This document shows positions 1 through 64,000 of a stretch of 64,000 bases of DNA, piece after piece. The translations under genes were made by a program, and so were the position numbers. Under the pieces are notes generated by a model, which did no database searches, was not told the origin of the DNA, and saw nothing but the letters and a program-made list of their open reading frames with translations. Where the stretch lies: contig CBDFLE010000006.1 in assembly GCA_965248925.1 (NCBI GenBank), positions 4,480,001 to 4,544,000 on the forward strand, read 5' to 3'. The DNA comes from Candidatus Multivoradales bacterium. Its GTDB lineage: Bacteria > Acidobacteriota > Thermoanaerobaculia > Multivoradales > J023. How positions within the stretch are numbered: the stretch's first letter is position 1; every line of letters begins with the position of its first letter.

Positions 1-507
1 GCGCCGCAGCTCTACCCACTGGGCAGATGGGGCAACCTGATCGCCGATCTACGCCAAGACAGCGATGCCCTGCTGGGCTACATGGCCGCGTCGGATGCGG
101 ATTTGTGGGAGCAGTGGGATACCCACGCCGCCGATAGCCAATGTCTGCCCAACTGGCACCGTAAGACCGGACCGGAAGTGTGGTTGGTGACCCGTGAGCA
201 CGACCTGCGGCGGCAAACCTCCCTCGGTGCCGTCGCCCAGCTGATCAAAACCTGGCGGCTGATGCTGAATGCTTGCGACGGCTCAGCGCCCGCCGAACTA
301 CTGGTCAGCGTGCGGGATCTGATTACCGAGTTGCTGCTCTTTGCCCGCGCACCCCAAGAACCCATTTCAACCAGCGCCCTGAGCGACTGCACAGGCGTTA
401 CGAGCCTTGGCGATAGCGCCGCACCCCGCGGCGCTATCGCCCTTCAAACCCGGTTCGGGGGTTGCCACCATGGCCCCCGAACCGGGTCCTTTTTCAACCG
501 CTTGTAG
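1..507 (+). CDS. Hypothetical protein, 5'-truncated by window edge
   Basis: Frame is open from base 1 (APQLYPLGRWGNLIADLRQD...). No family recognised. The last ~30 codons overlap two strong hairpins, so the true end is uncertain. Confidence 0.4.
   Translation, partial: APQLYPLGRWGNLIADLRQDSDALLGYMAASDADLWEQWDTHAADSQCLPNWHRKTGPEVWLVTREHDLRRQTSLGAVAQLIKTWRLMLNACDGSAPAELLVSVRDLITELLLFARAPQEPISTSALSDCTGVTSLGDSAAPRGAIALQTRFGGCHHGPRTGSFFNRL
409..441. other. Perfect 14-bp hairpin
   Basis: GGCGATAGCGCCGC-acccc-GCGGCGCTATCGCC. Confidence 0.8.
448..494 (+). terminator. Intrinsic terminator-like hairpin
   Basis: ACCCGGTTCGGGGG (448-461) pairs with CCCCCGAACCGGGT (474-487), followed by ccTTTTT. Confidence 0.65.
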
Positions 508-520
508 GCAGGACTCAACA

Positions 521-832
521 ATGAAACCAGAGCGCATTCAACTCGGCATGAAAGACCTTTCTCATTGGCGGCAGGAGGGCGACTCAGCAACGTTTGTTTG
601 CTCGCTGCAATTTGACGATCAGCAGGCGGCGCAAGATTTCTTGATAACAATGCTGAAGATGGCGCGGAACTTGAGCGTCGAACTCGATGTCAACCTGCGC
701 GGTCTTAGTCTCACCCTGATTCTGCCGGCAACCCGCGAGAAGCTCAGGGAAGGCCATCTGCTACTGGCGCGCGGGGTCGAAAGCCTGGCCGGCTTGTCCG
801 ACCAGGGCACGCGGTCCGAGGAGACGCCTTGA
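521..832 (+). CDS. Pterin-4a-carbinolamine dehydratase (PCD/DCoH)-like small protein lacking the catalytic His motif
   Basis: MKPERIQLGMKDLSHWRQEG...LQFDDQQAAQDFL resembles the PCD N-terminus (L..W.......F..F..A..F). The HHP motif is absent. ATG at 521 follows AGGA. Confidence 0.5.
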   Translation: MKPERIQLGMKDLSHWRQEGDSATFVCSLQFDDQQAAQDFLITMLKMARNLSVELDVNLRGLSLTLILPATREKLREGHLLLARGVESLAGLSDQGTRSEETP

Positions 833-1554
833 ACGGCTTGGCAATATTTCCTTGTGCCATGAGCGCGGGCGGGATGGCCGGCGCCGCAGCTGACCAGTCC
901 GCTCAGCGGTCGACGAGTGGATTGAAGCCCAAGGATCGGCTGCTGCGGCACGGGGCGGCTGGGTTGACGGATACCGAGCTAATAGCGGTGCTGCTGCGTT
1001 ACCCCTCGGTGGAGGATGTGGCAGTTGGCCTGCTGCCAACCATTGGCGGGCTCTGGGAGCTGTTCTGCGCCGAGCGAGTGGCATTGGTGCGCAGCGGTGC
1101 CAGCGCGGGGCGAGCGGCTGTTCTGATGGCGGCGGGAGAGCTGATGCGGCGGCTGGCGGCAGCCAAGATCAGCCATCGCCGGCTGCTCGACCAGCCCGCG
1201 GTAGTCGCTGAGTTCCTGGCCCTGGATAGCAACTACGAGCAAGAGGTTCTTGGTGTGCTACTGCTCGATATGAGACACAGACTAATCGCCAAGTGCGAGA
1301 TATTTCGCGGCACAGCGCACCGATCACCGGCCACGCCAGCACCGATTCTTCGTGCCGCGATACGGCACAGCGCTAGCTCATTGATCGCATTTCACAACCA
1401 CCCTAGAGGCGACCCTTCGCCAAGCGCCAACGATCTGTCGTTCACTCGCCAGTTGGCCGGGGCGGGTAAGTTGTTGGCAATACCCTTGGTCGATCACCTA
1501 ATTCTCGGCGAATGTGGAAGTTGGGTTTCGCTGGCGCGGCACAATGCTTATTAG
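829..1554 (+). CDS. radC: RadC (UPF0758) JAB-domain protein
   Basis: PKDRLLRHGAAGLTDTELIAVLL; JAB motif E...HNHPRGDPSPSAND...LVDHLILG. Confidence 0.92.
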   Translation: MNGLAIFPCAMSAGGMAGAAADQSAQRSTSGLKPKDRLLRHGAAGLTDTELIAVLLRYPSVEDVAVGLLPTIGGLWELFCAERVALVRSGASAGRAAVLMAAGELMRRLAAAKISHRRLLDQPAVVAEFLALDSNYEQEVLGVLLLDMRHRLIAKCEIFRGTAHRSPATPAPILRAAIRHSASSLIAFHNHPRGDPSPSANDLSFTRQLAGAGKLLAIPLVDHLILGECGSWVSLARHNAY

Positions 1555-1617
1555 GCGGACAATTCGAATTCTAGGGGCTTCGGCACCGGTGACGAAACCT
1601 AGAGCAGCAGGGTTAGA

Positions 1618-2015
1618 GTCCTCAAGCGCTCGACAGCAGGCTCGATAGGCGCTGATCGCGCAAGGCCCCAACCCGCGGTGCCGGCAGCGCCAGGATCGGC
1701 AGCTGACGACGCCTTTGCTCCAGGCGGTGGCGGCGTTGGCGAATCTCCTCGACGGCTTGGGGGCCGTTGGCACGCAACTCGCGGGCGCTGAGGTGGCAAA
1801 CCTCGAGTAGCAGGCCGGCGCGGTGCCGCAGAGTGTCTTCCAGGTCGTCGAGCTGGACGGCGCGAGCCAGGGTCAAGGTGGCGGCTTCGAGATCTCCTCG
1901 GTCGATCAGCACTGCACCGCGATGGATCGCCGCCAACCCGGCGTCAGGATCGAGTTTGGTGGCCAGCGTGAACTCGCGGTGGGCGTCCTGCGGTTTCTGC
2001 TGGCGGCGGCAGAGC
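1618..2015 (-). pseudogene. Duplicated 3' ~400 bp of the SycD-like chaperone gene (direct repeat of 7431-7828)
   Basis: Ungapped alignment at offset 5813 with about 29 mismatches in 398 bp (manual count). It has no 5' end or start. Confidence 0.9.
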
Positions 2016-2185
2016 GGTGGAGCGACGAGGCTGGCACCAGATTCGGGGGCTCGATCGAGACAAGTCGGCGGGGATGATGATGCCGGTTGGCGGGATTGGA
2101 GGACGGCACTGTTCTGCGCATTACACCAACTACGTACGCTTTCCTGCAGCCGCCAGCATTCCTGGCACCTGTTTCTGTTTCTGGC

Positions 2186-2971
2186 CTAAATCCCGGGCAG
2201 CGACCGGGGGCGAGACATGAATCGCCCTTGCGGGTCGGGCGCCGATCGCTTGTAGTCCGGATTCGGTAGAAAGGCCGCCGCGTCAGGAGCGACGACCTCG
2301 ATCTTCTCCAAGACCCGGGTAAAGGAGTACCGACGCTGACCCCTGCGGCTGTCGATCCGCCAGCGGAGGGGGAAACCGCCGATCTCCGACAAGTGCTGCC
2401 AGAGCTGCTCCCTACCAGGAATCAACTCACTCTCTACCGCCACGAGCCGCCAATAGAGCGCCGCCTCGGGAAATGGCCCGAGCGTCAAGCAAGCCGTAAC
2501 TTCCTCCACCACACGACCCTCAAGAGCACGAAACCGAACCGAGTGGTCCCGGCACTCGTACCCCGCGATCGTCGTCGACTCCTCGGCGGCAGAGGTGTCG
2601 ACGATCTCGATCGACACCTCGTCGTGGAGCTGGCGATAGGCTTCGACGAGTTTGTCAGCGAGGAGCTTGTCCCGGTGAACCGGGAGGTCGAATTCGAACG
2701 TTTCCTTCAGGGCATGGTCGACCAGAAGAGCCTTCCCCGCTGCGGCATCGAGGATCAGACTCTCGCGGCCCATCTCTTTCCGAATTCGGGTCTCGGAAAC
2801 GACCACATCGAAATCGCGGCCAGCGACGTCGACCCCGTCTTCTTCGACGACGCGGTAGTGAAAGATCTTCTGCTCACCTTCGGCAGGAACTCCGGAGGCC
2901 ATCGCTAGCAGGACTATGGAAATGAGCGCCTTCAAGGGGTGGCCGTTTCCAGCGATGATGCGCTCTGCCAT
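2186..2971 (-). CDS. Secreted DUF4412-like protein
   Basis: Signal-peptide-like N-terminus; LILD...KALLVDH..K and TIAGYEC motifs; GFPLR near the C-terminus. Confidence 0.65.
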   Translation of the reverse strand: MAERIIAGNGHPLKALISIVLLAMASGVPAEGEQKIFHYRVVEEDGVDVAGRDFDVVVSETRIRKEMGRESLILDAAAGKALLVDHALKETFEFDLPVHRDKLLADKLVEAYRQLHDEVSIEIVDTSAAEESTTIAGYECRDHSVRFRALEGRVVEEVTACLTLGPFPEAALYWRLVAVESELIPGREQLWQHLSEIGGFPLRWRIDSRRGQRRYSFTRVLEKIEVVAPDAAAFLPNPDYKRSAPDPQGRFMSRPRSLPGI

Positions 2972-3372
2972 GCGCTACCTACGGCGGCCGAAGTCGGCTC
3001 TTCGCCGACCGTCGGAGCCGCGACGCTATCGTGCGTCGAGCCCGTACAGGCCGCCACCGGGGCGCCACCGGTGCTTCTCCCCAAGTTTTCTGGGCCGTGA
3101 GACCCCGCGGTATGACAGCTGAGAGTCCCAACGCAGAAACCAAACACCACATGGCAGGCGGTGTAGCCGCTCTGCCCCAAGCTTAGACATGCCGTTACGT
3201 TCTCACAAACGCCCGTTCCGGGAATGGGCCAGCAGAAAGTGTAGCAATCTTCACAGTCGGTACCCTCGTAATACGGCGGGAACCGGGGCGGATTGCTCTG
3301 CGCGCTCAGCAAGACTGGCAAGAGGACGCTCAACACCAAGACGACCGACACGACTTTCCACTTTTTCGACAT
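2932..3372 (-). CDS. Small secreted cysteine-rich protein
   Basis: Signal peptide MSKKWKVVSVVLVLSVLLPVLLSA; 8 Cys within ~47 residues; AGGAG RBS upstream. Confidence 0.7.
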   Translation of the reverse strand: MSKKWKVVSVVLVLSVLLPVLLSAQSNPPRFPPYYEGTDCEDCYTFCWPIPGTGVCENVTACLSLGQSGYTACHVVFGFCVGTLSCHTAGSHGPENLGRSTGGAPVAACTGSTHDSVAAPTVGEEPTSAAVGSAWQSASSLETATP

Positions 3373-3400
3373 CTTCGATACTCCTAGATTTCGATTCCCT

Positions 3401-5650
3401 TTATTCGGACGCGAGCAGGGGAGACCGCAGGGTCAGGCTGGAGCCTCCCAGCAAGTACCCCTCGACACAAGTACGGCCAGCTTCTTCCTCGGTATCTATA
3501 GGCCAGCAGGCCTCGTAGGCGCCGGGCGGCATCGATGGCACCTCGACCCTCAGCCCCGAGTCGAAGACCTGATTCTGCGCCGCCCATCGTTGGAGAAACG
3601 ATAGCGGAAACCCCGATTCCCCGGCGAAGATGACGATCGGCTGGGTCATGACCGTGGGTTCCCGATCGAGCTCCAGGATCAGGGTTCCGGAGGTTCGCGA
3701 AAGCTCTACCTGCACCGTCTTCGAGAACTCCGACCTGACCTTCCGGCGATACAGCGCGAATCCAGGCACCTGGACGGTCAGCTCGATCCGCCCGCCGCGC
3801 GGTACCGCCACTTCGAACTCGCCGGCTTCGGAGCTGACGGCAGCCGTAAACAGCAGCCCCGGGCTGCCGTCTTCGCGCAGCGGCAAGACGCTGATCTCCG
3901 CCCCGGCAACAGGACCCATCGACGCTTCGATCACAACACCCGAGAGGTGCATCGGCGGCCGTAGATCGAGCACGACCGGCAAGTCGCCACCGTCCACGAG
4001 TTCCGCCGTGATCTGTGCACTGGACCATCGCTCGCCCTCGATGGACCGAAAAGCCTGTACCTTGTACTTGCCCGCCGGCAGACCCGCAAACTCGAACTGA
4101 CCCTCTTCATCGCTGTTCAGATGGGAGACCGGCTCGCCGCTCTGTTCGGAAACCAAGAGCACCGCCGCCCGGGCGATCAACGCTCCGTCGGGATCGACCG
4201 TCTGGCCGCGCAAGGACGTCGCCGGTAGATCGATCGTGAGTTCGGCGATTTCTGCCTGGGCTTCGACGTCGACCTCCCGCAGGCGCCGGAACACCGAGGG
4301 CTCGACGGCTCGCACATCGACCGGCCAGGAACCGGCCCGAGGCAGAGTCACCCGAAAACGCCCTTCGATAGAGCTGTAGGTCTTGACCTTAAGGGCGTTC
4401 GACTGGCCACCGAAGAAGAGTGTCGCCGCCAATGGCTTGCCGCCGAGGGTCACGATCCCTTCGACGATCACTTTGCCGACCTCAACGGTGACTGTCTGGC
4501 TCTTGGTCAAGTGCAACTTCTGTTGCGCCACCCCGTTGTTCTGATGATCGAATACCACCAGAGCATAGGAGCCCGCTGCCAGGGGCCCAAACCTCGACAC
4601 GCCGTCAGCATCGACCGACTTGCGTCTCTGGAACTCGGATCGGCCGGGACTGACCACGAGTACCTGCCAAAGCTCGTCTTGGCCATCGGCCGACGGGTCG
4701 ATCTTTACTGTCAACTGCAAAGGCCGTCGCAGCAACAGAGGCTCGGGGAGGTTCGCCGTCTCGCCGTCTCCCAGGTCCAATCGGGCACCACGGCTAGGCG
4801 AGAAACCATGCTGTACAACCTCAACGAAAAAGGGACCGGGTGCCAGGCCTTGGAGGTGGAAATAACCGTCTTCCGTGGGTTGGGCCGACCTCAAGATATT
4901 CCGCGGATTCGGCGGCGCCGAGCCGTCACTCTGCGATGCCGACCCGCTGATCGCGCGCACGACGGTCGTTGCATCGAGCGCCGTGCCGTCGGTGGTCCTG
5001 ACCTCTCCCACCACCCGGCCACCCAGCTTCAGCGGCAGAGTGCCGACATCGAGGTCCTGACCTGCCGCGAGACGTTGATCCCACAGGAAATGGGACCGGT
5101 AGCCCGCCGGTTCTAAGCGAAGGTGCGAGGCCGCTGCCGGCACTCGGCAACTCCATCGCCGCTGGTCGACCCGGCAATCGACCACGCCCGAAGGGACGTT
5201 CGCCTGCGGATCGTCGGCCTCTGCGGCGATGGTAACTTTGGCCTTGAGTCCGGTCGGCAGCGCCATTCCCAATCCTGGCTCGAAGGTCCCGTGGACCCAA
5301 CCGGCTGGAAAGAGCGGCAGGGTAACGTTGCCCAGGCTACAGGACACTTGATTGTCCGGCGCCCAGAGCGTTTCTGACTGCAGATCTATCTGCCAAATAC
5401 CTTGCAGCGGAACTTCGATCGTCGGATCCGCCGAGGAGTCGGAGAGCCGGATCTCCGATCGATGGGAGTGGGCCGCGGTCGCGGCGGACAAGGGCCGTAA
5501 GGAGAGAGTGATCGGGCTGGGAGACGACAAGTCGACCCTGTCGAGATCCAAGCTAACTTGGCACACCCCATCTCGCTGCTCTACCGCCGCGCTGGCGCAG
5601 AGCGCGACACCCAGGGCAAAGGCCAAAAATGATTTCATCAGTCGACTCAC
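3401..5650 (-). CDS. Secreted carboxypeptidase-regulatory-like (Cna-B-type) repeat protein
   Basis: Signal peptide; repeated G.V....G.P...A.V and DG.F...GL..G.Y beta-sandwich modules. The start may be 5638. Confidence 0.75.
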   Translation of the reverse strand: MSRLMKSFLAFALGVALCASAAVEQRDGVCQVSLDLDRVDLSSPSPITLSLRPLSAATAAHSHRSEIRLSDSSADPTIEVPLQGIWQIDLQSETLWAPDNQVSCSLGNVTLPLFPAGWVHGTFEPGLGMALPTGLKAKVTIAAEADDPQANVPSGVVDCRVDQRRWSCRVPAAASHLRLEPAGYRSHFLWDQRLAAGQDLDVGTLPLKLGGRVVGEVRTTDGTALDATTVVRAISGSASQSDGSAPPNPRNILRSAQPTEDGYFHLQGLAPGPFFVEVVQHGFSPSRGARLDLGDGETANLPEPLLLRRPLQLTVKIDPSADGQDELWQVLVVSPGRSEFQRRKSVDADGVSRFGPLAAGSYALVVFDHQNNGVAQQKLHLTKSQTVTVEVGKVIVEGIVTLGGKPLAATLFFGGQSNALKVKTYSSIEGRFRVTLPRAGSWPVDVRAVEPSVFRRLREVDVEAQAEIAELTIDLPATSLRGQTVDPDGALIARAAVLLVSEQSGEPVSHLNSDEEGQFEFAGLPAGKYKVQAFRSIEGERWSSAQITAELVDGGDLPVVLDLRPPMHLSGVVIEASMGPVAGAEISVLPLREDGSPGLLFTAAVSSEAGEFEVAVPRGGRIELTVQVPGFALYRRKVRSEFSKTVQVELSRTSGTLILELDREPTVMTQPIVIFAGESGFPLSFLQRWAAQNQVFDSGLRVEVPSMPPGAYEACWPIDTEEEAGRTCVEGYLLGGSSLTLRSPLLASE

Positions 5651-5771
5651 AAATAATCTCTTGAAAAGGCTGTCAGGGGCCGCGGGGATGAATCTTCGCG
5701 CGGCCGTCTCAAGGCTATCTTAAGCTGGACCTCATCAGGACACATCGTTAACAAACGCTATCACGACGCAG

Positions 5772-6040
5772 GGTATTGTCAACTTGTCCGATATCAGCGC
5801 GAACCTGGCCGCGAAGCGTGCCCAGGTGACTTCCCACTCCACTGGCGAATCGTCTCGCAGGAAACAATCACCCCGCGTTCAGCGAGCAGATCTTCAACGT
5901 CACGGACGCTCAGGCAGAAGCGGTAGTAGAGCCAGACGTCGTGGCTGATGGCCGCCGGCGGGAAGCAGTAGCTTCCGTAGCTGGGAGCGGGCTCGTTCAT
6001 GGGGCTACTCTGGCCAGCTCGGGCCGAAGTTGACAGTACC
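5772..6040 (-). mobile_element. Internally deleted IS6-family element (269 bp) retaining both terminal inverted repeats
   Basis: TIRs GGTATTGTCAACTT (5772-5785) and AAGTTGACAGTACC (6027-6040) match 13/14. They enclose the transposase N-terminus FPPAAISHDVWLYYRFCLSVRDVEDLLAERGVIVSCETIRQW. Confidence 0.85.
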
Positions 6041-6055
6041 GGCCCCGAAGCGGGT

Positions 6056-6095
6056 GGCACCCGTATCGGCACCCGTATCGGCACCTGTTTCGGCA
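6056..6095. repeat. 12-bp tandem repeat, ~3 copies
   Basis: GGCACCCGTATC GGCACCCGTATC GGCACCTGTTTC GGCA. Confidence 0.7.
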
Positions 6096-6168
6096 GGCTC
6101 GATGTTGCTTGGAAACCGCCAGCATCTCCTGCTAGGGGTCGACAGCTCTAAGGTACTCTCTCGGCACC

Positions 6169-7384
6169 TTATGGGCCCAATTCTTCTGCTCGAGGCTCGG
6201 CCAACGGTGGGAACAGCTTGACCCCGAGCTGCCGCAGGTCCTGTGGCCCCGGCACCCAGCTGGGGTCGGTCCAGAGCAGGTAGAGCCGCCGCTTGCCAGG
6301 TTCGACCCGAGCCAGCTCTATTTCCAGGAAGCCAGCCTCTTCGAAGACCCAATGACTCAGTGATTGGCCATCGTCGACCGTTACTGTCAGTGGCAGATCG
6401 GCGGCGTTTGCCATGCAGGCCAGTCGCAGTCTGGGCGTCTGGGGCTCGCTTCCCTCTCCCTCGACGGTTACCGCTGCCACCGCACCTCCTCGAGTCCAGC
6501 GATCGGCGGTCAGGTTGACTGCCAGGATACGCCGGTCGCCGATGGGGATCGGATCGAAAAGCCCCCGTTCGACGATGTCGCGGCCCAGAGCGCCCCGCGC
6601 CTCGCTATCGCCTGATTTTCGCAGGCGCAGCACGCGCTCACCAATGGCCTCGCCAGCCGCCATGCCGGTGCTGCGGTAGAGCTGAAAGCCAGTGAAGGCA
6701 AATCGACCGTCGCGGACAAAACGACCCTGAGCAACGGCCTCGAGCACCACCTGCTTCGATCGGCCAAGGCGGATCGTGGACTAGGACGGCGTCAGCTGCC
6801 GAGTTTTCGAGCCAGGCTGAGAAGTCGCGTTGGGCGAGAAAAGCCGAGCGGTGGGGTGTCACCAGCCCCAGCATGTCGATGATCGGCAGCCGTGAATGCC
6901 AGCCCAGGGTACCGATTTCGGCCGCCGCCAAGCGAGTCTCGGTGGCCGAATTCTGCCGTATCCACTGGCCTATCGAGCGATAGACCGGAGTCACCCGACA
7001 GTTGGCTACTTGGCGCTCGGTCAGCCACCACGAACAACCGATCAGAAGGACTACACTGGCGATTACTAGCTGCCAGAAGCAAACGGCCAGCGCCACTCCG
7101 CCGCGGCCCACATCTCCCATCTGCCAGGCCGCGGCGATCGAAAGATAGGTGAACTGCGGGGAGGTCAGCGCGTTGTAGGTCTCCCCCGGGTTGTCGACCA
7201 ACCCGTGACCTTGCAGCAAGTTACGAACAAAACGCTGATAGATCAGCGCGTCGTCGAGTTCAAAAAAGCGGTTGAGATAGCTAAAGCGAAGGCAGACCAA
7301 GAGGGCCAGGGCGAGCAAACAACGCCCGATCCACCGCTCGCGCGAAGTTGGGGTCGGCACGGACCCAGATCGATGCTCAGGCAC
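6169..7384 (-). pseudogene. Membrane (GT-C-like) glycosyltransferase remnant
   Basis: N-terminal DDALIYQRFVRNLLQGHGLVDNPGE..N..TSP is joined almost directly to C-terminal AEIGTLGW...IIDMLGLVTP, so most TM helices are missing. There is a frameshift near 6752 and the frame ends ...DLRQLGV. Confidence 0.65.
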
Positions 7385-7434
7385 GGGGCCTTTTGAGGCT
7401 GTTCTTGGGGAGTGTCCTGGCAGGAGGTCGGTCC

Positions 7435-8064
7435 TCAAGCGCTCGACAGCAGGCTCGATAGGCGCTGATCGCGCAAGGCCCCAACCCGCGGTGCCGGCAG
7501 CGCCAGGATCGGCAGCTGACGCCGCCTCTGCTCCAGGCGGTGGCGGCGTTGGCGAATCTCCTTGACGGCTTGGGGACCGTTGGCGCGCAACTCGCGGGCG
7601 CTGAGGTGGCAAACTTCGAGTAGCAGGCCGGCGCGGTGGCGCAGACTGTCTTCCAGGTCGTCGAGCTGGGCGGCGCGAGCCAGGGTCAGAGTGGCGGCTT
7701 CGAGATCTCCACGGTCTATCTGCACTTCGCCGAGGTGGATCGCCGCCAACCCGGCGCCGGGATCGAGTTTGGTGGCTCGCGCGAACTCGCGGTGAGCGTC
7801 TTGCGGTCTCTCCTGGCGGCGATAGAGCACTCCCAGGCAGGTGTGCAGCAAGGCGTTTCCAGGCTCCATCAACACCAATCCTTCGAAGATCGCTTGCGCG
7901 GTCTTTAGCTGACCGTGTTCGATCAATTCGCTGCCATAGGCTGCCAGGGCCACTATGTCGTCGGACTCGAGCCCCAGAGCGGCAGCTAGCGAATCGTGGC
8001 CGTGGTGGAGTTCTCGCAGGCCGACATCAAGAGCTTCCTGAAGCTCTTGCAAGGTCGAAGTCAT
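7435..8064 (-). CDS. SycD/LcrH-like TPR T3SS chaperone
   Basis: AYGSELIEHGQLKTAQAIFEGLVLMEP TPR pattern; adjacent to the T3SS cluster. Confidence 0.75.
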   Translation of the reverse strand: MTSTLQELQEALDVGLRELHHGHDSLAAALGLESDDIVALAAYGSELIEHGQLKTAQAIFEGLVLMEPGNALLHTCLGVLYRRQERPQDAHREFARATKLDPGAGLAAIHLGEVQIDRGDLEAATLTLARAAQLDDLEDSLRHRAGLLLEVCHLSARELRANGPQAVKEIRQRRHRLEQRRRQLPILALPAPRVGALRDQRLSSLLSSA

Positions 8065-8066
8065 GC

Positions 8067-8597
8067 TCAGCCACTCCTGCCCAGCGTCGGCCCGCTGAGG
8101 CCAGCGTCGAGTTGCAGACGCAGCTCAGCGAGTTCACCAATGGCCTTGCCAAATCGTCCCAGGCGTTCGAGTTGTTGGCCCAGCTGCTGGGCCTGAAGGG
8201 CATTGGTCGGAGAGCACAGGGGAGTCTGTGTTGCCGCCGCTGAGGCATCGCCATGCCCAGTCTGCCCAGTGCCGAACTGTGCCTCGATCTGGCTGAGCTG
8301 CGTTCTCAGGCTGGCGGAGTTGGAAACCACCGCCTGCAGCCGGGGGGCGAGGCGTTCGATAGCTTGTTGGCGAACGTCGGCCGATGGATTCTTGCCGCTG
8401 CGATCGCGAAAAATCGGCAGGTCGCGAGCAGCAGGCGAGTGGGCGAAGCGCGCGAAGATGCTGCCGGCGCGCATCGGCGAAGCCGCCAACACCCGCCCGC
8501 TGGTGGCGCGTCGAGGAGCGATGGCAGCGGGCAGCGTAGCTACCGGGCTAGAGGGTTGGCCGCCGATGCTGCCGAAAACCCGTGCGATGAAACCCAT
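8067..8597 (-). CDS. Hypothetical protein, candidate T3SS substrate
   Basis: GGAG RBS; S/P/A-rich N-terminus; helical Q/L-rich C-terminus; ends 2 bp before the chaperone start. Confidence 0.55.
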   Translation of the reverse strand: MGFIARVFGSIGGQPSSPVATLPAAIAPRRATSGRVLAASPMRAGSIFARFAHSPAARDLPIFRDRSGKNPSADVRQQAIERLAPRLQAVVSNSASLRTQLSQIEAQFGTGQTGHGDASAAATQTPLCSPTNALQAQQLGQQLERLGRFGKAIGELAELRLQLDAGLSGPTLGRSG

Positions 8598-8896
8598 GTT
8601 GAATGACTCCTGTCGGAGACTCGGCCACGCCGTGGCCGGGCAACTCCTGACCCGATGGTTCTATGGTGTTTACGGCCGTTTGGCGGGTCGGGTTTCTCCA
8701 GTTTACCCTAGAAACATTGCAATAAAGGGATGTTTTGCCCCGCCGCACTTCGTTGAAACCCCCCGGGTAGCACCTGCGTATCCACAATTGTAAGCGCTGA
8801 TATCGTATAATGACTTCGCTATCGACGCTTCACGGTCGACTCGGTCGACTGCTGCATGGGACTACAACAGGTAAGTACAACAATGGAGATGCTCCT

Positions 8897-9175
8897 ATGG
8901 ACGACGCGCAGACTTTTTCCGTCGACGACCTCCTCAGTGTCGACAATGCCCCGTCGGCGGTCGCTGCCGAACCCACCTTGGGCGCCATCAACGCCGAAGA
9001 CTTCCCGATTTTGCATCGCTGGTTGAGCTACGACCAGAGCGCCTTCGAAGCCGAGCTGGAGATTCTCCTCGGGCTGTCGACCGAGCCCGAGCTAGCCAAG
9101 GTTAGAGACGGCATCGAAGCTGCTTCGGTCGCTCTGGCCGAGATCTACGCTGCCAAAGACGTGCTGCTCCAGTAG
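8897..9175 (+). CDS. Small acidic hypothetical protein, first gene of the T3SS operon
   Basis: GGAG RBS then ATG at 8897 (MDDAQTFSVDD...); 92 aa. Confidence 0.6.
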   Translation: MDDAQTFSVDDLLSVDNAPSAVAAEPTLGAINAEDFPILHRWLSYDQSAFEAELEILLGLSTEPELAKVRDGIEAASVALAEIYAAKDVLLQ

Positions 9176-9288
9176 TCGTCTGTTCGCGTCGCGACTCGCT
9201 TTACCCAGCAACGGTGAGACGATTCGTCACTGTCAGAAATGAGGGCTCGGTGATCGAGCCCGCGTCAAACAACAGCAGGAGGAACACC

Positions 9289-9576
9289 ATGAGTAGCAGG
9301 ATTGGACAAAACACGCCGACCGTGGCTGCCAAACCGCTCGAACTTGAACCGCAGGTTGCCAGGACCCGAGGCCTGAGGGTCGATCGCAGCGATGTCGCCA
9401 AGAAGCCGTACAAGGGCGATCCGATGAACAATCCGGATCTGGACGCCAGCTCGCGCGCTCTGTTGCAGGCTCAGCAGGCGATGTTCCGCAAGAACCAGGC
9501 GGTCACCATGGCCTCTAACCGGCAGAAGTCCGAGCATGATACCCGCAAGGCGGTGATCAACAACATGCGGGTCTAA
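9289..9576 (+). CDS. SctF-like needle/filament subunit 1
   Basis: AGGAGG RBS; 95 aa; C-terminus SNRQKSEHDTRKAVINNMRV matches the needle-protein SN..K...D....I..N pattern. Confidence 0.65.
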   Translation: MSSRIGQNTPTVAAKPLELEPQVARTRGLRVDRSDVAKKPYKGDPMNNPDLDASSRALLQAQQAMFRKNQAVTMASNRQKSEHDTRKAVINNMRV

Positions 9577-9603
9577 GCCCCGCGTTCGACCCACTGGGGT
9601 GGC

Positions 9604-9636
9604 GGTGGCGGGTGCCGCAGAGCACCGGCCACCTTT
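9604..9636 (+). terminator. Weak terminator or stabiliser hairpin between the two needle-like genes
   Basis: GGTGGCGGGTGC-cgcaga-GCACCGGCCACC (11/12 paired) followed by TTT. Confidence 0.5.
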
Positions 9637-9680
9637 CACCGGCCACTTGTCACTGGTCATTTTTCATCGAGGAGACACTT

Positions 9681-9959
9681 ATGGCCGTTCCCTACGTCGC
9701 CGGGGTCGTCGCCGGAAAATTGCTCGACCACATTTTCGCCAAACGGCGGGAAAAGAAAGGTATTACCGCGGGCGGAAGCTCTTTCGGCGAGACCTTGGGC
9801 GCCCTTTCAGGTTCCGATTCGACAGGCCAGATGGACCAGCTGCTAGCGCAGCAGCGAGAGATGTACGCCAAGAACATGCACTACACGATGCATAGCAACA
9901 TGGAGAAAGCGCGCTTCGATCTGTCGAAGAGCATTCTTCAGAATCTGCGGACCGGCTGA
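9681..9959 (+). CDS. SctF-like needle/filament subunit 2
   Basis: GAGGAG RBS; 92 aa; C-terminus SNMEKARFDLSKSILQNLR. Confidence 0.6.
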   Translation: MAVPYVAGVVAGKLLDHIFAKRREKKGITAGGSSFGETLGALSGSDSTGQMDQLLAQQREMYAKNMHYTMHSNMEKARFDLSKSILQNLRTG

Positions 9960-10032
9960 ACGCTTACTAGGCGCGCCGTCGTCCGACGATCGGGTACACA
10001 CAACACGACTTTCAACTCTGAGGATACCCACG

Positions 10033-10431
10033 TTGAGCACGCACGATCTTCGTTCCGAGCTTCCCTCCCTCTTCGTAGAGTTGTCGCTGGCGCTAACCAC
10101 CGCCGATCTGCCGCGGCGCGCTGACGACCTGATCGAGTCGCTACGAATCCTCTGGCCAGATCGCCAGATCACCCACTTCGTCAGTGGCATCGTCCATGCC
10201 AAGGCCCAGCGTTTCGAAGAAGCGGAAGGTCACTACCGAGCGGCGCTGGCCGAGGAGCCGGAGAATCCGGGTATCCAGGCGATGCTGGCTGAGGTGCTGA
10301 TGGGTCTCGATCATTGGCAGGAGGCCAAGCAGCTGATCCTCGCCGTGCTCGACAATGACCAGGCCGGCCCGGCCCGGGTCTTTGCTGAAGAGCTTCGCGG
10401 CCAGCTGGCTGGCGTCGCGGCCACCGGCTAG
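10033..10431 (+). CDS. TPR protein (YscG/HrpB1-like position)
   Basis: TPR pattern GIVHAKAQRFEEAEGHYRAALAEEPENP; lies between the needle and rod genes. Confidence 0.65.
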   Translation: MSTHDLRSELPSLFVELSLALTTADLPRRADDLIESLRILWPDRQITHFVSGIVHAKAQRFEEAEGHYRAALAEEPENPGIQAMLAEVLMGLDHWQEAKQLILAVLDNDQAGPARVFAEELRGQLAGVAATG

Positions 10432-10540
10432 AGAGTAGTAAAGCGACTGACGGGAGGGCTTTCACCACGCCCTTTCTATCGGCCTAGGCGGCGGCGCCCT
10501 GCGCGCCATCGCCGTGGCCACCACATCAAGGAGATCAGCG

Positions 10541-11014
10541 ATGTCGCTAGGTGCCGTTTCCCTGGGCAACCAGGAAGTGCTGCAACAAGCCCAGCGGGCG
10601 GTCGACAGCACCCCCAAACAGCTGCAGGACTTCAGCGAAGTGCTGAACCAGCTCGATAGCGCCGGCCAGGATGGCGCCGGTTCTGCTGCTGGAAACACAA
10701 TTCAAAACGATTTGCCAGCGCTCGACATTAACCAGGTCGAGCTGCCGGACGATCTCGATGGGATCTACTCCGACAAACTCGAGCAGGTCGCCCAACCCGG
10801 CGGTGCCGAACGTTTGTTGGCCGAAGCGCAAGACAAGTATTCGCGCCTCGACCAGATGATCGCCGAACTTGGCAGCGGCCGCAGCTACAGCCCGGAAGAG
10901 CTGGTTGGCATGCAGACCGAAGTGCATCGCATCACTTTTGAACTCGAAGCCACCACCAAAGTCATGGGGCAAGTGGTTTCCGGGATCAAGAACCTGATGC
11001 AGCAGCAGATCTAG
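10541..11014 (+). CDS. sctI: SctI-like inner rod protein
   Basis: C-terminus SPEELVGMQ...ELEATTKVMGQVVSGIKNLMQQQ; directly upstream of sctJ; AAGGAG RBS. Confidence 0.7.
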   Translation: MSLGAVSLGNQEVLQQAQRAVDSTPKQLQDFSEVLNQLDSAGQDGAGSAAGNTIQNDLPALDINQVELPDDLDGIYSDKLEQVAQPGGAERLLAEAQDKYSRLDQMIAELGSGRSYSPEELVGMQTEVHRITFELEATTKVMGQVVSGIKNLMQQQI

Positions 11015-11025
11015 GAGATCGGCTA

Positions 11026-11865
11026 GTGATACGCAGATTCCAAGCCCTTATTTTGGCCCTGGCTCTGGTGCTGCTGCTGGGTTGCAACACCGACCTGCTG
11101 CACCAGCTCGAAGAGGTCGAAGCCAACCACATCATCACCCAGCTGCAGCAGCACGGCATCAGTGCTGAGAAAAAGGTCGAAGATGCCGAGGCCAACACCT
11201 GGACGGTGCGGGTATCGGGTCGCTCCGCCGCTCGGGCGCAGGCGATTCTTGACGAGTACAAGCTGCCCAAGCAGCGCGAGCCACGGGTGCGTGATTTGTT
11301 CTCGGCCCAGGGCTTGGTGCGCACCCCGACCCAGGAAGGCATCCTGGCGCAGGCGGCGCTCGAAGGTGAGCTGGCCTACACCCTGGAGGGCATCGAGGGC
11401 ATTATCGACGCCCGCGTCCATTTGGTGATGCCGCGCACCGATCTCACCGGCCGGCGGATCAGCCAGGCCAAGGCCTCGGTATTCGTCGAGTACCAGCCTT
11501 CGGCTCAGGGAGTGGTGCCGGTGCAGGATGGCGAGATTCAGAAGATGGTGGCGCACGCGGTCGAGGATCTGGTGCCGGCCAATGTCGCCGTAGTGCAGAA
11601 ACCGGCCTCGATCGCCAGCCCGGCGACCCCCGCCGGCGGTGGCCCGGAGTTGGTCAGCCTGGGGGGCCTGGTGGTCGCTTCAGATACCCTGCCAGCGCTG
11701 CGCATCGCGGCGGTCACCGTCGCTGGCCTGGTGGTGGTCCTCGGCCTGCTCTTGTTTCTGCTCAGCCGCCGCCTGAGCCGGTTGCGGGCTGAGTTGCGCG
11801 GGGCGCAGCAAATCCAAAACGTCCCCTCGGCGCGGGCCGAAGGTGAAACGGCGAAGGCCAGCTGA
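11026..11865 (+). CDS. sctJ: T3SS inner-membrane ring lipoprotein SctJ
   Basis: Lipobox LLGC; L.E.EAN.I...L...GI; IEGIIDARVHLV; AKASVF; C-terminal TM helix. Confidence 0.93.
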   Translation: MIRRFQALILALALVLLLGCNTDLLHQLEEVEANHIITQLQQHGISAEKKVEDAEANTWTVRVSGRSAARAQAILDEYKLPKQREPRVRDLFSAQGLVRTPTQEGILAQAALEGELAYTLEGIEGIIDARVHLVMPRTDLTGRRISQAKASVFVEYQPSAQGVVPVQDGEIQKMVAHAVEDLVPANVAVVQKPASIASPATPAGGGPELVSLGGLVVASDTLPALRIAAVTVAGLVVVLGLLLFLLSRRLSRLRAELRGAQQIQNVPSARAEGETAKAS

Positions 11866-11867
11866 AA

Positions 11868-12803
11868 ATGGCGCCGGAGGCATCATGGCAGAGTTTCTTT
11901 TCTCTCGCCCTGAGTAGCTGGCGGGAGCGTGAGGGGGAAAGCCGTGCCGAACTTCCCGAGTGGTTGCCTGGCGGGCTGATCGAGCGCCTCGGCAAGAGCC
12001 CGATCGAGTGCCGGAGTGAACTCCTCGAATTGCTGCGCCAGCGCAGTGTGGCCGGTACTCTAGAGCTTGTCCACCCGACTTGGGTGGTCCTACATTTGCC
12101 TACCGACGCACTGCTTTGCCGCTGGGCGGTGATGAGCCTGCCCGCCGCTTTGCGCCTTCCCACCGCGCTGCTGGTCAGCAGGCGAGTAGGCGACTTCGAG
12201 CCCGGTAGCCCGCCACCGTGGTTTGCTGGGTGGTGGCGTCGCCGGCTCGCTCAGCGCCTGGACTATCCGGCACCGATGCCATGGACCCATGCTCCTGACC
12301 TGCCCATCTCTTGGCTTTGGCGGTTGCCGGTGGAGCCGCTGCAAGAGGTGCTCTTGCGCTATGGTCTGCGACCCTTGGCGGCGGTCTTCGCCAAGCTTGA
12401 TGCCAGGGATGCGGCGCGCTTGGCCTACACCGTTGCGCCGCCACTGCGGGATCGGTTGGTGGGCTTGGTGCGGGGTCGCGAACATCCCGACACAGAGCCG
12501 TGGTTCGCGGTCTATCAACGCTGGGTTGAGGTCTCGGGCGAGCCGGCCGAACTGCCGCTGCGAATGGCCTTACTGCGACTCGCCAGCAGCTCTTCGCTGC
12601 GCCGTCAACCGGCCGATTTTCGCCGCCTGGCTTACCGCTTGCCGACCAAATTTGGCCAGCTGCTGTTCGACGATCCCCCTGCCGGCCTGCCCTCTAGCGG
12701 CGCCGGTGCCGAACTCGGCCAGTTGGTTGGCGACCTGGTCGCGGCGGGGGAGTTGGAGATTCCGGGTCAGCTGTCAGGATCTGCTGCTGAGACTCTGCAA
12801 TGA
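11868..12803 (+). CDS. Putative SctK-like sorting-platform protein
   Basis: Position between sctJ and sctL; VHPTW motif. Confidence 0.5.
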   Translation: MAPEASWQSFFSLALSSWREREGESRAELPEWLPGGLIERLGKSPIECRSELLELLRQRSVAGTLELVHPTWVVLHLPTDALLCRWAVMSLPAALRLPTALLVSRRVGDFEPGSPPPWFAGWWRRRLAQRLDYPAPMPWTHAPDLPISWLWRLPVEPLQEVLLRYGLRPLAAVFAKLDARDAARLAYTVAPPLRDRLVGLVRGREHPDTEPWFAVYQRWVEVSGEPAELPLRMALLRLASSSSLRRQPADFRRLAYRLPTKFGQLLFDDPPAGLPSSGAGAELGQLVGDLVAAGELEIPGQLSGSAAETLQ

Positions 12804-13429
12804 ACACCAAGATCATCAAGTCGAGTCCGCCGGCCGAGGCGACGAATCCGCACGGCAAAATAATCGAGCGCGAGGTCTTGCTGGCGCACGAGGAAGCCCG
12901 ACGGGTGTTGGTGGAAGCCGAAGTGCAGGCCGCCGCGGTGGTCGAGTCGGCGCGCCAGCAGGCGGCGGCGGTGTTGCGGCGGGCCGAGCGTGAGGGGCAG
13001 GAACGCTCGCTGGCCGATTGGCAGCAGCGTTTGGCGCGGCTCGCCGAGGCGCGTCAGCAAGTGCTTGCCGCTGCTCGGCCACAGATCCTGCGATTGGCGG
13101 TGCGAGTGGCGGAGAAGATCCTCCGCCGTCGCTTGCAAGAGGATCCGGCGGCCTTTGATCCGCTGGTCGAAGAGACTCTGGAGACCGTTCGCGCCCAGCC
13201 CGGACAGCAGATCGTGCTGCGTGCCCATGCCGAGGACCGGGCGCGGCTGGAAGACCTCCGCCGCCGCTTGATCGAGCGCCATCCGGGGTGGAGCAGCCTT
13301 CAGGTTCAGGTCGATCCGGCGATGGCTGTCGGAGGCTGTCGGGTGGAGACGGAGTACGGCACCGTCGACGCTGGCTTGTCGACCCAACTGCGGGCGATCG
13401 AGAAGATTTTGCTGGAAGGCCAAGGATGA
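12800..13429 (+). CDS. sctL: T3SS stator SctL (YscL/FliH)
   Basis: A...A...G helical N-terminus; [20 protein letters not shown]. Confidence 0.9.
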
Positions 13430-14778
13430 GCAGCGCCGAGCGCGATCTCGATCTTGATCTCAATCTCGATCTTGAAGGAACTTTCGCCCGCCTGGAGCGA
13501 GCGACCACGGTGGAGATCCGCGGCCGGGTCACCGAAGTGACCGGTCTGGTGATCAAGGCTCGGGTGCCGGGAGTGCGCATCGGCGAACTCTGCTATCTGC
13601 GGACGCCGCTGCGCGAACAGACAGTGCAGGCCGAAGTGGTGGGTTTCCGTGCTCAGGAGGTCTTCCTGATGGCCTTGGGCGAGCTCGAAGGCATCGGCCC
13701 TGACTCCGAAGTGCTGCCGACTGGCGAGGTGATGAGCGTGCCGGTGGGTCCAGGGTGTTTGGGCCGGGTGCTCAACGGCCTGGGCGAGCCGATCGACGGC
13801 AAGGGGCCGCTCGAAGCCGGCTCTGCTCCCTACCCGGTCTATGCGCCGCCGCCCAATCCGATGAAGCGGCGGCGGGTGGTCGATTCCTTTGGCATGGGCA
13901 TCCGCTCGATCGACTCTTGCCTGGCGGTGGGTGAGGGGCAGCGGGTCGGCGTTTTCGCCGCCGCTGGCGGTGGTAAGTCCACTCTGTTGGCGATGCTGGC
14001 GCGCAACACGGTAGCCGACGTCAACGTCATCGCGCTGATTGGCGAACGTGGCCGCGAGGTGCTCGACTTCATCGAGGAAAGCCTTGGCGAAGAAGGCATG
14101 GCGCGTTCGGTGCTGGTGGTGGCGACCTCTGACCAACCCTCCTTGGTGCGTCTCAAATCTGCCTACGTGGCGACTTCGATTGCTGAGTATTTTCGCGACC
14201 AGGGGCAGAAAACCCTGTTCATGATGGACTCGGTCACCCGTTTTGCCCGCTCCCAGCGAGAGGTTGGTTTGGCCATTGGCGAGCCGCCGGCACGGGCTGG
14301 TTTTCCCCCTTCGGTCTTCGCCGTTCTGCCGCGGTTACTCGAGCGCACCGGCAATTCTGAGCATGGTTCGATCACCGCCATCTACACCGTCTTGGTGGAG
14401 GGGGATGACATGACCGAGCCGATCGCTGACGAGGTGCGTTCGATCCTCGATGGCCACATCATTCTCAGCCGTGAGCTCGCCGCTCGTAACCACTATCCGG
14501 CGATCGACATTCTCAAGAGCACCAGCCGGGTGATGAACTCGGTGGTGGCGCCAGAGCATGTGGCGGCCGCCGGCCAGCTGCGCGAGCTCCTCGCCGCTTA
14601 CGAGAAGAACCGCGACCTGATCTTGATCGGTGCGTACCAGAAGGGCAGCGATGCCAAAGTTGATCGGGCGATCGAGATGATGCCCAAGATCGAGTCTTTT
14701 CTGCGTCAAGGCACCCACGACAAGCAGTCCTTCGAAGACACCGCCGAGCAGCTCTCCAGCTTGCTGAGGGAGAACTGA
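13426..14778 (+). CDS. sctN: T3SS ATPase SctN
   Basis: Walker [10 protein letters not shown]; LIGERGREV; [10 protein letters not shown]; [15 protein letters not shown]. Confidence 0.96.
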
Positions 14779-14779
14779 G

Positions 14780-15271
14780 ATGGCTGCAGCCTATCCCCTG
14801 CAAGCCGTGCTCGAGCTGCGGCGGCGACAACGTGACACCGCCCGCCAGGCCCTCGCCGAGCGCATCGAGGACGAGCACCGCGCCAACCTCGAGCAGACGC
14901 GGCTGCTGCGTCGTGGCGAAAAGTTGGCCGAGGAGGTTCTGCGCGCCAGCTCGCGGCTCTACGAACCGGCCGACGACGGCACTCTAGAAGTGGCCGGCGC
15001 CCTTGATCGCCGCGCTGATTTCGAGCATTGGCAGCAAGAAGTTGCCGAGCAACAGCAGCGGATGGAGCGCCAGCGGCAGGCTATTGCCCAAGCTGCCGCG
15101 GCGATTGATGCCGCGCGCGAAGAGCTACTCGAAGCAACCCGAACTCTCGAGGCTATCGACAAGCACTTCAGCCGCTGGCTGGACAAGATCGCCCGCCAAG
15201 CTCGTCGCCGCGAAGAGCGCCTCGCTGAGGAGATCAACACCAGCCGTTTCGTCAGCGGCCAAAGTGGCTAG
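14780..15271 (+). CDS. sctO: T3SS stalk SctO (YscO/FliJ)
   Basis: YPLQAVLELR start; coiled coil; directly after sctN. Confidence 0.8.
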   Translation: MAAAYPLQAVLELRRRQRDTARQALAERIEDEHRANLEQTRLLRRGEKLAEEVLRASSRLYEPADDGTLEVAGALDRRADFEHWQQEVAEQQQRMERQRQAIAQAAAAIDAAREELLEATRTLEAIDKHFSRWLDKIARQARRREERLAEEINTSRFVSGQSG

Positions 15272-15283
15272 GAGGATTTGCCG

Positions 15284-15904
15284 ATGAGTATCCAACGTCT
15301 TTCCGGATCCCCCGCCTCCGCGGCAAAAACCGCGAAACCCCCTCGCGGTAACTCTGCGCGCCAACAGGCACCCCGCTTTGCGGATGCTCTGGCCAAAGGC
15401 AAGAAGAACTCTCGCCGCGAGCTCTCCACGGAACAGCGGCTGATGGCCAAGGCAGAGCAGCAGCGGCGCGACAACCCAGAAGCCGAGCCGCCCACTGTCC
15501 CTGGCGACCCGTCGTTGCAGCTCGCTGCCGGCTCGGTGCTGGAAGTGGCCGCCAGAGTGGCGCCGAGCGAGGGTGCAGGCACGGCGGCGGCTAGTGGCTT
15601 GGCGGGTAGCGACCAACGAATCCTCGATCAGATGGTCGCGCAGGTGATCAGCGCCGCTCGCACTCTTGATGGCGGCCGTGGCCAACACCTCCAGATTTCA
15701 CTCAACCTGGGTGCCCTGGGGCAGGCTGAGGTCGAACTGCGCAAGGATGCCAACGGCGCCATCGATTTACTCTTCCGCGCTGAGGATGCAGCTGCCGAGG
15801 GAGAACTGGGTCGTGGTCTGAGTGAGCTGCGCCGACGATTGCTGAGCCGCGGCCTGCGTCCTGGCCGTCTCGAAGTACGCCGTGATTCGGAGCAGCGTCG
15901 ATGA
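15284..15904 (+). CDS. SctP/FliK-like length-control protein
   Basis: Disordered N-terminus; C-terminal T3S4-like LQISLN...LGQAEVEL...L..L...L..RG; GGAGG RBS. Confidence 0.65.
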   Translation: MSIQRLSGSPASAAKTAKPPRGNSARQQAPRFADALAKGKKNSRRELSTEQRLMAKAEQQRRDNPEAEPPTVPGDPSLQLAAGSVLEVAARVAPSEGAGTAAASGLAGSDQRILDQMVAQVISAARTLDGGRGQHLQISLNLGALGQAEVELRKDANGAIDLLFRAEDAAAEGELGRGLSELRRRLLSRGLRPGRLEVRRDSEQRR

Positions 15905-17490
15905 CCCCGGCTACCAGCTCTGGCTACCTGCCGCCGGGCAGCGCTCGCGGGCTGCCGTGGGGATTGGAGCTGCCGTGCCGAGGAGGCGAGCAGGTCGCCG
16001 CAAGTGCTGCTCGGGGTCGTATCCGCAGTCTGATCGAAGGGCCGCTAAAACCTTTGGTGGCGGGGGTCGCCGAGGCTCTCGACCTATGGTGGCCGGTGCG
16101 TACCAAAGTGGCCACTGCCGCCGAGTTGGTGGTCGCTGGACCCGACTGTGGCCCGCAGGTGGTGACTTTGCAAGATCCGGTCAGCCGCATTGGCCGTTCG
16201 GCGGCTTGCCAGCTGCGCCTTGACGGGGCGGGGATCGACGCCGAGCACTGTGAGCTGCGGCTTGACGGCGGCCGTCTGTCGCTGCTCGACCTGGGCAGCA
16301 TTAGCGGCACGGTGGTCAATGGCTATCGCTTGCGCCCCTTCGAACCGAGGAGTCTCGAAGCTGGTGACGAGATCTTGCTGGCGCCTTTTTCAATCGTCGT
16401 CGGCGCCTGTGGGCTCGACCCGCGGCAGCAGCCAGCGCGGCTCAGCCTACGCCAGCCGCTGTGGCTCGAGGCCGAGGATCCCTTCACCCGGCTTGGCGCC
16501 GCCACTGATCTTTGGGTGCGGCTGCGGGTTGGCGGTTGGGAGGGCTTCCTCCGCCTGCCCGGTCGGTGGACCGAGCAGGCCTATCAAAGTCTCGATCTGC
16601 AGCTGCCGCCGGGCCGATTTGGCGACGATGAGCTGGATCGGGCGATCGCTTCTTTCTTGCTCGAGAGGGTTGCCGATGCCATCGCGCGCCAGGGTGATCA
16701 GCCGATTTCGCTGGGACAGGTGCTGCCCGCCGAGCTGCTGTGGCAGCGGCAGGGAGCGCTGAGTGCTACCTGGGAAGGGGCGATTTTCGATCTCGAACTG
16801 GCTGGCCGTACCGCGGAATGCGCGGTGATTTGGGCCGCGGAGCAGGCCGAGAACCGGCCTCTGGTCGAGCCGCGATGGTTGGCCGAGTTGCCCTTCACCG
16901 TGTCGGTAGTAGCCGGCAGCCTCGGCCTAGCCATCGACAGCCTGGCCGAGGTCGAGCGCGGCGACATCGTCTTGCCCGATTGCTGGCTGGCGGGCGGCTG
17001 GGTCGCCAGCGAGGCTGAACCGTCCGCGGAGGCGGCTGATCCGATCTCGCTAAAGCTGGGTCGGGTGAGGGCGGTCGTGCAATCTCTCAGCCGATCGGCG
17101 GAACTCGAAGTGTCGCCGGAGAACACCGGGGATTACCATCTGCGCTGGACCGATTCTTGGATCCAGGCAACGAAAGGAGACCCGATGGCGACAGAACGTG
17201 AGGATGAGAGCAACGAGCCGCAAGCGGAAGCCTCTCCTGAGGCACCGATTCAGATACCTAAAGAACTCGAAGTGACGGTTTCCTTCGAGCTCGATCGGTT
17301 ACGGGTGACTCTGGAAGAGCTGAGTTCCTGGTCGCCCGGAGGCACCGTGGAGCTGCAACGAAAACCCTCCGACCCGGTGCGCATCTTGCTGCACCAGGGC
17401 GCTTCGACGCGGGTCATTGGCTCTGGCGCGGTGCTGGTGGTCGATGGCCGCCTCGGGGTTCAGATCGACGATTGGCAAGTGGAGAGCTGA
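15901..17490 (+). CDS. sctQ: FHA-domain / SctQ (FliM/FliN SPOA) fusion
   Basis: FHA RIGRS...H...LLDLGS..GT.VNG; C-terminal SPOA EVTVSFELDR...L.EL.....G...IG.G...VDGRLGVQI. Confidence 0.85.
   Translation: MTPATSSGYLPPGSARGLPWGLELPCRGGEQVAASAARGRIRSLIEGPLKPLVAGVAEALDLWWPVRTKVATAAELVVAGPDCGPQVVTLQDPVSRIGRSAACQLRLDGAGIDAEHCELRLDGGRLSLLDLGSISGTVVNGYRLRPFEPRSLEAGDEILLAPFSIVVGACGLDPRQQPARLSLRQPLWLEAEDPFTRLGAATDLWVRLRVGGWEGFLRLPGRWTEQAYQSLDLQLPPGRFGDDELDRAIASFLLERVADAIARQGDQPISLGQVLPAELLWQRQGALSATWEGAIFDLELAGRTAECAVIWAAEQAENRPLVEPRWLAELPFTVSVVAGSLGLAIDSLAEVERGDIVLPDCWLAGGWVASEAEPSAEAADPISLKLGRVRAVVQSLSRSAELEVSPENTGDYHLRWTDSWIQATKGDPMATEREDESNEPQAEASPEAPIQIPKELEVTVSFELDRLRVTLEELSSWSPGGTVELQRKPSDPVRILLHQGASTRVIGSGAVLVVDGRLGVQIDDWQVES
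17185..17490 (+). CDS. Predicted internally initiated SctQ C-terminal product
   Basis: AAAGGAG at 17173-17179 before an in-frame ATG at 17185, just ahead of the last SPOA domain. Confidence 0.65.
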   Translation: MATEREDESNEPQAEASPEAPIQIPKELEVTVSFELDRLRVTLEELSSWSPGGTVELQRKPSDPVRILLHQGASTRVIGSGAVLVVDGRLGVQIDDWQVES

Positions 17491-17492
17491 GC

Positions 17493-17842
17493 GTGGACAC
17501 TTCTCTTTGGCCCTCTTTGCTCAATGTCGGTGGGGCACTGGTGGTGGTAGTGCTGCTGGCGGTGGTGCTGCTGCGCTTTGCCGCACCCTGGTTGCGACGC
17601 TTGCAGACACCGGAGGCTCGCAGATTTCAGTATTGGAGGTCAAAGCCCTCGATCGCCAGCACCGGGTGGCCCTGCTGCGGGTACGAGAAGAAGATTTTCT
17701 GGTCGCCTTGGGCGCTGGTAGCCCGTGCTTGCTGCGCTGCTGGCCGGCGGGCGACCGTGACCCCAAAGAGCCGGAGGCGCTGGCTTCCGGCACCGCCGAG
17801 ACCAGCCGCAGCGCAACCAGCCGTAGAGAATCCAGCGACTAG
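17493..17842 (+). CDS. fliO: FliO-like protein (one-base frameshift near 17610, probable sequencing error)
   Basis: GTG start and TM helix in one frame; ISVLEVKALDRQHRVALLRVREEDFLVALG (FliO-type) in the -1 frame. Confidence 0.7.
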
Positions 17843-17855
17843 GAGTTTCTCGCCG

Positions 17856-18605
17856 ATGCCTCAGCTAATTCCTCTTTTCGCCATTGCCGGTACAACCGCC
17901 GCCAGTACCGTGCCCAATGCTGCGGCGAGCTTGGGGGCCAATCCTCTCTCCCTGATGCTGTTGCTGGCCCTGCTGTCGATGTTGCCCTTCGTGCTGATGA
18001 TGTCAACCTCCTTCCTGAAATTCGCCGTGGTGCTGTCTCTGCTGCGCCAGGCGCTGGGCACTCAGCAGGTGCCGCCGACGCCGGTGATCATGGGCCTTTC
18101 GATGATCTTGACGGTCTATGTGATGTCGCCGGTGCTGGGTGAGGTCTATGCCGAGTTGGAGCCGCAAATTGTGGCCACTGACTCCACCGAGATGCTGTCG
18201 GGAAAGGGAGCTGAGACTGTGTTGGGGGCGCTCAAGCGGGCGGCGCCTGCACTCAAAGGTTTCCTGGTCAAGCATGCTCATGGTCGCGAAGTGGAAGCGT
18301 TTCATGCTTGGTCGAACATGCTGCGCAGCGGGGCCACCGGGGTCGAACCACTGGCTCGCGACAGCTTGTTGGTGCTTATTCCGGCCTTCGCTGTCTCTGA
18401 ACTCAACGAGGCCTTCACCATCGGTTTCTTGCTCTTCTTGCCCTTCTTGATCATCGACATGGTGGTGTCGAACATCTTGCTGGCGATGGGCATGCACATG
18501 CTCTCGCCGGTGGTGGTGTCGCTGCCCTTCAAGCTGTTGCTGTTCATCATGATCGATGGTTGGGCCCTGCTTACCCGAGGGTTGTTACAGCCATACTTTG
18601 TCTGA
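17856..18605 (+). CDS. sctR: Export gate SctR (FliP family)
   Basis: TSFLKFAVVLSLLRQALGTQQVPP; PAFAVSELNEAFTIGF; SLPFKLLLFIMIDGW; AGGAG RBS. Confidence 0.95.
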   Translation: MPQLIPLFAIAGTTAASTVPNAAASLGANPLSLMLLLALLSMLPFVLMMSTSFLKFAVVLSLLRQALGTQQVPPTPVIMGLSMILTVYVMSPVLGEVYAELEPQIVATDSTEMLSGKGAETVLGALKRAAPALKGFLVKHAHGREVEAFHAWSNMLRSGATGVEPLARDSLLVLIPAFAVSELNEAFTIGFLLFLPFLIIDMVVSNILLAMGMHMLSPVVVSLPFKLLLFIMIDGWALLTRGLLQPYFV

Positions 18606-18656
18606 ACCGCGTCGAGCCGGCGGACCATCGAGTCGCCACGGCTGGGAGTCCACTTC

Positions 18657-18923
18657 ATGGAAAGCCACATCATAGATCTCCTACAGCGCGCCATCCTGGT
18701 GACCGTGATGGTCTCAGGGCCACCGATCGCTGCCGCCATGGTGGTGGGTCTGGGGCTGGCCCTGGTGCAAGCCTTAACCCAGGTGCAGGAGCAGACCCTG
18801 CAGATGGCGTTCAAGATCATCGCCGTCTTTGGAACCCTGTCGGTGCTGGGCTATTGGATGGCCAATCAAGTGCACGCTTTCGCCCGTCTGGTGTTCGAGA
18901 ACTTCGGTACTTGGGTGGGTTGA
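18657..18923 (+). CDS. sctS: Export gate SctS (FliQ family)
   Basis: QALTQVQEQTL; 88 aa hydrophobic. Confidence 0.95.
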   Translation: MESHIIDLLQRAILVTVMVSGPPIAAAMVVGLGLALVQALTQVQEQTLQMAFKIIAVFGTLSVLGYWMANQVHAFARLVFENFGTWVG

Positions 18924-18932
18924 GGGGGCGCT

Positions 18933-19772
18933 GTGACCACCGGGCTCGAAGCATTCTTCACCCCGCTCGCCGCCGAGCTGGGAGTGCGCCACGGTCTTGA
19001 GGGCACCTTGCGCTTGCTAACCCTGGCGATGGCCCGCTGGGCACCGATCATTACCTTGGCGCCGTTCATGGGTGGCCGCTTGATCCCGGCGCCGGTGCGG
19101 ATGGGTTTGCTGGTGCTGTTCTCGCTGCTGGTGTTGCCGGCGATCAGCCAGACGGCGCCGCGGCCCTTGTTGATTGGCCCCGTCGAGTGGTGGGCGCTGG
19201 TGCTGAAGGAGACCTTCATCGGTCTGGTGATCGGATTCGCTGCCTCCCTGGTGTTTTGGGGTGGTGAAATGGGCGGCCGTTTGATCGACACGGTGCGTGG
19301 CACCACCACCGCCAACTTATTGATCCCCCAAGCCAAAGTGCAGAGCACGATTCTCGGCGATGTCTACTTCCAGCTTTTCATCGTGCTCTATCTAGTGTCC
19401 GGCGCTCACCTCTTCTTTTTCGCCGCGGTGGCCGATTCCTACCGTCTACTGCCACCCACCGAGTTGACTTTGAATCTCGGTGGTGGGGCCGAACTCTGGC
19501 TACTGGCGGTGGGAAACCTTTTTGTCATCGCGGTCAAGATCATTGCTCCGGCGCTGGTGGTGGTGATGTTTCTCGACATAATGTTGGGGGTGGCCAACCG
19601 CATGGCGCCGCAGCTCAACGTTCACTTCTTGGGCATGTCGTTGAAGGCATCATTGGCGTCTTTGGCGTTGTCTTTGTCGTTGTACTACGTGCTGTCAATG
19701 GCCGGTGACCTCTTCGCTGACCAGCAGCGCTGGATCGAGCTGCTATTTCGCCAGTTGTCTAGACCTGGCTGA
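18933..19772 (+). CDS. sctT: Export gate SctT (FliR family)
   Basis: KETFIG..IG; G.LID..RG; NRMAPQLNV. Confidence 0.93.
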   Translation: MTTGLEAFFTPLAAELGVRHGLEGTLRLLTLAMARWAPIITLAPFMGGRLIPAPVRMGLLVLFSLLVLPAISQTAPRPLLIGPVEWWALVLKETFIGLVIGFAASLVFWGGEMGGRLIDTVRGTTTANLLIPQAKVQSTILGDVYFQLFIVLYLVSGAHLFFFAAVADSYRLLPPTELTLNLGGGAELWLLAVGNLFVIAVKIIAPALVVVMFLDIMLGVANRMAPQLNVHFLGMSLKASLASLALSLSLYYVLSMAGDLFADQQRWIELLFRQLSRPG

Positions 19773-19786
19773 GTAGGAAGCAGACG

Positions 19787-20905
19787 ATGTCTGAAAAGAC
19801 CGAACAACCCACCCCCAAGAAACTGCGCGATGCCCGGCGCAAGGGCAACATCGCCTTCAGCCGTGATTTCAATGGCATCGTTACTTACATCGTGGGTCTG
19901 GCGTTGGTCTTCGTCGCCGCTGGGGGCATCGCGCGGGGCTTTCGCGACTTCTATGTCGAGGTCATCGAAGTGATCGCTATCGGCAACTTCGAGGACGGAG
20001 CCTGGGCCGAGATGACTGGCCGTGCTTTGTCGACGGTCTTTGCCATGTCGGCGCCCTTCATGCTGGCGGTGGCCCTGGTTGGTGGGGTGGTGGGTTTTCT
20101 CCAGGCCGGGCCACTGTTTTCTACCGAGCCCTTGGTGCCGAAGCCGGAGAAGCTCAATCCGCTGAATAAGCTCAAGCAGTGGTTCGCGCCCAAGGGTCTG
20201 TTCGAGTTGGCCAAGTCTGCGCTCAAGCTGGGTTTGATTTTCTGGATCGGCTGGCTAGTGCTGCGCGGCAGCTCGGGGCAGCTGCTACAGCTCGGTCTGC
20301 TCGGCGAGCGCGAGTTGCTGATCTTTCTGGCCTCACACGTCAAGCTCTTCCTGGCCATCATCGGCTTCGCCTTTCTGATCTTGGGGGTGGTCGACGTCCT
20401 TTTCCAGCGTTGGCAGTGGCGGCGCGGTCTGCGGATGTCGAAAGACGACATCAAGCGCGAGTGGAAGAGTGCGGAAGGCGACCCCTTGATCAAGTCGCAG
20501 CGCAAGGCCCTGCATCGCAGCATGGCGGCGGATGGCGGTGCCGCTGGCGCGACCAAGAAGGCGGCGGCGGTGGTGGTTAATCCCACCCACCTGGCGATCG
20601 CTCTGGAGTTCGACGAAGGCGCCGGGCAAGCTCCGGTGGTGGCGGCCAAGGGCCAGGGCAAGTTGGCCAAGCAGATCTTGCGGGTGGCGCGCCGGCATCA
20701 AATTCCGATTATTCGCAACAAGCCGCTGGCCTGGCAGCTGCTGGAGATCGACGTCGAAGAGGAGATTGACCCCGATCTCTATGAAGCAGTGGCGGAAGTG
20801 ATTTTGCTTGCCCGCAAGCTGCAAGCGCGGGCCGCCGGCGAGGTCGCTGACGAACCGGAGGATGATCCAGATGAGCCTTCCCATGGCTCGGAATCGGTGC
20901 CTTGA
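19787..20905 (+). CDS. sctU: Export switch SctU (FlhB family)
   Basis: MSEKTEQPTPKKLRDARRKG; EGDP; NPTH autocleavage motif. Confidence 0.96.
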   Translation: MSEKTEQPTPKKLRDARRKGNIAFSRDFNGIVTYIVGLALVFVAAGGIARGFRDFYVEVIEVIAIGNFEDGAWAEMTGRALSTVFAMSAPFMLAVALVGGVVGFLQAGPLFSTEPLVPKPEKLNPLNKLKQWFAPKGLFELAKSALKLGLIFWIGWLVLRGSSGQLLQLGLLGERELLIFLASHVKLFLAIIGFAFLILGVVDVLFQRWQWRRGLRMSKDDIKREWKSAEGDPLIKSQRKALHRSMAADGGAAGATKKAAAVVVNPTHLAIALEFDEGAGQAPVVAAKGQGKLAKQILRVARRHQIPIIRNKPLAWQLLEIDVEEEIDPDLYEAVAEVILLARKLQARAAGEVADEPEDDPDEPSHGSESVP

Positions 20906-20998
20906 GTAGACCCTTATGGCCCGCTAGCTTGGCGATGAGACACGGTCGATGGATCTGCCGGTAGATTTGCCGGTAGACCTTAGAGTTACAGCGAAAGG

Positions 20999-23197
20999 AT
21001 GACACCCGTGAAGACCCCCACCGTACCCGCCACTGATCTGAGAGCGCTCCACGCCAAGCTTACCGCCGGCGATCTGGCGACGGTTCTGACCCGCTACAGC
21101 GACATTATGTTGGCAGTGGTGGTGATCTTGTTGGTCGGCATCATGATCATCCCGATGCCGGCCTTTCTGCTCGATTTCTTCCTGGCCACCAACATCACCA
21201 TGGCGGTGACCTTGTTGATGATCTCGCTTTATCTGCCGAATGCGCTGTCGCTGGCGTCTTTTCCGTCGATTTTGCTGATCACCACTCTCTTTCGCTTGTC
21301 CCTCAATGTCTCTTCGACCCGGCTGATCTTGCTCAAGGGAGATGCCGGGTCGGTGATCGAATCGTTCGGCCAGTTCGTGGTGGCGGGTGACTTCATCGTT
21401 GGTTTTGTGATCTTCCTGATCATTACCCTGGTTCAGTTCCTGGTCATCGCCAAGGGGGCCGAGCGGGTCTCGGAGGTCGGCGCCCGCTTCACTCTCGATG
21501 CCTTGCCGGGTAAACAGATGTCAATCGACGCCGATCTGCGCTCGGGGCTGATCGATGTCACCGATGCCCGGCTTCAACGTCAAAACGTGCAACGAGAAGC
21601 ACAGTTTTACGGCGCCATGGATGGGGCGATGAAGTTCGTCAAGGGCGATGCTATTGCCGGCATCATTATTTCGGTGATTAACATCGCTGCCGGCCTCGCC
21701 ATCGGCGTGGCGGTCAAGGGGATGGCGGTTGGGGCGGCGGCCGAGAAGTACACCCTACTGACCATCGGCGATGGCCTGGTGTCGCAGATTCCGTCGCTGA
21801 TCATCTCGATGGCGGCGGGCATCATCACCACCCGAGTGGCCTCGGCCGACCCCAACGACCCTGACGCCGAGAGTTCCCTCGGCGCCGAGATCGGCACCCA
21901 AATCCTGTCGCAGCCCAAAGCGATCGCTATCGCGGCGGTGATGCTAATGCTGCTCGGCGCCATTCCCGGGTTGCCGATGGTGCCGTTTTTCGCCCTCGCT
22001 GGCGTCACTGGCACCTTGGCTTACAGCTTGATCAAGACCCGCCGGCAGAAAGAACTCGAGGCAGTGCGAGCGGAGTTCGTCGAGCCAGCGATGGAACTCG
22101 CCGGCAACGAGAAATCTCGCCTGCCGATGACCGTGCCGGTGCTGCTCGAAGCCAGCCCCGAGGTCACCCCCTTGGTCGATGCGGAGGGCGGCGGCTCGCG
22201 TTTCACCGACGAGCTGGTGCCGCAGATGCGCGAGTGGTTGTTTGGCGAACTCGGGGTCTTGTTCCCGGGCGTTCGGGTACGGGGCGATTCGGCTCACCTG
22301 GAGAGCCACAGCTATACCTTGTTCGTCAACGAAGTGCCGGTGGCGCGCGGTGTGGCGATGGCTGACCGGGTGTTCGTTGGCGATAATCTGGAGCAGATCC
22401 TGATGCTCGGCATCGAGGGGGTGCGCGGGCCCCACCACAGCGCCGACCGGGATGGCCTGTGGCTCAGCCCGGAGGAGGCGCGCCAAGTCGAGCAGGCGCA
22501 GGGGGGTGGCGCTTTCATGCAGCCCGAGGAGTTTATCGTCGTCCATCTGTCGAATGTCTTGCGGCGCAAGGTCGACGAGTTGATCGGCATCCAGGACGTG
22601 CAGAACATCCTCGACCTGATGGAGCAGCAGGGTTTCGAAGCCCTGGTCCAGGCGGTGGTACCGCGGTTGATCTCGGTACCCCAGCTGACCGAGATCATGA
22701 AACTGCTGCTCGCCGAGGAGATCTCGGTCAAGAATATGGTGGCGATTCTCGAAGCCTTGGCGCGCACTGGCGCCTCGGAATCAGACCCCATGGTGTTGGC
22801 CGAACACGTGCGGGTGGGCCTGAAGCGCTACATCGGCTTCAAATTCTCCCGCGGCCGCTCGGTGGTGCCGGTCTATCTGATCGATCCGCAGATCGAGCAG
22901 CAGGTCCAGGCGGCGCTGCGCAAGACTGCCAACGGTACCTCGCTCCAGCTGGCGCCCGAGGCCAGTCGGCAGATTGTCAGTGCATTCCGCGATATCCTCG
23001 GCGCGGCCGAGGCCGAAGGCCCGCCGATCGTGCTCACCCAGATGAATGTGCGACCGCATGTCAAGCAGCTGCTGGCGCGCGCCCACCCCGAAGCGGCGGT
23101 GCTGTCGTTCCAGGAGCTGCCCAGTGATTTGCAGCTGCAGCCGGTGGGCAGGATCACCTTGGATCAGCCGCAACTCGCCGCCAGTCCGGCCGAGTGA
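20999..23197 (+). CDS. sctV: Export gate SctV (LcrD/FlhA family)
   Basis: ERVSEVGARFTLDALPGKQMSIDADL; GAMDGAMKFVKGDAIAG. Confidence 0.97.
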   Translation: MTPVKTPTVPATDLRALHAKLTAGDLATVLTRYSDIMLAVVVILLVGIMIIPMPAFLLDFFLATNITMAVTLLMISLYLPNALSLASFPSILLITTLFRLSLNVSSTRLILLKGDAGSVIESFGQFVVAGDFIVGFVIFLIITLVQFLVIAKGAERVSEVGARFTLDALPGKQMSIDADLRSGLIDVTDARLQRQNVQREAQFYGAMDGAMKFVKGDAIAGIIISVINIAAGLAIGVAVKGMAVGAAAEKYTLLTIGDGLVSQIPSLIISMAAGIITTRVASADPNDPDAESSLGAEIGTQILSQPKAIAIAAVMLMLLGAIPGLPMVPFFALAGVTGTLAYSLIKTRRQKELEAVRAEFVEPAMELAGNEKSRLPMTVPVLLEASPEVTPLVDAEGGGSRFTDELVPQMREWLFGELGVLFPGVRVRGDSAHLESHSYTLFVNEVPVARGVAMADRVFVGDNLEQILMLGIEGVRGPHHSADRDGLWLSPEEARQVEQAQGGGAFMQPEEFIVVHLSNVLRRKVDELIGIQDVQNILDLMEQQGFEALVQAVVPRLISVPQLTEIMKLLLAEEISVKNMVAILEALARTGASESDPMVLAEHVRVGLKRYIGFKFSRGRSVVPVYLIDPQIEQQVQAALRKTANGTSLQLAPEASRQIVSAFRDILGAAEAEGPPIVLTQMNVRPHVKQLLARAHPEAAVLSFQELPSDLQLQPVGRITLDQPQLAASPAE

Positions 23198-23225
23198 GCG
23201 GTGACCGGCAAGGAGAGAGCGCGAG

Positions 23226-23795
23226 ATGTCATTTCAGGTGTTGGTGCAGAATCCGGCGGGCGAGGTGCTGCGCTGGGAGCTGGATAAGAGTTCGGTCTAC
23301 CTCGGCCGTCTCGAGGGCAATGACATTCGTCTCACCCATTCGTTTGTCTCGGGCCTGCACTTGTTGATCGAGCGTCGCGGTAGCGGCTTTGTGGTCAAGG
23401 ACTTGGGTTCTACCGAGGGAACCCTGTTGCGGGGCAAGGTGATCGAGCCGCACGTCGAACAGTCCTGGCGCTTCGGCGAGTCGTTGCAGATCGGTAATCT
23501 GGTGTTGCAGGTAGAGCCGGGAGAGGACGAGACCCTGGTCGAAGTGCTGCCCGAGTCCCTGACGGTCGGTGTCCGCGGGGAGCTACCGGCGGTTTCCGCA
23601 GCGAGCGCCCTGGGATCCGGCGCGGACGTCATCGACGCAGTTCCCAACGCCGCTGATGGCAACATCTTCGACACCGCGGCCAGCCCGCCGCGTGCGCCTG
23701 CGCGGCCGTTGCCTTGGGGGCTGATACTGCAATTCCTGGCCGCTTTCGTGGTCCTCGCCGGCGTCATGTTAGCGGTCGTCACTTTGTTGCTTTAG
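23226..23795 (+). CDS. FHA-domain protein with C-terminal TM helix
   Basis: LGR...SGLH...KDLGSTEGT; hydrophobic tail. Confidence 0.85.
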   Translation: MSFQVLVQNPAGEVLRWELDKSSVYLGRLEGNDIRLTHSFVSGLHLLIERRGSGFVVKDLGSTEGTLLRGKVIEPHVEQSWRFGESLQIGNLVLQVEPGEDETLVEVLPESLTVGVRGELPAVSAASALGSGADVIDAVPNAADGNIFDTAASPPRAPARPLPWGLILQFLAAFVVLAGVMLAVVTLLL

Positions 23796-23804
23796 GAGTT
23801 CTTC

Positions 23805-25562
23805 ATGGCGCCTGCAAAAATGCATGGAATTCTTCGTCTCGAGCAAGGCGAGGAGATTTTGGCTGAACTCGAGCTGACCCCGGGCCGGCCGGTGATTCTG
23901 GGTCGCTCCGAGCAGGCCGAGGTGCGGGTGCAGCACGCAACGGTGTCGCGTCGCCACGCCCGCCTGTGGATCGATGCTGAGGGTGCCCAACTAGAGGATC
24001 TGGGCTCATCCAACGGCACTTTGCTCGACGGCCAGAAAATAGAGGGCCAGGTGACCCTGGCCGATGGCCAGCGAATTCAGCTCGGCCAGCGAACAGTCGC
24101 CGAGCCGGTGAAAATTCGCTTTGAGGATCCGGCCGCCGGTGTGCTGCGGGAGATGGGGTTGTGGGACGATTCGCCAGCAGCCAGAACTAGAGCCGGGTCG
24201 TCGGCGGATGAAGAGGCGCCGGCTGAGAGCGGGCGAGAAGGGGCTGCGGCAACCGCTCCGGCAGGCACCAATTTGCCGGCCACCGATTCGTCGGCGGCAG
24301 CCTCCCCCTCCGCCGGCGAACGTCGGGTCGGCGAAGAGCTGCGAGATCCTCGGGTATTGTTGATCCTGGCCTTCGCTTTGGTGTTGGTGGCTGGCGCCAG
24401 CATTGGCTTGCTACGCTTCCTGCGTCCCGCGGCGACTTATTGGCGCTCAGTGCAGATCATGCCGGCGGAAATCGGTCCCGATGTCGCGGTGCGGCTGTCT
24501 AGTTTCGATATTGGCCGGGCTAGTGGACTGGAACTGTTGCTCGGTGACACGCCGGTAGAAGACTTGCAAGTCGAACGCGGCCGGCTGAGCTTTCGCGCTC
24601 CCCAGCTCGACACCCTGGGCGGCGGCAAACTCGGCTTACCGCTGGTGGCTCGGCGCGGTGGGGTGGAGGTCTATCAGCGGGTATTGACCTACAACGTGGT
24701 GCCGCGACTCGACCCTCTGCCGATCGAGCAGCTGCCGGTTGGCGAAGTCCTGACCTTGAGCGGTCGCGGGTTGCACGAAGATGCCAGCAAGATCGCGGTC
24801 TACTTTGGCGAGCAAGCTGGCTGGGTGCTAGAGAGCGATTCCCGGACCGTTCGCGTCCGAGTGCCGCCGGTGTTAGCTCAAGACTCGCCGCCGCGCTTGG
24901 CCTTGCGGGTCGAAGTGGATGGCTTGCGCGCCGCCGCTCCGCTGCCGGACTTCGCTATCTTGCCGTGGATTGGCGAGCCACTTCGACTGGAGCTGAGTGC
25001 CTCCTTTCGCGACCCGGTTGATGACACGGCTGGCGCTTGGCAGCTGCACCACGCCTTAGGTCCGGCTTATGTCCTGGACGGCCCGGCGCCGGCCGCGGAC
25101 GGTTCTTTGCCGGCAGCCGTGGCGCAGGTGATCGAGCGTTGGAATCAACTGTTCGAAGTCGTTGAGCGCGATCCGAGGGTCCGTCTCGTCGGCCGGACGG
25201 CGGCGGAGTCGTGTGAGCTGGTGGCGGTTGGTGGGGCGGTGGGTGGAGCAGGCTTGAGTGTTGCCCGGTTCGCCCGTGGAGAGTTGGCGCTGGCCCTCGG
25301 CTTGCGGCCTGACGACCTCTCTAACCGCAATCTCTGCGCCCGTACCGCCAGTGTGTGGGATCACCTGCTCAATGCCTTTGCCAGGGGTCAGGAAGTGCGG
25401 GGCCTGGCCAGTCCGCCGCCCTATGTCAGGGTACTTGATCGACTGGTTGCGGCCAGCCGTTGGCGGGGTGGTAATGGGCGTCCGGCGGCCAGCGATCTAG
25501 TGGTGCTGGACGCCACCGATCGCGAGCGTTTGGCTCAGGCCTTTGCTAACCCTGGAGGCTGA
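23805..25562 (+). CDS. FHA - TM - IPT/TIG-like protein
   Basis: Canonical FHA (LGRS, VSRRH, DLGSSNGT); TM helix; GEVLTLSGRGL......VYFG...VRVRVP is IPT-like. Confidence 0.75.
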   Translation: MAPAKMHGILRLEQGEEILAELELTPGRPVILGRSEQAEVRVQHATVSRRHARLWIDAEGAQLEDLGSSNGTLLDGQKIEGQVTLADGQRIQLGQRTVAEPVKIRFEDPAAGVLREMGLWDDSPAARTRAGSSADEEAPAESGREGAAATAPAGTNLPATDSSAAASPSAGERRVGEELRDPRVLLILAFALVLVAGASIGLLRFLRPAATYWRSVQIMPAEIGPDVAVRLSSFDIGRASGLELLLGDTPVEDLQVERGRLSFRAPQLDTLGGGKLGLPLVARRGGVEVYQRVLTYNVVPRLDPLPIEQLPVGEVLTLSGRGLHEDASKIAVYFGEQAGWVLESDSRTVRVRVPPVLAQDSPPRLALRVEVDGLRAAAPLPDFAILPWIGEPLRLELSASFRDPVDDTAGAWQLHHALGPAYVLDGPAPAADGSLPAAVAQVIERWNQLFEVVERDPRVRLVGRTAAESCELVAVGGAVGGAGLSVARFARGELALALGLRPDDLSNRNLCARTASVWDHLLNAFARGQEVRGLASPPPYVRVLDRLVAASRWRGGNGRPAASDLVVLDATDRERLAQAFANPGG

Positions 25563-25641
25563 GCACCCTTAGCGGCAGTAAGGGCTGGAGATCAGAACCT
25601 CGACTGCTGCTCTGCGTACCAACAAGTAGAAGGAGACATCA

Positions 25642-26112
25642 ATGCTTGACCTCGAAGAACCCTTCCCCAGTTTTACCCTCGCGGCTGAAGATGGCTCGAT
25701 GGTGAGTTCCCGTGACTTGCGCGGCGCTCCCCATCTGGTTTTCTTTGTTCCCAAGGCGGGCTCGCGAGCCTCGCGCCGGCAGCTAGTTGGTTTTCGCGAT
25801 GCTTGGGCCGAGATCCAGAACGCCGGCCTGACTGTCTATGCGGTGACCTATGATTCGCCGGCCGAGAATCGGCAGCTGATCCGCGCCGAACGCTTACCCT
25901 TCTCGTTGCTCGCCGACCGGGGCAAGATCCTCGCCGAGGACGCCGAGGCCCGCGCCGGTTTCCTCAACTTCCCCCTACGCATATCTTTCTTGATGGCGGC
26001 GGATGGCACCCTGAAGAAGATCTACCTGGTGTCTAAGCCGAGCAGTCACGCTTTCGACGTGCTGGCGGATCTGGCCGCTCTTGATCTACGGCGGGCGCGC
26101 TTGGCGAGCTAG
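25642..26112 (+). CDS. Bcp/PrxQ-like peroxiredoxin homologue lacking cysteines
   Basis: FFVPKAGSRAS replaces the usual FYPKxxTPGC; FRD, DS, LPF.LLAD motifs are retained. Confidence 0.8.
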   Translation: MLDLEEPFPSFTLAAEDGSMVSSRDLRGAPHLVFFVPKAGSRASRRQLVGFRDAWAEIQNAGLTVYAVTYDSPAENRQLIRAERLPFSLLADRGKILAEDAEARAGFLNFPLRISFLMAADGTLKKIYLVSKPSSHAFDVLADLAALDLRRARLAS

Positions 26113-26607
26113 ACCGTTGCCCTGGGCAGGGTTATCCGCCACCGGCAAGCGGCGGAAAACGCTGCTGCCGGTAAGCACTGATTCCCACAGATCGTCGGCT
26201 TCCTGGTTGTCGGGCAGGTCTCGGCTGAGGTGCCACTGGCTGTGGATCTGCCCTTCACCGGAGATCGGGTCGATCGTGTGCTGACCTACCCAGCAGCTGA
26301 CCGACGAGGCCGCGGGGCCCGATTTCTCGGGATCCCCCCAATCGACGCAGAAGGCCACCAAATCGCCGTTCTGGAAGCCGCGTAGGGGATAGGCGTGGGC
26401 GTGGCTTGCCCGGCCGACGGCGGTGCGGTAGCTGCCGTGCAGCAATCGACCGCTGACCGTGAATTCTAGGGTCGAGCCGCGGTCGTTCCGCCATTGACCG
26501 CGCAGGTCGGGGGTTGCGGTGGGGGTTTCAGGGACTTGACCAAGGACCACCTGACTCAGCACGCAGCCGAGCCAAGCGGATCTCAATAGTTGTCGGCAGA
26601 GGCGCAT
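26086..26607 (-). CDS. Avidin/streptavidin-family protein
   Basis: G.W.N..GS, G.Y.TAVG, YPL.G, F.V.W, W.GQ, W.L, W.S..TG...F.R. Confidence 0.88.
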   Translation of the reverse strand: MRLCRQLLRSAWLGCVLSQVVLGQVPETPTATPDLRGQWRNDRGSTLEFTVSGRLLHGSYRTAVGRASHAHAYPLRGFQNGDLVAFCVDWGDPEKSGPAASSVSCWVGQHTIDPISGEGQIHSQWHLSRDLPDNQEADDLWESVLTGSSVFRRLPVADNPAQGNGLARQARPP

Positions 26608-26635
26608 CGACGTGGATCTGATGGTGGGTTGCAGC

Positions 26636-27277
26636 CTACTTGGCGAGCGACTTCGCCGCCGCCAACACGACCTCGGCGCTGAGCCGCTGGCGGTAGTCGG
26701 GATTGACGTATTGGAAGTTGATCACTCCATCGGTGCCGACCAGGAAGACCGCTGGCACGGGCAGTTCCCAATGCCCCTTGCCGGTGCGTTCAACCAGGTC
26801 GATGCCATAGCCGCGGTAGACCTTCTTGGTCTTCTCGCCGAGTTTGAAAGCGATGCCGAAGGCGCGCGCTGCTTGCATTTCACTGTCGGCTAGCAGGCGG
26901 AACCGCCATTCGTTCTTGCCCGCGCCCTCTTGCAAGTTTTCAGGTTTGTCGGGAGTGATGGCGAGGATTTGAAAGCCTGTCTTCGCCAGCTCTTCTTCAA
27001 TCGTGCGCAGCTGACCCAGCTGCGTAACGCAGTACGGTCACCAGCCGCCACGGTAGAAGATCAGCACCGTAGGTTGCAGGGCGACCAGCTCGCGCAGCTC
27101 GACGGCTTTGCCATCGGCGTCATGCAGGGTCACCGCCGGCACTTGACTGCCGTTCAGCAGGGGCCGAATCTCTTCGGCGGATGGGGCCGCGGTCGGCGAT
27201 TCAGCCACTGCGGGGGCCGCGATGGCCAGCAGAAGAGCCAGGGTTGCCGCCGCGATCGGCGAGTTGATTCTCGACAT
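26636..27277 (-). CDS. Secreted AhpC/TSA peroxiredoxin-like selenoprotein (UxxC), 213 aa
   Basis: In-frame TGA at 27040-27038 gives FYRGGW-U-PYC. The frame continues to LPVPAVF...NPDYRQR and a SECIS-like hairpin follows. Confidence 0.85.
27006..27024 (-). promoter_or_regulatory. Bacterial SECIS-like hairpin
   Basis: CGCAGCUG-GGU-CAGCUGCG, starting 13 nt after the UGA, with the G-initiated loop 21 nt from the UGA. Confidence 0.65.
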
Positions 27278-27326
27278 TGGATCCTCCGGAGTCGGTTGAA
27301 CAGGAGGGCCATTGTAGGACGCTTTG

Positions 27327-27743
27327 CTAGTTCTTGTCTTTGGCTTCGCGGATCAGTCGGCGGCGAATCCGGCGCAGGCGCGAGGTGTCGCCGCGAAAGC
27401 GCGAGATGCGCGCCTCCAAGATGGCCAGCAACCGCGGGTAGTCGATACCCAACAGACGCTCCGGGTCGAGCAGATCGGCGGCGTGCTTCCAGGTGCGGCC
27501 ATCGGCGGACATCAGCCGGTCGACCTCGCGATTGAGCTGCAGCGAAGCGAAGGCCCAATGCTGACTGCCGATGCGAATCCGGGCGTCGTTGGCGAATTCT
27601 TGCAATTGTGCCAGCAAAGGCCCGGTCAGCGGATCGCGGCCGATCAGGTACCAGGTCAGCCGCGAGACCTCGGTGCCGAGCTCTTCGGCTGCTAATAGCA
27701 GGTTGGCGATGTCTTCTAGGGTTGGTTTTAGAACTGCGGACAT
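27327..27743 (-). CDS. Hypothetical protein
   Basis: 138-aa ORF divergent from the HTH-TPR gene; no family recognised. Confidence 0.55.
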   Translation of the reverse strand: MSAVLKPTLEDIANLLLAAEELGTEVSRLTWYLIGRDPLTGPLLAQLQEFANDARIRIGSQHWAFASLQLNREVDRLMSADGRTWKHAADLLDPERLLGIDYPRLLAILEARISRFRGDTSRLRRIRRRLIREAKDKN

Positions 27744-27964
27744 ACTTTCTCGCTAGGCTGTCCGGCGCGTCGGCCGGTCTACATCAGGACGGTACGAAGA
27801 CCTCATCGATCGAGGGTTCAGCATCTGGGCGCTATGGCAAGAGAATACGGGTATTATCGGGTTTGACCAAAGTCGGGGCGTCAATCAGTAGGCATAGCGA
27901 CGAAAACTCCCAAGATTGGTGCGGTTTGAAGGATCTGTCTGCGCTCCGGTACACTGCCGTTACT

Positions 27965-29401
27965 TTGAGTCAGGTCGAAGATATCTACGGTGCCTTGCTG
28001 AATAGCCTGAAGCGTGATGTTGATCGCGCCCGGCCAGGAGTAGTGCTTTCCCGGCTGGGTCGTTCCGAGGGTTATCTGCGCAATGTCTGGCATGGGCGCA
28101 GCTCGATCTCGCTGCGTCGTTTTCTGGAAGTGATCGAAGCGACCGGTTCGACGCCCGCACGCTTTTTCGAGAAGTCCTTCGATACGACACCAAGTGCCGA
28201 GACCTTCCTGCTTGCGATGGCGGGAGAACTCGTAGATCGCCGGCTTCCGGATGCCTTGAACGAGACCTTGATGGCTGGGATCGAAGGATCCCAGCCGGCG
28301 CGAAACCGGCCGGGCTTCGATCGCGAAGAAGCGGTCGAGAGGCTGGCGCAGAAGAGTGTGGCAGGCCAGCGACGCTTGCTTTGTAGAACTCAGCAGTATC
28401 GAGACGTGGAGTTTCTTCAGCTCTATCTGGAATATTTGGACGAGATGCGCTTCGATCATCGGCAGCAGGCGGCGCGGCTTGCCGAGACGATAGCGCTGAA
28501 GGTCGCGCCCCAGGCCTTTGGAACTCCCGCGCAATGTACCTCTCTTTTCTGCAAGGCACTAGGTATTCTCGCTTCCGCCGAAAGGATCAGTGGCCATCTG
28601 GCCAAAGCCGCCGCGGTGATTGGAGTCGCCCTGGCTGCAGCTAGGAAACGCGATCTCAAGCAGGCTAGAGCACGGCTGTTGGTTTGTTCTAGTTCGGTGT
28701 TGCGCGACAATTCTCAGCCGAACCGGGCCTTTCTTCTGCTTCGCGAAGCGCAGGAAATCTACTTCGACTGCGATGACATGGTTGCCTTGGGGCAAGTTTC
28801 TATTGCTCGCGCGATCCTCTACTGCGAGTTGGGCTCCTATCCGGAAGCTCTGCGTTGCTACGATCGTGCGCTGATGCTGCTGCCGAGCCCAAATCGCACG
28901 CTGCGCCGCTGGCGTATGGCCTGTCATCAGGGGGCGGCTTTGGTGCATTTTCGTTTGAACGATTTCGACCAAGCCGAGCTGTGCCTGGCTGACGCGAGAG
29001 GTGAAAGTAGTGGCGAGAGCCACCACAACCGTGCCAAGCTTTTGCGGCTCGAAGGTCGGGTGGCGATTCGGCGTGGTGAGCATGAACGGGCCGAGCACCT
29101 TCTTCATCGAGCTTGGGGGTTGTTCAGCACTCGTAGTGATCCAAGGGCGCTCTTGACTCAGCTCGATCACTTGGAATCCCTGCTGTTGCGAGGGTGGATC
29201 ATGGAGTCTCACAAGCTAGCAAACCATGTGGTCGCTAGTTTGCTCCGCAAACCTGAACTCAGCTCGATCAAGCCACTCGCCATAGACCTGAAGCGTGCCG
29301 TGGCTCAACAGCGCCTCACCGTGACGTTGATTCGCGAAGCTCAAGACCGAGCTGAGCGGCTTTGTTCGCCAAGCCAGTACCTATCGAGCTTCGGCATCTG
29401 A
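27965..29401 (+). CDS. XRE-like HTH plus TPR-repeat regulator (start uncertain)
   Basis: LSRLGRSEGYLRNVWHGRSSISL..FL.V.EA.G..P..FF HTH-like segment followed by several TPR-like helix pairs. Confidence 0.7.
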   Translation: MSQVEDIYGALLNSLKRDVDRARPGVVLSRLGRSEGYLRNVWHGRSSISLRRFLEVIEATGSTPARFFEKSFDTTPSAETFLLAMAGELVDRRLPDALNETLMAGIEGSQPARNRPGFDREEAVERLAQKSVAGQRRLLCRTQQYRDVEFLQLYLEYLDEMRFDHRQQAARLAETIALKVAPQAFGTPAQCTSLFCKALGILASAERISGHLAKAAAVIGVALAAARKRDLKQARARLLVCSSSVLRDNSQPNRAFLLLREAQEIYFDCDDMVALGQVSIARAILYCELGSYPEALRCYDRALMLLPSPNRTLRRWRMACHQGAALVHFRLNDFDQAELCLADARGESSGESHHNRAKLLRLEGRVAIRRGEHERAEHLLHRAWGLFSTRSDPRALLTQLDHLESLLLRGWIMESHKLANHVVASLLRKPELSSIKPLAIDLKRAVAQQRLTVTLIREAQDRAERLCSPSQYLSSFGI

Positions 29402-29407
29402 GGTTTG

Positions 29408-29473
29408 TTACCCGTTTGGGTCGATGGCCATGCCCCATTTCTGACATGCATTTGCAGAGTTCTTGTTCAGCAT
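29408..29473 (-). CDS. 21-aa peptide MLNKNSANACQKWGMAIDPNG
   Basis: AGAGGAG RBS (29490-29484) 10 nt before ATG; stop 6 bp from the HTH-TPR stop; AT-rich upstream region. Confidence 0.55.
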   Translation of the reverse strand: MLNKNSANACQKWGMAIDPNG

Positions 29474-29910
29474 TCTCGTATTTCTCCTCTTGGTCGCGAT
29501 CCGTACTGCACTGTGTTGTGTTGAGAATGTTTTAGAAGAGATTTCTCTTTCGTTCAGAGGTATTCGAGGTACTCGAAATTTATGGTCCTATTTGTCCCCT
29601 AATTCGCCACAATTTTGATTGTTTTGATAGAAAAATGAAGATTCATGTGTTTAGTGGTGCTTTGCGTAGATAATTTGCATATTTGATCCAATATATTCAA
29701 TATTCGGCAATCCTCCGCGCCTTGAGATGCTGAAGGATTTTTTGACTCGGACTCGCATTCCTTGTGGAATGCGCAGCTCTGCTGCCGGTAAGACCAGCAA
29801 GTTACTGCCGCCAGCGGGTTCTTGCGCTACCGCTTTGGACTTCCTCGACCGGAATGGCCCCGGATGGATGGGGTCTTTCGCTGTTTCGGCCTGCTTCTAG
29901 CGGACTCGGC

Positions 29911-31212
29911 TCAGCGCTGATCGACGACGATCCGGCCACCGACCATCACGAAGTCGACCCGCTCGATGGCGTGGATGTCTTTGAGGGGGTTGCCTGACAC
30001 GGCGATCAGGTCGGCCAGTTTGCCGGCGGCAAGGATGCCGCGATCGTCAACGCCAAGCAGGTCGGCGGCGGCCAGGGTAGCGCTTTGCAGGGCCGCCAAC
30101 GGGGTCATGCCGCGATCTACCAGGACGCCGAACTCGCGGCCGTTGTCGCCGTGGGGATAGACCGCCGCATCGGTGCCGAAGGCGATCTTGACGCCTTCGC
30201 GAATTGCCTTTTCCAAGCTGGCCTTGGCCAGCGGCAGGATGCCCTTGGCTTTGGCGCGGATTACAGGTGGCAGGTTGTCGAGATCGATGGCCTCGACCAG
30301 GTAGGTGGTCGGTACCAGGTAGGTGCCGCGCGCTTTCATCTCGGTGATGATTTCGTCGGTCAGCATGGAGCCGTGCTCGATCGATGCGACTCCGGCTAGC
30401 ACCGCCGCCAGGATGCCTTCAGAGCCGTGGGCGTGAGCGGCTACTTTGAGGCCGTGGCGGGCGGCTTCTTCGACCGCCACGCGCATCTCCTGGTCGCTGA
30501 ATTGCTGGGCGCCCACCGGCCCCTCGAAGGACAGCACCCCGGCGGTGGCGCAGATCTTGATCACCTGGGCGCCGTGCTTGATCTGGTAACGCACCGCTCG
30601 CAGCACTTGGTCGGGGCCATCAGCGACACCGCTCTCTGGACCCGATTCCGCGAACCCCGGCGCGTAACCGGTGGTGTCGCAGTGGCCGCCGGTGATTCCC
30701 AGGCTGTGGCCGGCGGCAATGATCCGCGGGCCGTCGACGAAGCCTTGCTCGATGGCATTGCGCAGGGCGATGTCGGCGAAGCCGCTGGAGCCTACGTTGC
30801 GCACCGTGGTGAAACCCGCGGCCAAGGTCAGGCGGGCGTTGCGGACGCCGCGCAGGGCCGCTTCCGCCGCTGTCGTGGTAACGCCGCGATGCCGCCATTT
30901 ACCACTGAGATCGAAAGTCAGGTGGGTGTGCATGTCCATCAGGCCGGGCAGCAGAGTGCGCTGGCCAAGCTCGATCACCTCGAGGCCGTGAGCCAGTTCC
31001 GGGCCGCCGACCGCGACTATGTGCTCGCCCTCGACCACCACCACGCGATCGCTCAGTAGTTGGCCGGACTCGATATCGAGCAGGTGAGCCGCCCGCACTG
31101 CGAGGCGGGTGGGCAGGGTCTCGGCCAGCGATGTCCCAGGCAACAAGGCCAGCGGCGCGAGAAGAACCTGGGTGACGAGGAAGACCTGGCTGAGGTGCTT
31201 ACAGCGGCCCAT
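29911..31212 (-). CDS. Amidohydrolase family (Xaa-Pro dipeptidase-like)
   Basis: PGLMDMHTH; GFTTVRNVG; AAHAHG; SIEHG; FGTDA; GKLADLIAV. Confidence 0.92.
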   Translation of the reverse strand: MGRCKHLSQVFLVTQVLLAPLALLPGTSLAETLPTRLAVRAAHLLDIESGQLLSDRVVVVEGEHIVAVGGPELAHGLEVIELGQRTLLPGLMDMHTHLTFDLSGKWRHRGVTTTAAEAALRGVRNARLTLAAGFTTVRNVGSSGFADIALRNAIEQGFVDGPRIIAAGHSLGITGGHCDTTGYAPGFAESGPESGVADGPDQVLRAVRYQIKHGAQVIKICATAGVLSFEGPVGAQQFSDQEMRVAVEEAARHGLKVAAHAHGSEGILAAVLAGVASIEHGSMLTDEIITEMKARGTYLVPTTYLVEAIDLDNLPPVIRAKAKGILPLAKASLEKAIREGVKIAFGTDAAVYPHGDNGREFGVLVDRGMTPLAALQSATLAAADLLGVDDRGILAAGKLADLIAVSGNPLKDIHAIERVDFVMVGGRIVVDQR

Positions 31213-31213
31213 C

Positions 31214-31972
31214 TCAAGAGTCTTCTGAGTTGGTTGGAGTCTCGCCATCGACGGCGGGTGGCGGCGCGCCAGTGTCTTCCACCACCGGCTTGCTGGCGTT
31301 GGCCTGAACCTCGGCCAAGGCTAGTAACAACTCAGCGTGCAGGCTGAGGATGGCTTGCCGTTGTTTGCGGTTGAGGCGCAGCCGCTGGTCGCAGTTCTTG
31401 CAGTTGATCCGCTGCTGATCGAAGCCGACGATGCGGTCGACGATGGCTGTCAGCTCGCCGGAGAGGGCCCCCAGCTGCTGGCCGATAGCGTCGCGCTGGG
31501 CCCGCTCATCGGCCAGCGCACCGTCGATCGCAGTGCTGATGGAGCGGGTGTCTTTGCCTACGGTTTTGAGCGCCTCGAAGGTGGCGTCGAGACGCAGCTG
31601 GATATCGTGGTTGTCCTGGTTGAGCAGCTCAAAACCCTTCATCACGGTGGCGAAGTAGTCGTCTAGGTAGGCCGAAACCTCGTTCTCGACTTGCTCGGGC
31701 ACTAGTTCGAGGATGCGTTCCCGTTCTTCGTGCAGCTCGGTCAAGGCGCGTGGTACGGCTTCGATGACCGAATTCTCCATCTCTTCCCAGCGGCGGTTTT
31801 CGCGATCGAATCTCTGTTCCCAAGCGATCACCGACGCCTCAGCGCGGGCGCGCTCTTCATCGCAGGTTGCGAGCTGGGCTCGGAGTTCTTCGACTTCGGC
31901 CTTCGAGGCACAGCCGAAGCTGAGCAGGAATAGGGCGATCAGGAGCAAGGCGGAGAGCGGTCGCAAGAGCAT
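31214..31972 (-). CDS. Coiled-coil lipoprotein
   Basis: Lipobox LSFGC; heptad-rich; CKNC near the C-terminus. Confidence 0.7.
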   Translation of the reverse strand: MLLRPLSALLLIALFLLSFGCASKAEVEELRAQLATCDEERARAEASVIAWEQRFDRENRRWEEMENSVIEAVPRALTELHEERERILELVPEQVENEVSAYLDDYFATVMKGFELLNQDNHDIQLRLDATFEALKTVGKDTRSISTAIDGALADERAQRDAIGQQLGALSGELTAIVDRIVGFDQQRINCKNCDQRLRLNRKQRQAILSLHAELLLALAEVQANASKPVVEDTGAPPPAVDGETPTNSEDS

Positions 31973-32090
31973 GCAGATCTCCTTGGGGAACCCAAAAGCG
32001 GGATTTATTGCTGTCGCGGGCAACTATAGGCGCCGCGGTCGGGCGCGACAAGGCGGGTCGCCGACGTGTTGGGCACGGCGGAAGGCCCCT

Positions 32091-33836
32091 TCAGCTGTCG
32101 ATCACGGCGCGGTGGCGTAACTTGTCGGCGGCGCGGGTGGTGGGGGCGTGAGTGAGAATCTGCTGGATTCCCTCGAGCGCTTTCACCGCATCGCCGACCG
32201 CTTGGTAGAGCAACACCTCGCCGTAGAGGTTTTGCGCCAGCACTTCTTGGCGTTCGCGCACCGTGGTGACATGGTCGCCAGTGGGGAAGTGTTGTAAATA
32301 CTCGGCGCCATTGTCGAGACCGTCGTATTTCTTGGCCAGCTCAACCAGTCGCCGGTCGGCCAGCTGGCGCAACTCATCGTCCTCGATCTGGGCACTGAGT
32401 CGCGCCAGGGCAGCGAGACGGTCGAGAAAAGGAGCCAGGTTGCGCAGGCCGCGCACCGCTTTGACCCCGGCTTCGCTATCCGGGCCGCTGTCGGCGGCGC
32501 GCAGGTACTGCTCTACCGCGTCGGTCTGGCGGCCCAGCCGGCTGTAGGCGTTGCCCAGGGTCAGCGCTACTTCGGGACTTTCCTCGGCGGTGGGGTAGTT
32601 GCTGAGAAAGGTCTCCAGGAAAGCGGTCTGGTAGATGCCATCTCGCCACAGGGTGGCAGCTTTGGGGTAGAGCTTGTCGGCTGCGGCTCGCAGCTCGTCC
32701 ATGCGCTGCTCCAGCTTGTCCACGAAGCCGCTTTTCGGGGTTAGAGTGCTGACTTCTTCGATCTCGATCAGGAAGGCCCGCACCAACTCGCCATAGTCGC
32801 GTTGCAACTCCTCGTTTTCGAGTTCTGTGTCGTGCAGCCGATCGAGGCGCTTGCCTCGCAACTCTTCGGCGCGCCGCCCTTGGGGCCAGGCGGTGAGGGC
32901 CGAGAACTCCAGATGTTGCTGTCCCTCGGACTTCTTGCGCGGCTCGGCGAGCCCCCAATCGAGCAGCGCCTTCTGGGTCAAGGCGCGATAGTCATCGGCC
33001 GGTCTGCGGTCTTCGATTTTGAGTTCAGCGGCGCGGACCTCGGCGGCCCGTTGGCGGGTGTCGGAGAAGGGGTGGGTGCGCCAGTAGCCGTAGACCTCGG
33101 ACTGCGGCAGGCGGTCATTCATCAGTTGCCACAAGCGACGGGCACCGGCCGGGTCGAAACCGGCGGCAGCGGCGATCCGTTGGCCTTCGTCGTCGGCCTC
33201 GTCTTCGAAATCGCGGCTGTAATTGCGCAGTAGCAATTCCGAAAGCACCACACTCGACGCCAGGGTGCCCTGAATCAGGTCCCCTTTGCGATTGTCCGAG
33301 TAGGTGCCGTCGCGAGTTGGCGTGCGCTCGTCGTCGACCCCGATCAGTACTCCGGCCAGGGTTGCCAGACTGAGCAGATTCAACAGCGTGGCGCGACGTT
33401 TAAGGCGCATGCCGTGGGCTCGTGTCACATGGGCGATTTCGTGCCCCAGCAAACAAGCCAGCATATCGTCGTCGAGTCCCAGGTCGAGCATGCCACGGGT
33501 GACGAAAATATGCCCACCGGGCAGGGCAAAGGCGTTTGGCACCGGAATCTCTGCGAGGAAAAACGAGAAAGGGTAGTCGCTGAATTGGGCTTGTTGGGCG
33601 AGTTCATAGCCGATGTCGGCTATCCGCCGCAGCTCTTCCGGCCGGTCGCCGCTGCCGTACTCAGCCAACGCCTGGCGACTGGCTTCGAAGCTTTTCGCGA
33701 ACAGATCTTGGTTCTTGATCTCTATGTTCTGGGCCGCGCTCATCAGTGGCGTCAGCAGAGGCGTGCAGAGGGCCAGGGATAGAGAGCAGTAGAAGCGCAG
33801 CGAGCGAGGGCCACGGGCGGAGCGGAAATCGTCCAT
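32091..33836 (-). CDS. M48 family metalloprotease with C-terminal TPR region
   Basis: PNAFALPGG; HEIAH; E.EAD..G; THP. Confidence 0.9.
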   Translation of the reverse strand: MDDFRSARGPRSLRFYCSLSLALCTPLLTPLMSAAQNIEIKNQDLFAKSFEASRQALAEYGSGDRPEELRRIADIGYELAQQAQFSDYPFSFFLAEIPVPNAFALPGGHIFVTRGMLDLGLDDDMLACLLGHEIAHVTRAHGMRLKRRATLLNLLSLATLAGVLIGVDDERTPTRDGTYSDNRKGDLIQGTLASSVVLSELLLRNYSRDFEDEADDEGQRIAAAAGFDPAGARRLWQLMNDRLPQSEVYGYWRTHPFSDTRQRAAEVRAAELKIEDRRPADDYRALTQKALLDWGLAEPRKKSEGQQHLEFSALTAWPQGRRAEELRGKRLDRLHDTELENEELQRDYGELVRAFLIEIEEVSTLTPKSGFVDKLEQRMDELRAAADKLYPKAATLWRDGIYQTAFLETFLSNYPTAEESPEVALTLGNAYSRLGRQTDAVEQYLRAADSGPDSEAGVKAVRGLRNLAPFLDRLAALARLSAQIEDDELRQLADRRLVELAKKYDGLDNGAEYLQHFPTGDHVTTVRERQEVLAQNLYGEVLLYQAVGDAVKALEGIQQILTHAPTTRAADKLRHRAVIDS

Positions 33837-33899
33837 GGGCTCATTCTAAAGCACGCTCCATGCCAATCCTGGGGCGAGGCTGTGATAAATTCCCGCGCC

Positions 33900-34184
33900 A
33901 TGAGCGAGCTAGTTATAGAAGTCCCGACCGACAAGGGCAGCATGGCAGAGCTTCGGGAGGCTCTCGATACCGCGTTCAAGAGTCAATTCCCCGGCGGCAT
34001 GTTGAAGGCGCAGTGGGCCGAGGAGGTGCTGGAACTCCGTGGTCCCGGTGCCAAGGGTTCGATTGTCTTCGAAGCGGGCCAACTGGTGGGCCGGGCCAAA
34101 CTCTCACCGCCCGCCAGCATGATGAAGCCGATGATCCTGCAAAAGGTGACCGCGGCTCTCGAAGCCGCCGTGGCCACGGCCTGA
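33900..34184 (+). CDS. Small protein, possibly PHA-granule-region family
   Basis: 94 aa; W....L...G.G.KG.I pattern. Confidence 0.45.
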   Translation: MSELVIEVPTDKGSMAELREALDTAFKSQFPGGMLKAQWAEEVLELRGPGAKGSIVFEAGQLVGRAKLSPPASMMKPMILQKVTAALEAAVATA

Positions 34185-34196
34185 TCGGCTCAACTC

Positions 34197-35057
34197 GTGG
34201 GCATCGTGTCGCCGTCCTCGCTGCCCTCCGTGCTGGCCGCGCGAGCGGTGAGACATGGCGAGGAACCCTGGCTGTTTTATCGTCGCGAGCAACATTGGCG
34301 CTGGCTGTCCTGGGGGCAGCTGGCCGATCAAGTGGCGCGTGGCGCTGCGCGGCTGCGCGGCTCTGCTATCGCCGCTGAATCGAACGCTCCTTTGGGCTAT
34401 GCCTGTTGCCCACCAGCAGCGGCCGTAGCCGTCGATCTGGCGTTGCAAGCTGCCGGCCTGGCCGGTATGGCTTGCGGCGGCGAACCTGCCGCGGCTCGGC
34501 ACCAAGCTGAACAGGCGGGCTGCGCTGGCTGGCTGGAGGTGGCCGAGGACAACGTTAGCGGGTCCCCGGTCTCGCCTGCTCTTCCCACCTTGCGCCTGCC
34601 CACGGCGCAGTCGCGGTTGCGCCGTTGGCAAGGGCAGACGCTGGCACCCGATGCCCGACTCTCCCCACCCTCGTGGACCGCTTTACTCGACTGGAGCAAG
34701 CAGTTTCCTGCCAACCAGGAACGCTGGGTCGCCCACAGCGGGGTTGGGCTAGAACAGCCCGTGGGCCGTGCCTTGCTCGCTTGGAGCCTGCTCACCGGAG
34801 CGGCATTGGCACTGCCTCCAGCGGGCGCAGAGCTGGTTGCTGATTTGCTGTGGACTCGGCCCCATTTGGTGTTCGCCCCGGCGGCGGAACTCTCTCTGCT
34901 GGCGACGGCGCTTGAAGATCGCCGTCATCGTCGAAGTAGTCGATTGTTGGTGGTCTCGGCGAGCGACGGTGGCGTATTGAGCGACCAGGGCCAAGCTGCT
35001 GTCTGGGACCGTCTCGGGGTTCTCTGGCTGCCCCCTCCTCCTTCTCCGTCTCCTTGA
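34197..35057 (+). CDS. Degenerate AMP-binding-domain protein
   Basis: WRWLSWGQLADQVARGAARL and DL...RP resemble the acyl-CoA synthetase N-domain. The TSGTTG loop and C-domain are absent. Confidence 0.55.
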   Translation: MGIVSPSSLPSVLAARAVRHGEEPWLFYRREQHWRWLSWGQLADQVARGAARLRGSAIAAESNAPLGYACCPPAAAVAVDLALQAAGLAGMACGGEPAAARHQAEQAGCAGWLEVAEDNVSGSPVSPALPTLRLPTAQSRLRRWQGQTLAPDARLSPPSWTALLDWSKQFPANQERWVAHSGVGLEQPVGRALLAWSLLTGAALALPPAGAELVADLLWTRPHLVFAPAAELSLLATALEDRRHRRSSRLLVVSASDGGVLSDQGQAAVWDRLGVLWLPPPPSPSP

Positions 35058-35191
35058 GCAGCGCCAGATTTGCTGCCGCTTACGCCGCGACGCGGCGCGG
35101 CTTCGGGCTAAGATAGTGGTCATCGGTCTGGCACCGATTCCGCAACTCACTCCGGCCGGCATTGCCGGGCCGTCAGTAGTCAGGAGGATTC

Positions 35192-36646
35192 ATGGCAGAG
35201 AGACCTTCCCCAGACGCCGCCATCAACGCCACCACCGCCGCTCAGCTGAACGGTGATGTGGCGGCCGTGAGCCGCGAGATTCAGCAACGGGCCGATTCGG
35301 TGTGGACCCGGGGTGCCGGTCAGGCGCCGATGATCGCCAAGCGTCGGCGCCAGGCGCTCAAGAGTTCGCGCGGCCGGGTGGCGATTGTCGATGGTTGCCG
35401 CACTCCCTTCGCCAAGGCTGGTACGGTGTACTCGCAGATGGATGTGGTCGATCTGGCCAGCCGTCCGGTGGTGGCGCTGGTCAGCCGCATGGGGCTGGAT
35501 CCGCAGCAGATCGACCTGTCGATTTTCGGTCTGGTGGTGCCGTTGCTGGCCGCCCCCAACCTGGGCCGCGAGGTGGTGCTGCGCGCCGGGCTGCCGAAGA
35601 CGATCGAGGGCAGCACGGTCAATCTGGCCTGTGCCTCCTCTAATCGGGCCATCACCAGCGCTGCCGAAGCGATTCTGGCGGGCCAGGCGGAGGTAGTGCT
35701 GGCGGGGGGCGCCGAGTCGCTGTCCAACCCGCCAATCCTCTACTCGCGCAATGCTTCGCAGCGCTTCGTCGAACTCAGCAAGGCTCGCTCGGTGGCGCGC
35801 AAGGCTCAGATCGTCGGCAAGTTGCGGCCCAAGGATCTGCTGCCGGTAGCACCAGCGATCGCCGAGTACACCACCGGCATGAGTATGGGACAGGCTTGCG
35901 AGAAGATGGCCAAGGAGAATGGCATCTCGCGCCAGGCGCAGGATGAAATCGCCCTTTTGTCGCATCAGCGGGCGGCCGCGGCGACTGCTGCCGGGTGGTT
36001 CGATTCACAGATCGTGCCGACTTTTCCAACAGGGCAGTGGGACCAACCGGTGACGGCGGACACAGGCATTCGCCCGACCACGTCGTTGGAGCGTTTGGCC
36101 GAACTCAAGCCAGTCTTCGACCGCGGCTATGGCACTCTGACCGCCGGTAACTCCAGTCCGCTGACCGATGGTGCTTCGGCGGTGATCCTGATGAGCGAGA
36201 AAAAGGCCGCGGCGCTGGGCTACGAGCCATTGGGCTATATCCGCTCTTACGCCTACGCCGCTCTCGATCCGGCGACCCAACTGCTGCAAGGGCCTGCCTA
36301 CGCCGCTCCTCAGGCTCTCGACCGCGCCGGCATGAAGCTCGCCGATATTGACTTGGTGGAAATGCACGAGGCCTTCGCGGCGCAGATCGTGTCGAATATG
36401 AAAGCCTTTGCCTCGAAACGCTTCGCCCGCCAGGAACTGGGCCGCAGTCAGCCTCTGGGGGAGATCGATTTACAGCGTTTTAACGTCACCGGCGGTTCGA
36501 TCGCCATTGGCCATCCCTTCGGCGCCACCGGTGCACGGGTCACCCTGCAGGTGCTCAACGAACTCGCCCGGCGCGGCTTGGGCACCGGCCTGATCACGGT
36601 CTGTGCCGCCGGCGGCAATGGCTTTTCGATGGTCGTTGAGCGCTGA
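35192..36646 (+). CDS. fadI: Acetyl-CoA C-acyltransferase (FadI-like thiolase)
   Basis: NLACASS; EMHEAFAAQ; GHPFGATG; CAAGG. Confidence 0.92.
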   Translation: MAERPSPDAAINATTAAQLNGDVAAVSREIQQRADSVWTRGAGQAPMIAKRRRQALKSSRGRVAIVDGCRTPFAKAGTVYSQMDVVDLASRPVVALVSRMGLDPQQIDLSIFGLVVPLLAAPNLGREVVLRAGLPKTIEGSTVNLACASSNRAITSAAEAILAGQAEVVLAGGAESLSNPPILYSRNASQRFVELSKARSVARKAQIVGKLRPKDLLPVAPAIAEYTTGMSMGQACEKMAKENGISRQAQDEIALLSHQRAAAATAAGWFDSQIVPTFPTGQWDQPVTADTGIRPTTSLERLAELKPVFDRGYGTLTAGNSSPLTDGASAVILMSEKKAAALGYEPLGYIRSYAYAALDPATQLLQGPAYAAPQALDRAGMKLADIDLVEMHEAFAAQIVSNMKAFASKRFARQELGRSQPLGEIDLQRFNVTGGSIAIGHPFGATGARVTLQVLNELARRGLGTGLITVCAAGGNGFSMVVER

Positions 36647-36653
36647 TCCGAGC

Positions 36654-37886
36654 ATGATGTCGACCCCTGCCGCGCCTTTGCCGCCATCCCAGCGTCCTCT
36701 CGAAGGGCTACTGGTGATCGACCTGAGTCGCTACCTACCCGGACCGTTGGTCAGTCGCTTGCTTGCTGATCTGGGTGCTCGAGTGCTGAAGATCGAGGAG
36801 CCTGGCCTCGGTGATCCATCTCGTCAGGCGCCACCAGCGGTCGCTGGCCAGAGCGCGTTAGCGACTCTCTTGCTGGCGGGTCATGAGAGCGTGGCGCTTG
36901 ATCTTGGCAAGGAGGCGGCGCGGGAAGTGCTCGATGGTCTGCTGGAATCGGCCGACGTGCTGGTGGAGAGCTTTCGCCCTGGCAAGCTGGCCAGTTTCGG
37001 ATTGGCTCCACGACGCCTGCGGCAACGCTTTCCCTCGCTGGTGATTTGTTCCCTGACCGGTTGGGGGCAGGAGGGGCCGTACGCCCAACGCGCCGGCCAC
37101 GATCTGGGCTACCAGGCGGTGGCCGGTAGCCTGGCTCCCGGTAGCGGCATGCCGGCGGTTCAAGTGGCCGACATGGTCGGCGGTTGGAGTGCCGCCAACG
37201 CCGTGTTGGCCGCCTTGTTGCGGCGCCAGCAAACCGGCGATGGCAGCTGGATCGACAGTGCCTTGCTCGACGCCGCTGGCCATGCCAATTTGATGGCGGT
37301 GGCGGCTGAGGCCGCGGCCGGCAAGCAGATCGGCGAGCGCTTGCTACTGACCGGCGCCTTGCCCTGCTATGACCTCTATCGCTCCCGCGATGGTCGGCCG
37401 GTGGCCATTGCGGCCCTCGAAGCCAAGTTCTGGCGCCTGTTTTGCCTTGCCGTTGGCCGCCGTGACCTGATCCGCCAGCGGCTTAGTGCCGAGCCGCAAA
37501 TCAAGCAGAAGATCGCCGATTTGATCGCCAGCCGCACCGGCGAGGAGTGGGCGCAGCTGTTTGCCGAGCAGGACTTTCCGGCCGAGCTGGTGCTGTCGCA
37601 GGCCGAGGCGCGGGAACATCCGCAAGTGCGGGCCCGGGGCCTGCTGCGACATGGCCAGGACGGACTCGACCGGATGGCTTATCCGGCATTGATCGACGGT
37701 CAACGGCCAGGCGGGGGCGGCGCCTTGGCGCAACTTGGTGAGCACACCCGGGCGGTGCTGGAGGAGTTTGGTCTGAGTTTCGAGGGCTCGCCGCTGCGCC
37801 GCCGGGCCAGCGGGGTTGGCCGCCGGCCTAGCCTGCGGCGATGGGTTTCGAGGCGGGTCTTGAAGCGCCGCCCGGAGGGCCGCTAG
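36654..37886 (+). CDS. CaiB/BaiF family CoA-transferase
   Basis: DLSRYLPGP; LADLGA.V.KIE; ESFRPG; AGHDLGY. Confidence 0.92.
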   Translation: MMSTPAAPLPPSQRPLEGLLVIDLSRYLPGPLVSRLLADLGARVLKIEEPGLGDPSRQAPPAVAGQSALATLLLAGHESVALDLGKEAAREVLDGLLESADVLVESFRPGKLASFGLAPRRLRQRFPSLVICSLTGWGQEGPYAQRAGHDLGYQAVAGSLAPGSGMPAVQVADMVGGWSAANAVLAALLRRQQTGDGSWIDSALLDAAGHANLMAVAAEAAAGKQIGERLLLTGALPCYDLYRSRDGRPVAIAALEAKFWRLFCLAVGRRDLIRQRLSAEPQIKQKIADLIASRTGEEWAQLFAEQDFPAELVLSQAEAREHPQVRARGLLRHGQDGLDRMAYPALIDGQRPGGGGALAQLGEHTRAVLEEFGLSFEGSPLRRRASGVGRRPSLRRWVSRRVLKRRPEGR

Positions 37887-37907
37887 GCATCCTCCAGGGG
37901 CCACTCC

Positions 37908-37936
37908 TTGACGCTTCTCAGGGCCACCGGTAGAGT
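37908..37936 (+). promoter_or_regulatory. Sigma70-type promoter for the TPAT operon
   Basis: TTGACG-17 nt-TAGAGT. Confidence 0.55.
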
Positions 37937-38016
37937 GCTCTGCGAGCCTTCACCTAGCCTGACCTGGACCCTCTGGCAGTAGAGTTTCGCAATAAGACGT
38001 ACGCCCCTATCTCTCA

Positions 38017-39051
38017 ATGCACTCCAGAATTCATCTTTGCGGTCTGGCACCACTGATGGCGCGGCTCAAGGTTCTACCCACGGTGCTAGTCACCGTGTTA
38101 CTGACCAGCGCGCTGCTGTTGCTTGGTGGCTGTAGCTCGTTGAAGAACGCGGCCATCGGCCAAGTGGCCAAGGCGCTGACCACAACCGGCGACCTATTTG
38201 CTTCAGACGACGATCCTCAGCTGGTGCGCGAGGCGACCCCTTTCGCCCTGAAGGTTTTCGAGGGCTTGATTCTGCAGCGACCGCAGGACGCTGACTTGCT
38301 ACTTGCCACTTGCCAGGCTTTCACCCAATACACTTTGGCTTTTATAGAGATCGATGCGCGCCAATACGAGTTTAGCGATTTCCGCCGCGCCCGCGCTCTG
38401 GGCCAGCGGGCGTTGCGTCTTCACCTGCGCGCCAAGGGCTATTGCAGTCGTGCTTTGGAGCTGACCTTCCCCGGCATTTTGCAACAGCTCCAGCAGCGGC
38501 CGGAGGAGGCGCTGGCGAACATAGGCGAGCAGCATATCCGGCTGCTCTTTTGGAGCGGAGCGTCGTGGGGTGCCTCGGTAGCGCGGGGCTTGGACCGCCC
38601 AGAGTTGCTGGCTGAAGTGCCGGTGGTGCGAGCTTTGGCGCTGCGCTCCTTGGAACTCGATCCTGAATATGAGCGCGGCTTGCTGCAAGAAGCGATGCTG
38701 GTGCTCGAGTCCATCGAATTGATGGGCGGCTCGCCCGAGAAGGCACGGCAGCATTTCGAGCGCGCTTTGGAGATCAGCGGCGGCCAGCGGGTCAGTCCCT
38801 ACGTGGCCTATGCCTCAGCTGTCTCGGTGCCGAGCCAGGAGCGCGCTGAGTTTGAGCGTTTGCTGCGCCAGGCTCTGGCCATCGACGCTTATGCACCGGG
38901 TCCGGATCGGCTCGCCAACTTGGTCAACCAGCGTTTGGCGCGGATCTTGCTTTCTCAGATTGATGATCTCTTCCTCGACGATCTTGGAGACGACTGGGAC
39001 GATTCGGAAGGGACCACCGAAGCCTCGGGCGATTCGCCCGAGAATCTATGA
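38017..39051 (+). CDS. TRAP transporter TatT (TPR lipoprotein) component
   Basis: Lipobox LGGC; DDDPQLVREATPFALK; GGSPEKARQHFERAL; upstream of dctP. Confidence 0.85.
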   Translation: MHSRIHLCGLAPLMARLKVLPTVLVTVLLTSALLLLGGCSSLKNAAIGQVAKALTTTGDLFASDDDPQLVREATPFALKVFEGLILQRPQDADLLLATCQAFTQYTLAFIEIDARQYEFSDFRRARALGQRALRLHLRAKGYCSRALELTFPGILQQLQQRPEEALANIGEQHIRLLFWSGASWGASVARGLDRPELLAEVPVVRALALRSLELDPEYERGLLQEAMLVLESIELMGGSPEKARQHFERALEISGGQRVSPYVAYASAVSVPSQERAEFERLLRQALAIDAYAPGPDRLANLVNQRLARILLSQIDDLFLDDLGDDWDDSEGTTEASGDSPENL

Positions 39052-39071
39052 AGTCAACGAGAGGAGGCCCG

Positions 39072-40109
39072 ATGAGCTCACCTCGATGGATCGATCGAAC
39101 GATTCTAACGACCTTTTTCTGCCTTCTGCCATCGCTGCTCACGGCACCGATGGCGGAGGCCAAGATGACCCTCAAGATGGCCACCCTGGTGCCCGCCGGC
39201 TCGGTGTGGGACAACGCCTTGCGCGAGATGGGAGCCGAGTGGCAGGAGGCTACCGAGGGCGAAGTAGTGATGCGACTTTACGGCGGTGGCCGGGCCGGTG
39301 ATGAGCCCGATGTGGTGCGCAAGATGCGCATCGGCCAGCTGCATGCCGGGGCGCTCACCGTCGGCGGTTTGAGCGAGATCGACAAGGGCTTCGAGATCTT
39401 CGAGATCCCGATGTTCTTCGAGTCTTATCCCGAGCTTTTCCATGTGCTCGACAAGTTGCGTCCCGAACTTGAGAAGCGGCTTGAGGCGAAGGGCTTCGTG
39501 CTCTTGCATTGGGGCCATGGTGGCTGGGTGCATTTCTTTTCCAAAGAGCCGGTGCGCACGGTCGATGATCTGCGGCGGCAGAAGCTGTTCGCCTGGGCCG
39601 GCAATGATGCGATGGTGCAACTCTGGCGGGCCAACGGTTTCAAACCAGTCGCCTTGGCGGCGACCGACATCATGACCGGCCTGCAAACCGGCATGATCGA
39701 GGCCCTGCCCACCACTCCGTTGGCGGCCTTGTCGTTGCAGTGGTACAGCCAGACCCCCTACATGCAGGACATCGGCTTGGCGCCGCTGGTTGGCGCGACG
39801 GTGGTGACTAAGAAGGCTTGGGACCGCATCTCGCCTGCGCATCAGAAGGAGATCCGGCGGGCGGCGCAACGCACCGAGCAGCTGCTAGCCCGACAGATTC
39901 CGCAACAAGATGCCAGTGCGGTCGAGCAGATGAAAGGCCGGGGTTTGAGCGTGGTCGAGGTCGACGACGCCACCGTCGCGATGTGGCGGGCGGCGGCGAA
40001 TGAGTTCACTCAGGTCAAGCGAGAGACGATGGAGGCCAAGGATCTGCTCGATCTGGCCCGACGTGAGCGCGACGCTTTCCGTGCCGCCCATGCGGAGGGG
40101 GACTCCTGA
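39072..40109 (+). CDS. dctP: TRAP substrate-binding protein DctP (TatP)
   Basis: LKMATLVPAGSVW; GDEPDVVRKMRIGQL; GLQTGMI. Confidence 0.9.
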   Translation: MSSPRWIDRTILTTFFCLLPSLLTAPMAEAKMTLKMATLVPAGSVWDNALREMGAEWQEATEGEVVMRLYGGGRAGDEPDVVRKMRIGQLHAGALTVGGLSEIDKGFEIFEIPMFFESYPELFHVLDKLRPELEKRLEAKGFVLLHWGHGGWVHFFSKEPVRTVDDLRRQKLFAWAGNDAMVQLWRANGFKPVALAATDIMTGLQTGMIEALPTTPLAALSLQWYSQTPYMQDIGLAPLVGATVVTKKAWDRISPAHQKEIRRAAQRTEQLLARQIPQQDASAVEQMKGRGLSVVEVDDATVAMWRAAANEFTQVKRETMEAKDLLDLARRERDAFRAAHAEGDS

Positions 40110-41923
40110 ACCAAGCCCTCGGTCGTCTGGGCCGGCTATTCGGTCGCTGCGAGGGTGGCCTGGCCAGCTTGGCACTGGCTTTGATGGCCTTGTTGCCGCT
40201 GGCTGAACTGCTCAGTCGGGCGCTGCTGGGTCACGGCTTGCCGGGCTCGGGACCGTTTGTCCAGCACCTCACGCTGTGGGTTGGATTCTTGGGCGCCGCG
40301 TTGGCTGCTGCCGAAGGCCGGCTATTGGAGTTGGCTACCGGCACCTTTTTGCCCGCCGGTCGGCCGCGGGAGATTGCCAAGGTGTTCTCTGCCACGGTCG
40401 GGGTGGCGGTGTCGGCCTTGCTCTGCCGCGCGTCCCTCGACTTGGTGCTGATCGAGCGCCAGGCTGGCACCGAGGTGGCTGGGTTGCCGACTTGGGTGGC
40501 ACAGGTGGTGCTGCCGATCTCGTTTGCGGCGATTGCCCTGCGCCTGCTGTGGCGGGCCGGCGACAGCGCCTGGCCTCGGTTGCTGGCGGCGGCAGGGCTG
40601 GCGATTGGTATCTGGATCGGCCAAGTGCCTTATTTGCTCGAGTTCCGTCCGGCGTGGCCAGCGCTGCTGGTGATCGTCTTGGCTACTTTGCTCGGCGGGC
40701 CGATCTTCGTCGCTCTCGGCGGTGCGGCGATCTTCCTCTTCATGGCCGATGGAGTGCCGATTGCCGCGGTGCCGGCGGAGACCTACCGGTTGGCGGTTTC
40801 GCCCACTCTGGCGGCCATCCCGCTGTTTACTCTGACCGGCTTTTTGCTCGCCGAAGGCAAGGCATCTGAGCGCTTGGTTGGTGTTTTCCGCGCCTTGGTG
40901 GGCTGGATTCCGGGCGGCACGGCAGTGGTGGCGGCGGTGGTCTGTGCGTTCTTTACCGTTTTCACCGGTGGCTCCGGAGTGACCATCCTGGCGCTTGGTG
41001 GCCTGCTCTTCCAGGCCTTGCAGGCGGATGGTTATCGTGAGCGGTTCTCGCTCGGACTGCTCACCGCCAGCGGCTCTTTGGGGTTGTTGTTGCCGCCGGC
41101 TCTGCCGCTGATTCTCTATGGCATTGTTGCCCAGGTGCCGATTCGAGATTTATTCTTGGGTGGCCTTTTTCCAGGGCTGATCTTGGTCGGCTTGGTGGCC
41201 GCTTGGGGAGTCCGGGAGGGTCTGCGCACCTCCGCGAGCCGAACTAGATTCAATGGTCGGGAGGCTTTGGCGGCAATCTGGCGGGGCAAGTGGGAACTGA
41301 TGTTGCCGGTGTTCCTGCTGGTGGCAATCTTCAGCGGTCTCGCCACCCTGGTGGAAGCGGCCGCCTTGTCTGCGTTCTATGCCTTCGTGGTACAGGTTTT
41401 CATCCATCGTGACTTGCACCTGATCCGTGACCTGCCGGGGGTGCTGCGGCGCTGCGCCGTCTTGGTCGGTGGTGTGCTGGTGATTCTCGGCGTGGCGATG
41501 GGTTTGACCAGTTATTTGGTGGATGCGGATGTCCCCACCGTGGTGCTCGATTGGATGCAGAGTCATGTGTCCTCGCCGCTGGTGTTCTTGCTGATCCTCA
41601 ACGTCTTCTTGCTGTTGGTGGGTTGCTTGATGGACATCTTCTCGGCGACGGTGGTGGTGGTGCCGCTAATTGTTCCCCTGGGGGCGGCGTTCGGCATCGA
41701 TCCGATCCATTTGGGAATCATCTTCGTCGCCAATCTGGAACTTGGCTATTTGACTCCGCCGGTGGGGCTCAACCTGTTCTTGGCTTCCTACCGCTTTGAG
41801 CGTCCGCTGCTGACGATTTACCGGGCGGCGGTGCCAATGTTGGTGATTCTCGGCCTCGGTGTTTTGTTGATTACTTACGTGCCGGTACTGACCACCGGTA
41901 TCTTCAGCTTGCTCGGCCGCTGA
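40106..41923 (+). CDS. Fused TRAP permease DctQ-DctM (start uncertain: CTG 40106 or TTG 40169)
   Basis: AIPLF; SGSLGLLLPP; TPPVGLNLF; N-terminal 4-TM DctQ-like part. Confidence 0.9.
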   Translation: MNQALGRLGRLFGRCEGGLASLALALMALLPLAELLSRALLGHGLPGSGPFVQHLTLWVGFLGAALAAAEGRLLELATGTFLPAGRPREIAKVFSATVGVAVSALLCRASLDLVLIERQAGTEVAGLPTWVAQVVLPISFAAIALRLLWRAGDSAWPRLLAAAGLAIGIWIGQVPYLLEFRPAWPALLVIVLATLLGGPIFVALGGAAIFLFMADGVPIAAVPAETYRLAVSPTLAAIPLFTLTGFLLAEGKASERLVGVFRALVGWIPGGTAVVAAVVCAFFTVFTGGSGVTILALGGLLFQALQADGYRERFSLGLLTASGSLGLLLPPALPLILYGIVAQVPIRDLFLGGLFPGLILVGLVAAWGVREGLRTSASRTRFNGREALAAIWRGKWELMLPVFLLVAIFSGLATLVEAAALSAFYAFVVQVFIHRDLHLIRDLPGVLRRCAVLVGGVLVILGVAMGLTSYLVDADVPTVVLDWMQSHVSSPLVFLLILNVFLLLVGCLMDIFSATVVVVPLIVPLGAAFGIDPIHLGIIFVANLELGYLTPPVGLNLFLASYRFERPLLTIYRAAVPMLVILGLGVLLITYVPVLTTGIFSLLGR

Positions 41924-41926
41924 CCG

Positions 41927-42652
41927 ATGAGCGCCGCCCCGGGCTGCTCCGACCTTCGCCTAGCGCCGCTTGAGCGGGCGCGGTTGATGCTGATGGTCAG
42001 CCTGGTGCTGACCGCATTGCTCTATGCGATCCCCTGGGGCCGCTTCCTGGCCTATCCACCGATGTTGATCTCCACCTTGGCGCACGAGATGGGTCACGGC
42101 GTGGCCGCACTGTTGGTGGGGGGCAGCTTTCACCGCTTCGAGATGTGGTCCGATGGCTCGGGGGTGGCGGTGTGGAGTGGGGAGTTCGGACGCCTGGGCC
42201 GCGCCTTGGTGGCTGCGGGCGGTTTGGTGGGACCGGCGCTGGTGGCTGCGGTGGCGTTTGCTGCCGGGCGTCGGGAACGGGTGGCGCGGAGCTGTTTGGT
42301 GGTGTTTATCGCCGTCTTGGTGTTGGCCTTGCTGCTGGTGGTGCGCAATCCCTTCGGCTTGGCCTTTGTCAGCTTGCTGGTGTTGGTCGGTGGGTTGGTG
42401 GTGCTGCGTGGTGGTGGCGAGCTGGCGCAGCTGCTGCTGGTGTTTCTGGCCGTGCAGCTGGCTCTGTCGGTGTTCTCCCGCGGCGACTATCTATTCACCC
42501 CAGTGGCGGTGACCGCTGCTGGCACCCTGCCGAGCGATGTGGGTCAGATCGCCGCCGCCTTATGGTTGCCCTTTTGGTTTTGGGGTGGCTTGTGTGGAGC
42601 CGTCTCGGTGGCGGTGTTGGCGTTTGGATTGTGGATTTTTTGGCGACGTTGA
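41927..42652 (+). CDS. M50B-like membrane metallopeptidase
   Basis: HEMGH; AAGGLVGP; SD in the C-terminal region. Confidence 0.85.
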   Translation: MSAAPGCSDLRLAPLERARLMLMVSLVLTALLYAIPWGRFLAYPPMLISTLAHEMGHGVAALLVGGSFHRFEMWSDGSGVAVWSGEFGRLGRALVAAGGLVGPALVAAVAFAAGRRERVARSCLVVFIAVLVLALLLVVRNPFGLAFVSLLVLVGGLVVLRGGGELAQLLLVFLAVQLALSVFSRGDYLFTPVAVTAAGTLPSDVGQIAAALWLPFWFWGGLCGAVSVAVLAFGLWIFWRR

Positions 42653-42663
42653 GGTGGCGCACG

Positions 42664-45009
42664 ATGGCTAAGAGGATTTCGAAGATCTTCGTCCTTCTGC
42701 TGCTCTCGCTGCTGCTGGCGGCGGTGGTGGCGCTGCTGTGGCTGCGCTCCAGCGGCCTACCGGCACGGGATGGCGAGCATGTTTTGGCCGCTATCGATGC
42801 CTCGGTGACAGTGCGCTGGGACCGTTGGGGGGTGCCGGCGGTCGTCGCGGCGAGCGAGAGTGATCTGATCGCTGCTCAGGGCTGGCTGCACGCCAATGAT
42901 CGCCTGACCCAGATGGAGATTGGCCGGCGGGCGGCAGCCGGTCGCCTGGCGGAACTCTTTGGCGAGGCGGCTCTCGACACCGACATCTACTTTCGTACTC
43001 TGCGCATCGAGCAGGCCATCGACGCCATGGAGGCACAGCTGTCAGCGCGTTCGCGGCGCTGGTTGGAGGCTTACGCCCGCGGGGTCAATGCTTGGTTGGC
43101 AGAGCGCGGCAGCGATCTACCGCCCGGCCTGCGCTTGCTCGGCGTTGATCCGGAGCCATGGCAGATTCGCGACAGCCTGGCCTTCGTTTTGCTGATGGCT
43201 CGCGATTTGTCGTTTTGGAATGGGCGGCCGGAGGAGGAGCGCTTTCGCTGGCTTCGGGCTTTGGGTGCCGGCACGGTGCGGGAGCTGCTCGCCGATCCAC
43301 ACCTTCATGTACCGCCAGAGATCGCCGCTCTGGCTGCCGATCCGGCTTTCGAGCCCGCTGCCGCGGCAGACCTGGGGGTCGGCGGACCACTGGCTTCGCC
43401 GGGTAGTAACAACTGGGCAGTGGGGCCGAGCCGTAGTGCTCAGGGCCATGCCATGCTGGCCAACGATCCTCACCTAGGACTCAATCTGCCAGCTATCTGG
43501 TACCAGGTGATGCTGCGTTCGCCGGGCTACGAAGCCGCTGGCATGTCTCTGCCCGGAGCCCCCGGAGTGGTGATCGGCCGCGGTCCGCACGTCGCTTGGG
43601 CTTTGACCAACGTGATGTTGGACGACCACGATGTGTTTTTCGAGCAGCTCGACGAAAGCGGCGAACGCTACTTGCGCGGTGAGCGGTGGCTGCCGATCGA
43701 GTTCCGCCAAGAGACGATTGTTCTGCGCGGTGGCGAAGAGCGGCTGGTCGAATTCCGCGCGACCGATATCGGGCCCCTGCTGGCGGCCGACAGCGAACTC
43801 GGCCTGCCGCCTCGCAGCCTGGCTTGGACGGCTTACTACGGCGGCGATCCCTTCGCTACCTTTGGCGGTTTGGCAGCAGCTCGGACGGTGGCTGAGGTGC
43901 GAGCCGCGGTCGCGAGCTACTTCTGTCCGGCGCAGAATCTGGTGGTGGCATTCGACTCTGGAGAGCTTTTCTACACGGTGATCGGTCGAGTGCCGGCGCG
44001 GCGCCGGGGTGACGGTCGGCTGCCGTCGCCGGGTTGGTTGCAGGAGTATGGCTGGGATGGCTTGCGCTCCCCTGACTCCAATCCCTGGCTGAGCGCCCCG
44101 GCGGAAGATTTTTTAGCTACCGCCAACAGCGACATCCGTCCCGCCGGCTACGAGCTGCCGCTGACGGCCGATTTCTATCAGCCGTTTCGCCATCGTCGAA
44201 TCGCTGATCGGCTCAGCGAACGTCGCGATTGGAGCGTCGCCAATTTCGCCGAATTACAGGGTGATGTGGTGTCTCTCTATGCCGATCGCTTGATCGCCAC
44301 TCTCGACGACGACTATCCAGACGATGCTGGCCTGGCGGCGGCGGAACTTCGCAACTGGGATCGCGCTCATCGGCAGCAGGGAACAGCAGCGCTGTTCGCC
44401 CTTTTCGAGCGCTCCTTGCGGCAAGCGATTTTTGTCGATGAGGCCGAGGCTGCTGGTTTGCGGCGGGTCGACGACAGCTCCACCACCGTGCGTCTGCTCG
44501 AGGGCAAGATGGTCGAGCTGTGGTTCGACGATGTCACCACCGTTGCCGTCGAAGAGCGCCGGCAAGTGGTCGCGGCTTCCTTGGCAGAGGCCTGGCTCCA
44601 GGGCGTCGAGCGTTGGGGTGGTGAGGTCGCTCAGTGGGACTACGGCTCTATCCACCAGCTCACCCTGACCCATCCTCTCGATCCGCTGCCCTTGTTTGGA
44701 CGTTGGGCCCGGCGCGGTCCCTTCGAGCTGCCCGGAACCGGCGCCGCGATCAACGCTTTCGCCGGTCCCTGGCGCGGAGATATTCAGCAGATTGGCCATG
44801 GGCCGTCGATGCGCTGGATAGTCGATTGGAGCCAACCCGAGAAGGTGTTCGCCGGCCTGCCCGGCGGTCAGTCAGGGCATCCGGCCGATGTCCACTACAG
44901 CGATCGCTTGCAACCCTATTTGGCAGGTGAGCTACAAGAGTTTGGCTGGTCGGAAGCCGAGATCGAGGCGCGGACAACCGGCAGGCTGAAGTTGGTTCCG
45001 GGGCCTTGA
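42664..45009 (+). CDS. Penicillin acylase family (Ntn hydrolase)
   Basis: DRWGVP; HANDRL.QM; GSNNWAV nucleophile; NDPHL; GGQSGHP...HY.D. Confidence 0.93.
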   Translation: MAKRISKIFVLLLLSLLLAAVVALLWLRSSGLPARDGEHVLAAIDASVTVRWDRWGVPAVVAASESDLIAAQGWLHANDRLTQMEIGRRAAAGRLAELFGEAALDTDIYFRTLRIEQAIDAMEAQLSARSRRWLEAYARGVNAWLAERGSDLPPGLRLLGVDPEPWQIRDSLAFVLLMARDLSFWNGRPEEERFRWLRALGAGTVRELLADPHLHVPPEIAALAADPAFEPAAAADLGVGGPLASPGSNNWAVGPSRSAQGHAMLANDPHLGLNLPAIWYQVMLRSPGYEAAGMSLPGAPGVVIGRGPHVAWALTNVMLDDHDVFFEQLDESGERYLRGERWLPIEFRQETIVLRGGEERLVEFRATDIGPLLAADSELGLPPRSLAWTAYYGGDPFATFGGLAAARTVAEVRAAVASYFCPAQNLVVAFDSGELFYTVIGRVPARRRGDGRLPSPGWLQEYGWDGLRSPDSNPWLSAPAEDFLATANSDIRPAGYELPLTADFYQPFRHRRIADRLSERRDWSVANFAELQGDVVSLYADRLIATLDDDYPDDAGLAAAELRNWDRAHRQQGTAALFALFERSLRQAIFVDEAEAAGLRRVDDSSTTVRLLEGKMVELWFDDVTTVAVEERRQVVAASLAEAWLQGVERWGGEVAQWDYGSIHQLTLTHPLDPLPLFGRWARRGPFELPGTGAAINAFAGPWRGDIQQIGHGPSMRWIVDWSQPEKVFAGLPGGQSGHPADVHYSDRLQPYLAGELQEFGWSEAEIEARTTGRLKLVPGP

Positions 45010-45131
45010 AGATTGCCTTGTATCAGCCGCCTTTCCTGCCCAGCAAGGTGGTCGGTCTTGCATTCAGCGGGTGGCCGGCGTAGCCTCTCGTCTCGCCGCC
45101 AACTCGTCCCTAGTCGCCAGGAGTCGTCCGC

Positions 45132-46460
45132 ATGAGCCAGGCCTCGATCCACCCCGTTGCCGCACTGCTGAATCGTCAACTGGAGCAAGAGTCTCCAGAG
45201 ATTCTTGCCGCGTTGTCGGCCTTGGGCCGCGGCGCGGTTTTTCCGCCTGACATCCCGGTCCAGGCTGCTGAAGCTCGCGACACGGAGTTCAACGGTACCA
45301 TCGGCGTCTTCACCGACGGCCAAGGGGGAGCGGTGCCGCTGCCGGCCATTGCCGAGGGGCTGGCCTTGGAGCCGGCGCTGCGTGACCGGGCGCTGCTCTA
45401 CTCACCGGTCGGTGGCCTGCCGGATCTGCGCCAGAGCTGGCGCCAATGGCAGCGGCGGGGAGTGGCGGAGGCGCCGCCCTCGAGTTTGCCGCTGGTCACC
45501 GCCGGGTTGACCCACGGACTTTCGCTGGTTGCGGACCTCTTTGGTGGCGCGGGTCGGCGGGTGGTGATTCCGGGCCCGTTCTGGGGCAACTACCGGCAGA
45601 CCTTCACTTTGCGCACCGGTGCCGAGGTGGTTACCGAGCCCTGGATTGTCGATGGGCGCTTTCGGCCGCGACTGGTCGCGGCATGTCTACAGGACATGCC
45701 GGCGGCAGAACCGGCAGTGGTGCTGCTTAATTTTCCGTCCAATCCCGGCGGCTACTCGCCCACTGTGGCTGAGCGGGCCGAGCTGCGCGACGGCCTGCTG
45801 GAAATCGCCGAAGCTCGCCCTTTGGTGGTGCTGTGCGACGATGCATATGCTGGCGTCGTCTACGACTCGGAGATTCCCGCTGAGTCGATGTTTTGGCAGC
45901 TCTCCGGCGCTCATCGCCGGTTGCTGGCGGTGAAGGTGGATGGCGCCACCAAGGAACTCGCGTTCTTCGGCGGCCGGGTGGGCTTTCTGACTTTTGGCGT
46001 TGAGCATGGATCGAAGACTGAAGCGGCATTGGAAAGCAAGGTGATGGGCTTGCTGCGGGCTACCATCGGCTCGCCGGTGGCGGTCAGTCAGGTGCTGCTG
46101 CTGAAGGCCCTTCAGAGTGGCGAGGTGGAGCGGCAGATGGCTGATATTCACCGCATCGCCCACCGTCGCTATGCTGCCCTCCAGCCGTTGCTGGCTGACC
46201 TAGATCCCGCCTTACTGCGGCCACTGCCATTCAATTCCGGCTACTTTGTGCTCTTCGAGCTACCGGCTGGAGTCGACGCGGACGAGGTGCGCAAGCACTT
46301 GATCGAGAAATACTCGACCGGTGTGGTGTCGATCACCGAGCGCTATATTCGGCTGGCGATCTGCTCGGTGCGGGCTGACGATTTGGCCGAGATGGTGCGG
46401 CGGATCGAAAACGGCGTCCGCCAGCTTGTTGCAGGTACCACGGTCGATGGTGCAGCCTGA
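45132..46460 (+). CDS. Class I/II PLP-dependent aminotransferase
   Basis: NFPSNPGGYSP; DDAY; DGATKE...GGRVGF. Confidence 0.88.
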   Translation: MSQASIHPVAALLNRQLEQESPEILAALSALGRGAVFPPDIPVQAAEARDTEFNGTIGVFTDGQGGAVPLPAIAEGLALEPALRDRALLYSPVGGLPDLRQSWRQWQRRGVAEAPPSSLPLVTAGLTHGLSLVADLFGGAGRRVVIPGPFWGNYRQTFTLRTGAEVVTEPWIVDGRFRPRLVAACLQDMPAAEPAVVLLNFPSNPGGYSPTVAERAELRDGLLEIAEARPLVVLCDDAYAGVVYDSEIPAESMFWQLSGAHRRLLAVKVDGATKELAFFGGRVGFLTFGVEHGSKTEAALESKVMGLLRATIGSPVAVSQVLLLKALQSGEVERQMADIHRIAHRRYAALQPLLADLDPALLRPLPFNSGYFVLFELPAGVDADEVRKHLIEKYSTGVVSITERYIRLAICSVRADDLAEMVRRIENGVRQLVAGTTVDGAA

Positions 46461-46492
46461 TAGAGGTCATAAGAGTGGGGCTCTTGCTCTTC

Positions 46493-47206
46493 CTAAGACA
46501 TTGGGATGTGGGCCAGCCCGGTAGTCATCTCGGTCAAAGTCTGCAACTCGTCGGCAATCGCTAGTGAGTTGCGCATCGCCGCGGCGACCAATTCTTGCTT
46601 CTCTGGGGTGTCGGCGAGTTGCTCGAGCAAGCTGCGGCCGCGGCGGTGGTGGTGTATCTCTTCGGGCTGAATCACCTTCTCGTAAAGCCTGGCGGTTTCC
46701 TTGTCGCCGACGGAGAGGCAGAACTTGATGAATTGATCGTTGCGTACCTCGGCCACCGCCTCACAGGCGAAAGGGCCGGCGGCGATCCGCTCCAAAGTGG
46801 TGTTCAGGCCTCGCAGGTATTGCTGCAGGGGGCTGGTGTCTGCCTTGGCGGCGTCGTAGTCGGACATGTCCTCGCCGAGCTGCTCCAACCGCTTCCAGAT
46901 CAGTTGGAAATGGCGAATCTCGTCGGAACATTGCTCGGCCAGAACCGACTTGGCATCAATTTCCGGGGTGGTCGGAAGCCAATAGGCGGCGATCTCGCTG
47001 GCGTCGAGTTCAGTCTTCAGCGCCAGTTTGAGGAGATTTACGACATCTACTTGGCCGCCGGACTCGGCCTCCAGTGTTTCCTTCTCACCCAGGCGGGCAA
47101 ATAGTGCTTGCATCTCGTCTACTAGGCCGGCGACGAAAGTTTCGGCGTCCACTGGAGTTCCCCATTCAAGTCGGTCTTCTAGGGTCAGAGTAGGTTTGAA
47201 GGGCAT
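46493..47206 (-). CDS. Ferritin-like diiron protein
   Basis: Paired DEIRH and EEIHH motifs. Confidence 0.75.
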   Translation of the reverse strand: MPFKPTLTLEDRLEWGTPVDAETFVAGLVDEMQALFARLGEKETLEAESGGQVDVVNLLKLALKTELDASEIAAYWLPTTPEIDAKSVLAEQCSDEIRHFQLIWKRLEQLGEDMSDYDAAKADTSPLQQYLRGLNTTLERIAAGPFACEAVAEVRNDQFIKFCLSVGDKETARLYEKVIQPEEIHHHRRGRSLLEQLADTPEKQELVAAAMRNSLAIADELQTLTEMTTGLAHIPMS

Positions 47207-47310
47207 TCTAACCGCGATTTTCCCGCTGCTGAAGCCGATGTTCGAATAGCAGGGCTGCTATGCTCGGCATCGTCGGCGGTGATACTCGTCCGGCGGCGGT
47301 CTTCCGTGCA

Positions 47311-48282
47311 ATGTCAGATCCACTATCAAATCCTCGCCAACCCACAGCCTTGCCGGCTGCTTGGGTCGTAGCTTGGGCGGCGGTGGCGCTGCTGCTGCCA
47401 TTGCCTGTGGTTGGCCAGCCCGCCATGGCGCCGGCAGTGGTGGGCGCAGATTTGGCGGCACCGACCCGTCTGCATACCGAGCCGGATTTTTTTCTTCACT
47501 TCACGCTGCGCGGTGACGGAGTCACGGTGCGTTACACGCCGGGCTCCTTGGACCGCTCGGCCAATCTACAGTTCCGGCTCGAGCTGGCCGTTCGCTTGTT
47601 CGAGAAGTGGACCGATCAGCCGATACGGCTAACTACCCATGTGTTGAGCCGCGAAGAGTGGCTGCAATCCCGCTATCGGGTGCCCTTTGGGGTGCCGGTT
47701 CGTGCCTCCACCCATGCCCTGGTGGCGCCATCGGCGGGCGACGAGGACACCGTCGTCCTGTGGCGGGGGTTGCTCCAGGGCAAGTTGCCAGCAGTGCTCG
47801 GAGTGCCCATGCTGGGCACCCCGGAGGAGGTGGCGACGATGATTCTGGCCGATCGCGTCGTCCAACTCCAAGCCGCCGAGGTGTTAGTGGACGTCCACGG
47901 TCTGGCCGGCGATCATCACTGGGTGCGAGGGGTCATGGCCCACCTGGTGGACCTCAGCTTGTTGCGCCGCATGGAGCCCAGAAGGGAAGGTGATGTCGAC
48001 CTCATGTACTCCTTGTTGGGCGAGCTTCACGGTGCCCGCGAACTTGCCGCCGACGACTATAACCCCGACCTGCCGCTCGCCGAGTGGCTGTGGTTTCAGG
48101 CCCAGTTTCACGCCGGGGCGAAGGCCATCCTCGACAAGGAAGGTAAGGGGTCGGTGAAAGCCATGCTGAAGCTCTCGCGGCGCGGAAGACTGCACGCCGA
48201 GCATCTGCGCAAGCGCTACAAATCGCTCGACCTGTGGCACCGAGAAACGTTCACCGCGGTCTCCTTGCGTCCTCCCCGCTGA
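47311..48282 (+). CDS. Hypothetical exported protein
   Basis: Long ORF with hydrophobic N-terminus; start uncertain. Confidence 0.6.
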   Translation: MSDPLSNPRQPTALPAAWVVAWAAVALLLPLPVVGQPAMAPAVVGADLAAPTRLHTEPDFFLHFTLRGDGVTVRYTPGSLDRSANLQFRLELAVRLFEKWTDQPIRLTTHVLSREEWLQSRYRVPFGVPVRASTHALVAPSAGDEDTVVLWRGLLQGKLPAVLGVPMLGTPEEVATMILADRVVQLQAAEVLVDVHGLAGDHHWVRGVMAHLVDLSLLRRMEPRREGDVDLMYSLLGELHGARELAADDYNPDLPLAEWLWFQAQFHAGAKAILDKEGKGSVKAMLKLSRRGRLHAEHLRKRYKSLDLWHRETFTAVSLRPPR

Positions 48283-48348
48283 TTGAGCATCTCTAGCTAA
48301 GCCCTTACCGCCGTGCCCTCTAGGGCTCCATGGCCAGGGCTCGGAGTG

Positions 48349-48375
48349 TTAGCGCTCTCTGCCGAGGAGTGCTAG
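48349..48375. promoter_or_regulatory. CIRCE operator 1 (HrcA)
   Basis: TTAGCGCTC-N9-GAGTGCTAG. Confidence 0.85.
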
Positions 48376-48383
48376 AATCGCCC

Positions 48384-48412
48384 TTGACATTGGCGCCTTT
48401 CCCGATTAGATT
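48384..48412 (+). promoter_or_regulatory. Sigma70 promoter of groESL
   Basis: TTGACA-17 nt-TAGATT. Confidence 0.8.
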
Positions 48413-48413
48413 C

Positions 48414-48440
48414 TTGGCACTCGTCACTGGCGAGTGCTAG
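48414..48440. promoter_or_regulatory. CIRCE operator 2 (HrcA)
   Basis: TTGGCACTC-N9-GAGTGCTAG. Confidence 0.88.
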
Positions 48441-48505
48441 CAGAACCCAATACCGAACAGCTTCGAATAGAGCCTGTACAACCTTTTCCATTAGGAGGAG
48501 ATCCC

Positions 48506-48796
48506 GTGAAAGTTCGTCCCCTGCATGACCGAGTTCTGGTGCAGCGCATCGACTCGACAGAGGAAGTTCGCGGCGGCATCATCATCCCCGATTCCGCCAA
48601 AGAGAAGCCGCAAGAGGCCATGGTAGTCGCCGTTGGCCCCGGCAAGCTCGACGATTCCGGCAACCGTTCGCCCATGGACGTCAAAGACGGCGACCGTGTG
48701 CTGATCGGCAAGTACTCAGGTAGCGAGATCAAGGTTGATGGTGACGATTACGTCATCCTGCGCGAGGACGAGATCCTCGGCGTGATCGCCAACTGA
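48506..48796 (+). CDS. groES: Co-chaperonin GroES
   Basis: RPLHDRVLV; [14 protein letters not shown]; AGGAGG RBS with GTG start. Confidence 0.97.
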
Positions 48797-48833
48797 CTGA
48801 ATTTGAATGCAAGCGATTGCATTGCAGAAATAG

Positions 48834-50494
<1,661 letters not shown>

Positions 50495-50538
50495 GACGCC
50501 CTGATTGCTGGCCGGTGCTTCGCGCGCCGGCCCTGCCG

Positions 50539-50569
50539 AGGCCGGTTCCTTCACGGGAGCCGGCCTTTT
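50539..50569 (+). terminator. Intrinsic terminator after groEL
   Basis: AGGCCGGTTCC-ttcacg-GGAGCCGGCCT followed by TTT. Confidence 0.75.
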
Positions 50570-50608
50570 CGCTACTGGCCTTTCGGCAGCAGTGCCGGCA
50601 GAGCTGCC

Positions 50609-51769
50609 TCAGTCACCCAGGCAGGTGCCAAGATCGCGCAGGGTGAGCAAAGTATCGCAGTCCAGCGGTACCGACTTCATTCGCCGCGTCGCCACCGCCA
50701 AAGGGACGGCGCGGACGGTGGGCGGATCTAGAGCCACCATGTGGCCGAAGCGCCCCTCCTCGGCCAGCCGTACCGCGGCGGCGCCAAAGCGTAGCGACAA
50801 AGTGCGGTCGCGGGCGGTGGGCTGGCCGCCTCGTTGCAGATGGCCGAGCACCACGGTGCGGGTTTCCTTGCCGGTGTGGTGCTGGATCTGCGCGGCAACT
50901 TGCTCGGCGACACCTCCCAGCCGCACCTCGCGGCCGGCTTCCTTGGCACCGTGAGTGCTGAGCGTTCCATCGATTGGCTTAGCGCCTTCCGCCACCACCA
51001 CCATGCTGAAATGCCGGCCGCTCTGCTCGCGTCTTTCGATCGCCCGGCAGACCGAGAGGATGTCGTAGGGAATCTCCGGTAGCAAGATCACATCCGCGGT
51101 GGCCGCCAGACCGGCATGGGCGGCGATCCAACCGGCATAGCGCCCCATCACCTCGACCACGAACACCCGTTCGTGAGCCTCGGCGGTGGAGTGCAGACGG
51201 TCGATGGCGTCGGTGGCAAAGCTCATCGCGGTGTCGAAGCCAAAAGTCACCACGGTCCCTTCAAGGTCGTTGTCGATAGTCTTCGGCACGCCGATGATCG
51301 GCATGCCGAGTTCGGCCAACCGTTCGGCGATGCGCATCGAGCCATCGCCGCCCAGGGCCACCAGGACATCGATGCCTAGCTTGGCGAAATTGGCCATCAC
51401 CTCCGCCGAACGGTCCACCACTTCGATCGAGCCATCCTCTCGCTCGACCGGGAACTCGAACGGGTGGCCTTTGTTGGTGGTGCCCAAGATCGTGCCCCCC
51501 TGGTGGGTGATGCCGCGCACCGCCTGGTGGTCGAGCTCGACCACCCGCGAGGTGTCGAGCAATCCGGTGTAGCCCTTCTCGATCCCCAGCACCCGCCAGC
51601 CACGGCCCAGCGCCGCCAGGGTCACGGCGCGGATCACCGCATTGAGCCCCGGAGCGTCGCCGCCACCGGTGTTGATCGCCAGGGTCTTGATCGGGGCGGG
51701 TTGGGCCGAGCCGCCGGTGATGGAGTCGGTGTTGATCGGTCCGGTTTCGTAAGTGGAGTCTTGGCTCAT
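50609..51769 (-). CDS. pfkA: 6-phosphofructokinase (PfkA family)
   Basis: TGGGDAPGLN; GGDGS; PKTIDND; EVMGR; LGHLQRGG. Confidence 0.95.
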   Translation of the reverse strand: MSQDSTYETGPINTDSITGGSAQPAPIKTLAINTGGGDAPGLNAVIRAVTLAALGRGWRVLGIEKGYTGLLDTSRVVELDHQAVRGITHQGGTILGTTNKGHPFEFPVEREDGSIEVVDRSAEVMANFAKLGIDVLVALGGDGSMRIAERLAELGMPIIGVPKTIDNDLEGTVVTFGFDTAMSFATDAIDRLHSTAEAHERVFVVEVMGRYAGWIAAHAGLAATADVILLPEIPYDILSVCRAIERREQSGRHFSMVVVAEGAKPIDGTLSTHGAKEAGREVRLGGVAEQVAAQIQHHTGKETRTVVLGHLQRGGQPTARDRTLSLRFGAAAVRLAEEGRFGHMVALDPPTVRAVPLAVATRRMKSVPLDCDTLLTLRDLGTCLGD

Positions 51770-51862
51770 AGGGGAGTGATTCTAACCCTGCCGGGCCGGC
51801 CGCTCTAAGAGAGTCTGGGATCGCTGTCCCTAAGTGTGGCACTCTGTTCAGAAGCTCATGAT

Positions 51863-51938
51863 TGGATGCAATCGGATGGACAAATGGCATGATGGGTGTC
51901 ATTCTTCCAGAAATGGATGTAACCGGATGCACAAATGG
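51863..51938. repeat. 25-bp imperfect direct repeats over the fic promoter and start
   Basis: TGGATGCAATCGGATGGACAAATGG (51863-51887) vs TGGATGTAACCGGATGCACAAATGG (51914-51938), 22/25 identical. Confidence 0.7.
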
Positions 51939-52990
51939 ATGATCCGCTGAGAATTTCCACCCTCGCGATCTCTGCAGAGATGCTCAAGGCGGTCGCCGAG
52001 ATCGAAGAATTCAAGGGTGCCTGGACAACACTCGGGCGCCTCGAGCCAGAGCGGCTGAATCGATTGCGGCGGGTCGCAACCATCGAGAGCGTTGGCTCGT
52101 CTACCCGCATTGAAGGAGCGCGGCTTTCCGATCGGGACGTCGATCGGCTGCTCTCCAATCTCCAGATCACAACGTTTGGCAGCCGCGACGAGGCTGAGGT
52201 GGTCGGCTACGCCGCAGTGATGGACACAGTGTTCCAGAGTGCAGATGTCGTACCGTTGACCGAGAACCACATCAGGCACTTGCACCGCGACCTTCTCGAG
52301 CACGTTGGCAAAGACAGCCGCCATCGCGGTGAGTACAAGAAGCTCGACAACCACGTCGAAGCTTTCAGCCCAGACGGTGAAAGCCTGGGAGTGGTATTCA
52401 AGACCGCATCCCCTTTCGAAACACCCGCCCGGATGGCAGAGCTGGTCGCCTGGACACGCGAGGCGCTGGATCGGGGCGAGCTGCATGCGCTACTGGTCAT
52501 CGGCGTTTTCGTGGTGGTCTTCCTGGCCATTCATCCCTTCCAGGACGGCAACGGGCGGCTGTCGCGCGTGCTGACCACTCTGCTGCTGATCCGCGCCGGT
52601 TACGACCATGTGCCTTACGCCTCACTGGAGAGCGTCATCGAGCGCAGCAAGGACGACTACTATCGCGCCCTGCGGCGGACCCAAGGCAGCTTGGATTCGG
52701 CGAGCCCGGATTGGCAGCCCTGGCTGAGCTACTTCCTCGGTGCGCTGTGCGCGCAGAAACGGGTCTTGCAGCGCAAGCTGGAGAGAGAACGAGCGTTGCA
52801 GGCCATGCCTGTCCTCTCGGCGCGGATTCTGGCGATCACCAGAGAGCAGGGGCGGATCACCGTTGCCGAGGCGGTAAAGATCACCGGCGCCAGCCGCAAT
52901 ACGATCAAGGGCCATTTGCGGCAGCTGTGCGCGACCCGGCAGCTTCGGCGCAGCGGGGCCGGTCGCGGTAGCTGGTACAGTCCTGCTTGA
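51935..52990 (+). CDS. Fic family protein with C-terminal HTH
   Basis: SSTRIEG inhibitory motif; HPFQDGNGRLSR; C-terminal wHTH ending G.GRGSWY. Confidence 0.92.
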   Translation: MDDPLRISTLAISAEMLKAVAEIEEFKGAWTTLGRLEPERLNRLRRVATIESVGSSTRIEGARLSDRDVDRLLSNLQITTFGSRDEAEVVGYAAVMDTVFQSADVVPLTENHIRHLHRDLLEHVGKDSRHRGEYKKLDNHVEAFSPDGESLGVVFKTASPFETPARMAELVAWTREALDRGELHALLVIGVFVVVFLAIHPFQDGNGRLSRVLTTLLLIRAGYDHVPYASLESVIERSKDDYYRALRRTQGSLDSASPDWQPWLSYFLGALCAQKRVLQRKLERERALQAMPVLSARILAITREQGRITVAEAVKITGASRNTIKGHLRQLCATRQLRRSGAGRGSWYSPA

Positions 52991-53340
52991 GCTGTGCCCG
53001 AAGTTTCAGGCGTAGACACCGGGCAGGGCCGGAAACCGTTTTTAGGTATCAGCGTAGCAATAGAGAGGAGAGGGAGTCAGTAACTGAGTTTCTATCGCGC
53101 CTGGACGGTCTTCTTGTCAAATAACGGGTGTTGATATGTGTGCGCCTGATGTCGAGCTGCTACTTTTGTACTTGGTGCCGAGCGAGATACTTCCTTCCTA
53201 GAAGTGGCTGGCACCTCCTCGGCCCAGCACCACCTCATCTTGGCTTGAAGGTCCTCTTGCAGATTAGAAATCGAATTCTAATCTGCAAGAAAGTACCTGT
53301 GCCAGCAAGAGTCGGATTTGCCTCGGGCCGACCCCCAACC

Positions 53341-54372
53341 TCAGCCGTCGAATTCGGCCTGCATGCCGTCCATTTCGGCCAGCCTGACGATCAGGTCTTC
53401 GACCCGCGAGCTGTAGCCGTACTCGTTGTCGTACCAGCTGATCACCTTGACCAGGTTGCCGCCCATCACCTGGGTGAGGGCCGAATCGAAAATCGAGGAG
53501 TGGCGGTTGCCGATGATGTCGGTGGAGACGATCGGCTCGGTCTCGTATTGCAAGATGCCACGCATCGGGCCTTCGGCAGCCGCTCGCATGGCGGCGTTGA
53601 TCTCGTCTTTGGTGGTCTCGCGTTCGAGTTCGAGGGTGAAGTCGACGATGCTGCCGTCGGGCACCGGAACCCGAAAGGCCATGCCGTCGAGTTTGCCCTC
53701 GAGTTCGGGGATCACCCGGCCGATCGCCTTGGCCGCGCCGGTGGTGGTGGGGATGATGTTGGTCGCCGCCGAGCGCGAGCGACGGAAGTCTTTGTGCGGC
53801 GCGTCGACCAGCCGCTGGGTCGAGGTGTAGGCGTGGACGGTGGTCAGTAGACCGCGGCGGATGCCGAAGGTGTCGTGCAGGATCTTCGCCAGCGGTGCGG
53901 CGCAGTTGGTGGTGCAACTGGCGTTGGAGAAGATCTTCGATTCAGGGGTCACCACATGATCGTTGACGCCGAGTACCACCGTGCTCTCCAACGGATCCTT
54001 GGTCGGCACGGTGACCAATACGCGACGGGCACCGGCTTCGAGATGGTCGTCGAGTTTGTCGATGTGACGGAAGACGCCGGTCGACTCGATGACGTAGTCG
54101 ACGCCGAGTTCGCGCCAGGGCAGTTTGGCCGGTTCGCGCTCGCTGAGCACCAAGAAGGGATCGTTGTCGATGGTCATGCGGTTGCCATCGACTTCGACCT
54201 TGCCGGGGTAGACGCCATGCACACTGTCGTACTTGAAGGCGTAGGCCAGGTGGTCAGCAGGGTTGAGGTCGTTGATCGCCACCACATCAAAGTGGCGGCG
54301 TTGTTTGGCGATCCGGGTCACCATACGGCCGATGCGGCCAAAGCCATTGATAGCGATCTTCGGGACGGTCAT
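53341..54372 (-). CDS. gap: Type I glyceraldehyde-3-phosphate dehydrogenase
   Basis: INGFGRIGR; SNASCTTNC; SWYDNEYGY. Confidence 0.97.
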   Translation of the reverse strand: MTVPKIAINGFGRIGRMVTRIAKQRRHFDVVAINDLNPADHLAYAFKYDSVHGVYPGKVEVDGNRMTIDNDPFLVLSEREPAKLPWRELGVDYVIESTGVFRHIDKLDDHLEAGARRVLVTVPTKDPLESTVVLGVNDHVVTPESKIFSNASCTTNCAAPLAKILHDTFGIRRGLLTTVHAYTSTQRLVDAPHKDFRRSRSAATNIIPTTTGAAKAIGRVIPELEGKLDGMAFRVPVPDGSIVDFTLELERETTKDEINAAMRAAAEGPMRGILQYETEPIVSTDIIGNRHSSIFDSALTQVMGGNLVKVISWYDNEYGYSSRVEDLIVRLAEMDGMQAEFDG

Positions 54373-54493
54373 GGATTCCTCCTGGGTGCGAGAGCGGCTG
54401 AGCAAAGGCGCATGCTAGCCGCTAGCCGCTATGCCGTCCAGACTCCCGTGTTGTGGCCCTGGCGGGACAAAGCGGATCGCCTTTGGCCGCCGA

Positions 54494-55117
54494 TCAGCCG
54501 TCGGGCTCGGCCTCGGCTGGTGGGTCGCCGCCGCTGTCCCGATCCGCGGAGATAGACAGCTGGCTAGTGCTGAGGAAGTCCAGGTTGTAGCGGCTCGCCA
54601 GGTGGCCGATGCGGGCAAGGTCGATCTCGCCGACGATGTTGACGAAGAAGGTTTCGTTGTTCTCGGAGATGTACATCGCCGCCAAGCCGATGGTGCGGTC
54701 GCCATCGAGTTTGAGGAAGACGTGGCCGTAGTCGCGCTCGACACGGATGGTCATCGCTTCGACCCAGCCCTGGCGGCCCAGGTTGGAGGCCGCTCGATCG
54801 ATCTTGCGCTGCCACTCTGAACGCTGATCTTCGTCGACCCGGTAGACCCCGACCTCAATGGCTTCGAGATTGGCCAGCAAGGCGGATAGGTCCGGGTCGC
54901 TCTCGCGGGTGGTGCCGGCGAGCAAGCGGATCATTGGGCCCTTGATCGAGATTGCTACCTCGTTCTGCTCTTCGCCGACCCAGGCGGCGAAGTCGAAGAA
55001 GCCGGGGTGATCGGTGAGCTTGTCTTGGCCGCCGGCTGGAGATACCGCCAGCATTGCCAGAGTCAGGTAGAGGACCCACCTACCCGCGCCGCGCCGCCAG
55101 CTCGGGTCAGAGCGCAT
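54494..55117 (-). CDS. DUF4252-like exported protein
   Basis: Signal peptide; HPGFFDF; FVNIVGEID; downstream of the ECF/anti-sigma pair. Confidence 0.7.
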   Translation of the reverse strand: MRSDPSWRRGAGRWVLYLTLAMLAVSPAGGQDKLTDHPGFFDFAAWVGEEQNEVAISIKGPMIRLLAGTTRESDPDLSALLANLEAIEVGVYRVDEDQRSEWQRKIDRAASNLGRQGWVEAMTIRVERDYGHVFLKLDGDRTIGLAAMYISENNETFFVNIVGEIDLARIGHLASRYNLDFLSTSQLSISADRDSGGDPPAEAEPDG

Positions 55118-55730
55118 GGTTGGTTTCTCCGGCCCTGGACGAGCGGCCGCCGAGAGTGCTTACCGTCCGCGCAATAGGCGCCACTAGGCGGTGACCCAAC
55201 ACCTCCTCCGACACTTGGTGAGTCGCTCGCTGGCCGATTTGGCCGAGGTAGGCCAGGGCCAGTTTGACCTCTTGCTCGGCGCGAGCTACTTCGGCGTCTG
55301 CAATGCCGGCCGGCTGTTCTGCTGACGGCATCCACGGCAGCAAGATGGCTAGCACGGCTAGTAGTGCGGCACCGGCCAGAGCTGGACGCAACCATTTGGC
55401 ACCGGAACCGGCGAGCAGCGCTGCCAGCTGGGACCAGAATGAAGAGTGGCTCTGCGATGCTTGTGCTGAGCGATTGGCAGCGGCATGGGCCAGTACCGTT
55501 CGGGTCACTTGCGGTGGGCATTCTAAGGCTGGCAGGGCTTGTAGACCGCCGCGAATGCGCTCGGCCAGGTGCAGTTCGTCGCGCAGTGTCGCCGAGGTGG
55601 CCAGGCGAGCTTCGAATTGCTGCCGGGCAGCACTGTCGAGATCGTCGGCGAGATCGCCGTCGAGAAAGGCCTCGATCAAGTCGAACTCCTCGGTGGCGAC
55701 GGCACTGGAGTCGTCAACAGGCTTTGACAT
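55107..55730 (-). CDS. Membrane anti-sigma factor
   Basis: IEAFLDGDL......FEARL zf-HC2-like segment without Cys/His; TM helix; follows the ECF gene. Confidence 0.75.
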   Translation of the reverse strand: MSKPVDDSSAVATEEFDLIEAFLDGDLADDLDSAARQQFEARLATSATLRDELHLAERIRGGLQALPALECPPQVTRTVLAHAAANRSAQASQSHSSFWSQLAALLAGSGAKWLRPALAGAALLAVLAILLPWMPSAEQPAGIADAEVARAEQEVKLALAYLGQIGQRATHQVSEEVLGHRLVAPIARTVSTLGGRSSRAGETNHAL

Positions 55731-56244
55731 AGGCATTCACCTCGCGCAGTTGATCGCGGAGCTGGCGGCGTCCGCGGTGTAGATAGCCTTTCACTGTCCC
55801 CAGTGGTTTGTCGACCACGGCAGCGATCTCATCGTACTTCAGCCCCTGGATCTCGCGCAGGATCACAATGCTGCGGTAGGGCTCGGCGAGCCGGCTGACC
55901 GCGGTTTGCAGCCGCTGCCGGAATTGTGCTTCTTCGGCAACGGCTTGCGGATCGGCGCTGGCGGTCGGCAGTGCTTCGAGTTCCTCCGGCTGACGCTCTA
56001 CCTCGCGACCGCTCACCCCGCGGCGTTGCTTGCGGGCCAGATCACGGCAAACATTGCGGGTAACTGTGTGCAACCAAGCCGGCAAACCCCCCAAGTCGAG
56101 TCGCAGGCGGTGTTTCCAAAACCGGATCAGCACTTCTTGGGTCACGTCTTCGGCATCCTGACGGTTGCGCAGGGTGTAGTACGCCAGAGAAAAAATCCGG
56201 TTTCGGTGCTGGCGCACATGATCTTGAAACTCGACCGCTTCCAT
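55714..56244 (-). CDS. ECF RNA polymerase sigma factor
   Basis: DAEDVTQEV; AWL..V.RN; GLKYDEIA; GTVK..LHRGR. Confidence 0.93.
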   Translation of the reverse strand: MEAVEFQDHVRQHRNRIFSLAYYTLRNRQDAEDVTQEVLIRFWKHRLRLDLGGLPAWLHTVTRNVCRDLARKQRRGVSGREVERQPEELEALPTASADPQAVAEEAQFRQRLQTAVSRLAEPYRSIVILREIQGLKYDEIAAVVDKPLGTVKGYLHRGRRQLRDQLREVNAYVKAC

Positions 56245-56295
56245 CGTAGAAAGAAACGCCGCCGGGCGGCAAATAGTTACAGCAGGTGCAGCGGG

Positions 56296-56853
56296 TTACA
56301 GCTCCGCGGCTCGGTCCTCCAGGTCGAAGAGCGAGCGCTGCACTTGTCGGGCCTTCTCCAGTTCGAGCAACCAACGCTTGGTCTTCAGGCCATAGGCGAA
56401 TCCCCCCAGATGGCCCGCCGCCAGGACTCGATGGCAGGGGATGATCAGCGGAATCGGGTTGGCGCCGCAGGCCGCTCCCACCGCCTGAGCGCCTTTGGGC
56501 CGACCGCAGAGCGCTGCGATCTCGCCATAGGTGCGGGTGCGGCCGTAGGGAATCTGCGCCAGCGCCCGCCAAATGCGTTGCTGGAATTCCGAACCCGACG
56601 GCGTCAGCGGCAGATCGAACTCCTTCAAGTCGCCAACCAGGTAGGCAGTGAGTTGTTCGGCGGCCCGCTGGCAAGTCTCGTTGGCGGTGGCCGAGCCGTC
56701 GCAGTTACGGGCTTGGGGAGTCCATTTCACCCGCACTACACCGCGGTCGTCGGCCCCGATCTCAAGCGGCCCGTGTGGGCTCGGGATCTTTAGGCGGGCG
56801 ATGGGGTGGGTAGGGTTCATCTGCTGCGCTTGTCTGCCGTGCTCGGTTGTCAC
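56296..56853 (-). CDS. ogt: Methylated-DNA-protein-cysteine methyltransferase
   Basis: IPYG.TRTYGEIA; NPIPLIIPCHRV. Confidence 0.93.
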   Translation of the reverse strand: MTTEHGRQAQQMNPTHPIARLKIPSPHGPLEIGADDRGVVRVKWTPQARNCDGSATANETCQRAAEQLTAYLVGDLKEFDLPLTPSGSEFQQRIWRALAQIPYGRTRTYGEIAALCGRPKGAQAVGAACGANPIPLIIPCHRVLAAGHLGGFAYGLKTKRWLLELEKARQVQRSLFDLEDRAAEL

Positions 56854-56989
56854 TCTACCGAGCGCTAGATACTATTGCCGAGGCGTGGCGAAAAGTCGCC
56901 GCGCCGCGGCGTGAATGCTCGCGAGTCACGCCCATCCTACGACAAGAGAGAACGTAGAGCCGGCAGGCCTTCCCGGCGCGAGGATCGAG

Positions 56990-59188
56990 ATGACTAACAA
57001 AACTGCCAGCACAGCCGACACCGTGAACCCAGTCAAGGCGGTCAACAGCGAATCTCCCGGCCGGGTAGAGATCGAAGATGGCGTTGCTTGGATCCATCTC
57101 GACGATCCAACGAAAGGCGTCAACACCCTGTCGAGCCGTCACTTCGAGTGGTTCGAAGAGACTTTGAAGGCGCTTGCTGAAGAGAACTTGAAGGGCGCGG
57201 TCTTCGTCTCCGACAAGCCGGGCTACTTCATCGTTGGTGCCGACATCGAGGAACTGAACGGGCTCTCCGATCCAGCAGCGGTGCGGGCGATGGTCAGCCG
57301 GGGCCATCGTTTGATGAGCCGTTTTTCTCAGCTTTCTTTTCCGGTGGTGGCAGCGATCGACGGAGTCTGCCTGGGCGGTGGCCTGGAGCTCGCCCTGGCC
57401 TGCGACCTGCGGGTCGCGACCGAAGCCAAACACACCAAACTCGGCCTGCCGGAGGTGCAACTCGGCCTGATTCCCGGTTTGGGTGGCACCCAGCGCTTGC
57501 CGCGGTTGATCGGCGTGCCCGATGCCCTGGAGATGATTCTCACGGGCCGCCAAGTGGTGGCCAAGAAAGCCAAGCGCTTGGGCTTGGTCGACGAACTCTG
57601 CCATCCGTTGGTGCTGCGCCAGGCAGCTATGAAGCTGATTTCCTGGGGCAAACCGTCGCGGCCTGGCTACCGTGGCCCAAACCGTAGCGTGGTCAAGAGC
57701 AAGAAGAGCCTGAGCAAGCGAGCGGGAGATTTTCTCGCCCACACTCCGGGTGCCCGCCGGTTGGTTTATGACAAAGCCCGCGAGAGCGTTTTGAAGAAAT
57801 CCGGCGGCCACTATCCGGCGCCACTCCGCGCTATTGAGGTGGTGCGTGATGGCCTCGATCTGTCGCTGGCCAAGGGCTTGGAACTCGAAGGCAACGCCTT
57901 CGCCGAACTGGTGGTGACGGATGTTGCCAAGGGTTTGATCTCAATTTTCTTTGCCAAGAACGATGTCGAGGGGCGGGCCAAGAAGACTGCCAAGAAGGCT
58001 CGCCAAGTCGAGCGGATCGGTGTCTTGGGGGCCGGTTTCATGGGTTCTGGCATTGCCCAGCTGCTATCCCATCGCGGCTATCAAGTGGTGTTGAAAGACC
58101 GTGATGCGGCCTCGGTGGGCCGCGGCCTGAAGCATTGCCATGGTCTCTTCGACGGTCTGCGCAAGCGGCGCAAGTACACTGAGGTCGAGGTTAAGACGGC
58201 GATGAGCCGCATTCAGCCGGCGGTGGATTACAGCACCTTCGGCAAGTTGCCGCTGGTGATCGAGGCGGTCTTCGAGGATGTGAAGGTCAAGCACCAGGTC
58301 ATCCGCGAGGTCGAAGTGGCGGCCTCCGACGGGGTGATCATCGCTTCCAACACCTCGACCCTGCCGATCACCCAGTTGGCCGCGGGCTCGAAGCAGCCCG
58401 AGAACATCGTCGGCATGCATTTCTTCAGTCCGGTACACAAGATGCCGCTACTGGAGATCATCCGCCACCCAAAGATCTCGGCCGAGGCGTTGGCGACGGT
58501 GGTCGACATCGGCAACAAGATGGGCAAGACGGTGATCGTGGTGGGTGACGGGCCGGGCTTCTTCACCAGCCGGGTGCTGGGTCCCTTCGTCAACGAGGCG
58601 CTATGGTGCTTATGGGAAGGTGCCCGCATCGATCAGATCGACCAGGCGCTAACTGGCTGGGGCTGGCCGGTAGGGCCGTTGGCCTTGCTCGACGAGGTGG
58701 GTATCGATATCGCTCACCACGCTGGCCAGGTGATGATGGCAGCCGCCGGCAGCCGCGCCCAGCCGTCGCCGGTATTCAAGCATATGGTCGAGACTGGCCG
58801 CACCGGCCGCAAGGGCAAGCGCGGCTTCTACGACTACCGCAAAAAGCCCAAGCGGGTCGACGAGTCGGTCTACGAGATGATCGCTTGGGACGAAGAGAAA
58901 ATTGCCAACCAGGAGATCGTCGAACGCTGCTGGATGCAGATGCTCAACGAGGTAGCTCGCACCATCGAAGACGGGGTGATCGAGAACCCGGTCGATATCG
59001 ACCTGGGAGTGATCTTCGGTTTCGGTTTCCCCCCCTTCCGCGGCGGCATCCTGCGCCAGGCCGACAAGCTCGGCCTAGACCACATCGTGGGTCGGCTGAA
59101 GCACTACGCCGACCGCCATGGCGAGAGGCTCGAGCCAGCCCAGTTGCTGGTCGACATGGCGGCCCGGGGGAAGCGGTTTTACGAGTGA
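56990..59188 (+). CDS. fadJ: Fatty-acid oxidation complex alpha subunit (FadJ-like)
   Basis: GGGLELAL; LPEVQLG; GAGFMG; SNTS; GMHFFSP; GFPPFRGG. Confidence 0.93.
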   Translation: MTNKTASTADTVNPVKAVNSESPGRVEIEDGVAWIHLDDPTKGVNTLSSRHFEWFEETLKALAEENLKGAVFVSDKPGYFIVGADIEELNGLSDPAAVRAMVSRGHRLMSRFSQLSFPVVAAIDGVCLGGGLELALACDLRVATEAKHTKLGLPEVQLGLIPGLGGTQRLPRLIGVPDALEMILTGRQVVAKKAKRLGLVDELCHPLVLRQAAMKLISWGKPSRPGYRGPNRSVVKSKKSLSKRAGDFLAHTPGARRLVYDKARESVLKKSGGHYPAPLRAIEVVRDGLDLSLAKGLELEGNAFAELVVTDVAKGLISIFFAKNDVEGRAKKTAKKARQVERIGVLGAGFMGSGIAQLLSHRGYQVVLKDRDAASVGRGLKHCHGLFDGLRKRRKYTEVEVKTAMSRIQPAVDYSTFGKLPLVIEAVFEDVKVKHQVIREVEVAASDGVIIASNTSTLPITQLAAGSKQPENIVGMHFFSPVHKMPLLEIIRHPKISAEALATVVDIGNKMGKTVIVVGDGPGFFTSRVLGPFVNEALWCLWEGARIDQIDQALTGWGWPVGPLALLDEVGIDIAHHAGQVMMAAAGSRAQPSPVFKHMVETGRTGRKGKRGFYDYRKKPKRVDESVYEMIAWDEEKIANQEIVERCWMQMLNEVARTIEDGVIENPVDIDLGVIFGFGFPPFRGGILRQADKLGLDHIVGRLKHYADRHGERLEPAQLLVDMAARGKRFYE

Positions 59189-59232
59189 AGAACGACGCTA
59201 GGGTAACTAGCACTCGTTCGTTCCACACTTGT

Positions 59233-59568
59233 TCAGCTGTCTAGCGCTCGCTGAATAAGCAGCTCTTCCAGGTCGCGGCGGCCGTCGAGCACGCCGAGAA
59301 CAACGACCTTGTCGCCGACGATGCGGAAGGGTAGCCGGTAGTTTCCGACTAGTAGCTCGCGGTAGTCGAGGCCCAGCTCTCTGAGTTCAGGAAGCTGCCG
59401 GCAGCGGTGAGGGTGGAGGGTCAGGTGGCCCAGCCGCTGGCGCAGGTCCTGGTGCAGATTTTTTGCCTGGCCACGGCCGAAATTCGCTGCGGCGTAGTCG
59501 ATCAGGAGCACCAAGTCGCGGGTTGCTGAGCGCGACCAGGTAACTTGATAGCGCTCAGTCTTCGGCAT
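59233..59568 (-). CDS. RelE/ParE family toxin
   Basis: YQVTWS.SA..DL; YREL..GNYR..FRI; VLDGRRD. Confidence 0.88.
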   Translation of the reverse strand: MPKTERYQVTWSRSATRDLVLLIDYAAANFGRGQAKNLHQDLRQRLGHLTLHPHRCRQLPELRELGLDYRELLVGNYRLPFRIVGDKVVVLGVLDGRRDLEELLIQRALDS

Positions 59569-59842
59569 CCGGGGCCTCGAGGCGTTCATTGATCAGCGCA
59601 TCGACTTCAGCGTGACTCAGCACCTCCCCGCGTTGGTATTGCCTCTCACCCTGGGCCAGGAGCTTCAACATCAGCAGCTGATTGCGTTGGCGCTGAAACG
59701 TCTCAACATCCTGCAGCACGCAGGTCGGCTTGCCGTTCTGGGTGACGATCAGCGGCCTTCCACTTTCTCGAACACCGCGAATCAACTCTGCGGCACGAGT
59801 CCTGAGCGCGGTGATTGGCTCGATTCCCTTGGCGTAGTCCAT
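59555..59842 (-). CDS. Phd/YefM family antitoxin
   Basis: PITALR...AELI......RPLIVTQNGKP. Confidence 0.9.
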   Translation of the reverse strand: MDYAKGIEPITALRTRAAELIRGVRESGRPLIVTQNGKPTCVLQDVETFQRQRNQLLMLKLLAQGERQYQRGEVLSHAEVDALINERLEAPDAED

Positions 59843-59959
59843 GAATGACCTCCGGACTGAATTTAGCATCATATTCGGGGCCAGGGCCACGAAAGTGCCA
59901 AGTGGCACCGTCAAGTGAATTGCTCGATCCAGGTCGCCCTGGAGGGGATTGGGCGACTT

Positions 59960-60230
59960 CCAGCCCAGCCGCTAACACCTGCTATCAGGCAGGCCAAGAC
60001 CGAAGAGGGCGGAGCCTGGATTCATCTCGACGATTCCTATCGAAGATGGAGTGATCTTCGGTTTCGGCTTCCCCCCCTTCCGCGGCGGCATCCTGCGCCA
60101 GGCCGACAAGCTCGGCTTAGACCACATCGTTGGGCGGCTGAAGCACTACGCCGACCGCCATGGCGAGAGGCTCGAGCCAGCCGAGTTGCTGGTGGATATG
60201 GCAGCTAAAGGGAAGCGGTTCTACGAGTAG
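59960..60230 (+). pseudogene. Internally deleted fadJ copy (5' fragment plus 3' 183 bp)
   Basis: EEGGAWIHLDD matches fadJ EDGVAWIHLDD; 60048-60230 matches 59006-59188 with 15 mismatches. Confidence 0.9.
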
Positions 60231-60248
60231 AGAACGGCTCGGAAACCA

Positions 60249-60590
60249 TCAAGCAGCGAACATCTCTTGCAGAATTCGCAGTGATTCGTCGAGCGCTTGG
60301 GGCGACAGCTGGCCGAGTCTCCGGGTTAATCGCCCGCGATCCACGGTGCGGATCTGGTCGAGAACTACGTGGCCATCCTTGCCTTGGAAGCGGTATTGGA
60401 CGCGGAAAGGGTAGGTGTGACTGCCGCTGGTGAGGGGGGCAACGATGTAGGTCTGAGTGTAGGTGTTGATTTCATTTGGCGACACCACGACGCACGGCCT
60501 CATTTTTCTGATCTCACGGCTGTGGGTTGGATCGAGGGCAACCAAGTACACCTGGCCGCGGCGTACGGCGCTAACCCTCACCACTGCCAT
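60249..60590 (-). CDS. MazF/PemK family toxin
   Basis: RGQVYLVALDPT...EI.K.RPCVVVS; DQIRTVDR.RL. Confidence 0.92.
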   Translation of the reverse strand: MAVVRVSAVRRGQVYLVALDPTHSREIRKMRPCVVVSPNEINTYTQTYIVAPLTSGSHTYPFRVQYRFQGKDGHVVLDQIRTVDRGRLTRRLGQLSPQALDESLRILQEMFAA

Positions 60591-60826
60591 TCTTCACTAT
60601 CAAAGTGCGTCGCTACAGGACTATCCAGCAGCTCGTCTTCGTCTCGACTTGCCATGGACTGCGCAGCCTTTGCCCAGCCTTGGCGGGGCCGTTCGGCCCG
60701 GCTGATCACTATTTCCCCTTGCCGCAGCTTGAGTTCGACCTCCTCGGCCAGGCCGGCCTCTTCGATGAAGGCTTTCGGCAGGCGAACTCCCCTTGAATTT
60801 CCAATTCTGACGAGCTTGGCCTTCAT
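60578..60826 (-). CDS. MazE/AbrB family antitoxin
   Basis: MKAKLVRIGNSRGVRLPK. Confidence 0.92.
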   Translation of the reverse strand: MKAKLVRIGNSRGVRLPKAFIEEAGLAEEVELKLRQGEIVISRAERPRQGWAKAAQSMASRDEDELLDSPVATHFDSEEWQW

Positions 60827-60913
60827 TACAGAGCCTCCGCGTGTAATCACATGGTAATTACTTTACGCAAAGGCGTCAAGCAGGTCAACGCGGGGGCAGC
60901 TCAGCGAAATCGC

Positions 60914-61339
60914 TCAGTCCCTGAAAGGGTTGAAGATCCTCAGTCCAGCGATCTTCTGGTCGTGCTGTAAATCTTCGCTGTAGAGGATCTCGCATTCGGC
61001 GTGCAGAGCAGCGGCGACGATCAGCGAGTCGTAGAACGAATAGCGCCAACGCTGCTGGAGGTCGAGGGCTGAATGATAGAGTTCTCGTGAGGGATAGACC
61101 TCGCACAGGGGTTGCAAGACCTCGTCGAGATAGCGATGAGTTTCCGCCGTGGTTAGCGGCTGTTCAAACTTGCGAAGCGCTACGTTGAGCCACTCTTGCA
61201 CCACCTGAAAGCTGATCACTCCTCGGCCTTCCGACAATGCCTGACGCACGAGTTCTAGCGCCTTGGCCTGCTTGGTGGCCGCGGAGGGATCGAAGGTGTA
61301 GGCGAGAATGTTGGTGTCGAGAAAGAATCTAGCGCTCAT
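60914..61339 (-). CDS. VapC PIN-domain toxin
   Basis: FLDTNIL; QVVQE; SFYDSLIVAAA; LYSEDLQ. Confidence 0.92.
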   Translation of the reverse strand: MSARFFLDTNILAYTFDPSAATKQAKALELVRQALSEGRGVISFQVVQEWLNVALRKFEQPLTTAETHRYLDEVLQPLCEVYPSRELYHSALDLQQRWRYSFYDSLIVAAALHAECEILYSEDLQHDQKIAGLRIFNPFRD

Positions 61340-61550
61340 TCATCTCGTCCCGACTGAATCGCCGGCCGGCCTTGACATGGGCCAGATCCTCCATAAGAGC
61401 ATCAAATCGACTCGACGATCGACCGCTTTGGCCGTAGCGTGCTAGCCACTGGCGAAAAGCCTGATTCAGGCTAGTGTGCTCTCGAACCGCGCGCTCGCGG
61501 GCGGCCCGGATCAAGGCCACGTCAGCGCTCAAAGTGATGTTCTTGGTCAT
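61329..61550 (-). CDS. Ribbon-helix-helix antitoxin (VapB-like)
   Basis: KNITLS.D..LI..AR..A.....SLN; C-terminal FSRDEMNER; overlaps vapC. Confidence 0.8.
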   Translation of the reverse strand: MTKNITLSADVALIRAARERAVREHTSLNQAFRQWLARYGQSGRSSSRFDALMEDLAHVKAGRRFSRDEMNER

Positions 61551-61662
61551 CTTCAGGCTCCTAGACGATTCCAATTTCAAGCAAATCGAATCTGTCACAC
61601 TATTCTAGTGCGCACAAGTGCATCGTCTGCCGCCAGCGTTACGAGAGTACCGACTGGCGTCG

Positions 61663-63933
61663 TCAGGTGAACTGCCGGATCCACGTCGCCCAGAGGGGGT
61701 AGGCGACCTCTAGCCCAGCCGCGGTTTCGGCGATCAGGCGCTCTTCCTTGAGCGCCAGCACGGCTTGGCGGAACTCGTCGCCAAGAGGCATTCCTCGCGC
61801 CAAGCGGCGCAGCACTTCGCGGGCGTCTTCGTCACAGTCGCGGTCGAAGAGGTCGTGGAAGAGGGTCTGATCGTTGATCGCCAGGTCGAAGGCCGTTTGC
61901 AGGTCGCCATCGCTGGCTTGCAGCCGACCCACTTGGTTGAGGTGCTTGCAGAGTTGGTCGCAGACCAGCTGGATCAAGTACGGGTGACAACGGGTTTGTT
62001 CCAGGATCCGCTCGGCCCCGCCGGGTGGGTAGATGTCGGGAAAACCCACCATCGGCTCGGTGATCAGGCTGCGGGCCGCCGGCGGGTCGAGAACGTGGAT
62101 CCGCCGGGGAGTGATGCTGATCAGCCGGTCGGTCCAGTGTTGGCCAAGCCGATGGAGGGGTCTGGCCGAGACCAGCAGCAGGCGGATGCGGTCGAGCTGA
62201 TCGCTCGCGGCGCGCACGAAATCCAGGAAGTCGGTGTTGGCCCAACCTTCTTCGATGGCATCCTGCAGCCGCTCGACTTCATCGACCGCTACCAGCACTC
62301 GTTGGTCAGTGGCGGCGAGCTGCTGGTCGAGGGTGATCAGAGCTTCGAGGACCACTCCCCAACGTCCCGCCGGTACCAGCAGCTCGAAACCCAAATCGGC
62401 GATTACCTCGGCCACCCAACGGTCGGGGTGGTCGCGGTGTTGCGAGCCGCTGAGTCCTTGCATGCTCAGGACTCCGACCTGGGCGTTGGTGCCGAGGTGT
62501 CGGGGCAACATATTGAGCAGCGAAGACTTGCCCATCCGACGCTGGCCGGTGACCAGCAGCGCGCCGCGTCGTTCCCCGAGCAGGTCGTGGTCGATCAGGT
62601 GGACCAGATCCTGCCGGCCCTTGAACAGCTGCTGATCCGCTGCGTGCAGAACTTTTCCCGCGACGAAGGGAGTTGGCACTTGCGGCTTTTCTGCGATCTC
62701 ACGTTCGAGCCGCTGCTGTTCGTCTGTGACCACCCGCAGCCATGCCTCGGTGACGGATGGCGGTAGATTGCTGCCGTCGCTCACTGGTGTTCGAGAGCTA
62801 CCTCGCAGCGGCCGGAGGATGGCTTGCTCGGCACGATTCAACGCCTCTTTTCGACGGTGTTGGCTGCGGCTGACTTGTGCAGCTTCGAGATCTGCGGCCG
62901 CGTCACGGATGCTGAGGATCGGGTCTCTAGGGTGAATCTCGGCAGGCGGTGGCAGAAAAGGTAAGTCTAGGGCGGCCACCTCAGCGAAGGAGTGATGGCG
63001 TGCTGCCACGGTCAGGGTATCGGCTTGGGCTTGCAGCAGCGCGCGGCGGGCGACGGACTTCTGGCCAAGGGTGTCGGCTGCTCGGGTGATCAGCGCTTCG
63101 GCACCGGCGGGGTCCACGCGGGCCAACCGGACCAGGAAGCCCTGCAAGGCTGGGAGCGGAAAGTAGATGAAATCGTGGTGTAGGTATGGGAGTGCACGGC
63201 GAACGTCCCGGCCCTGGCGCTGCAACATCCGCAAGCCGAACATCCACAGGCTTTCAAAGAGATAGATCGGCAGCCGTAGATAGGTCGGTACGAAGGCGAC
63301 AAAGAAAGGGATCCCAGTAGTGAAGCCTGTTAGGATGCTCTCCTCAGCAACGCCGCCAGCAACGCCGAAAGCAACGCCGACAGCAACGCCGCCAGCAACG
63401 CCGCCAGCAACGCCGCCAGCAACGCCGCCAGCAACGCCGCCAGCAACGCCGAAAGCAACGCCGACAGCAACGCCGCCAGCAACGCCGCCAGCAACGCCGC
63501 CAGCAACGCCGACAGCAACGCCGACAGCAACGCCGACAGCAACGCCGAAAGCAACGCCGCCAGCAACGCCGAAAGCAACGCCGCCAGCAACGCCGACAGC
63601 AACGCCGCCAGCAACGCCGACAGCAACCTTTCCGAACTCGATCTCGAACCCCAGGCCCTTTAGCAAGAGCGAGCTGAAGACCGCGAGTGCAGGTCCCACC
63701 GCGAGCAGAATGAAGAGATATCTAGCAAATAGCACTGCCGCCATCTGCTGACCCGATCGCCAGCTCCGGAGTAGCTTCCATCCTGATATATCCGGATCGA
63801 TCTTGAGATCGCGGAGCAGCCGATGGAGTTGCAGTGGCTGCATGAAGAAGAGCCAGGTGAACCGCCAATAACCTGGCAACATTGGGTCTTTCAGCTCAGG
63901 CATCGACCACGTATCTCCTCCAAGATTCGCCAA
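61663..63933 (-). CDS. Membrane protein with GVAx repeats and C-terminal P-loop (STAND/AAA-like) ATPase
   Basis: PFVAG...FKGR; Walker A GQRRMGKSS; Walker B VAVDEVE; HPYLIQL. Confidence 0.8.
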   Translation of the reverse strand: MANLGGDTWSMPELKDPMLPGYWRFTWLFFMQPLQLHRLLRDLKIDPDISGWKLLRSWRSGQQMAAVLFARYLFILLAVGPALAVFSSLLLKGLGFEIEFGKVAVGVAGGVAVGVAGGVAFGVAGGVAFGVAVGVAVGVAVGVAGGVAGGVAGGVAVGVAFGVAGGVAGGVAGGVAGGVAGGVAVGVAFGVAGGVAEESILTGFTTGIPFFVAFVPTYLRLPIYLFESLWMFGLRMLQRQGRDVRRALPYLHHDFIYFPLPALQGFLVRLARVDPAGAEALITRAADTLGQKSVARRALLQAQADTLTVAARHHSFAEVAALDLPFLPPPAEIHPRDPILSIRDAAADLEAAQVSRSQHRRKEALNRAEQAILRPLRGSSRTPVSDGSNLPPSVTEAWLRVVTDEQQRLEREIAEKPQVPTPFVAGKVLHAADQQLFKGRQDLVHLIDHDLLGERRGALLVTGQRRMGKSSLLNMLPRHLGTNAQVGVLSMQGLSGSQHRDHPDRWVAEVIADLGFELLVPAGRWGVVLEALITLDQQLAATDQRVLVAVDEVERLQDAIEEGWANTDFLDFVRAASDQLDRIRLLLVSARPLHRLGQHWTDRLISITPRRIHVLDPPAARSLITEPMVGFPDIYPPGGAERILEQTRCHPYLIQLVCDQLCKHLNQVGRLQASDGDLQTAFDLAINDQTLFHDLFDRDCDEDAREVLRRLARGMPLGDEFRQAVLALKEERLIAETAAGLEVAYPLWATWIRQFT
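63346..63627. repeat. 12-bp tandem repeat, ~23.5 units, encoding G-V-A-[G/V/F]
   Basis: AGCAACGCC-GCC/GAC/GAA units. Confidence 0.95.
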
Positions 63934-64000
63934 CTATGCGGTAGCTGGCGTCGATTTGCACCAGCAAGCCCCGGCTGGCGAGTTCCACCGCCAGACGCCG

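Follow-up and report, generated by a model that had tools for sequence, protein, structure and literature searches.

A soil-type Acidobacteriota bacterium appears, from its sequence, to encode an intact injectisome-related export machine that retains FliO and needle-like parts and is without its own outer-membrane pore. The genes occupy positions 7435 to 25562 of the window, the 64,000-nt stretch of contig CBDFLE010000006.1 that was analyzed. [quoted passage not shown] SctI, J, L, N, O, P, Q, R, S, T, U, and V and the SycD-like chaperone were recognized by Pfam or NCBIfam families; these matches are far beyond chance, and the gene set is real. The cytoplasmic sorting platform and ATPase complex is full (SctL, SctN, SctO, an FHA-bearing SctQ, and a probable SctK), as is the export gate (SctRSTUV, with a FliO-type gene directly before sctR). 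About 20 open reading frames (ORFs) are intact, and the single frame break in the cluster, in the assembly, lies in fliO.

Table 1. Features of the T3SS gene cluster and the basis of each assignment (positions in the window)
Feature	Position	Strand	Basis or remark
SycD/LcrH-like TPR chaperone	7435..8064	-	Divergently transcribed; TPR Pfam families
176-aa protein	8067..8597	-	Same strand as, and directly upstream of, the SycD-like chaperone
121-aa protein	8810..9175	+	YscE/PscE (needle co-chaperone) position; assigned from position only
SctF-like subunit 1	9289..9576	+	ORF listed from 9214; profile-profile match
SctF-like subunit 2, paralogue	9681..9959	+	ORF listed from 9612; aligns with subunit 1 and relatives
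Small TPR protein, YscG/HrpB1-like chaperone of F-like subunits	10033..10431	+	PF09613; complex model
SctI inner-rod protein	10514..11014	+	Weak match; homologues at same position in relatives
SctJ inner-membrane ring lipoprotein	11026..11865	+	PF01514; TIGR02544; lipobox
Probable SctK, sorting-platform adaptor	11868..12803	+	Position between sctJ and sctL; language-model lead
SctL stator	12800..13429	+	PF02108, E 6e-20; HrpE/YscL and FliH models
SctN ATPase	13426..14778	+	ORF listed from 13288; TIGR02546, 631.7 bits (cut-off 604.75)
SctO stalk	14780..15271	+	PF16789, YscO-like, E 1.6e-11
SctP ruler, FliK-type C-terminal domain	15278..15904	+	PF02120 Flg_hook, E 2.8e-9, 37.1 bits (cut-off 29.8)
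SctQ with N-terminal FHA domain	15901..17490	+	FHA and FliMN_C; TIGR02551, E 8e-23
FliO-like gene	17493..17842	+	Two frames in assembly, break 17611/17612
SctR	17856..18605	+	TIGR01102, 211 bits (cut-off 208.6); NF009438, 234.9 bits; PF00813
SctS	18657..18923	+	TIGR01403, 78.4 bits (cut-off 76.5)
SctT	18933..19772	+	PF01311, E 3e-51; TIGR01401, 146.3 bits, best model, below cut-off
SctU switch protein	19787..20905	+	PF01312, E 3e-99; NPTH autocleavage motif in translation
SctV	20999..23197	+	TIGR01399, 742.4 bits (cut-off 692.25); FHIPEP, E 7e-214
FHA protein with C-terminal membrane anchor	23226..23795	+	FHA; Yop-YscD_cpl; hydrophobic tail
FHA-membrane helix-periplasmic protein, SctD-like topology	23805..25562	+	Yop-YscD_cpl; TIG

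The NCBI non-flagellar equivalog cut-offs were passed by SctV, SctN, SctS, and SctR, none of which reached the flagellar cut-offs. SctT and SctU also scored higher with the non-flagellar than with the flagellar model, yet below the non-flagellar cut-off. SctN carries the Pfam ATPase domain (E 5e-87), and SctR matched the FliP family (E 9e-65). SctJ is indeed a short lipoprotein rather than FliF (279 aa, LLLGC lipobox, membrane helix at the C terminus), with 93.6 bits for PF01514 and 158.5 bits for TIGR02544 (cut-off, 161.95). The matches of SctI were to PF17001 (E 1.4e-4, below cut-off) and TIGR02497 (E 5.6e-3), and the SycD-like protein matched TIGR02552 (LcrH_SycD) over profile positions 5 to 134 of 136 (E 1.2e-14), its 54.1 bits lying below the cut-off of 104.8. 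SctK, named outright in the initial annotation, has no Pfam or NCBIfam match and only its position and a language-model lead in its favor, its neighbors at 0.83 to 0.85 including the YscK, HrpB4, and OrgA_MxiK clusters. The 121-aa protein matched no family; in relatives (loci L036, L044, L038, L041, and L046), small ORFs likewise precede the F-like gene at this position. The 176-aa protein, which has no Pfam family, a chance-level NCBIfam match (E 0.048), and no hydrophobic segment, is a candidate secreted substrate of the system.

Unrelated genes had been described on both sides of the cluster. This fits the flanking genes with a family match, which look unrelated to the T3SS (a CarboxypepD_reg repeat protein, AhpC/TSA, an avidin-family protein, a TPR protein, an amidohydrolase, and an M48 peptidase), but does not extend to the ORFs at ~5.7 to 7.4 kb, which matched no family in the family search. 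One ORF of this group, directly downstream of the SycD-like chaperone gene, has hydrophobic segments.

The two SctF-like ORFs matched nothing in Pfam or NCBIfam, and their sequence signal is weak; profile-profile comparison and gene context nevertheless favor the proposed assignment. In hhalign, the C-terminal helix of a profile including both subunits aligned end to end with known needle proteins (MxiH and two further proteins annotated as needle subunits) over 38 columns (probability 83%, E 8.8e-6), whereas the comparison with PrgI was not significant (E 0.5). The small TPR protein encoded next to them matched PF09613 (HrpB1_HrpK; E 2.9e-6, 27.4 bits, cut-off 29.3). Its predicted complex with F-like subunit 1 scored 0.67, compared to 0.01 for the best of three controls. 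Among solved complexes, 58 of 80 reached this mark, as did 2 of 110 mismatched pairs. Contact agreement between runs was at least 89%, with a partner pLDDT of at least 57. In this model, residues 77 to 94 of the subunit lie in the groove of the TPR protein, which is thus predicted to hold the F-like C-terminal helix; such a pass denotes resemblance, not binding. Complexes of YscEFG and PscEFG have been solved, and likeness to such needle-chaperone complexes may be the source of the score.

The fliO gene had been reported as present, and it is recognizable, although split over two frames in the assembly. The frame of 17472/17493 encodes the membrane helix and that of the ORF at 17417 to 17842 the soluble part, and Pfam FliO matched the second piece only (E 1.2e-3, 19.3 bits, cut-off 22). 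In short-read contigs (three runs of one sample, depth 15 to 20), one extra G behind 17611 joins the two frames. A read-through with X at the break matched a profile built from relatives in one stretch (38.9 bits), and the ORF is intact in nine relatives. That profile matched all 10 Acidobacteriota non-flagellar loci holding sctR, 9 of which had supplied its own seed ORFs. It also matched 2/2 Archangium loci and, beside fliP, 33/38 flagellar loci, compared to 0/8 canonical injectisome loci. The view that FliO is normally flagellar is dated, as a 2025 PNAS paper had already described the protein from the non-flagellar T3SS of Myxococcota and of some Pseudomonadota (PMC12403147, available text).

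The FHA domain of SctQ and two FHA proteins encoded after sctV were overlooked in the initial annotation. The FHA domain of SctQ (residues 96 to 160, E 4.7e-15) precedes its FliMN_C domain (residues 455 to 525, E 5e-14), a fusion also found in relatives. The tail-anchored protein after sctV (FHA, E 8e-12; Yop-YscD_cpl, 34.9 bits, cut-off 33.2) is kept in loci L035, L036, L037, and L045. The last protein of the cluster matched Yop-YscD_cpl with 49.8 bits, a TIG domain, and TIGR02500 (E 1e-3); a search of 1.84 billion representatives gave only 44 relatives. Its AlphaFold2 model (pLDDT 85) comprises an FHA domain (residues 1 to 117), a helix (182 to 206), two beta-sandwiches, and then an alpha/beta domain. 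Foldseek matched IPT domains and the FHA domain of Chlamydia CT664 (3gqs, TM 0.87, 33% identity), the latter the best FHA match; CT664 is CdsD, the chlamydial SctD. The unusual periplasmic region of ~380 residues matched no known ring-building domain or solved relative, and no SctD ring domain was among the matches listed. The protein stands in place of SctD, with an SctD-like topology and a different periplasmic part.

The missing parts were searched for genome-wide in the host, whose 96.9% completeness bounds every absence given here. No SctC-class secretin was found (best score, 125.5 bits; cut-off, 238.45). The three secretins of the genome are encoded in PilQ, T2SS/T4P-like, and Tad-like loci, the nearest ~261 kb from the cluster. 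The SctC model found nothing in this genome (0/1) or in two sets of other genomes with early-branching systems (0/5 and 0/4), and neither HrpJ (SctW) nor an SseC-type translocator was detected here or in four relatives (0/4). The same searches detected SctC (526 bits), HrpJ, and SseC in the Bilophila injectisome, the positive control. The lack of recognizable SctC, SctW, and translocators first noted in the window therefore holds for the whole genome, with no second locus carrying these genes. Likewise, the rod/hook domain Flg_bbr_C is absent genome-wide and present in four flagellated control genomes, in line with the lack of flagellar rod and hook genes noted earlier. No gene for a FliF-length ring, FliG, rod, hook, flagellin, or L/P-ring was seen in the cluster, whose sctV is the only FHIPEP gene of the genome. 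No conserved outer-membrane candidate was found among the relatives' loci.

Phylogenetic analysis supported the proposal of a related early-branching injectisome. The flagellar clade, formed by FlhA in the SctV trees, was separate with a support of 100 (support values are SH-like only) in the SctV FastTree (128 rows), the SctV IQ-TREE quick tree (65 rows), and a concatenated SctRSTU tree (40 rows) that showed the same three-way split. The SctV of the window fell in a clade of 14 to 15 rows (support 100) including proteins named Acidobacteriota or Thermoanaerobaculia, and Chlamydiae formed their own clade with the canonical families (support 99). Rooted on flagella, the SctV tree placed a Polyangiaceae/Archangiaceae group first, then the window clade, and then the remaining systems. 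In these trees, the system thus branches outside both flagella and the canonical injectisome clade, beside Myxococcota systems. The suggested acidobacterial host is likewise upheld, as the SctV of a same-phylum genome is identical to an NCBI protein named from an Acidobacteriota bacterium. The order L-N-O-P-Q(FHA)-FliO-R-S-T-U-V-FHA-FHA/TM is repeated in L035, L036, and L037, and from Q(FHA) onward in L045; these loci, which represent two further families of the phylum, keep the order at only 25 to 73% identity.

The gene order resembles that of Ysc-type injectisomes of Yersinia and Pseudomonas (E-like, F, G-like TPR, then I-J-K-L-N-O-P-Q-R-S-T-U-V). The yscE-L genes of that type are ordered yscEFGHIJKL, and the yscN-U and lcrD order was seen in locus L134. 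A needle-subunit C-terminal helix held by a TPR chaperone is also shared, here as predicted by the complex model. In contrast to the Ysc type, SctC, a pilotin, SctW, LcrV, and YopB/D are lacking and FliO is present, the SctD-like periplasmic part is different, and SctV is only ~42% identical. Chlamydial T3SS likewise have FHA domains on basal-body or platform proteins, but in the SctV trees Chlamydiae fall together with the canonical families that bear a secretin, and they have a secretin themselves according to the available text of Abby and Rocha (PMC3459982). With flagellar export the system shares FliO directly before the FliP homologue and FliH-, FliJ-, and FliK-type domains in SctL, SctO, and SctP; however, its core proteins lie outside the flagellar clade.

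The proposed likeness to the Myxococcales system was borne out in part. Both branch early in T3SS trees; have the sorting platform, export gate, and SctJ; and lack a secretin, gatekeeper, tip, and translocon, and Myxococcota T3SS also encode FliO with the export gate (PMC12403147, available text; 2/2 Archangium loci observed). The system differs from published Myxo systems, however, because needle-like subunits are kept: the latter are without SctF (Abby and Rocha 2012, PMC3459982, available text), and the needleless T3SS* of Myxococcus xanthus acts with the Kil Tad-like pilus (PMC12075869, available text). Further differences are the Acidobacteriota host, the TPR chaperone of the two SctF-like subunits, the retained ruler, the FHA domain of SctQ, and an SctV clade separate from both Myxococcota groups in trees that left out the M. 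xanthus reference.

Jointly, these results are best explained by an early-branching, secretin-less T3SS that exports across the inner membrane and hands over to another outer-membrane conduit (probability, about 0.7). FliO would assist assembly of the SctR/S/T core, just as it assists that of FliP in flagella. Rod and needle-like subunits would be the first exports of the machine, and the ruler and the NPTH switch of SctU would stop a short periplasmic polymer at a set length. Later substrates would cross the inner membrane only and leave through another outer-membrane conduit; by analogy, the Tad-like or T2SS/T4P-like secretin systems of the genome may take them over, although the nearest of these loci lies ~261 kb away. 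Such a two-machine mode was proposed for Myxococcus T3SS* with the Kil Tad pilus (PMC12075869, available text). As neither a tip nor a translocon was found, microbes in the vicinity would be likelier targets than cells of animals or plants. Phosphothreonine signaling may serve for docking or control, as the three FHA domains suggest.

A length-controlled needle confined to the periplasm makes little sense, however, which argues against a hand-over and for a portal in the outer membrane. The ruler, NPTH switch, two needle-like subunits, and dedicated chaperone together imply a polymer of controlled length, and a true needle could cross the outer membrane through a non-secretin portal as a one-step, contact-dependent injector. 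Such a portal might consist of an outer-membrane protein and the extended periplasmic region of the SctD-like protein, which is unusual and has few relatives, or might arise by local envelope remodeling. We nevertheless consider this unlikely: the cluster has no conserved outer-membrane candidate, no tip or translocon was found, and we know of no precedent for such a crossing. Far less probable is a conventional split injectisome with its secretin, gatekeeper, and translocon elsewhere or too diverged for recognition. Rapid evolution is typical of tip and translocon proteins, the genome is not fully complete, and chlamydial systems are scattered across several loci (PMC3459982, available text). 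All three secretins, however, lie in other contexts and score far below the SctC cut-off, the same absence recurs in nine other genomes with early-branching systems while the control injectisome was detected, and the clade lies outside the secretin-bearing group. Equally little credence is given to a decaying relic or a reduced flagellar export apparatus that does not serve secretion, as the frameshifted fliO of the assembly and the lack of an FHIPEP gene in sampled order-mates (0/17) might suggest. The frameshift is absent from read-derived contigs, the other ORFs are intact in an order kept across families despite low identity, and the core proteins are scored as Sct equivalogs and not as flagellar ones. 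The position in the trees, the short SctJ, and the lack of a rod/hook domain point the same way.

An early-branching grade hitherto described in Myxococcota thus occurs in an acidobacterium; the sampled members of its order lack the system. With needle-like parts and FliO kept and no outer-membrane pore of its own, the system therefore resembles an early stage of injectisome evolution that has survived.

The window (G000:C6:4480001-4544000) comes from a genome of 7.98 Mb in 6 contigs that is 96.9% complete with 2% contamination. The cluster is not compositionally odd, because its G+C content is 0.60 to 0.66 compared with 0.62 to 0.64 for the contigs. The gene layout was derived from an ORF listing and translation together with Pfam and NCBIfam scans, which recovered the ordered sct set with a SycD-like chaperone on the opposite strand that the initial annotation had described.

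Gene layout of the type III secretion cluster, in window positions
Feature	Position	Strand	Basis
SycD/LcrH-like TPR protein, after the 176-aa gene	7435-8064	-	Pfam/NCBIfam scans
176-aa protein, no family	8067-8597	-	Pfam/NCBIfam scans
121-aa protein, no family	start of plus-strand part	+	Pfam/NCBIfam scans
Two paralogous small F-like proteins	9289-9576, 9681-9959	+	
Small TPR protein, following the F-like pair	10033-10431	+	
SctI (weak match), SctJ, 311-aa protein in the SctK position, SctL, SctN, SctO, SctP, in this order		+	
SctQ with N-terminal FHA domain, FliO-like gene, SctR, SctS, SctT, SctU, SctV, in this order		+	
FHA protein with C-terminal membrane anchor, at the cluster end		+	
585-aa FHA-helix-periplasmic protein, last gene	23805-25562	+	

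In their scores, the core proteins side with the Sct equivalogs and not with the flagellar ones. SctV, SctN, SctR, and SctS scored above the Sct equivalog cut-offs and below the flagellar ones (for SctN, 631.7 bits with TIGR02546 against a cut-off of 604.75), while SctT and SctU had their best scores on Sct models, yet under those cut-offs. The ATPase complex and cytoplasmic ring were represented by FliH/YscL, YscO-like, and SpaO_YscQ matches. The SctJ protein, 279 aa long, carries a lipobox and matched PF01514 at 93.6 bits; it scored 158.5 bits with TIGR02544 compared to 50.2 bits with the fliF model, in agreement with its earlier description as a short lipoprotein in place of FliF.

The whole genome was searched for the components reported as missing from the cluster. 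There was no SctC-class secretin at the cut-off, the best score being 125.5 bits against 238.45, and the three secretin-domain genes of the genome all lie in the loci of other systems: one, adjoining pilM, is a PilQ that scored above its cut-off (366 bits), one stands beside a GspE/PilB-type ATPase, and one stands beside a TadA-type ATPase. The nearest of them is about 261 kb from the cluster. Neither PF07201 (HrpJ/SctW) nor PF04888 (SseC-type translocator), the two families covered for gatekeeper and translocators, had a match in the genome, and the flagellar rod/hook C-terminal domain (Flg_bbr_C) was likewise without a match genome-wide. These absences are supported because the same models found their targets in controls: SctC (526 bits), HrpJ, and SseC all matched on the type III secretion contig of Bilophila wadsworthia, and the rod/hook model matched in four flagellated genomes. 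The single FHIPEP gene of the genome is of the Sct type. The lack of an SctC-class secretin, a gatekeeper, SseC-type translocators, and flagellar rod and hook genes, first noticed in the window, thus extends to the genome, and no second locus with sctC, sctW, or translocon genes was found in it. Nine further genomes that carry early-branching systems, eight of Acidobacteriota and one of Archangium, were likewise without an SctC-class secretin (0/5 and 0/4). In the first five of them, wherever the contigs permit a judgement, there was no secretin near the type III system, and four Acidobacteriota relatives had no match to HrpJ or SseC.

The closest SctV proteins, 55 to 64% identical, belong to metagenome-assembled genomes named Thermoanaerobaculia or Acidobacteriota by NCBI, followed by Myxococcota proteins at 46 to 49%. 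G045, a genome of the same phylum, has an SctV identical to an NCBI protein named Acidobacteriota, which fixes the phylum of the window. An FHIPEP match was found in 118 of the 401 sampled genomes of the phylum; of these, about 22 are SctV-like (≥43% identity), and the others appear flagellar. No FHIPEP match occurred in any of the 17 listed genomes of the same order. With about 22 of 401 genomes carrying a SctV-like protein and none of the 17 in the same order, the system is patchy within the phylum, and either lateral gain or repeated loss could account for its occurrence in this genome. Related loci came from at least 584 stretches, which represent a wide sampling and not the closest relatives.

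We examined the position of the core proteins in a FastTree phylogeny of 128 SctV/FlhA rows and an IQ-TREE quick tree of 65 rows (LG+C20+F+G4 PMSF, SH-aLRT), both with SH-like supports and without an M. xanthus reference. In both trees the flagellar clade was separate (support of 100), and the window fell in a clade with Acidobacteriota- or Thermoanaerobaculia-named proteins and same-phylum genomes (support of 100). When the trees were rooted on flagella, a Polyangiaceae/Archangiaceae group branched off first (96 to 99) and the clade of the window second (94 to 97), in keeping with the early-branching injectisome that had been proposed. These were followed by two further Acidobacteriota groups, an Archangium-containing Myxococcota group, and a Schekmanbacteria protein, and then by a crown (99) of Chlamydiae with canonical proteobacterial, Desulfovibrionales, Lentisphaeria, and Verrucomicrobia systems. 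A quick tree of concatenated SctRSTU (40 rows, 926 columns), again with SH-like supports and without M. xanthus, separated flagella (100) from canonical proteobacterial and Desulfovibrionaceae systems (100) and placed the clade of the window (100), other Acidobacteriota, Archangium, and Chlamydiae in an intermediate group (91). Several rows of the SctV and SctRSTU trees have deviant amino acid composition, and SctN was held by 20 loci only. The core proteins thus group with non-flagellar systems, outside the flagellar clade, rather than within the flagellar homologues, the placement that would have spoken against an injectisome.

Some systems of families f59 and f41 of the phylum (L042 and L043 in G160 and G281, and L047 in G271) have sctV with none of the remaining core genes inside a 20-kb distance. 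The f59 sctV adjoins two F-like paralogues and a TPR gene. The f59/f41 systems stand next to Chlamydiae and canonical families in the FastTree SctV tree, yet are without an SctC-class secretin. Two SctV matches (G281:C2:20959-23076 and G337:C2:704292-706409) are each reported to have an in-frame TAG within an open frame of 789 aa, which may be a gene end, an error, or recoding.

In the window, the membrane helix and the soluble domain of fliO lie in two different frames, while in nine related loci both parts are in one intact ORF of 112 to 162 aa. Logan contigs of three sequencing runs (X2, X3, and X4) carry one extra G behind position 17611 compared to the window, which joins both frames; these contigs come from one sample at a depth of 15 to 20 and are possibly the assembly's own source, and the four sequencing runs listed with this DNA, none of them an RNA run, likewise represent one sample. 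A read-through with X at the break matched the profile of the relatives as a single stretch (38.9 bits, compared to 18.8 bits for the second frame alone). Because of the extra G in the run contigs and this continuous match, the frame break most likely reflects a homopolymer error in the assembly, with fliO most likely intact in the organism.

A FliO profile built from the nine intact Acidobacteriota ORFs was then applied at a threshold E value of 0.01. It matched in all 10 Acidobacteriota non-flagellar loci with sctR (nine being its own seed sources and L040 an independent locus, with an E value of 3.9e-28), in both Archangium loci, and, adjoining fliP, in 33 of the 38 flagellar loci holding fliP, and in none of the eight canonical injectisome loci holding sctR. 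The match stood beside sctR in most non-flagellar loci and elsewhere in the cluster in L038 and L044. By these counts, FliO retention, noted at the outset for the window, is a trait common to the secretin-less grade. FliO in non-flagellar systems of Myxococcota and some Pseudomonadota was published in 2025 (PMC12403147), and the sections of that paper cited here name Acidobacteriota solely for a FliO without a membrane region.

The two F-like ORFs had no Pfam or NCBIfam match. A C-terminal helix is common to seven F-like proteins drawn from the window and from five related loci. With hhalign, their profile aligned end to end to the C-terminal helices of Shigella MxiH and of two further annotated needle subunits (probability of 83%; E value of 8.8e-6 for a single comparison; 38 columns). 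Against PDB sequences, PrgI was the second and fourth best match, at nonsignificant E values of 0.5 to 0.6, and the profile weakly matched small ORFs in other type III loci, including the annotated needle gene of N. vulgaris. In a complex model, residues 77 to 94 of F-like subunit 1 lie in the groove of the neighboring TPR protein, with a score of 0.67 compared to 0.01 for the best of three controls. Among solved complexes, 58 of 80 attained this mark, as did 2 of 110 mismatched pairs; both counts apply only approximately here, because our own alignments were used. The runs agreed in at least 89% of contacts with a partner pLDDT of at least 57. Because similar needle-chaperone complexes have already been solved, this pass shows a modelled likeness to the needle-chaperone arrangement, not binding. 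The F-like genes are probable needle subunit genes. With the F-like/TPR genes, a FliK-type ruler, an SctI-like protein, and the NPTH motif of SctU, the cluster appears to retain the parts needed for a length-controlled polymer. According to a section of Abby and Rocha (PMC3459982), the Myxococcales systems are without SctF, and the earliest non-flagellar system was inferred to have had one.

The N terminus of the 585-aa protein is an FHA domain of the YscD cytoplasmic type (Yop-YscD_cpl, 49.8 bits; cut-off, 33.2). Its AF2 model (26-row alignment, pLDDT of 85) has a disordered linker, one membrane helix (182 to 206), two beta-sandwich domains, and an alpha/beta C-terminal domain. In Foldseek searches, the FHA domain matched that of Chlamydia CT664 (TM of 0.87) and the beta-sandwich domains matched IPT-type domains; no SctD ring domain was among the matches listed for the whole model and the C-terminal domain, and the C-terminal domain modelled alone (pLDDT of 76) had no match at an E value of 0.001 or better. 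A word-indexed protein search with the periplasmic part returned the self match only, and an exhaustive search found 44 relatives among 1.84 billion representatives. We read the protein as the predicted counterpart of SctD in topology, with a periplasmic part that is built differently.

The claim that unrelated genes flank the cluster stood for the neighbors with a family match, which appear unrelated to type III secretion; the ORFs at about 5.7 to 7.4 kb matched no family in the Pfam and NCBIfam scans. Directly downstream of the SycD-like gene are two overlapping minus-strand ORFs that differ in frame (6169-6780 and 6638-7612, the latter with hydrophobic segments); they may represent a truncated gene, or a single membrane-protein gene that a further single-base assembly error has cut in two. 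As translocator candidates, the ORFs at 5.7 to 7.6 kb had no Pfam family; by eye we take them to look less like a translocator than like a truncated membrane protein of the glycosyltransferase type. A secreted avidin-family protein (26086-26607, minus strand; PF01382, E value of 2e-15) is encoded directly beyond the cluster end, and an apparently type III-unrelated 749-aa protein with three CarboxypepD_reg repeats (3401-5650, minus strand) is encoded upstream. The relative G029 has a 222-aa ORF with no NCBIfam family between sctI and sctJ (L036:17107-17775, minus strand) that is absent from the window. Consensus scans of 7000-26500 yielded 1 promoter-like site compared to 2.4 expected and 26 terminator-like sites compared to 15.2 expected, none of the latter at an operon end. 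FliA/WhiG-like sigma factor genes occur between the needle-module genes and sctI in clusters of the Acidobacteriota family f44 (L041:3272-3955, plus strand, and L044:15158-15859, minus strand, with TIGR02479 scores of 161 and 141 bits against a cut-off of 189.6; also L046 and L038); the cluster of the window has none.

From the gene content, an inner-membrane basal body would be assembled with the help of FliO, rod and needle-like subunits would be exported under the control of the ruler and switch, and later substrates would then cross the inner membrane. How these would pass the outer membrane can be explained in two ways. The most likely route, by analogy, is a hand-over to another outer-membrane conduit, because the system has no secretin, tip, or translocon of its own, a hand-over is the proposed mode of the Myxococcus T3SS*, and the genome holds Tad-like and T2SS/T4P-like secretin systems. 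The part of PMC12075869 cited here proposes that the Myxococcus T3SS* acts with the Kil Tad pilus in this way. The main rival is a direct, non-secretin portal through the outer membrane, for which the kept needle module speaks.

The hand-over remains the preferred route. A wider evolutionary reading is that the Acidobacteriota clade is the intermediate that Abby and Rocha inferred but did not observe, in which an ancestral needle module (SctF-like subunits, chaperone, ruler, and rod) and FliO were kept in a lineage that split off before any secretin was recruited. We consider this unlikely on present evidence, at roughly one chance in four. If it is true, the clade makes a filament of controlled length, which handles the outer membrane in the absence of a secretin, and the SctD-like protein, with its Ig-like domains and a domain without a known fold, would belong to an envelope-spanning ring of a new kind.

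The cluster differs from flagellar type III systems in its sole, Sct-type FHIPEP gene, the genome-wide absence of the Flg_bbr_C domain, and its place outside the flagellar clade. The Myxococcales systems (Abby and Rocha 2012) are similar to it in being secretin-less, FliO-bearing, and early-branching, without tip and translocon. However, the cluster sits in another phylum, has a probable needle module including two F-like genes as well as FHA-bearing platform and ring proteins, and forms its own SctV clade, apart from both Myxococcota groups in trees without M. xanthus. The suggested relation to the Myxococcales thus held for the shared traits but not as monophyly in the SctV trees. The NCBI pipeline has already named SctV homologues in metagenome-assembled genomes. 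None of the listed papers on Acidobacteriota/Thermoanaerobaculia type III secretion describes such a system at the level of titles and abstract openings, and a section of Abby and Rocha 2012 (PMC3459982) reports only flagella in Acidobacteriota.

The finding extends non-flagellar type III secretion to Acidobacteriota, an abundant soil phylum, and its practical value hinges on the existence of a cultured or culturable host. To our knowledge, the origin of the injectisome from the flagellum is known solely through comparative inference, and we know of no surviving pre-secretin lineage described to date other than the Myxococcales, in which the needle is lost. A second secretin-less lineage, in another phylum and with needle-like subunits, ruler, and FliO, would show the contents of the pre-secretin machine and would permit direct tests of its function and its handling of the outer membrane by tomography, secretome analysis, and genetics.

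Follow-up and report, generated by a model that had tools for sequence, protein, structure and literature searches.

A conserved gene pair of an HTH-TPR regulator and a tiny convergent peptide in a diderm acidobacterium, a candidate receptor-peptide cassette

Does the open reading frame of 21 codons that lies tail-to-tail with an HTH-TPR regulator gene in this acidobacterial genome encode a peptide, and could this peptide be the ligand of the regulator? The question bears on how widely such pairs are distributed. The available sections of PMC10075063 and PMC9765709 describe RRNPP(A) as Firmicutes or Gram-positive systems, and the same two sources together with PMC12998947, as far as their accessible text goes, treat peptide signalling through TPR receptors as a hallmark of Firmicutes, their phages and plasmids. 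No paper linking RRNPP to Acidobacteria was found in the literature that we searched. We report here that the 21-residue frame is, as judged from its conservation, a real gene of a large and undescribed family of tiny peptides, and that the two genes probably constitute a receptor-peptide cassette working, by analogy, in the manner of Firmicutes RRNPP/Rgg-SHP systems.

The gene pair and the gap behind it

The features of the cassette are collected in Table 1; the window is the whole stretch of 64,000 nucleotides that was analyzed. The initial annotation, made from the sequence letters alone, had proposed a minus-strand frame with an AGAGGAG ribosome-binding site, 6 nt from the stop of an HTH-TPR gene, within an AT-rich gap that also holds two palindromes. 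The frame, its ribosome-binding site and its distance to the regulator are all confirmed, the interval between the peptide-gene stop and the receptor TGA comprising nucleotides 29402-29407. The gap is indeed AT-rich (35% GC over 29500-29699). The regulator is of the HTH-TPR type, with the TPR part recognized by Pfam and the HTH through a family profile and an AF2 model rather than by Pfam. The palindromes are present, but they do not exceed chance, as a scan for terminator-like sites returned 1 site against 0.7 expected in shuffles, and an operator does not follow from them.

Table 1 Coordinates of the cassette features in the window
Feature	Position	Strand	Description or basis
Receptor gene, 478 aa + stop	27965..29401	plus	XRE-type HTH, then TPR superhelix
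HTH domain, ~residues 1-75, five helices	27965..28189	plus	Family profile and domain model
TPR superhelix, ~residues 113-468, ~16 helices	28301..29368	plus	Pfam, DSSP on model, VIA-align
Peptide gene, 21 aa + TAA	29408..29473	minus	ORF reads MLNKNSANACQKWGMAIDPNG
Predicted mature core WGMAIDPNG, last 9 codons	29411..29437	minus	Predicted
Shine-Dalgarno AGAGGAG	29484..29490	minus	Spacer to peptide-gene ATG of 10 nt
AT-rich stretch, presumed promoter site of the peptide gene	29480..29710	unstranded	Base composition
Palindromes with 6-bp arms	29536-29549 and 29563-29577		Both present

An alternative TTG start at 27926 would give the 491-residue form of the receptor that is found in the public protein collection; the N-termini of the family align from 27965. 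The AF2 model of the full receptor (pLDDT 90.2, pTM 0.81) shows no signal peptide or membrane helix, which fits a cytoplasmic receptor. Pfam finds TPR_2, TPR_1, TPR_12 and TPR_MalT in the window receptor and no HTH family, even at E ≤ 10. The HTH is seen best with the N-terminal profile of the family, which matches the XRE-type HTH structures 3bs3 (1.3e-4) and C.BclI (2.2e-4) in the PDB and touches the Rgg structure 4yv6 weakly (E 0.13). The AF2 model of residues 1-95 (pLDDT 88) superimposes on the XRE-family protein 3f6w with TM 0.66/0.76 and an rmsd of 2.7 over 77 columns. Among 27 family members, TPR_12 is present in 24, HTH_3 in 7 and HTH_31 in 4; in a relative (L011), HTH_31 scores 4.1e-6. 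PADLOC defence models gave 0 matches for the window receptor, and generic TPR models only in 2 of the 27 members.

The TPR superhelix is the presumed peptide-binding domain. Its inner (A) helices carry conserved polar residues, R207 in 36 of 37 receptors, R241 in 31, D401 in 32 and N432 in 32, in a count that omits L031 and L043 because their motif ORFs resemble random hits. The window receptor has C241 in place of the arginine and L432 in place of the asparagine, and its branch is long (1.37). With two groove residues lost, a long branch and an HTH that Pfam does not recognize, the window cassette could be drifting. Complex prediction with the window receptor (alignment A1) and the 21-residue peptide gave no answer (score 0.00 twice) for a partner that is below the calibration sizes of the tool, and it counts neither for nor against binding.

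Only 3 of 79,797 windows of 200 nt genome-wide have a GC fraction ≤0.36, and the sequence of the gap upstream of the peptide gene occurs nowhere else in the genome. A repeat search reported neither palindrome, and a scan of 29300-29960 gave no sigma-70-like site. In the window clade, with its 15 peptide genes, the top upstream 6-mer is GC-rich and occurs in 11 of the 15 sequences (≤9 in shuffles), and no shared operator is readable there from 6-, 7- or 8-mers. Relatives share a conserved leader hairpin that the window lacks, and the window has no match to any Rfam family. The four sequencing runs that contain this stretch derive from a single sample and study.

A family of paired receptors and peptides

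A jackhmmer search started from the receptor drifted to all TPR proteins (207 matches), and the A1 profile with a bit-score cut was used instead. By this measure (>100 bits) the 8-Mb genome has 31 receptor-family ORFs, and 26 of them are faced by a small convergent frame that terminates with [aromatic]-G-x-x-I-x-P-x-G-stop. Paralogues collected by tblastn have a convergent motif ORF in 21 of 22 cases. For comparison with the genomic background (ORFs of ≥200 aa) we accepted small ORFs ending between -30 and +45 nt from the stop of the larger ORF: the pattern [ILVMYFW].P.G-stop occurs convergently at 21 of the 23 top family genes and at 20 of 8666 other ORFs (Fisher p 7e-50). In its strict form, G..[ILVMYFW].P.G-stop, the pattern is present at 16 of the 23 and at 1 of the 8666. 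Such p-values overstate the case, since paralogues do not count as independent samples, but the terminal cores of the genome are nevertheless of 22 distinct kinds. In six frames, DP[ND]G-stop occurs 6 times genome-wide, 2 of them beside family genes. At most loci the 3' ends of the receptor and peptide genes overlap or nearly touch (offsets of -20 to +7 nt).

Beyond this genome, the pair is present in no fewer than 12 others from the same order (G010, G004, G017, G019, G014, G021, G023, G013 and G001, and further G018, G256, G238 and G024). At the loci of the relatives a motif ORF accompanies 14 of 33 family ORFs and 19 have none, compared with 26 of 31 in the own genome. Relatives also contain secreted and multi-core forms of the precursor. 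Four precursors of 86-123 aa have Sec-type signal peptides: those of L014, L018 and L021 (86-87 aa) consist of a signal peptide and a single C-terminal core each, and that of L026 (123 aa) of a signal peptide followed by 5 copies of FGPLVEPNG with 6-residue spacers. The L036 precursor (119 aa) has ~8 cores. The two-core peptides of the window genome are back-to-back 9-mers. A nine-residue core unit is defined by such repeats, which stand back-to-back or spaced in the peptides of paralogues and relatives, together with the counts of conserved columns.

The family consensus is [F/Y/W/H]-G-x-x-[I/V]-x-P-x-G with a free C-terminal glycine. In a set of 37 distinct cores, the codon of Pro(-2) is CCG 14, CCC 12, CCA 7 and CCT 4 times, and that of the terminal Gly GGC 23, GGT 7, GGA 4 and GGG 3 times; both residues are fixed by the search pattern, and their use of all four codons argues that the constraint acts on the peptide. 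Positions -7, -4 and -8 are not fixed by the pattern: 31 of the 37 cores have Gly(-7), for which four codons are used, 29 have Ile(-4), for which three are used, and 23 have F/Y/W/H at -8. An ATG start is assigned to 33 of the 35 listed peptide genes, and a GGAG-type purine run lies just upstream of nearly all. The gene pair is thus real and conserved, and it is selected as protein. In one peptide subgroup the core is placed between two Cys residues.

Several expectations of the initial annotation can be judged from these data. An analogous receptor-peptide module in a diderm had been proposed; the pairing on which the proposal depends is conserved, and binding, export and signalling are proposed by analogy. 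The ending G-x-x-I-D-P-[N/D]-G holds as a conserved C-terminal motif, but one wider than DPNG. Lack of a signal sequence is correct for the window peptide, and extends to all 22 terminal-core peptides of this genome, but it is not general, in view of the four relatives with Sec-type signals. The link of such small ORFs beside TPR genes to Thermoanaerobaculia, which the annotation had put forward, is borne out by the source names of the relatives, 'Thermoanaerobaculia bacterium' for one precursor and 'Acidobacteriota bacterium' for others. The absence of a conserved DPxG ORF near homologues, named beforehand as evidence against the idea, is not what was found, given the frequencies in this genome and in its relatives.

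Such peptides have left almost no trace in public annotation. At E < 0.03 or near the curated cut-offs, 0 of 28 peptides match an NCBIfam or Pfam family, and a peptide profile searched against 5.8 billion proteins returned only the record of the query itself. A word-based protein search with the receptor found only the receptor itself; the receptor family has 983 representatives at E ≤ 1e-30. With the peptides almost wholly absent from annotation, systems of this kind are invisible to standard pipelines.

Receptor-peptide divergence and known systems

Cores diversify fast among close paralogues, and 22 distinct terminal cores are found in this one genome. Receptors that are ≥98% identical have identical cores (4 pairs), and receptors that are 73-82% identical have cores differing at 2-5 of 9 positions (mean 3.4, 8 pairs). 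Charge at peptide position -3 covaries with two receptor columns; this analysis, like the comparison of receptor and core divergence, omits receptor envelopes of <300 aa. K/R at receptor position 227 accompanies 11 of 21 peptides with D/E(-3) versus 0 of 18 others, and D/E at position 313 accompanies 1 of the 21 versus 13 of the 18. The window pair (R227, L313 and D(-3)) fits the pattern, and C6:3821910, with E313 and an E(-3) peptide, is the exception. Each state of 227 and 313 is seen in at least two separate clades, the covariation as a whole resting on few independent transitions; as a sign of binding in the peptide groove it is suggestive only. Of 20 receptor columns associated with the peptide, 15 lie in inner helices, and so do 15 of 20 for a control label that reflects phylogeny only (L031 and L043 are omitted from this helix-class count).

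The TPR superhelix, the N-terminal XRE-type HTH and the adjacent small propeptide gene by which RRNPP(A) systems are recognized are all present here. The XRE-type HTH occurs in all RRNPP(A) members but Rap. The fold of the receptor does not single out this group. In VIA-align 2 the top matches are the peptide-binding TPRs of APPBP2 with its RxxGP degron (Z 24.7) and of LGN (Z 23.9; complexes 23-24), and the scores of the phage phi3T Rap bound to its pheromone (Z 22.3) and of NprR (Z 21.8 over 313 residues) are tied or exceeded by APPBP2, LGN and APC subunits. By sequence, NprR (4gpk/5dbk) is the best RRNPP match at E 1.1e-8, followed by RapF at 1.2e-5. Both lie below unrelated TPR proteins, and the NprR match covers one TPR stretch and is no better than that to kinesin light chain or LGN.

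The receptor, a cytoplasmic protein, has the domain order of NprR of the Bacillus cereus group, with an XRE-type HTH at the N-terminus and then a long TPR superhelix. As with NprX, a small propeptide gene lies next to it, and the signal is taken from the C-terminal part of the product (here predicted). The NprX precursor consists of a signal peptide and a C-terminal core, like the precursors of some relatives. The nprX gene is co-directional with nprR and lies downstream of it, whereas the peptide gene here is convergent and often overlaps the 3' end of the receptor gene. The receptor is also longer (~480 aa), the core motif has no counterpart, and it is a diderm acidobacterium that carries the pair. 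What Rgg-SHP and ComR-ComS share with the present pairs is leaderless peptides of ~17-40 aa with an active C-terminus (here predicted), a regulator made of an XRE HTH and helical repeats, and multiple paralogous pairs per genome. In Rgg/SHP systems the peptide gene can likewise be convergent with the regulator gene. SHP cores are hydrophobic and are not known to have a Pro-x-Gly end, and Rgg (~285 aa by PDB chain lengths) has a shorter repeat domain. Export of SHP by PptAB and its processing by Eep are described in the accessible parts of PMC7564271 and PMC11323143.

With Rap-Phr the pairs have in common that one genome carries numerous diversified paralogous cassettes, frequently located on mobile elements. 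In Rap-Phr the peptide sits in the groove of the TPR superhelix, and the solved complexes match the receptor at Z 21-22. Unlike the receptor here, Rap has no HTH. It acts on response regulators, and phr lies downstream of rap on the same strand and overlaps it. Phr peptides are 5-6-mers according to structure entry titles, compared with the predicted 9-mer here. Tandemly duplicated cores occur in Rap-Phr propeptides, as stated in the portion of PMC11343458 that was available. A further parallel concerns the mode of recognition. All the peptides end in a free Gly, and Arg207 is nearly invariant among the receptors; together these suggest that the receptor may recognize the C-terminus of the peptide, and the carboxylate-clamp TPR of Hop/Sti1 binds EEVD-COOH. 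Hop/Sti1 and LGN/APPBP2 differ from the receptor in being eukaryotic scaffolds without DNA-binding domains or a genetically paired ligand gene.

Proposed mechanism, competing readings and cassette neighbours

In the reading that we favor, the small gene would be translated to a 21-residue precursor, the active part of which would be the C-terminal nine residues, WGMAIDPNG. The core could be released after export, or within the producing cell. It would then dock in the concave groove of the TPR superhelix, and docking would alter DNA binding by the XRE-type HTH and change transcription from the region adjoining the cassette. This region would always take in the peptide gene; in numerous paralogous cassettes a giant RHS toxin gene, divergently oriented, would belong to it as well. 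We infer these events from the analogy with RRNPP, and the same is true of the processing, re-import, DNA target and sign of regulation of the peptide. The diderm host counts against this reading, as a secreted peptide must cross the outer membrane both ways; the genome has two genes for Opp/Dpp-type binding proteins, by which import is permitted. Possible, though doubtful at present, is that the Thermoanaerobaculia have a peptide pheromone family of their own, independent of or long diverged from Firmicutes RRNPP, in which each Pro-x-Gly-COOH core has its private HTH-TPR receptor, with >20 pherotype-like cassettes in this genome, many of which would gate giant RHS polymorphic toxins. If so, a peptide code would set when, or against whom, contact-dependent toxins get made.

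The neighbours of the cassettes bear on several of these readings. In this genome 12 of 28 cassettes directly precede giant RHS toxin genes. RHS genes were identified in a phmmer search that took RHS proteins of this genome as queries (44 ORFs), a regular expression for YD repeats being too strict (10), and the modules of the giant genes were annotated by Pfam. In the sampled relatives, 0 of 47 scanned neighbours are RHS genes. Over 114 neighbours in this genome and the 47 in relatives, no family of modifying enzymes recurs beside the pairs, and genes of the radical SAM, YcaO, lanthipeptide or peptidase-transporter kind were not found among them; recurrence is limited to RHS, RadC-JAB and Pterin_4a-like genes and transposases.

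The same pair, and the same binding, could serve without any signal between cells if a leaderless cytoplasmic peptide co- or anti-regulated its own receptor as a private feedback loop, which we regard as unlikely. The lack of a signal peptide in all 22 terminal-core peptides of this genome agrees with such a loop, as do the overlapping or nearly touching 3' ends, by which expression of the two genes is coupled, and the preprint PMC13692066, in the text that was accessible, reports regulation of cognate transcription factors by RRNPP-type peptides that are produced intracellularly. The precursors of relatives with Sec signals and multiple cores, on the other hand, make sense only for peptides that are exported and processed. 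Lack of a leader also does not equal lack of export, as leaderless SHP and ComS of streptococci are exported by PptAB according to the available part of PMC7564271, and pherotype-like diversity of cores is what is expected of signals that are told apart between cells. That the peptide is instead the regulated product, an exported effector of a bacteriocin-like, adhesion-related or RHS-linked kind whose HTH-TPR protein is a local transcription factor sensing something else, we find improbable. Placement of cassettes directly before giant RHS genes would suit a product, precursors with many tandem cores resemble product-type precursors, and peptide binding is our own proposal; but one receptor per peptide has been kept over more than 20 duplications with matched divergence, the receptor columns covary charge-consistently with peptide position -3, and the cassettes of the sampled relatives are without RHS genes.

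A conserved core with variable flanks, multi-core precursors and the Cys pair around the core of one subgroup are features that RiPP precursors would also have, with an enzyme-modified core and the TPR protein as a regulator of the pathway or recognition partner. Weak NCBIfam matches of the receptors point the same way (HaaT in 9 of 27, best 6.2e-8; FxSxx-COOH TPR in 3 of 27), but these are matches to generic TPR repeats. The precursor beside maturase genes that marks a RiPP cluster is not found among the 114 and 47 neighbours, and the peptides match no NCBIfam or Pfam family at the cut-offs given above, so that we give this reading a very small chance. The view that the ORF is not a gene, and that what follows the receptor stop is a conserved element acting as DNA or RNA, for example a terminator or antisense RNA, is already disfavoured and hardly credible: the position immediately 3' of the receptor gene is the usual site of a terminator, but invariant amino acids show synonymous variation at third codon positions, the frame, the ATG and the Shine-Dalgarno sequence are kept across genera, the motif is repeated in frame in tandem, and Rfam has no match in the window.

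If a diderm phylum has a receptor-peptide family that is conserved and still diversifying, a picture centred on Firmicutes would become wider, and one would have to ask by what route short peptides pass two membranes. The natural receptor-ligand pairs, more than 20 in number and with a simple nine-residue code, would be of use for specificity studies and as orthogonal switches. The link to the RHS toxin arrays, if regulatory, would tie peptide signalling to the discrimination of kin among soil bacteria that are little known. The window copy is not among the cassettes that precede an RHS gene; type III secretion genes are found near it.

The gene pair and its recurrence in the genome

The initial annotation had proposed a 21-aa minus-strand ORF with an AGAGGAG ribosome-binding site (RBS) close to the stop of an HTH+TPR gene. 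This arrangement is present in the window, with 6 nt between the two stop codons. We refer to the two genes as the receptor and the peptide gene, and to both as the cassette. The next gene on the peptide side encodes an amidohydrolase on the minus strand; therefore, the peptide gene lies ~440 nt downstream of it. The gap between them has 35-45% GC and is single-copy across the whole genome. Two palindromes reported upstream of the peptide gene are indeed there, with 6-bp arms, although they do not exceed chance expectation. No promoter-like consensus was found in 29480-29710, and no Rfam family matched anywhere in the window. The 29480-29710 interval is among the most AT-rich spots of this 62% GC genome, in which only 3 of 79,797 200-nt windows have GC of 0.36 or less.

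Features of the cassette, its homologues and their surroundings (window coordinates unless a contig or locus is named; C4-C6, contigs of this genome, G000; L, extracted loci)
Feature	Location	Strand	Remarks
Receptor gene	27965-29401	+	478 aa
Receptor gene, longer form	alternative TTG start 27926	+	491 aa; form in public protein collection
Peptide gene	29473-29408	-	MLNKNSANACQKWGMAIDPNG then TAA
AGAGGAG	29484-29490	-	10 nt before ATG of peptide gene
Amidohydrolase gene	29911-31248	-	next gene on peptide side
Redoxin/AhpC-TSA-like ORF	27038-27277	-	signal peptide + fold start
Redoxin/AhpC-TSA-like ORF	26636-26935	-	C-terminal part
Type III secretion cluster	11026-25562		YscJ, EscN-type ATPase with T3SS_ATPase_C, FliP/SctR, SctT, SctU, SctV (FHIPEP), two YscD-like FHA proteins
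Second cassette	G000:C6:4477523-4479443		~560 nt before window start
Family gene lacking motif peptide	G000:C6:3817830-3819305 (L140:6004-7473)		414 bits
Module arrays	C4 147-284 kb; C5 0-64 kb		L141, L146-L153
Pterin_4a (PCD/DCoH-like) genes	L141, L149, L150, L152, L153, L155; L160:5725-6141, L162:3671-4063		last two from G004, G017
RadC-JAB + two unknown genes	L137, L139, L142, L143, L164		beside cassettes
Leader hairpin in relatives	L011:1268-1363, L036:3252-3347, L015:3075-3170 + six more		by alignment

Pairing is a trait of the receptor family. A tblastn search with the receptor located 23 places in the 8.0-Mb genome; in 21 of 22 paralogues examined, a small convergent ORF finishes x-P-x-G and ends -20 to +6 nt from the receptor stop. 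Co-location with a small ORF of this kind holds for 26 of 31 ORFs scoring above 100 bits with a family profile (22 of 23 above 200 bits), and for 14 of 33 family ORFs in one set of loci fetched from relatives. As a control, we counted convergent ORFs that bear the exact motif and end -30 to +45 nt from the stop, taking the remaining ORFs of >=200 aa as background: they accompany 21/23 family genes vs 20/8666 other ORFs, and those with a stricter motif 16/23 vs 1/8666, in trials that are not independent because the paralogues share ancestry. The terminal 9-mers in this genome are diverse (22 distinct). The sole high-scoring family gene without a motif peptide precedes an intact cassette by 2.6 kb; its profile match ends at position 433 of 477, and it is probably a decaying duplicate.

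The receptor protein and its relatives

The initial annotation called the receptor an HTH-TPR protein. Pfam confirms the TPR repeats and detects no HTH in the window's own copy, even at E<=10. HTH_3 and HTH_31 are nonetheless matched by 7/27 and 4/27 family members, respectively; a profile of 23 family N-termini retrieves XRE-type HTH proteins from the PDB (3bs3, 1.3e-4; C.BclI, 2.2e-4; ClgR, 3.5e-3); and the model of residues 1-95 (pLDDT 88) matched XRE-family folds in all listed rows. These three lines, drawn from sequence profiles and modeling, show an XRE-type HTH. The AF2 model of the receptor, built with a 27-row family alignment (pLDDT 90.2), presents an N-terminal group of five helices, then a linker and ~16 repeat helices. 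With VIA-align 2, the modeled repeat domain is similar to peptide-holding TPR superhelices as a group: APPBP2 (Z 24.7), LGN (23.9), Rap-pheromone complexes (22.3) and NprR (21.8 over 313 residues). As these scores are tied, they do not establish membership of RRNPP, the peptide-sensing receptor systems of Firmicutes. Neither NCBIfam nor the PADLOC defence-system models contain a description of the receptor.

Within the same taxonomic family (f1), 20/23 genomes contain homologues at E<=1e-8; across the order, 86/151 genomes match at E<=1e-30. Full-length matches within the order come almost only from f1 (20/21) and some f2 genomes; in a phylum-wide sample, 6/201 genomes match at E<=1e-20, all of the same order or class. 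Of 1.84 billion cluster representatives, 983 match the family at E<=1e-30. Motif peptides stand beside receptor homologues in G010, G004, G017, G019, G014, G021, G023, G013 and G001, and further in G018, G256, G238 and G024. Some are longer precursors: one of 123 aa (L026) combines a signal peptide with five FGPLVEPNG cores set apart by 6-residue spacers, those of L014, L018 and L021 (86-87 aa) each have a signal peptide and a single C-terminal core, and that of L036 (119 aa) has about eight cores. A search with the long precursors returned five proteins, all hypothetical, named 'Acidobacteriota bacterium' or 'Thermoanaerobaculia bacterium' by their sources, in agreement with the link to Thermoanaerobaculia made in the initial annotation. 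In three signal-peptide precursors of 87-94 aa (P0005, P0006, P0007) the core lies between two cysteines 17-19 residues apart, which suggests that the exported form has a loop closed by a disulfide. A nested hairpin of ~45 nt just 5' of the peptide-gene Shine-Dalgarno is also conserved among relatives of the window's clade; of its 12 predicted pairs, 5 show compensatory changes. The hairpin, absent from the window's own leader, could be either an RNA structure of the leader or a site in the DNA.

In the maximum-likelihood tree, the window receptor has a long branch (1.37) and groups outside this genome's 25-member expansion; its nearest clades are from other genera, with peptides GP-x-[IV]-[ED]-P-x-G. 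Receptors at least 98% identical have identical cores (4 pairs); in 8 pairs of receptors with 73-82% identity, 2-5 of the nine core residues differ (mean 3.4). K/R at receptor position 227 accompanies 11/21 peptides with D/E at -3 (counting the terminal Gly as 0) vs 0/18 others, and D/E at position 313 accompanies 1/21 vs 13/18. Each of these states appears in two or more clades, with a single exception. In a wider test, the inner-helix enrichment of receptor columns was matched by the phylogenetic control and is therefore uninformative. Inner-helix polar residues are widely kept (R207 36/37, R241 31/37, D401 32/37, N432 32/37); the window receptor is without R241 and N432.

Peptide coding and possible mode of action

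Could the small ORF be a non-coding element? Codon evidence rules against this reading, which is thereby effectively excluded. In a set of 37 distinct cores, taken from this genome and from relatives, the invariant Pro is written CCG 14, CCC 12, CCA 7 and CCT 4 times, and all four codons likewise occur for the terminal Gly (23, 7, 4, 3). Conservation extends outside the search pattern to Gly(-7) (31/37), Ile(-4) (29/37) and position -8, which is aromatic or His in 23/37. An ATG start is assigned in 33/35 listed peptide genes, nearly all with a GGAG-type purine run just 5'. Several two-core peptides carry their cores back to back (e.g. FRSVIKPSG-WSTAILPNG), which defines the 9-residue unit. Comparison of 28 peptides with Pfam and NCBIfam gave no match that had E <0.03 or came close to a curated cut-off.

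The simplest account, by analogy, is a receptor-ligand cassette working like RRNPP systems: the peptide would be exported, processed, imported and bound by the receptor, which would then act on a DNA target. The likeness proposed here is one of function rather than of membership by descent. NprR-NprX is closest in size and architecture, Rgg-SHP for the short leaderless convergent peptide, and Rap-Phr for number and mobility of cassettes. We also considered the peptide as an intracellular partner only, as a regulated product and as a RiPP precursor. Four papers (PMC10075063, PMC9765709, PMC7564271, PMC12998947) assign RRNPP(A) systems to Firmicutes or Gram-positive bacteria, together with the mobile elements of these hosts; our search, with most subscription journals outside it, found no literature linking RRNPP with Acidobacteria or Thermoanaerobaculia.

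Genomic neighbourhood of the cassettes

A giant RHS-repeat toxin ORF begins 28-591 nt past the receptor stop in 12/28 family genes of this genome, on the receptor strand and thus divergent from the peptide gene. As open frames they measure ~380-5100 aa, and some are broken up into several ORFs; of 44 RHS-like ORFs, 17 are located within 3 kb of a family gene. Receptor-peptide-RHS modules number six on contig C4 and three on C5, in arrays whose RHS genes carry DUF6531 and Ig-like domains and reach ~5100 aa. In three array modules the receptors are at least 99.5% identical, so these may be either genuine repeats or duplicates created in the assembly. Also recurrent beside the cassettes are small Pterin_4a-like genes (in three genomes), a RadC-JAB gene accompanied by two unknown genes, and transposases; plasmid-type genes are present on two small contigs. 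The 47 neighbours scanned in relatives vary and include no RHS genes. The window's cassette also has no RHS neighbour; the second cassette lies beside RHS fragments, and between the two is a non-flagellar type III secretion cluster. The redoxin/AhpC-TSA-like gene at 26636-27277, seemingly split into two ORFs, is probably a frameshifted pseudogene.
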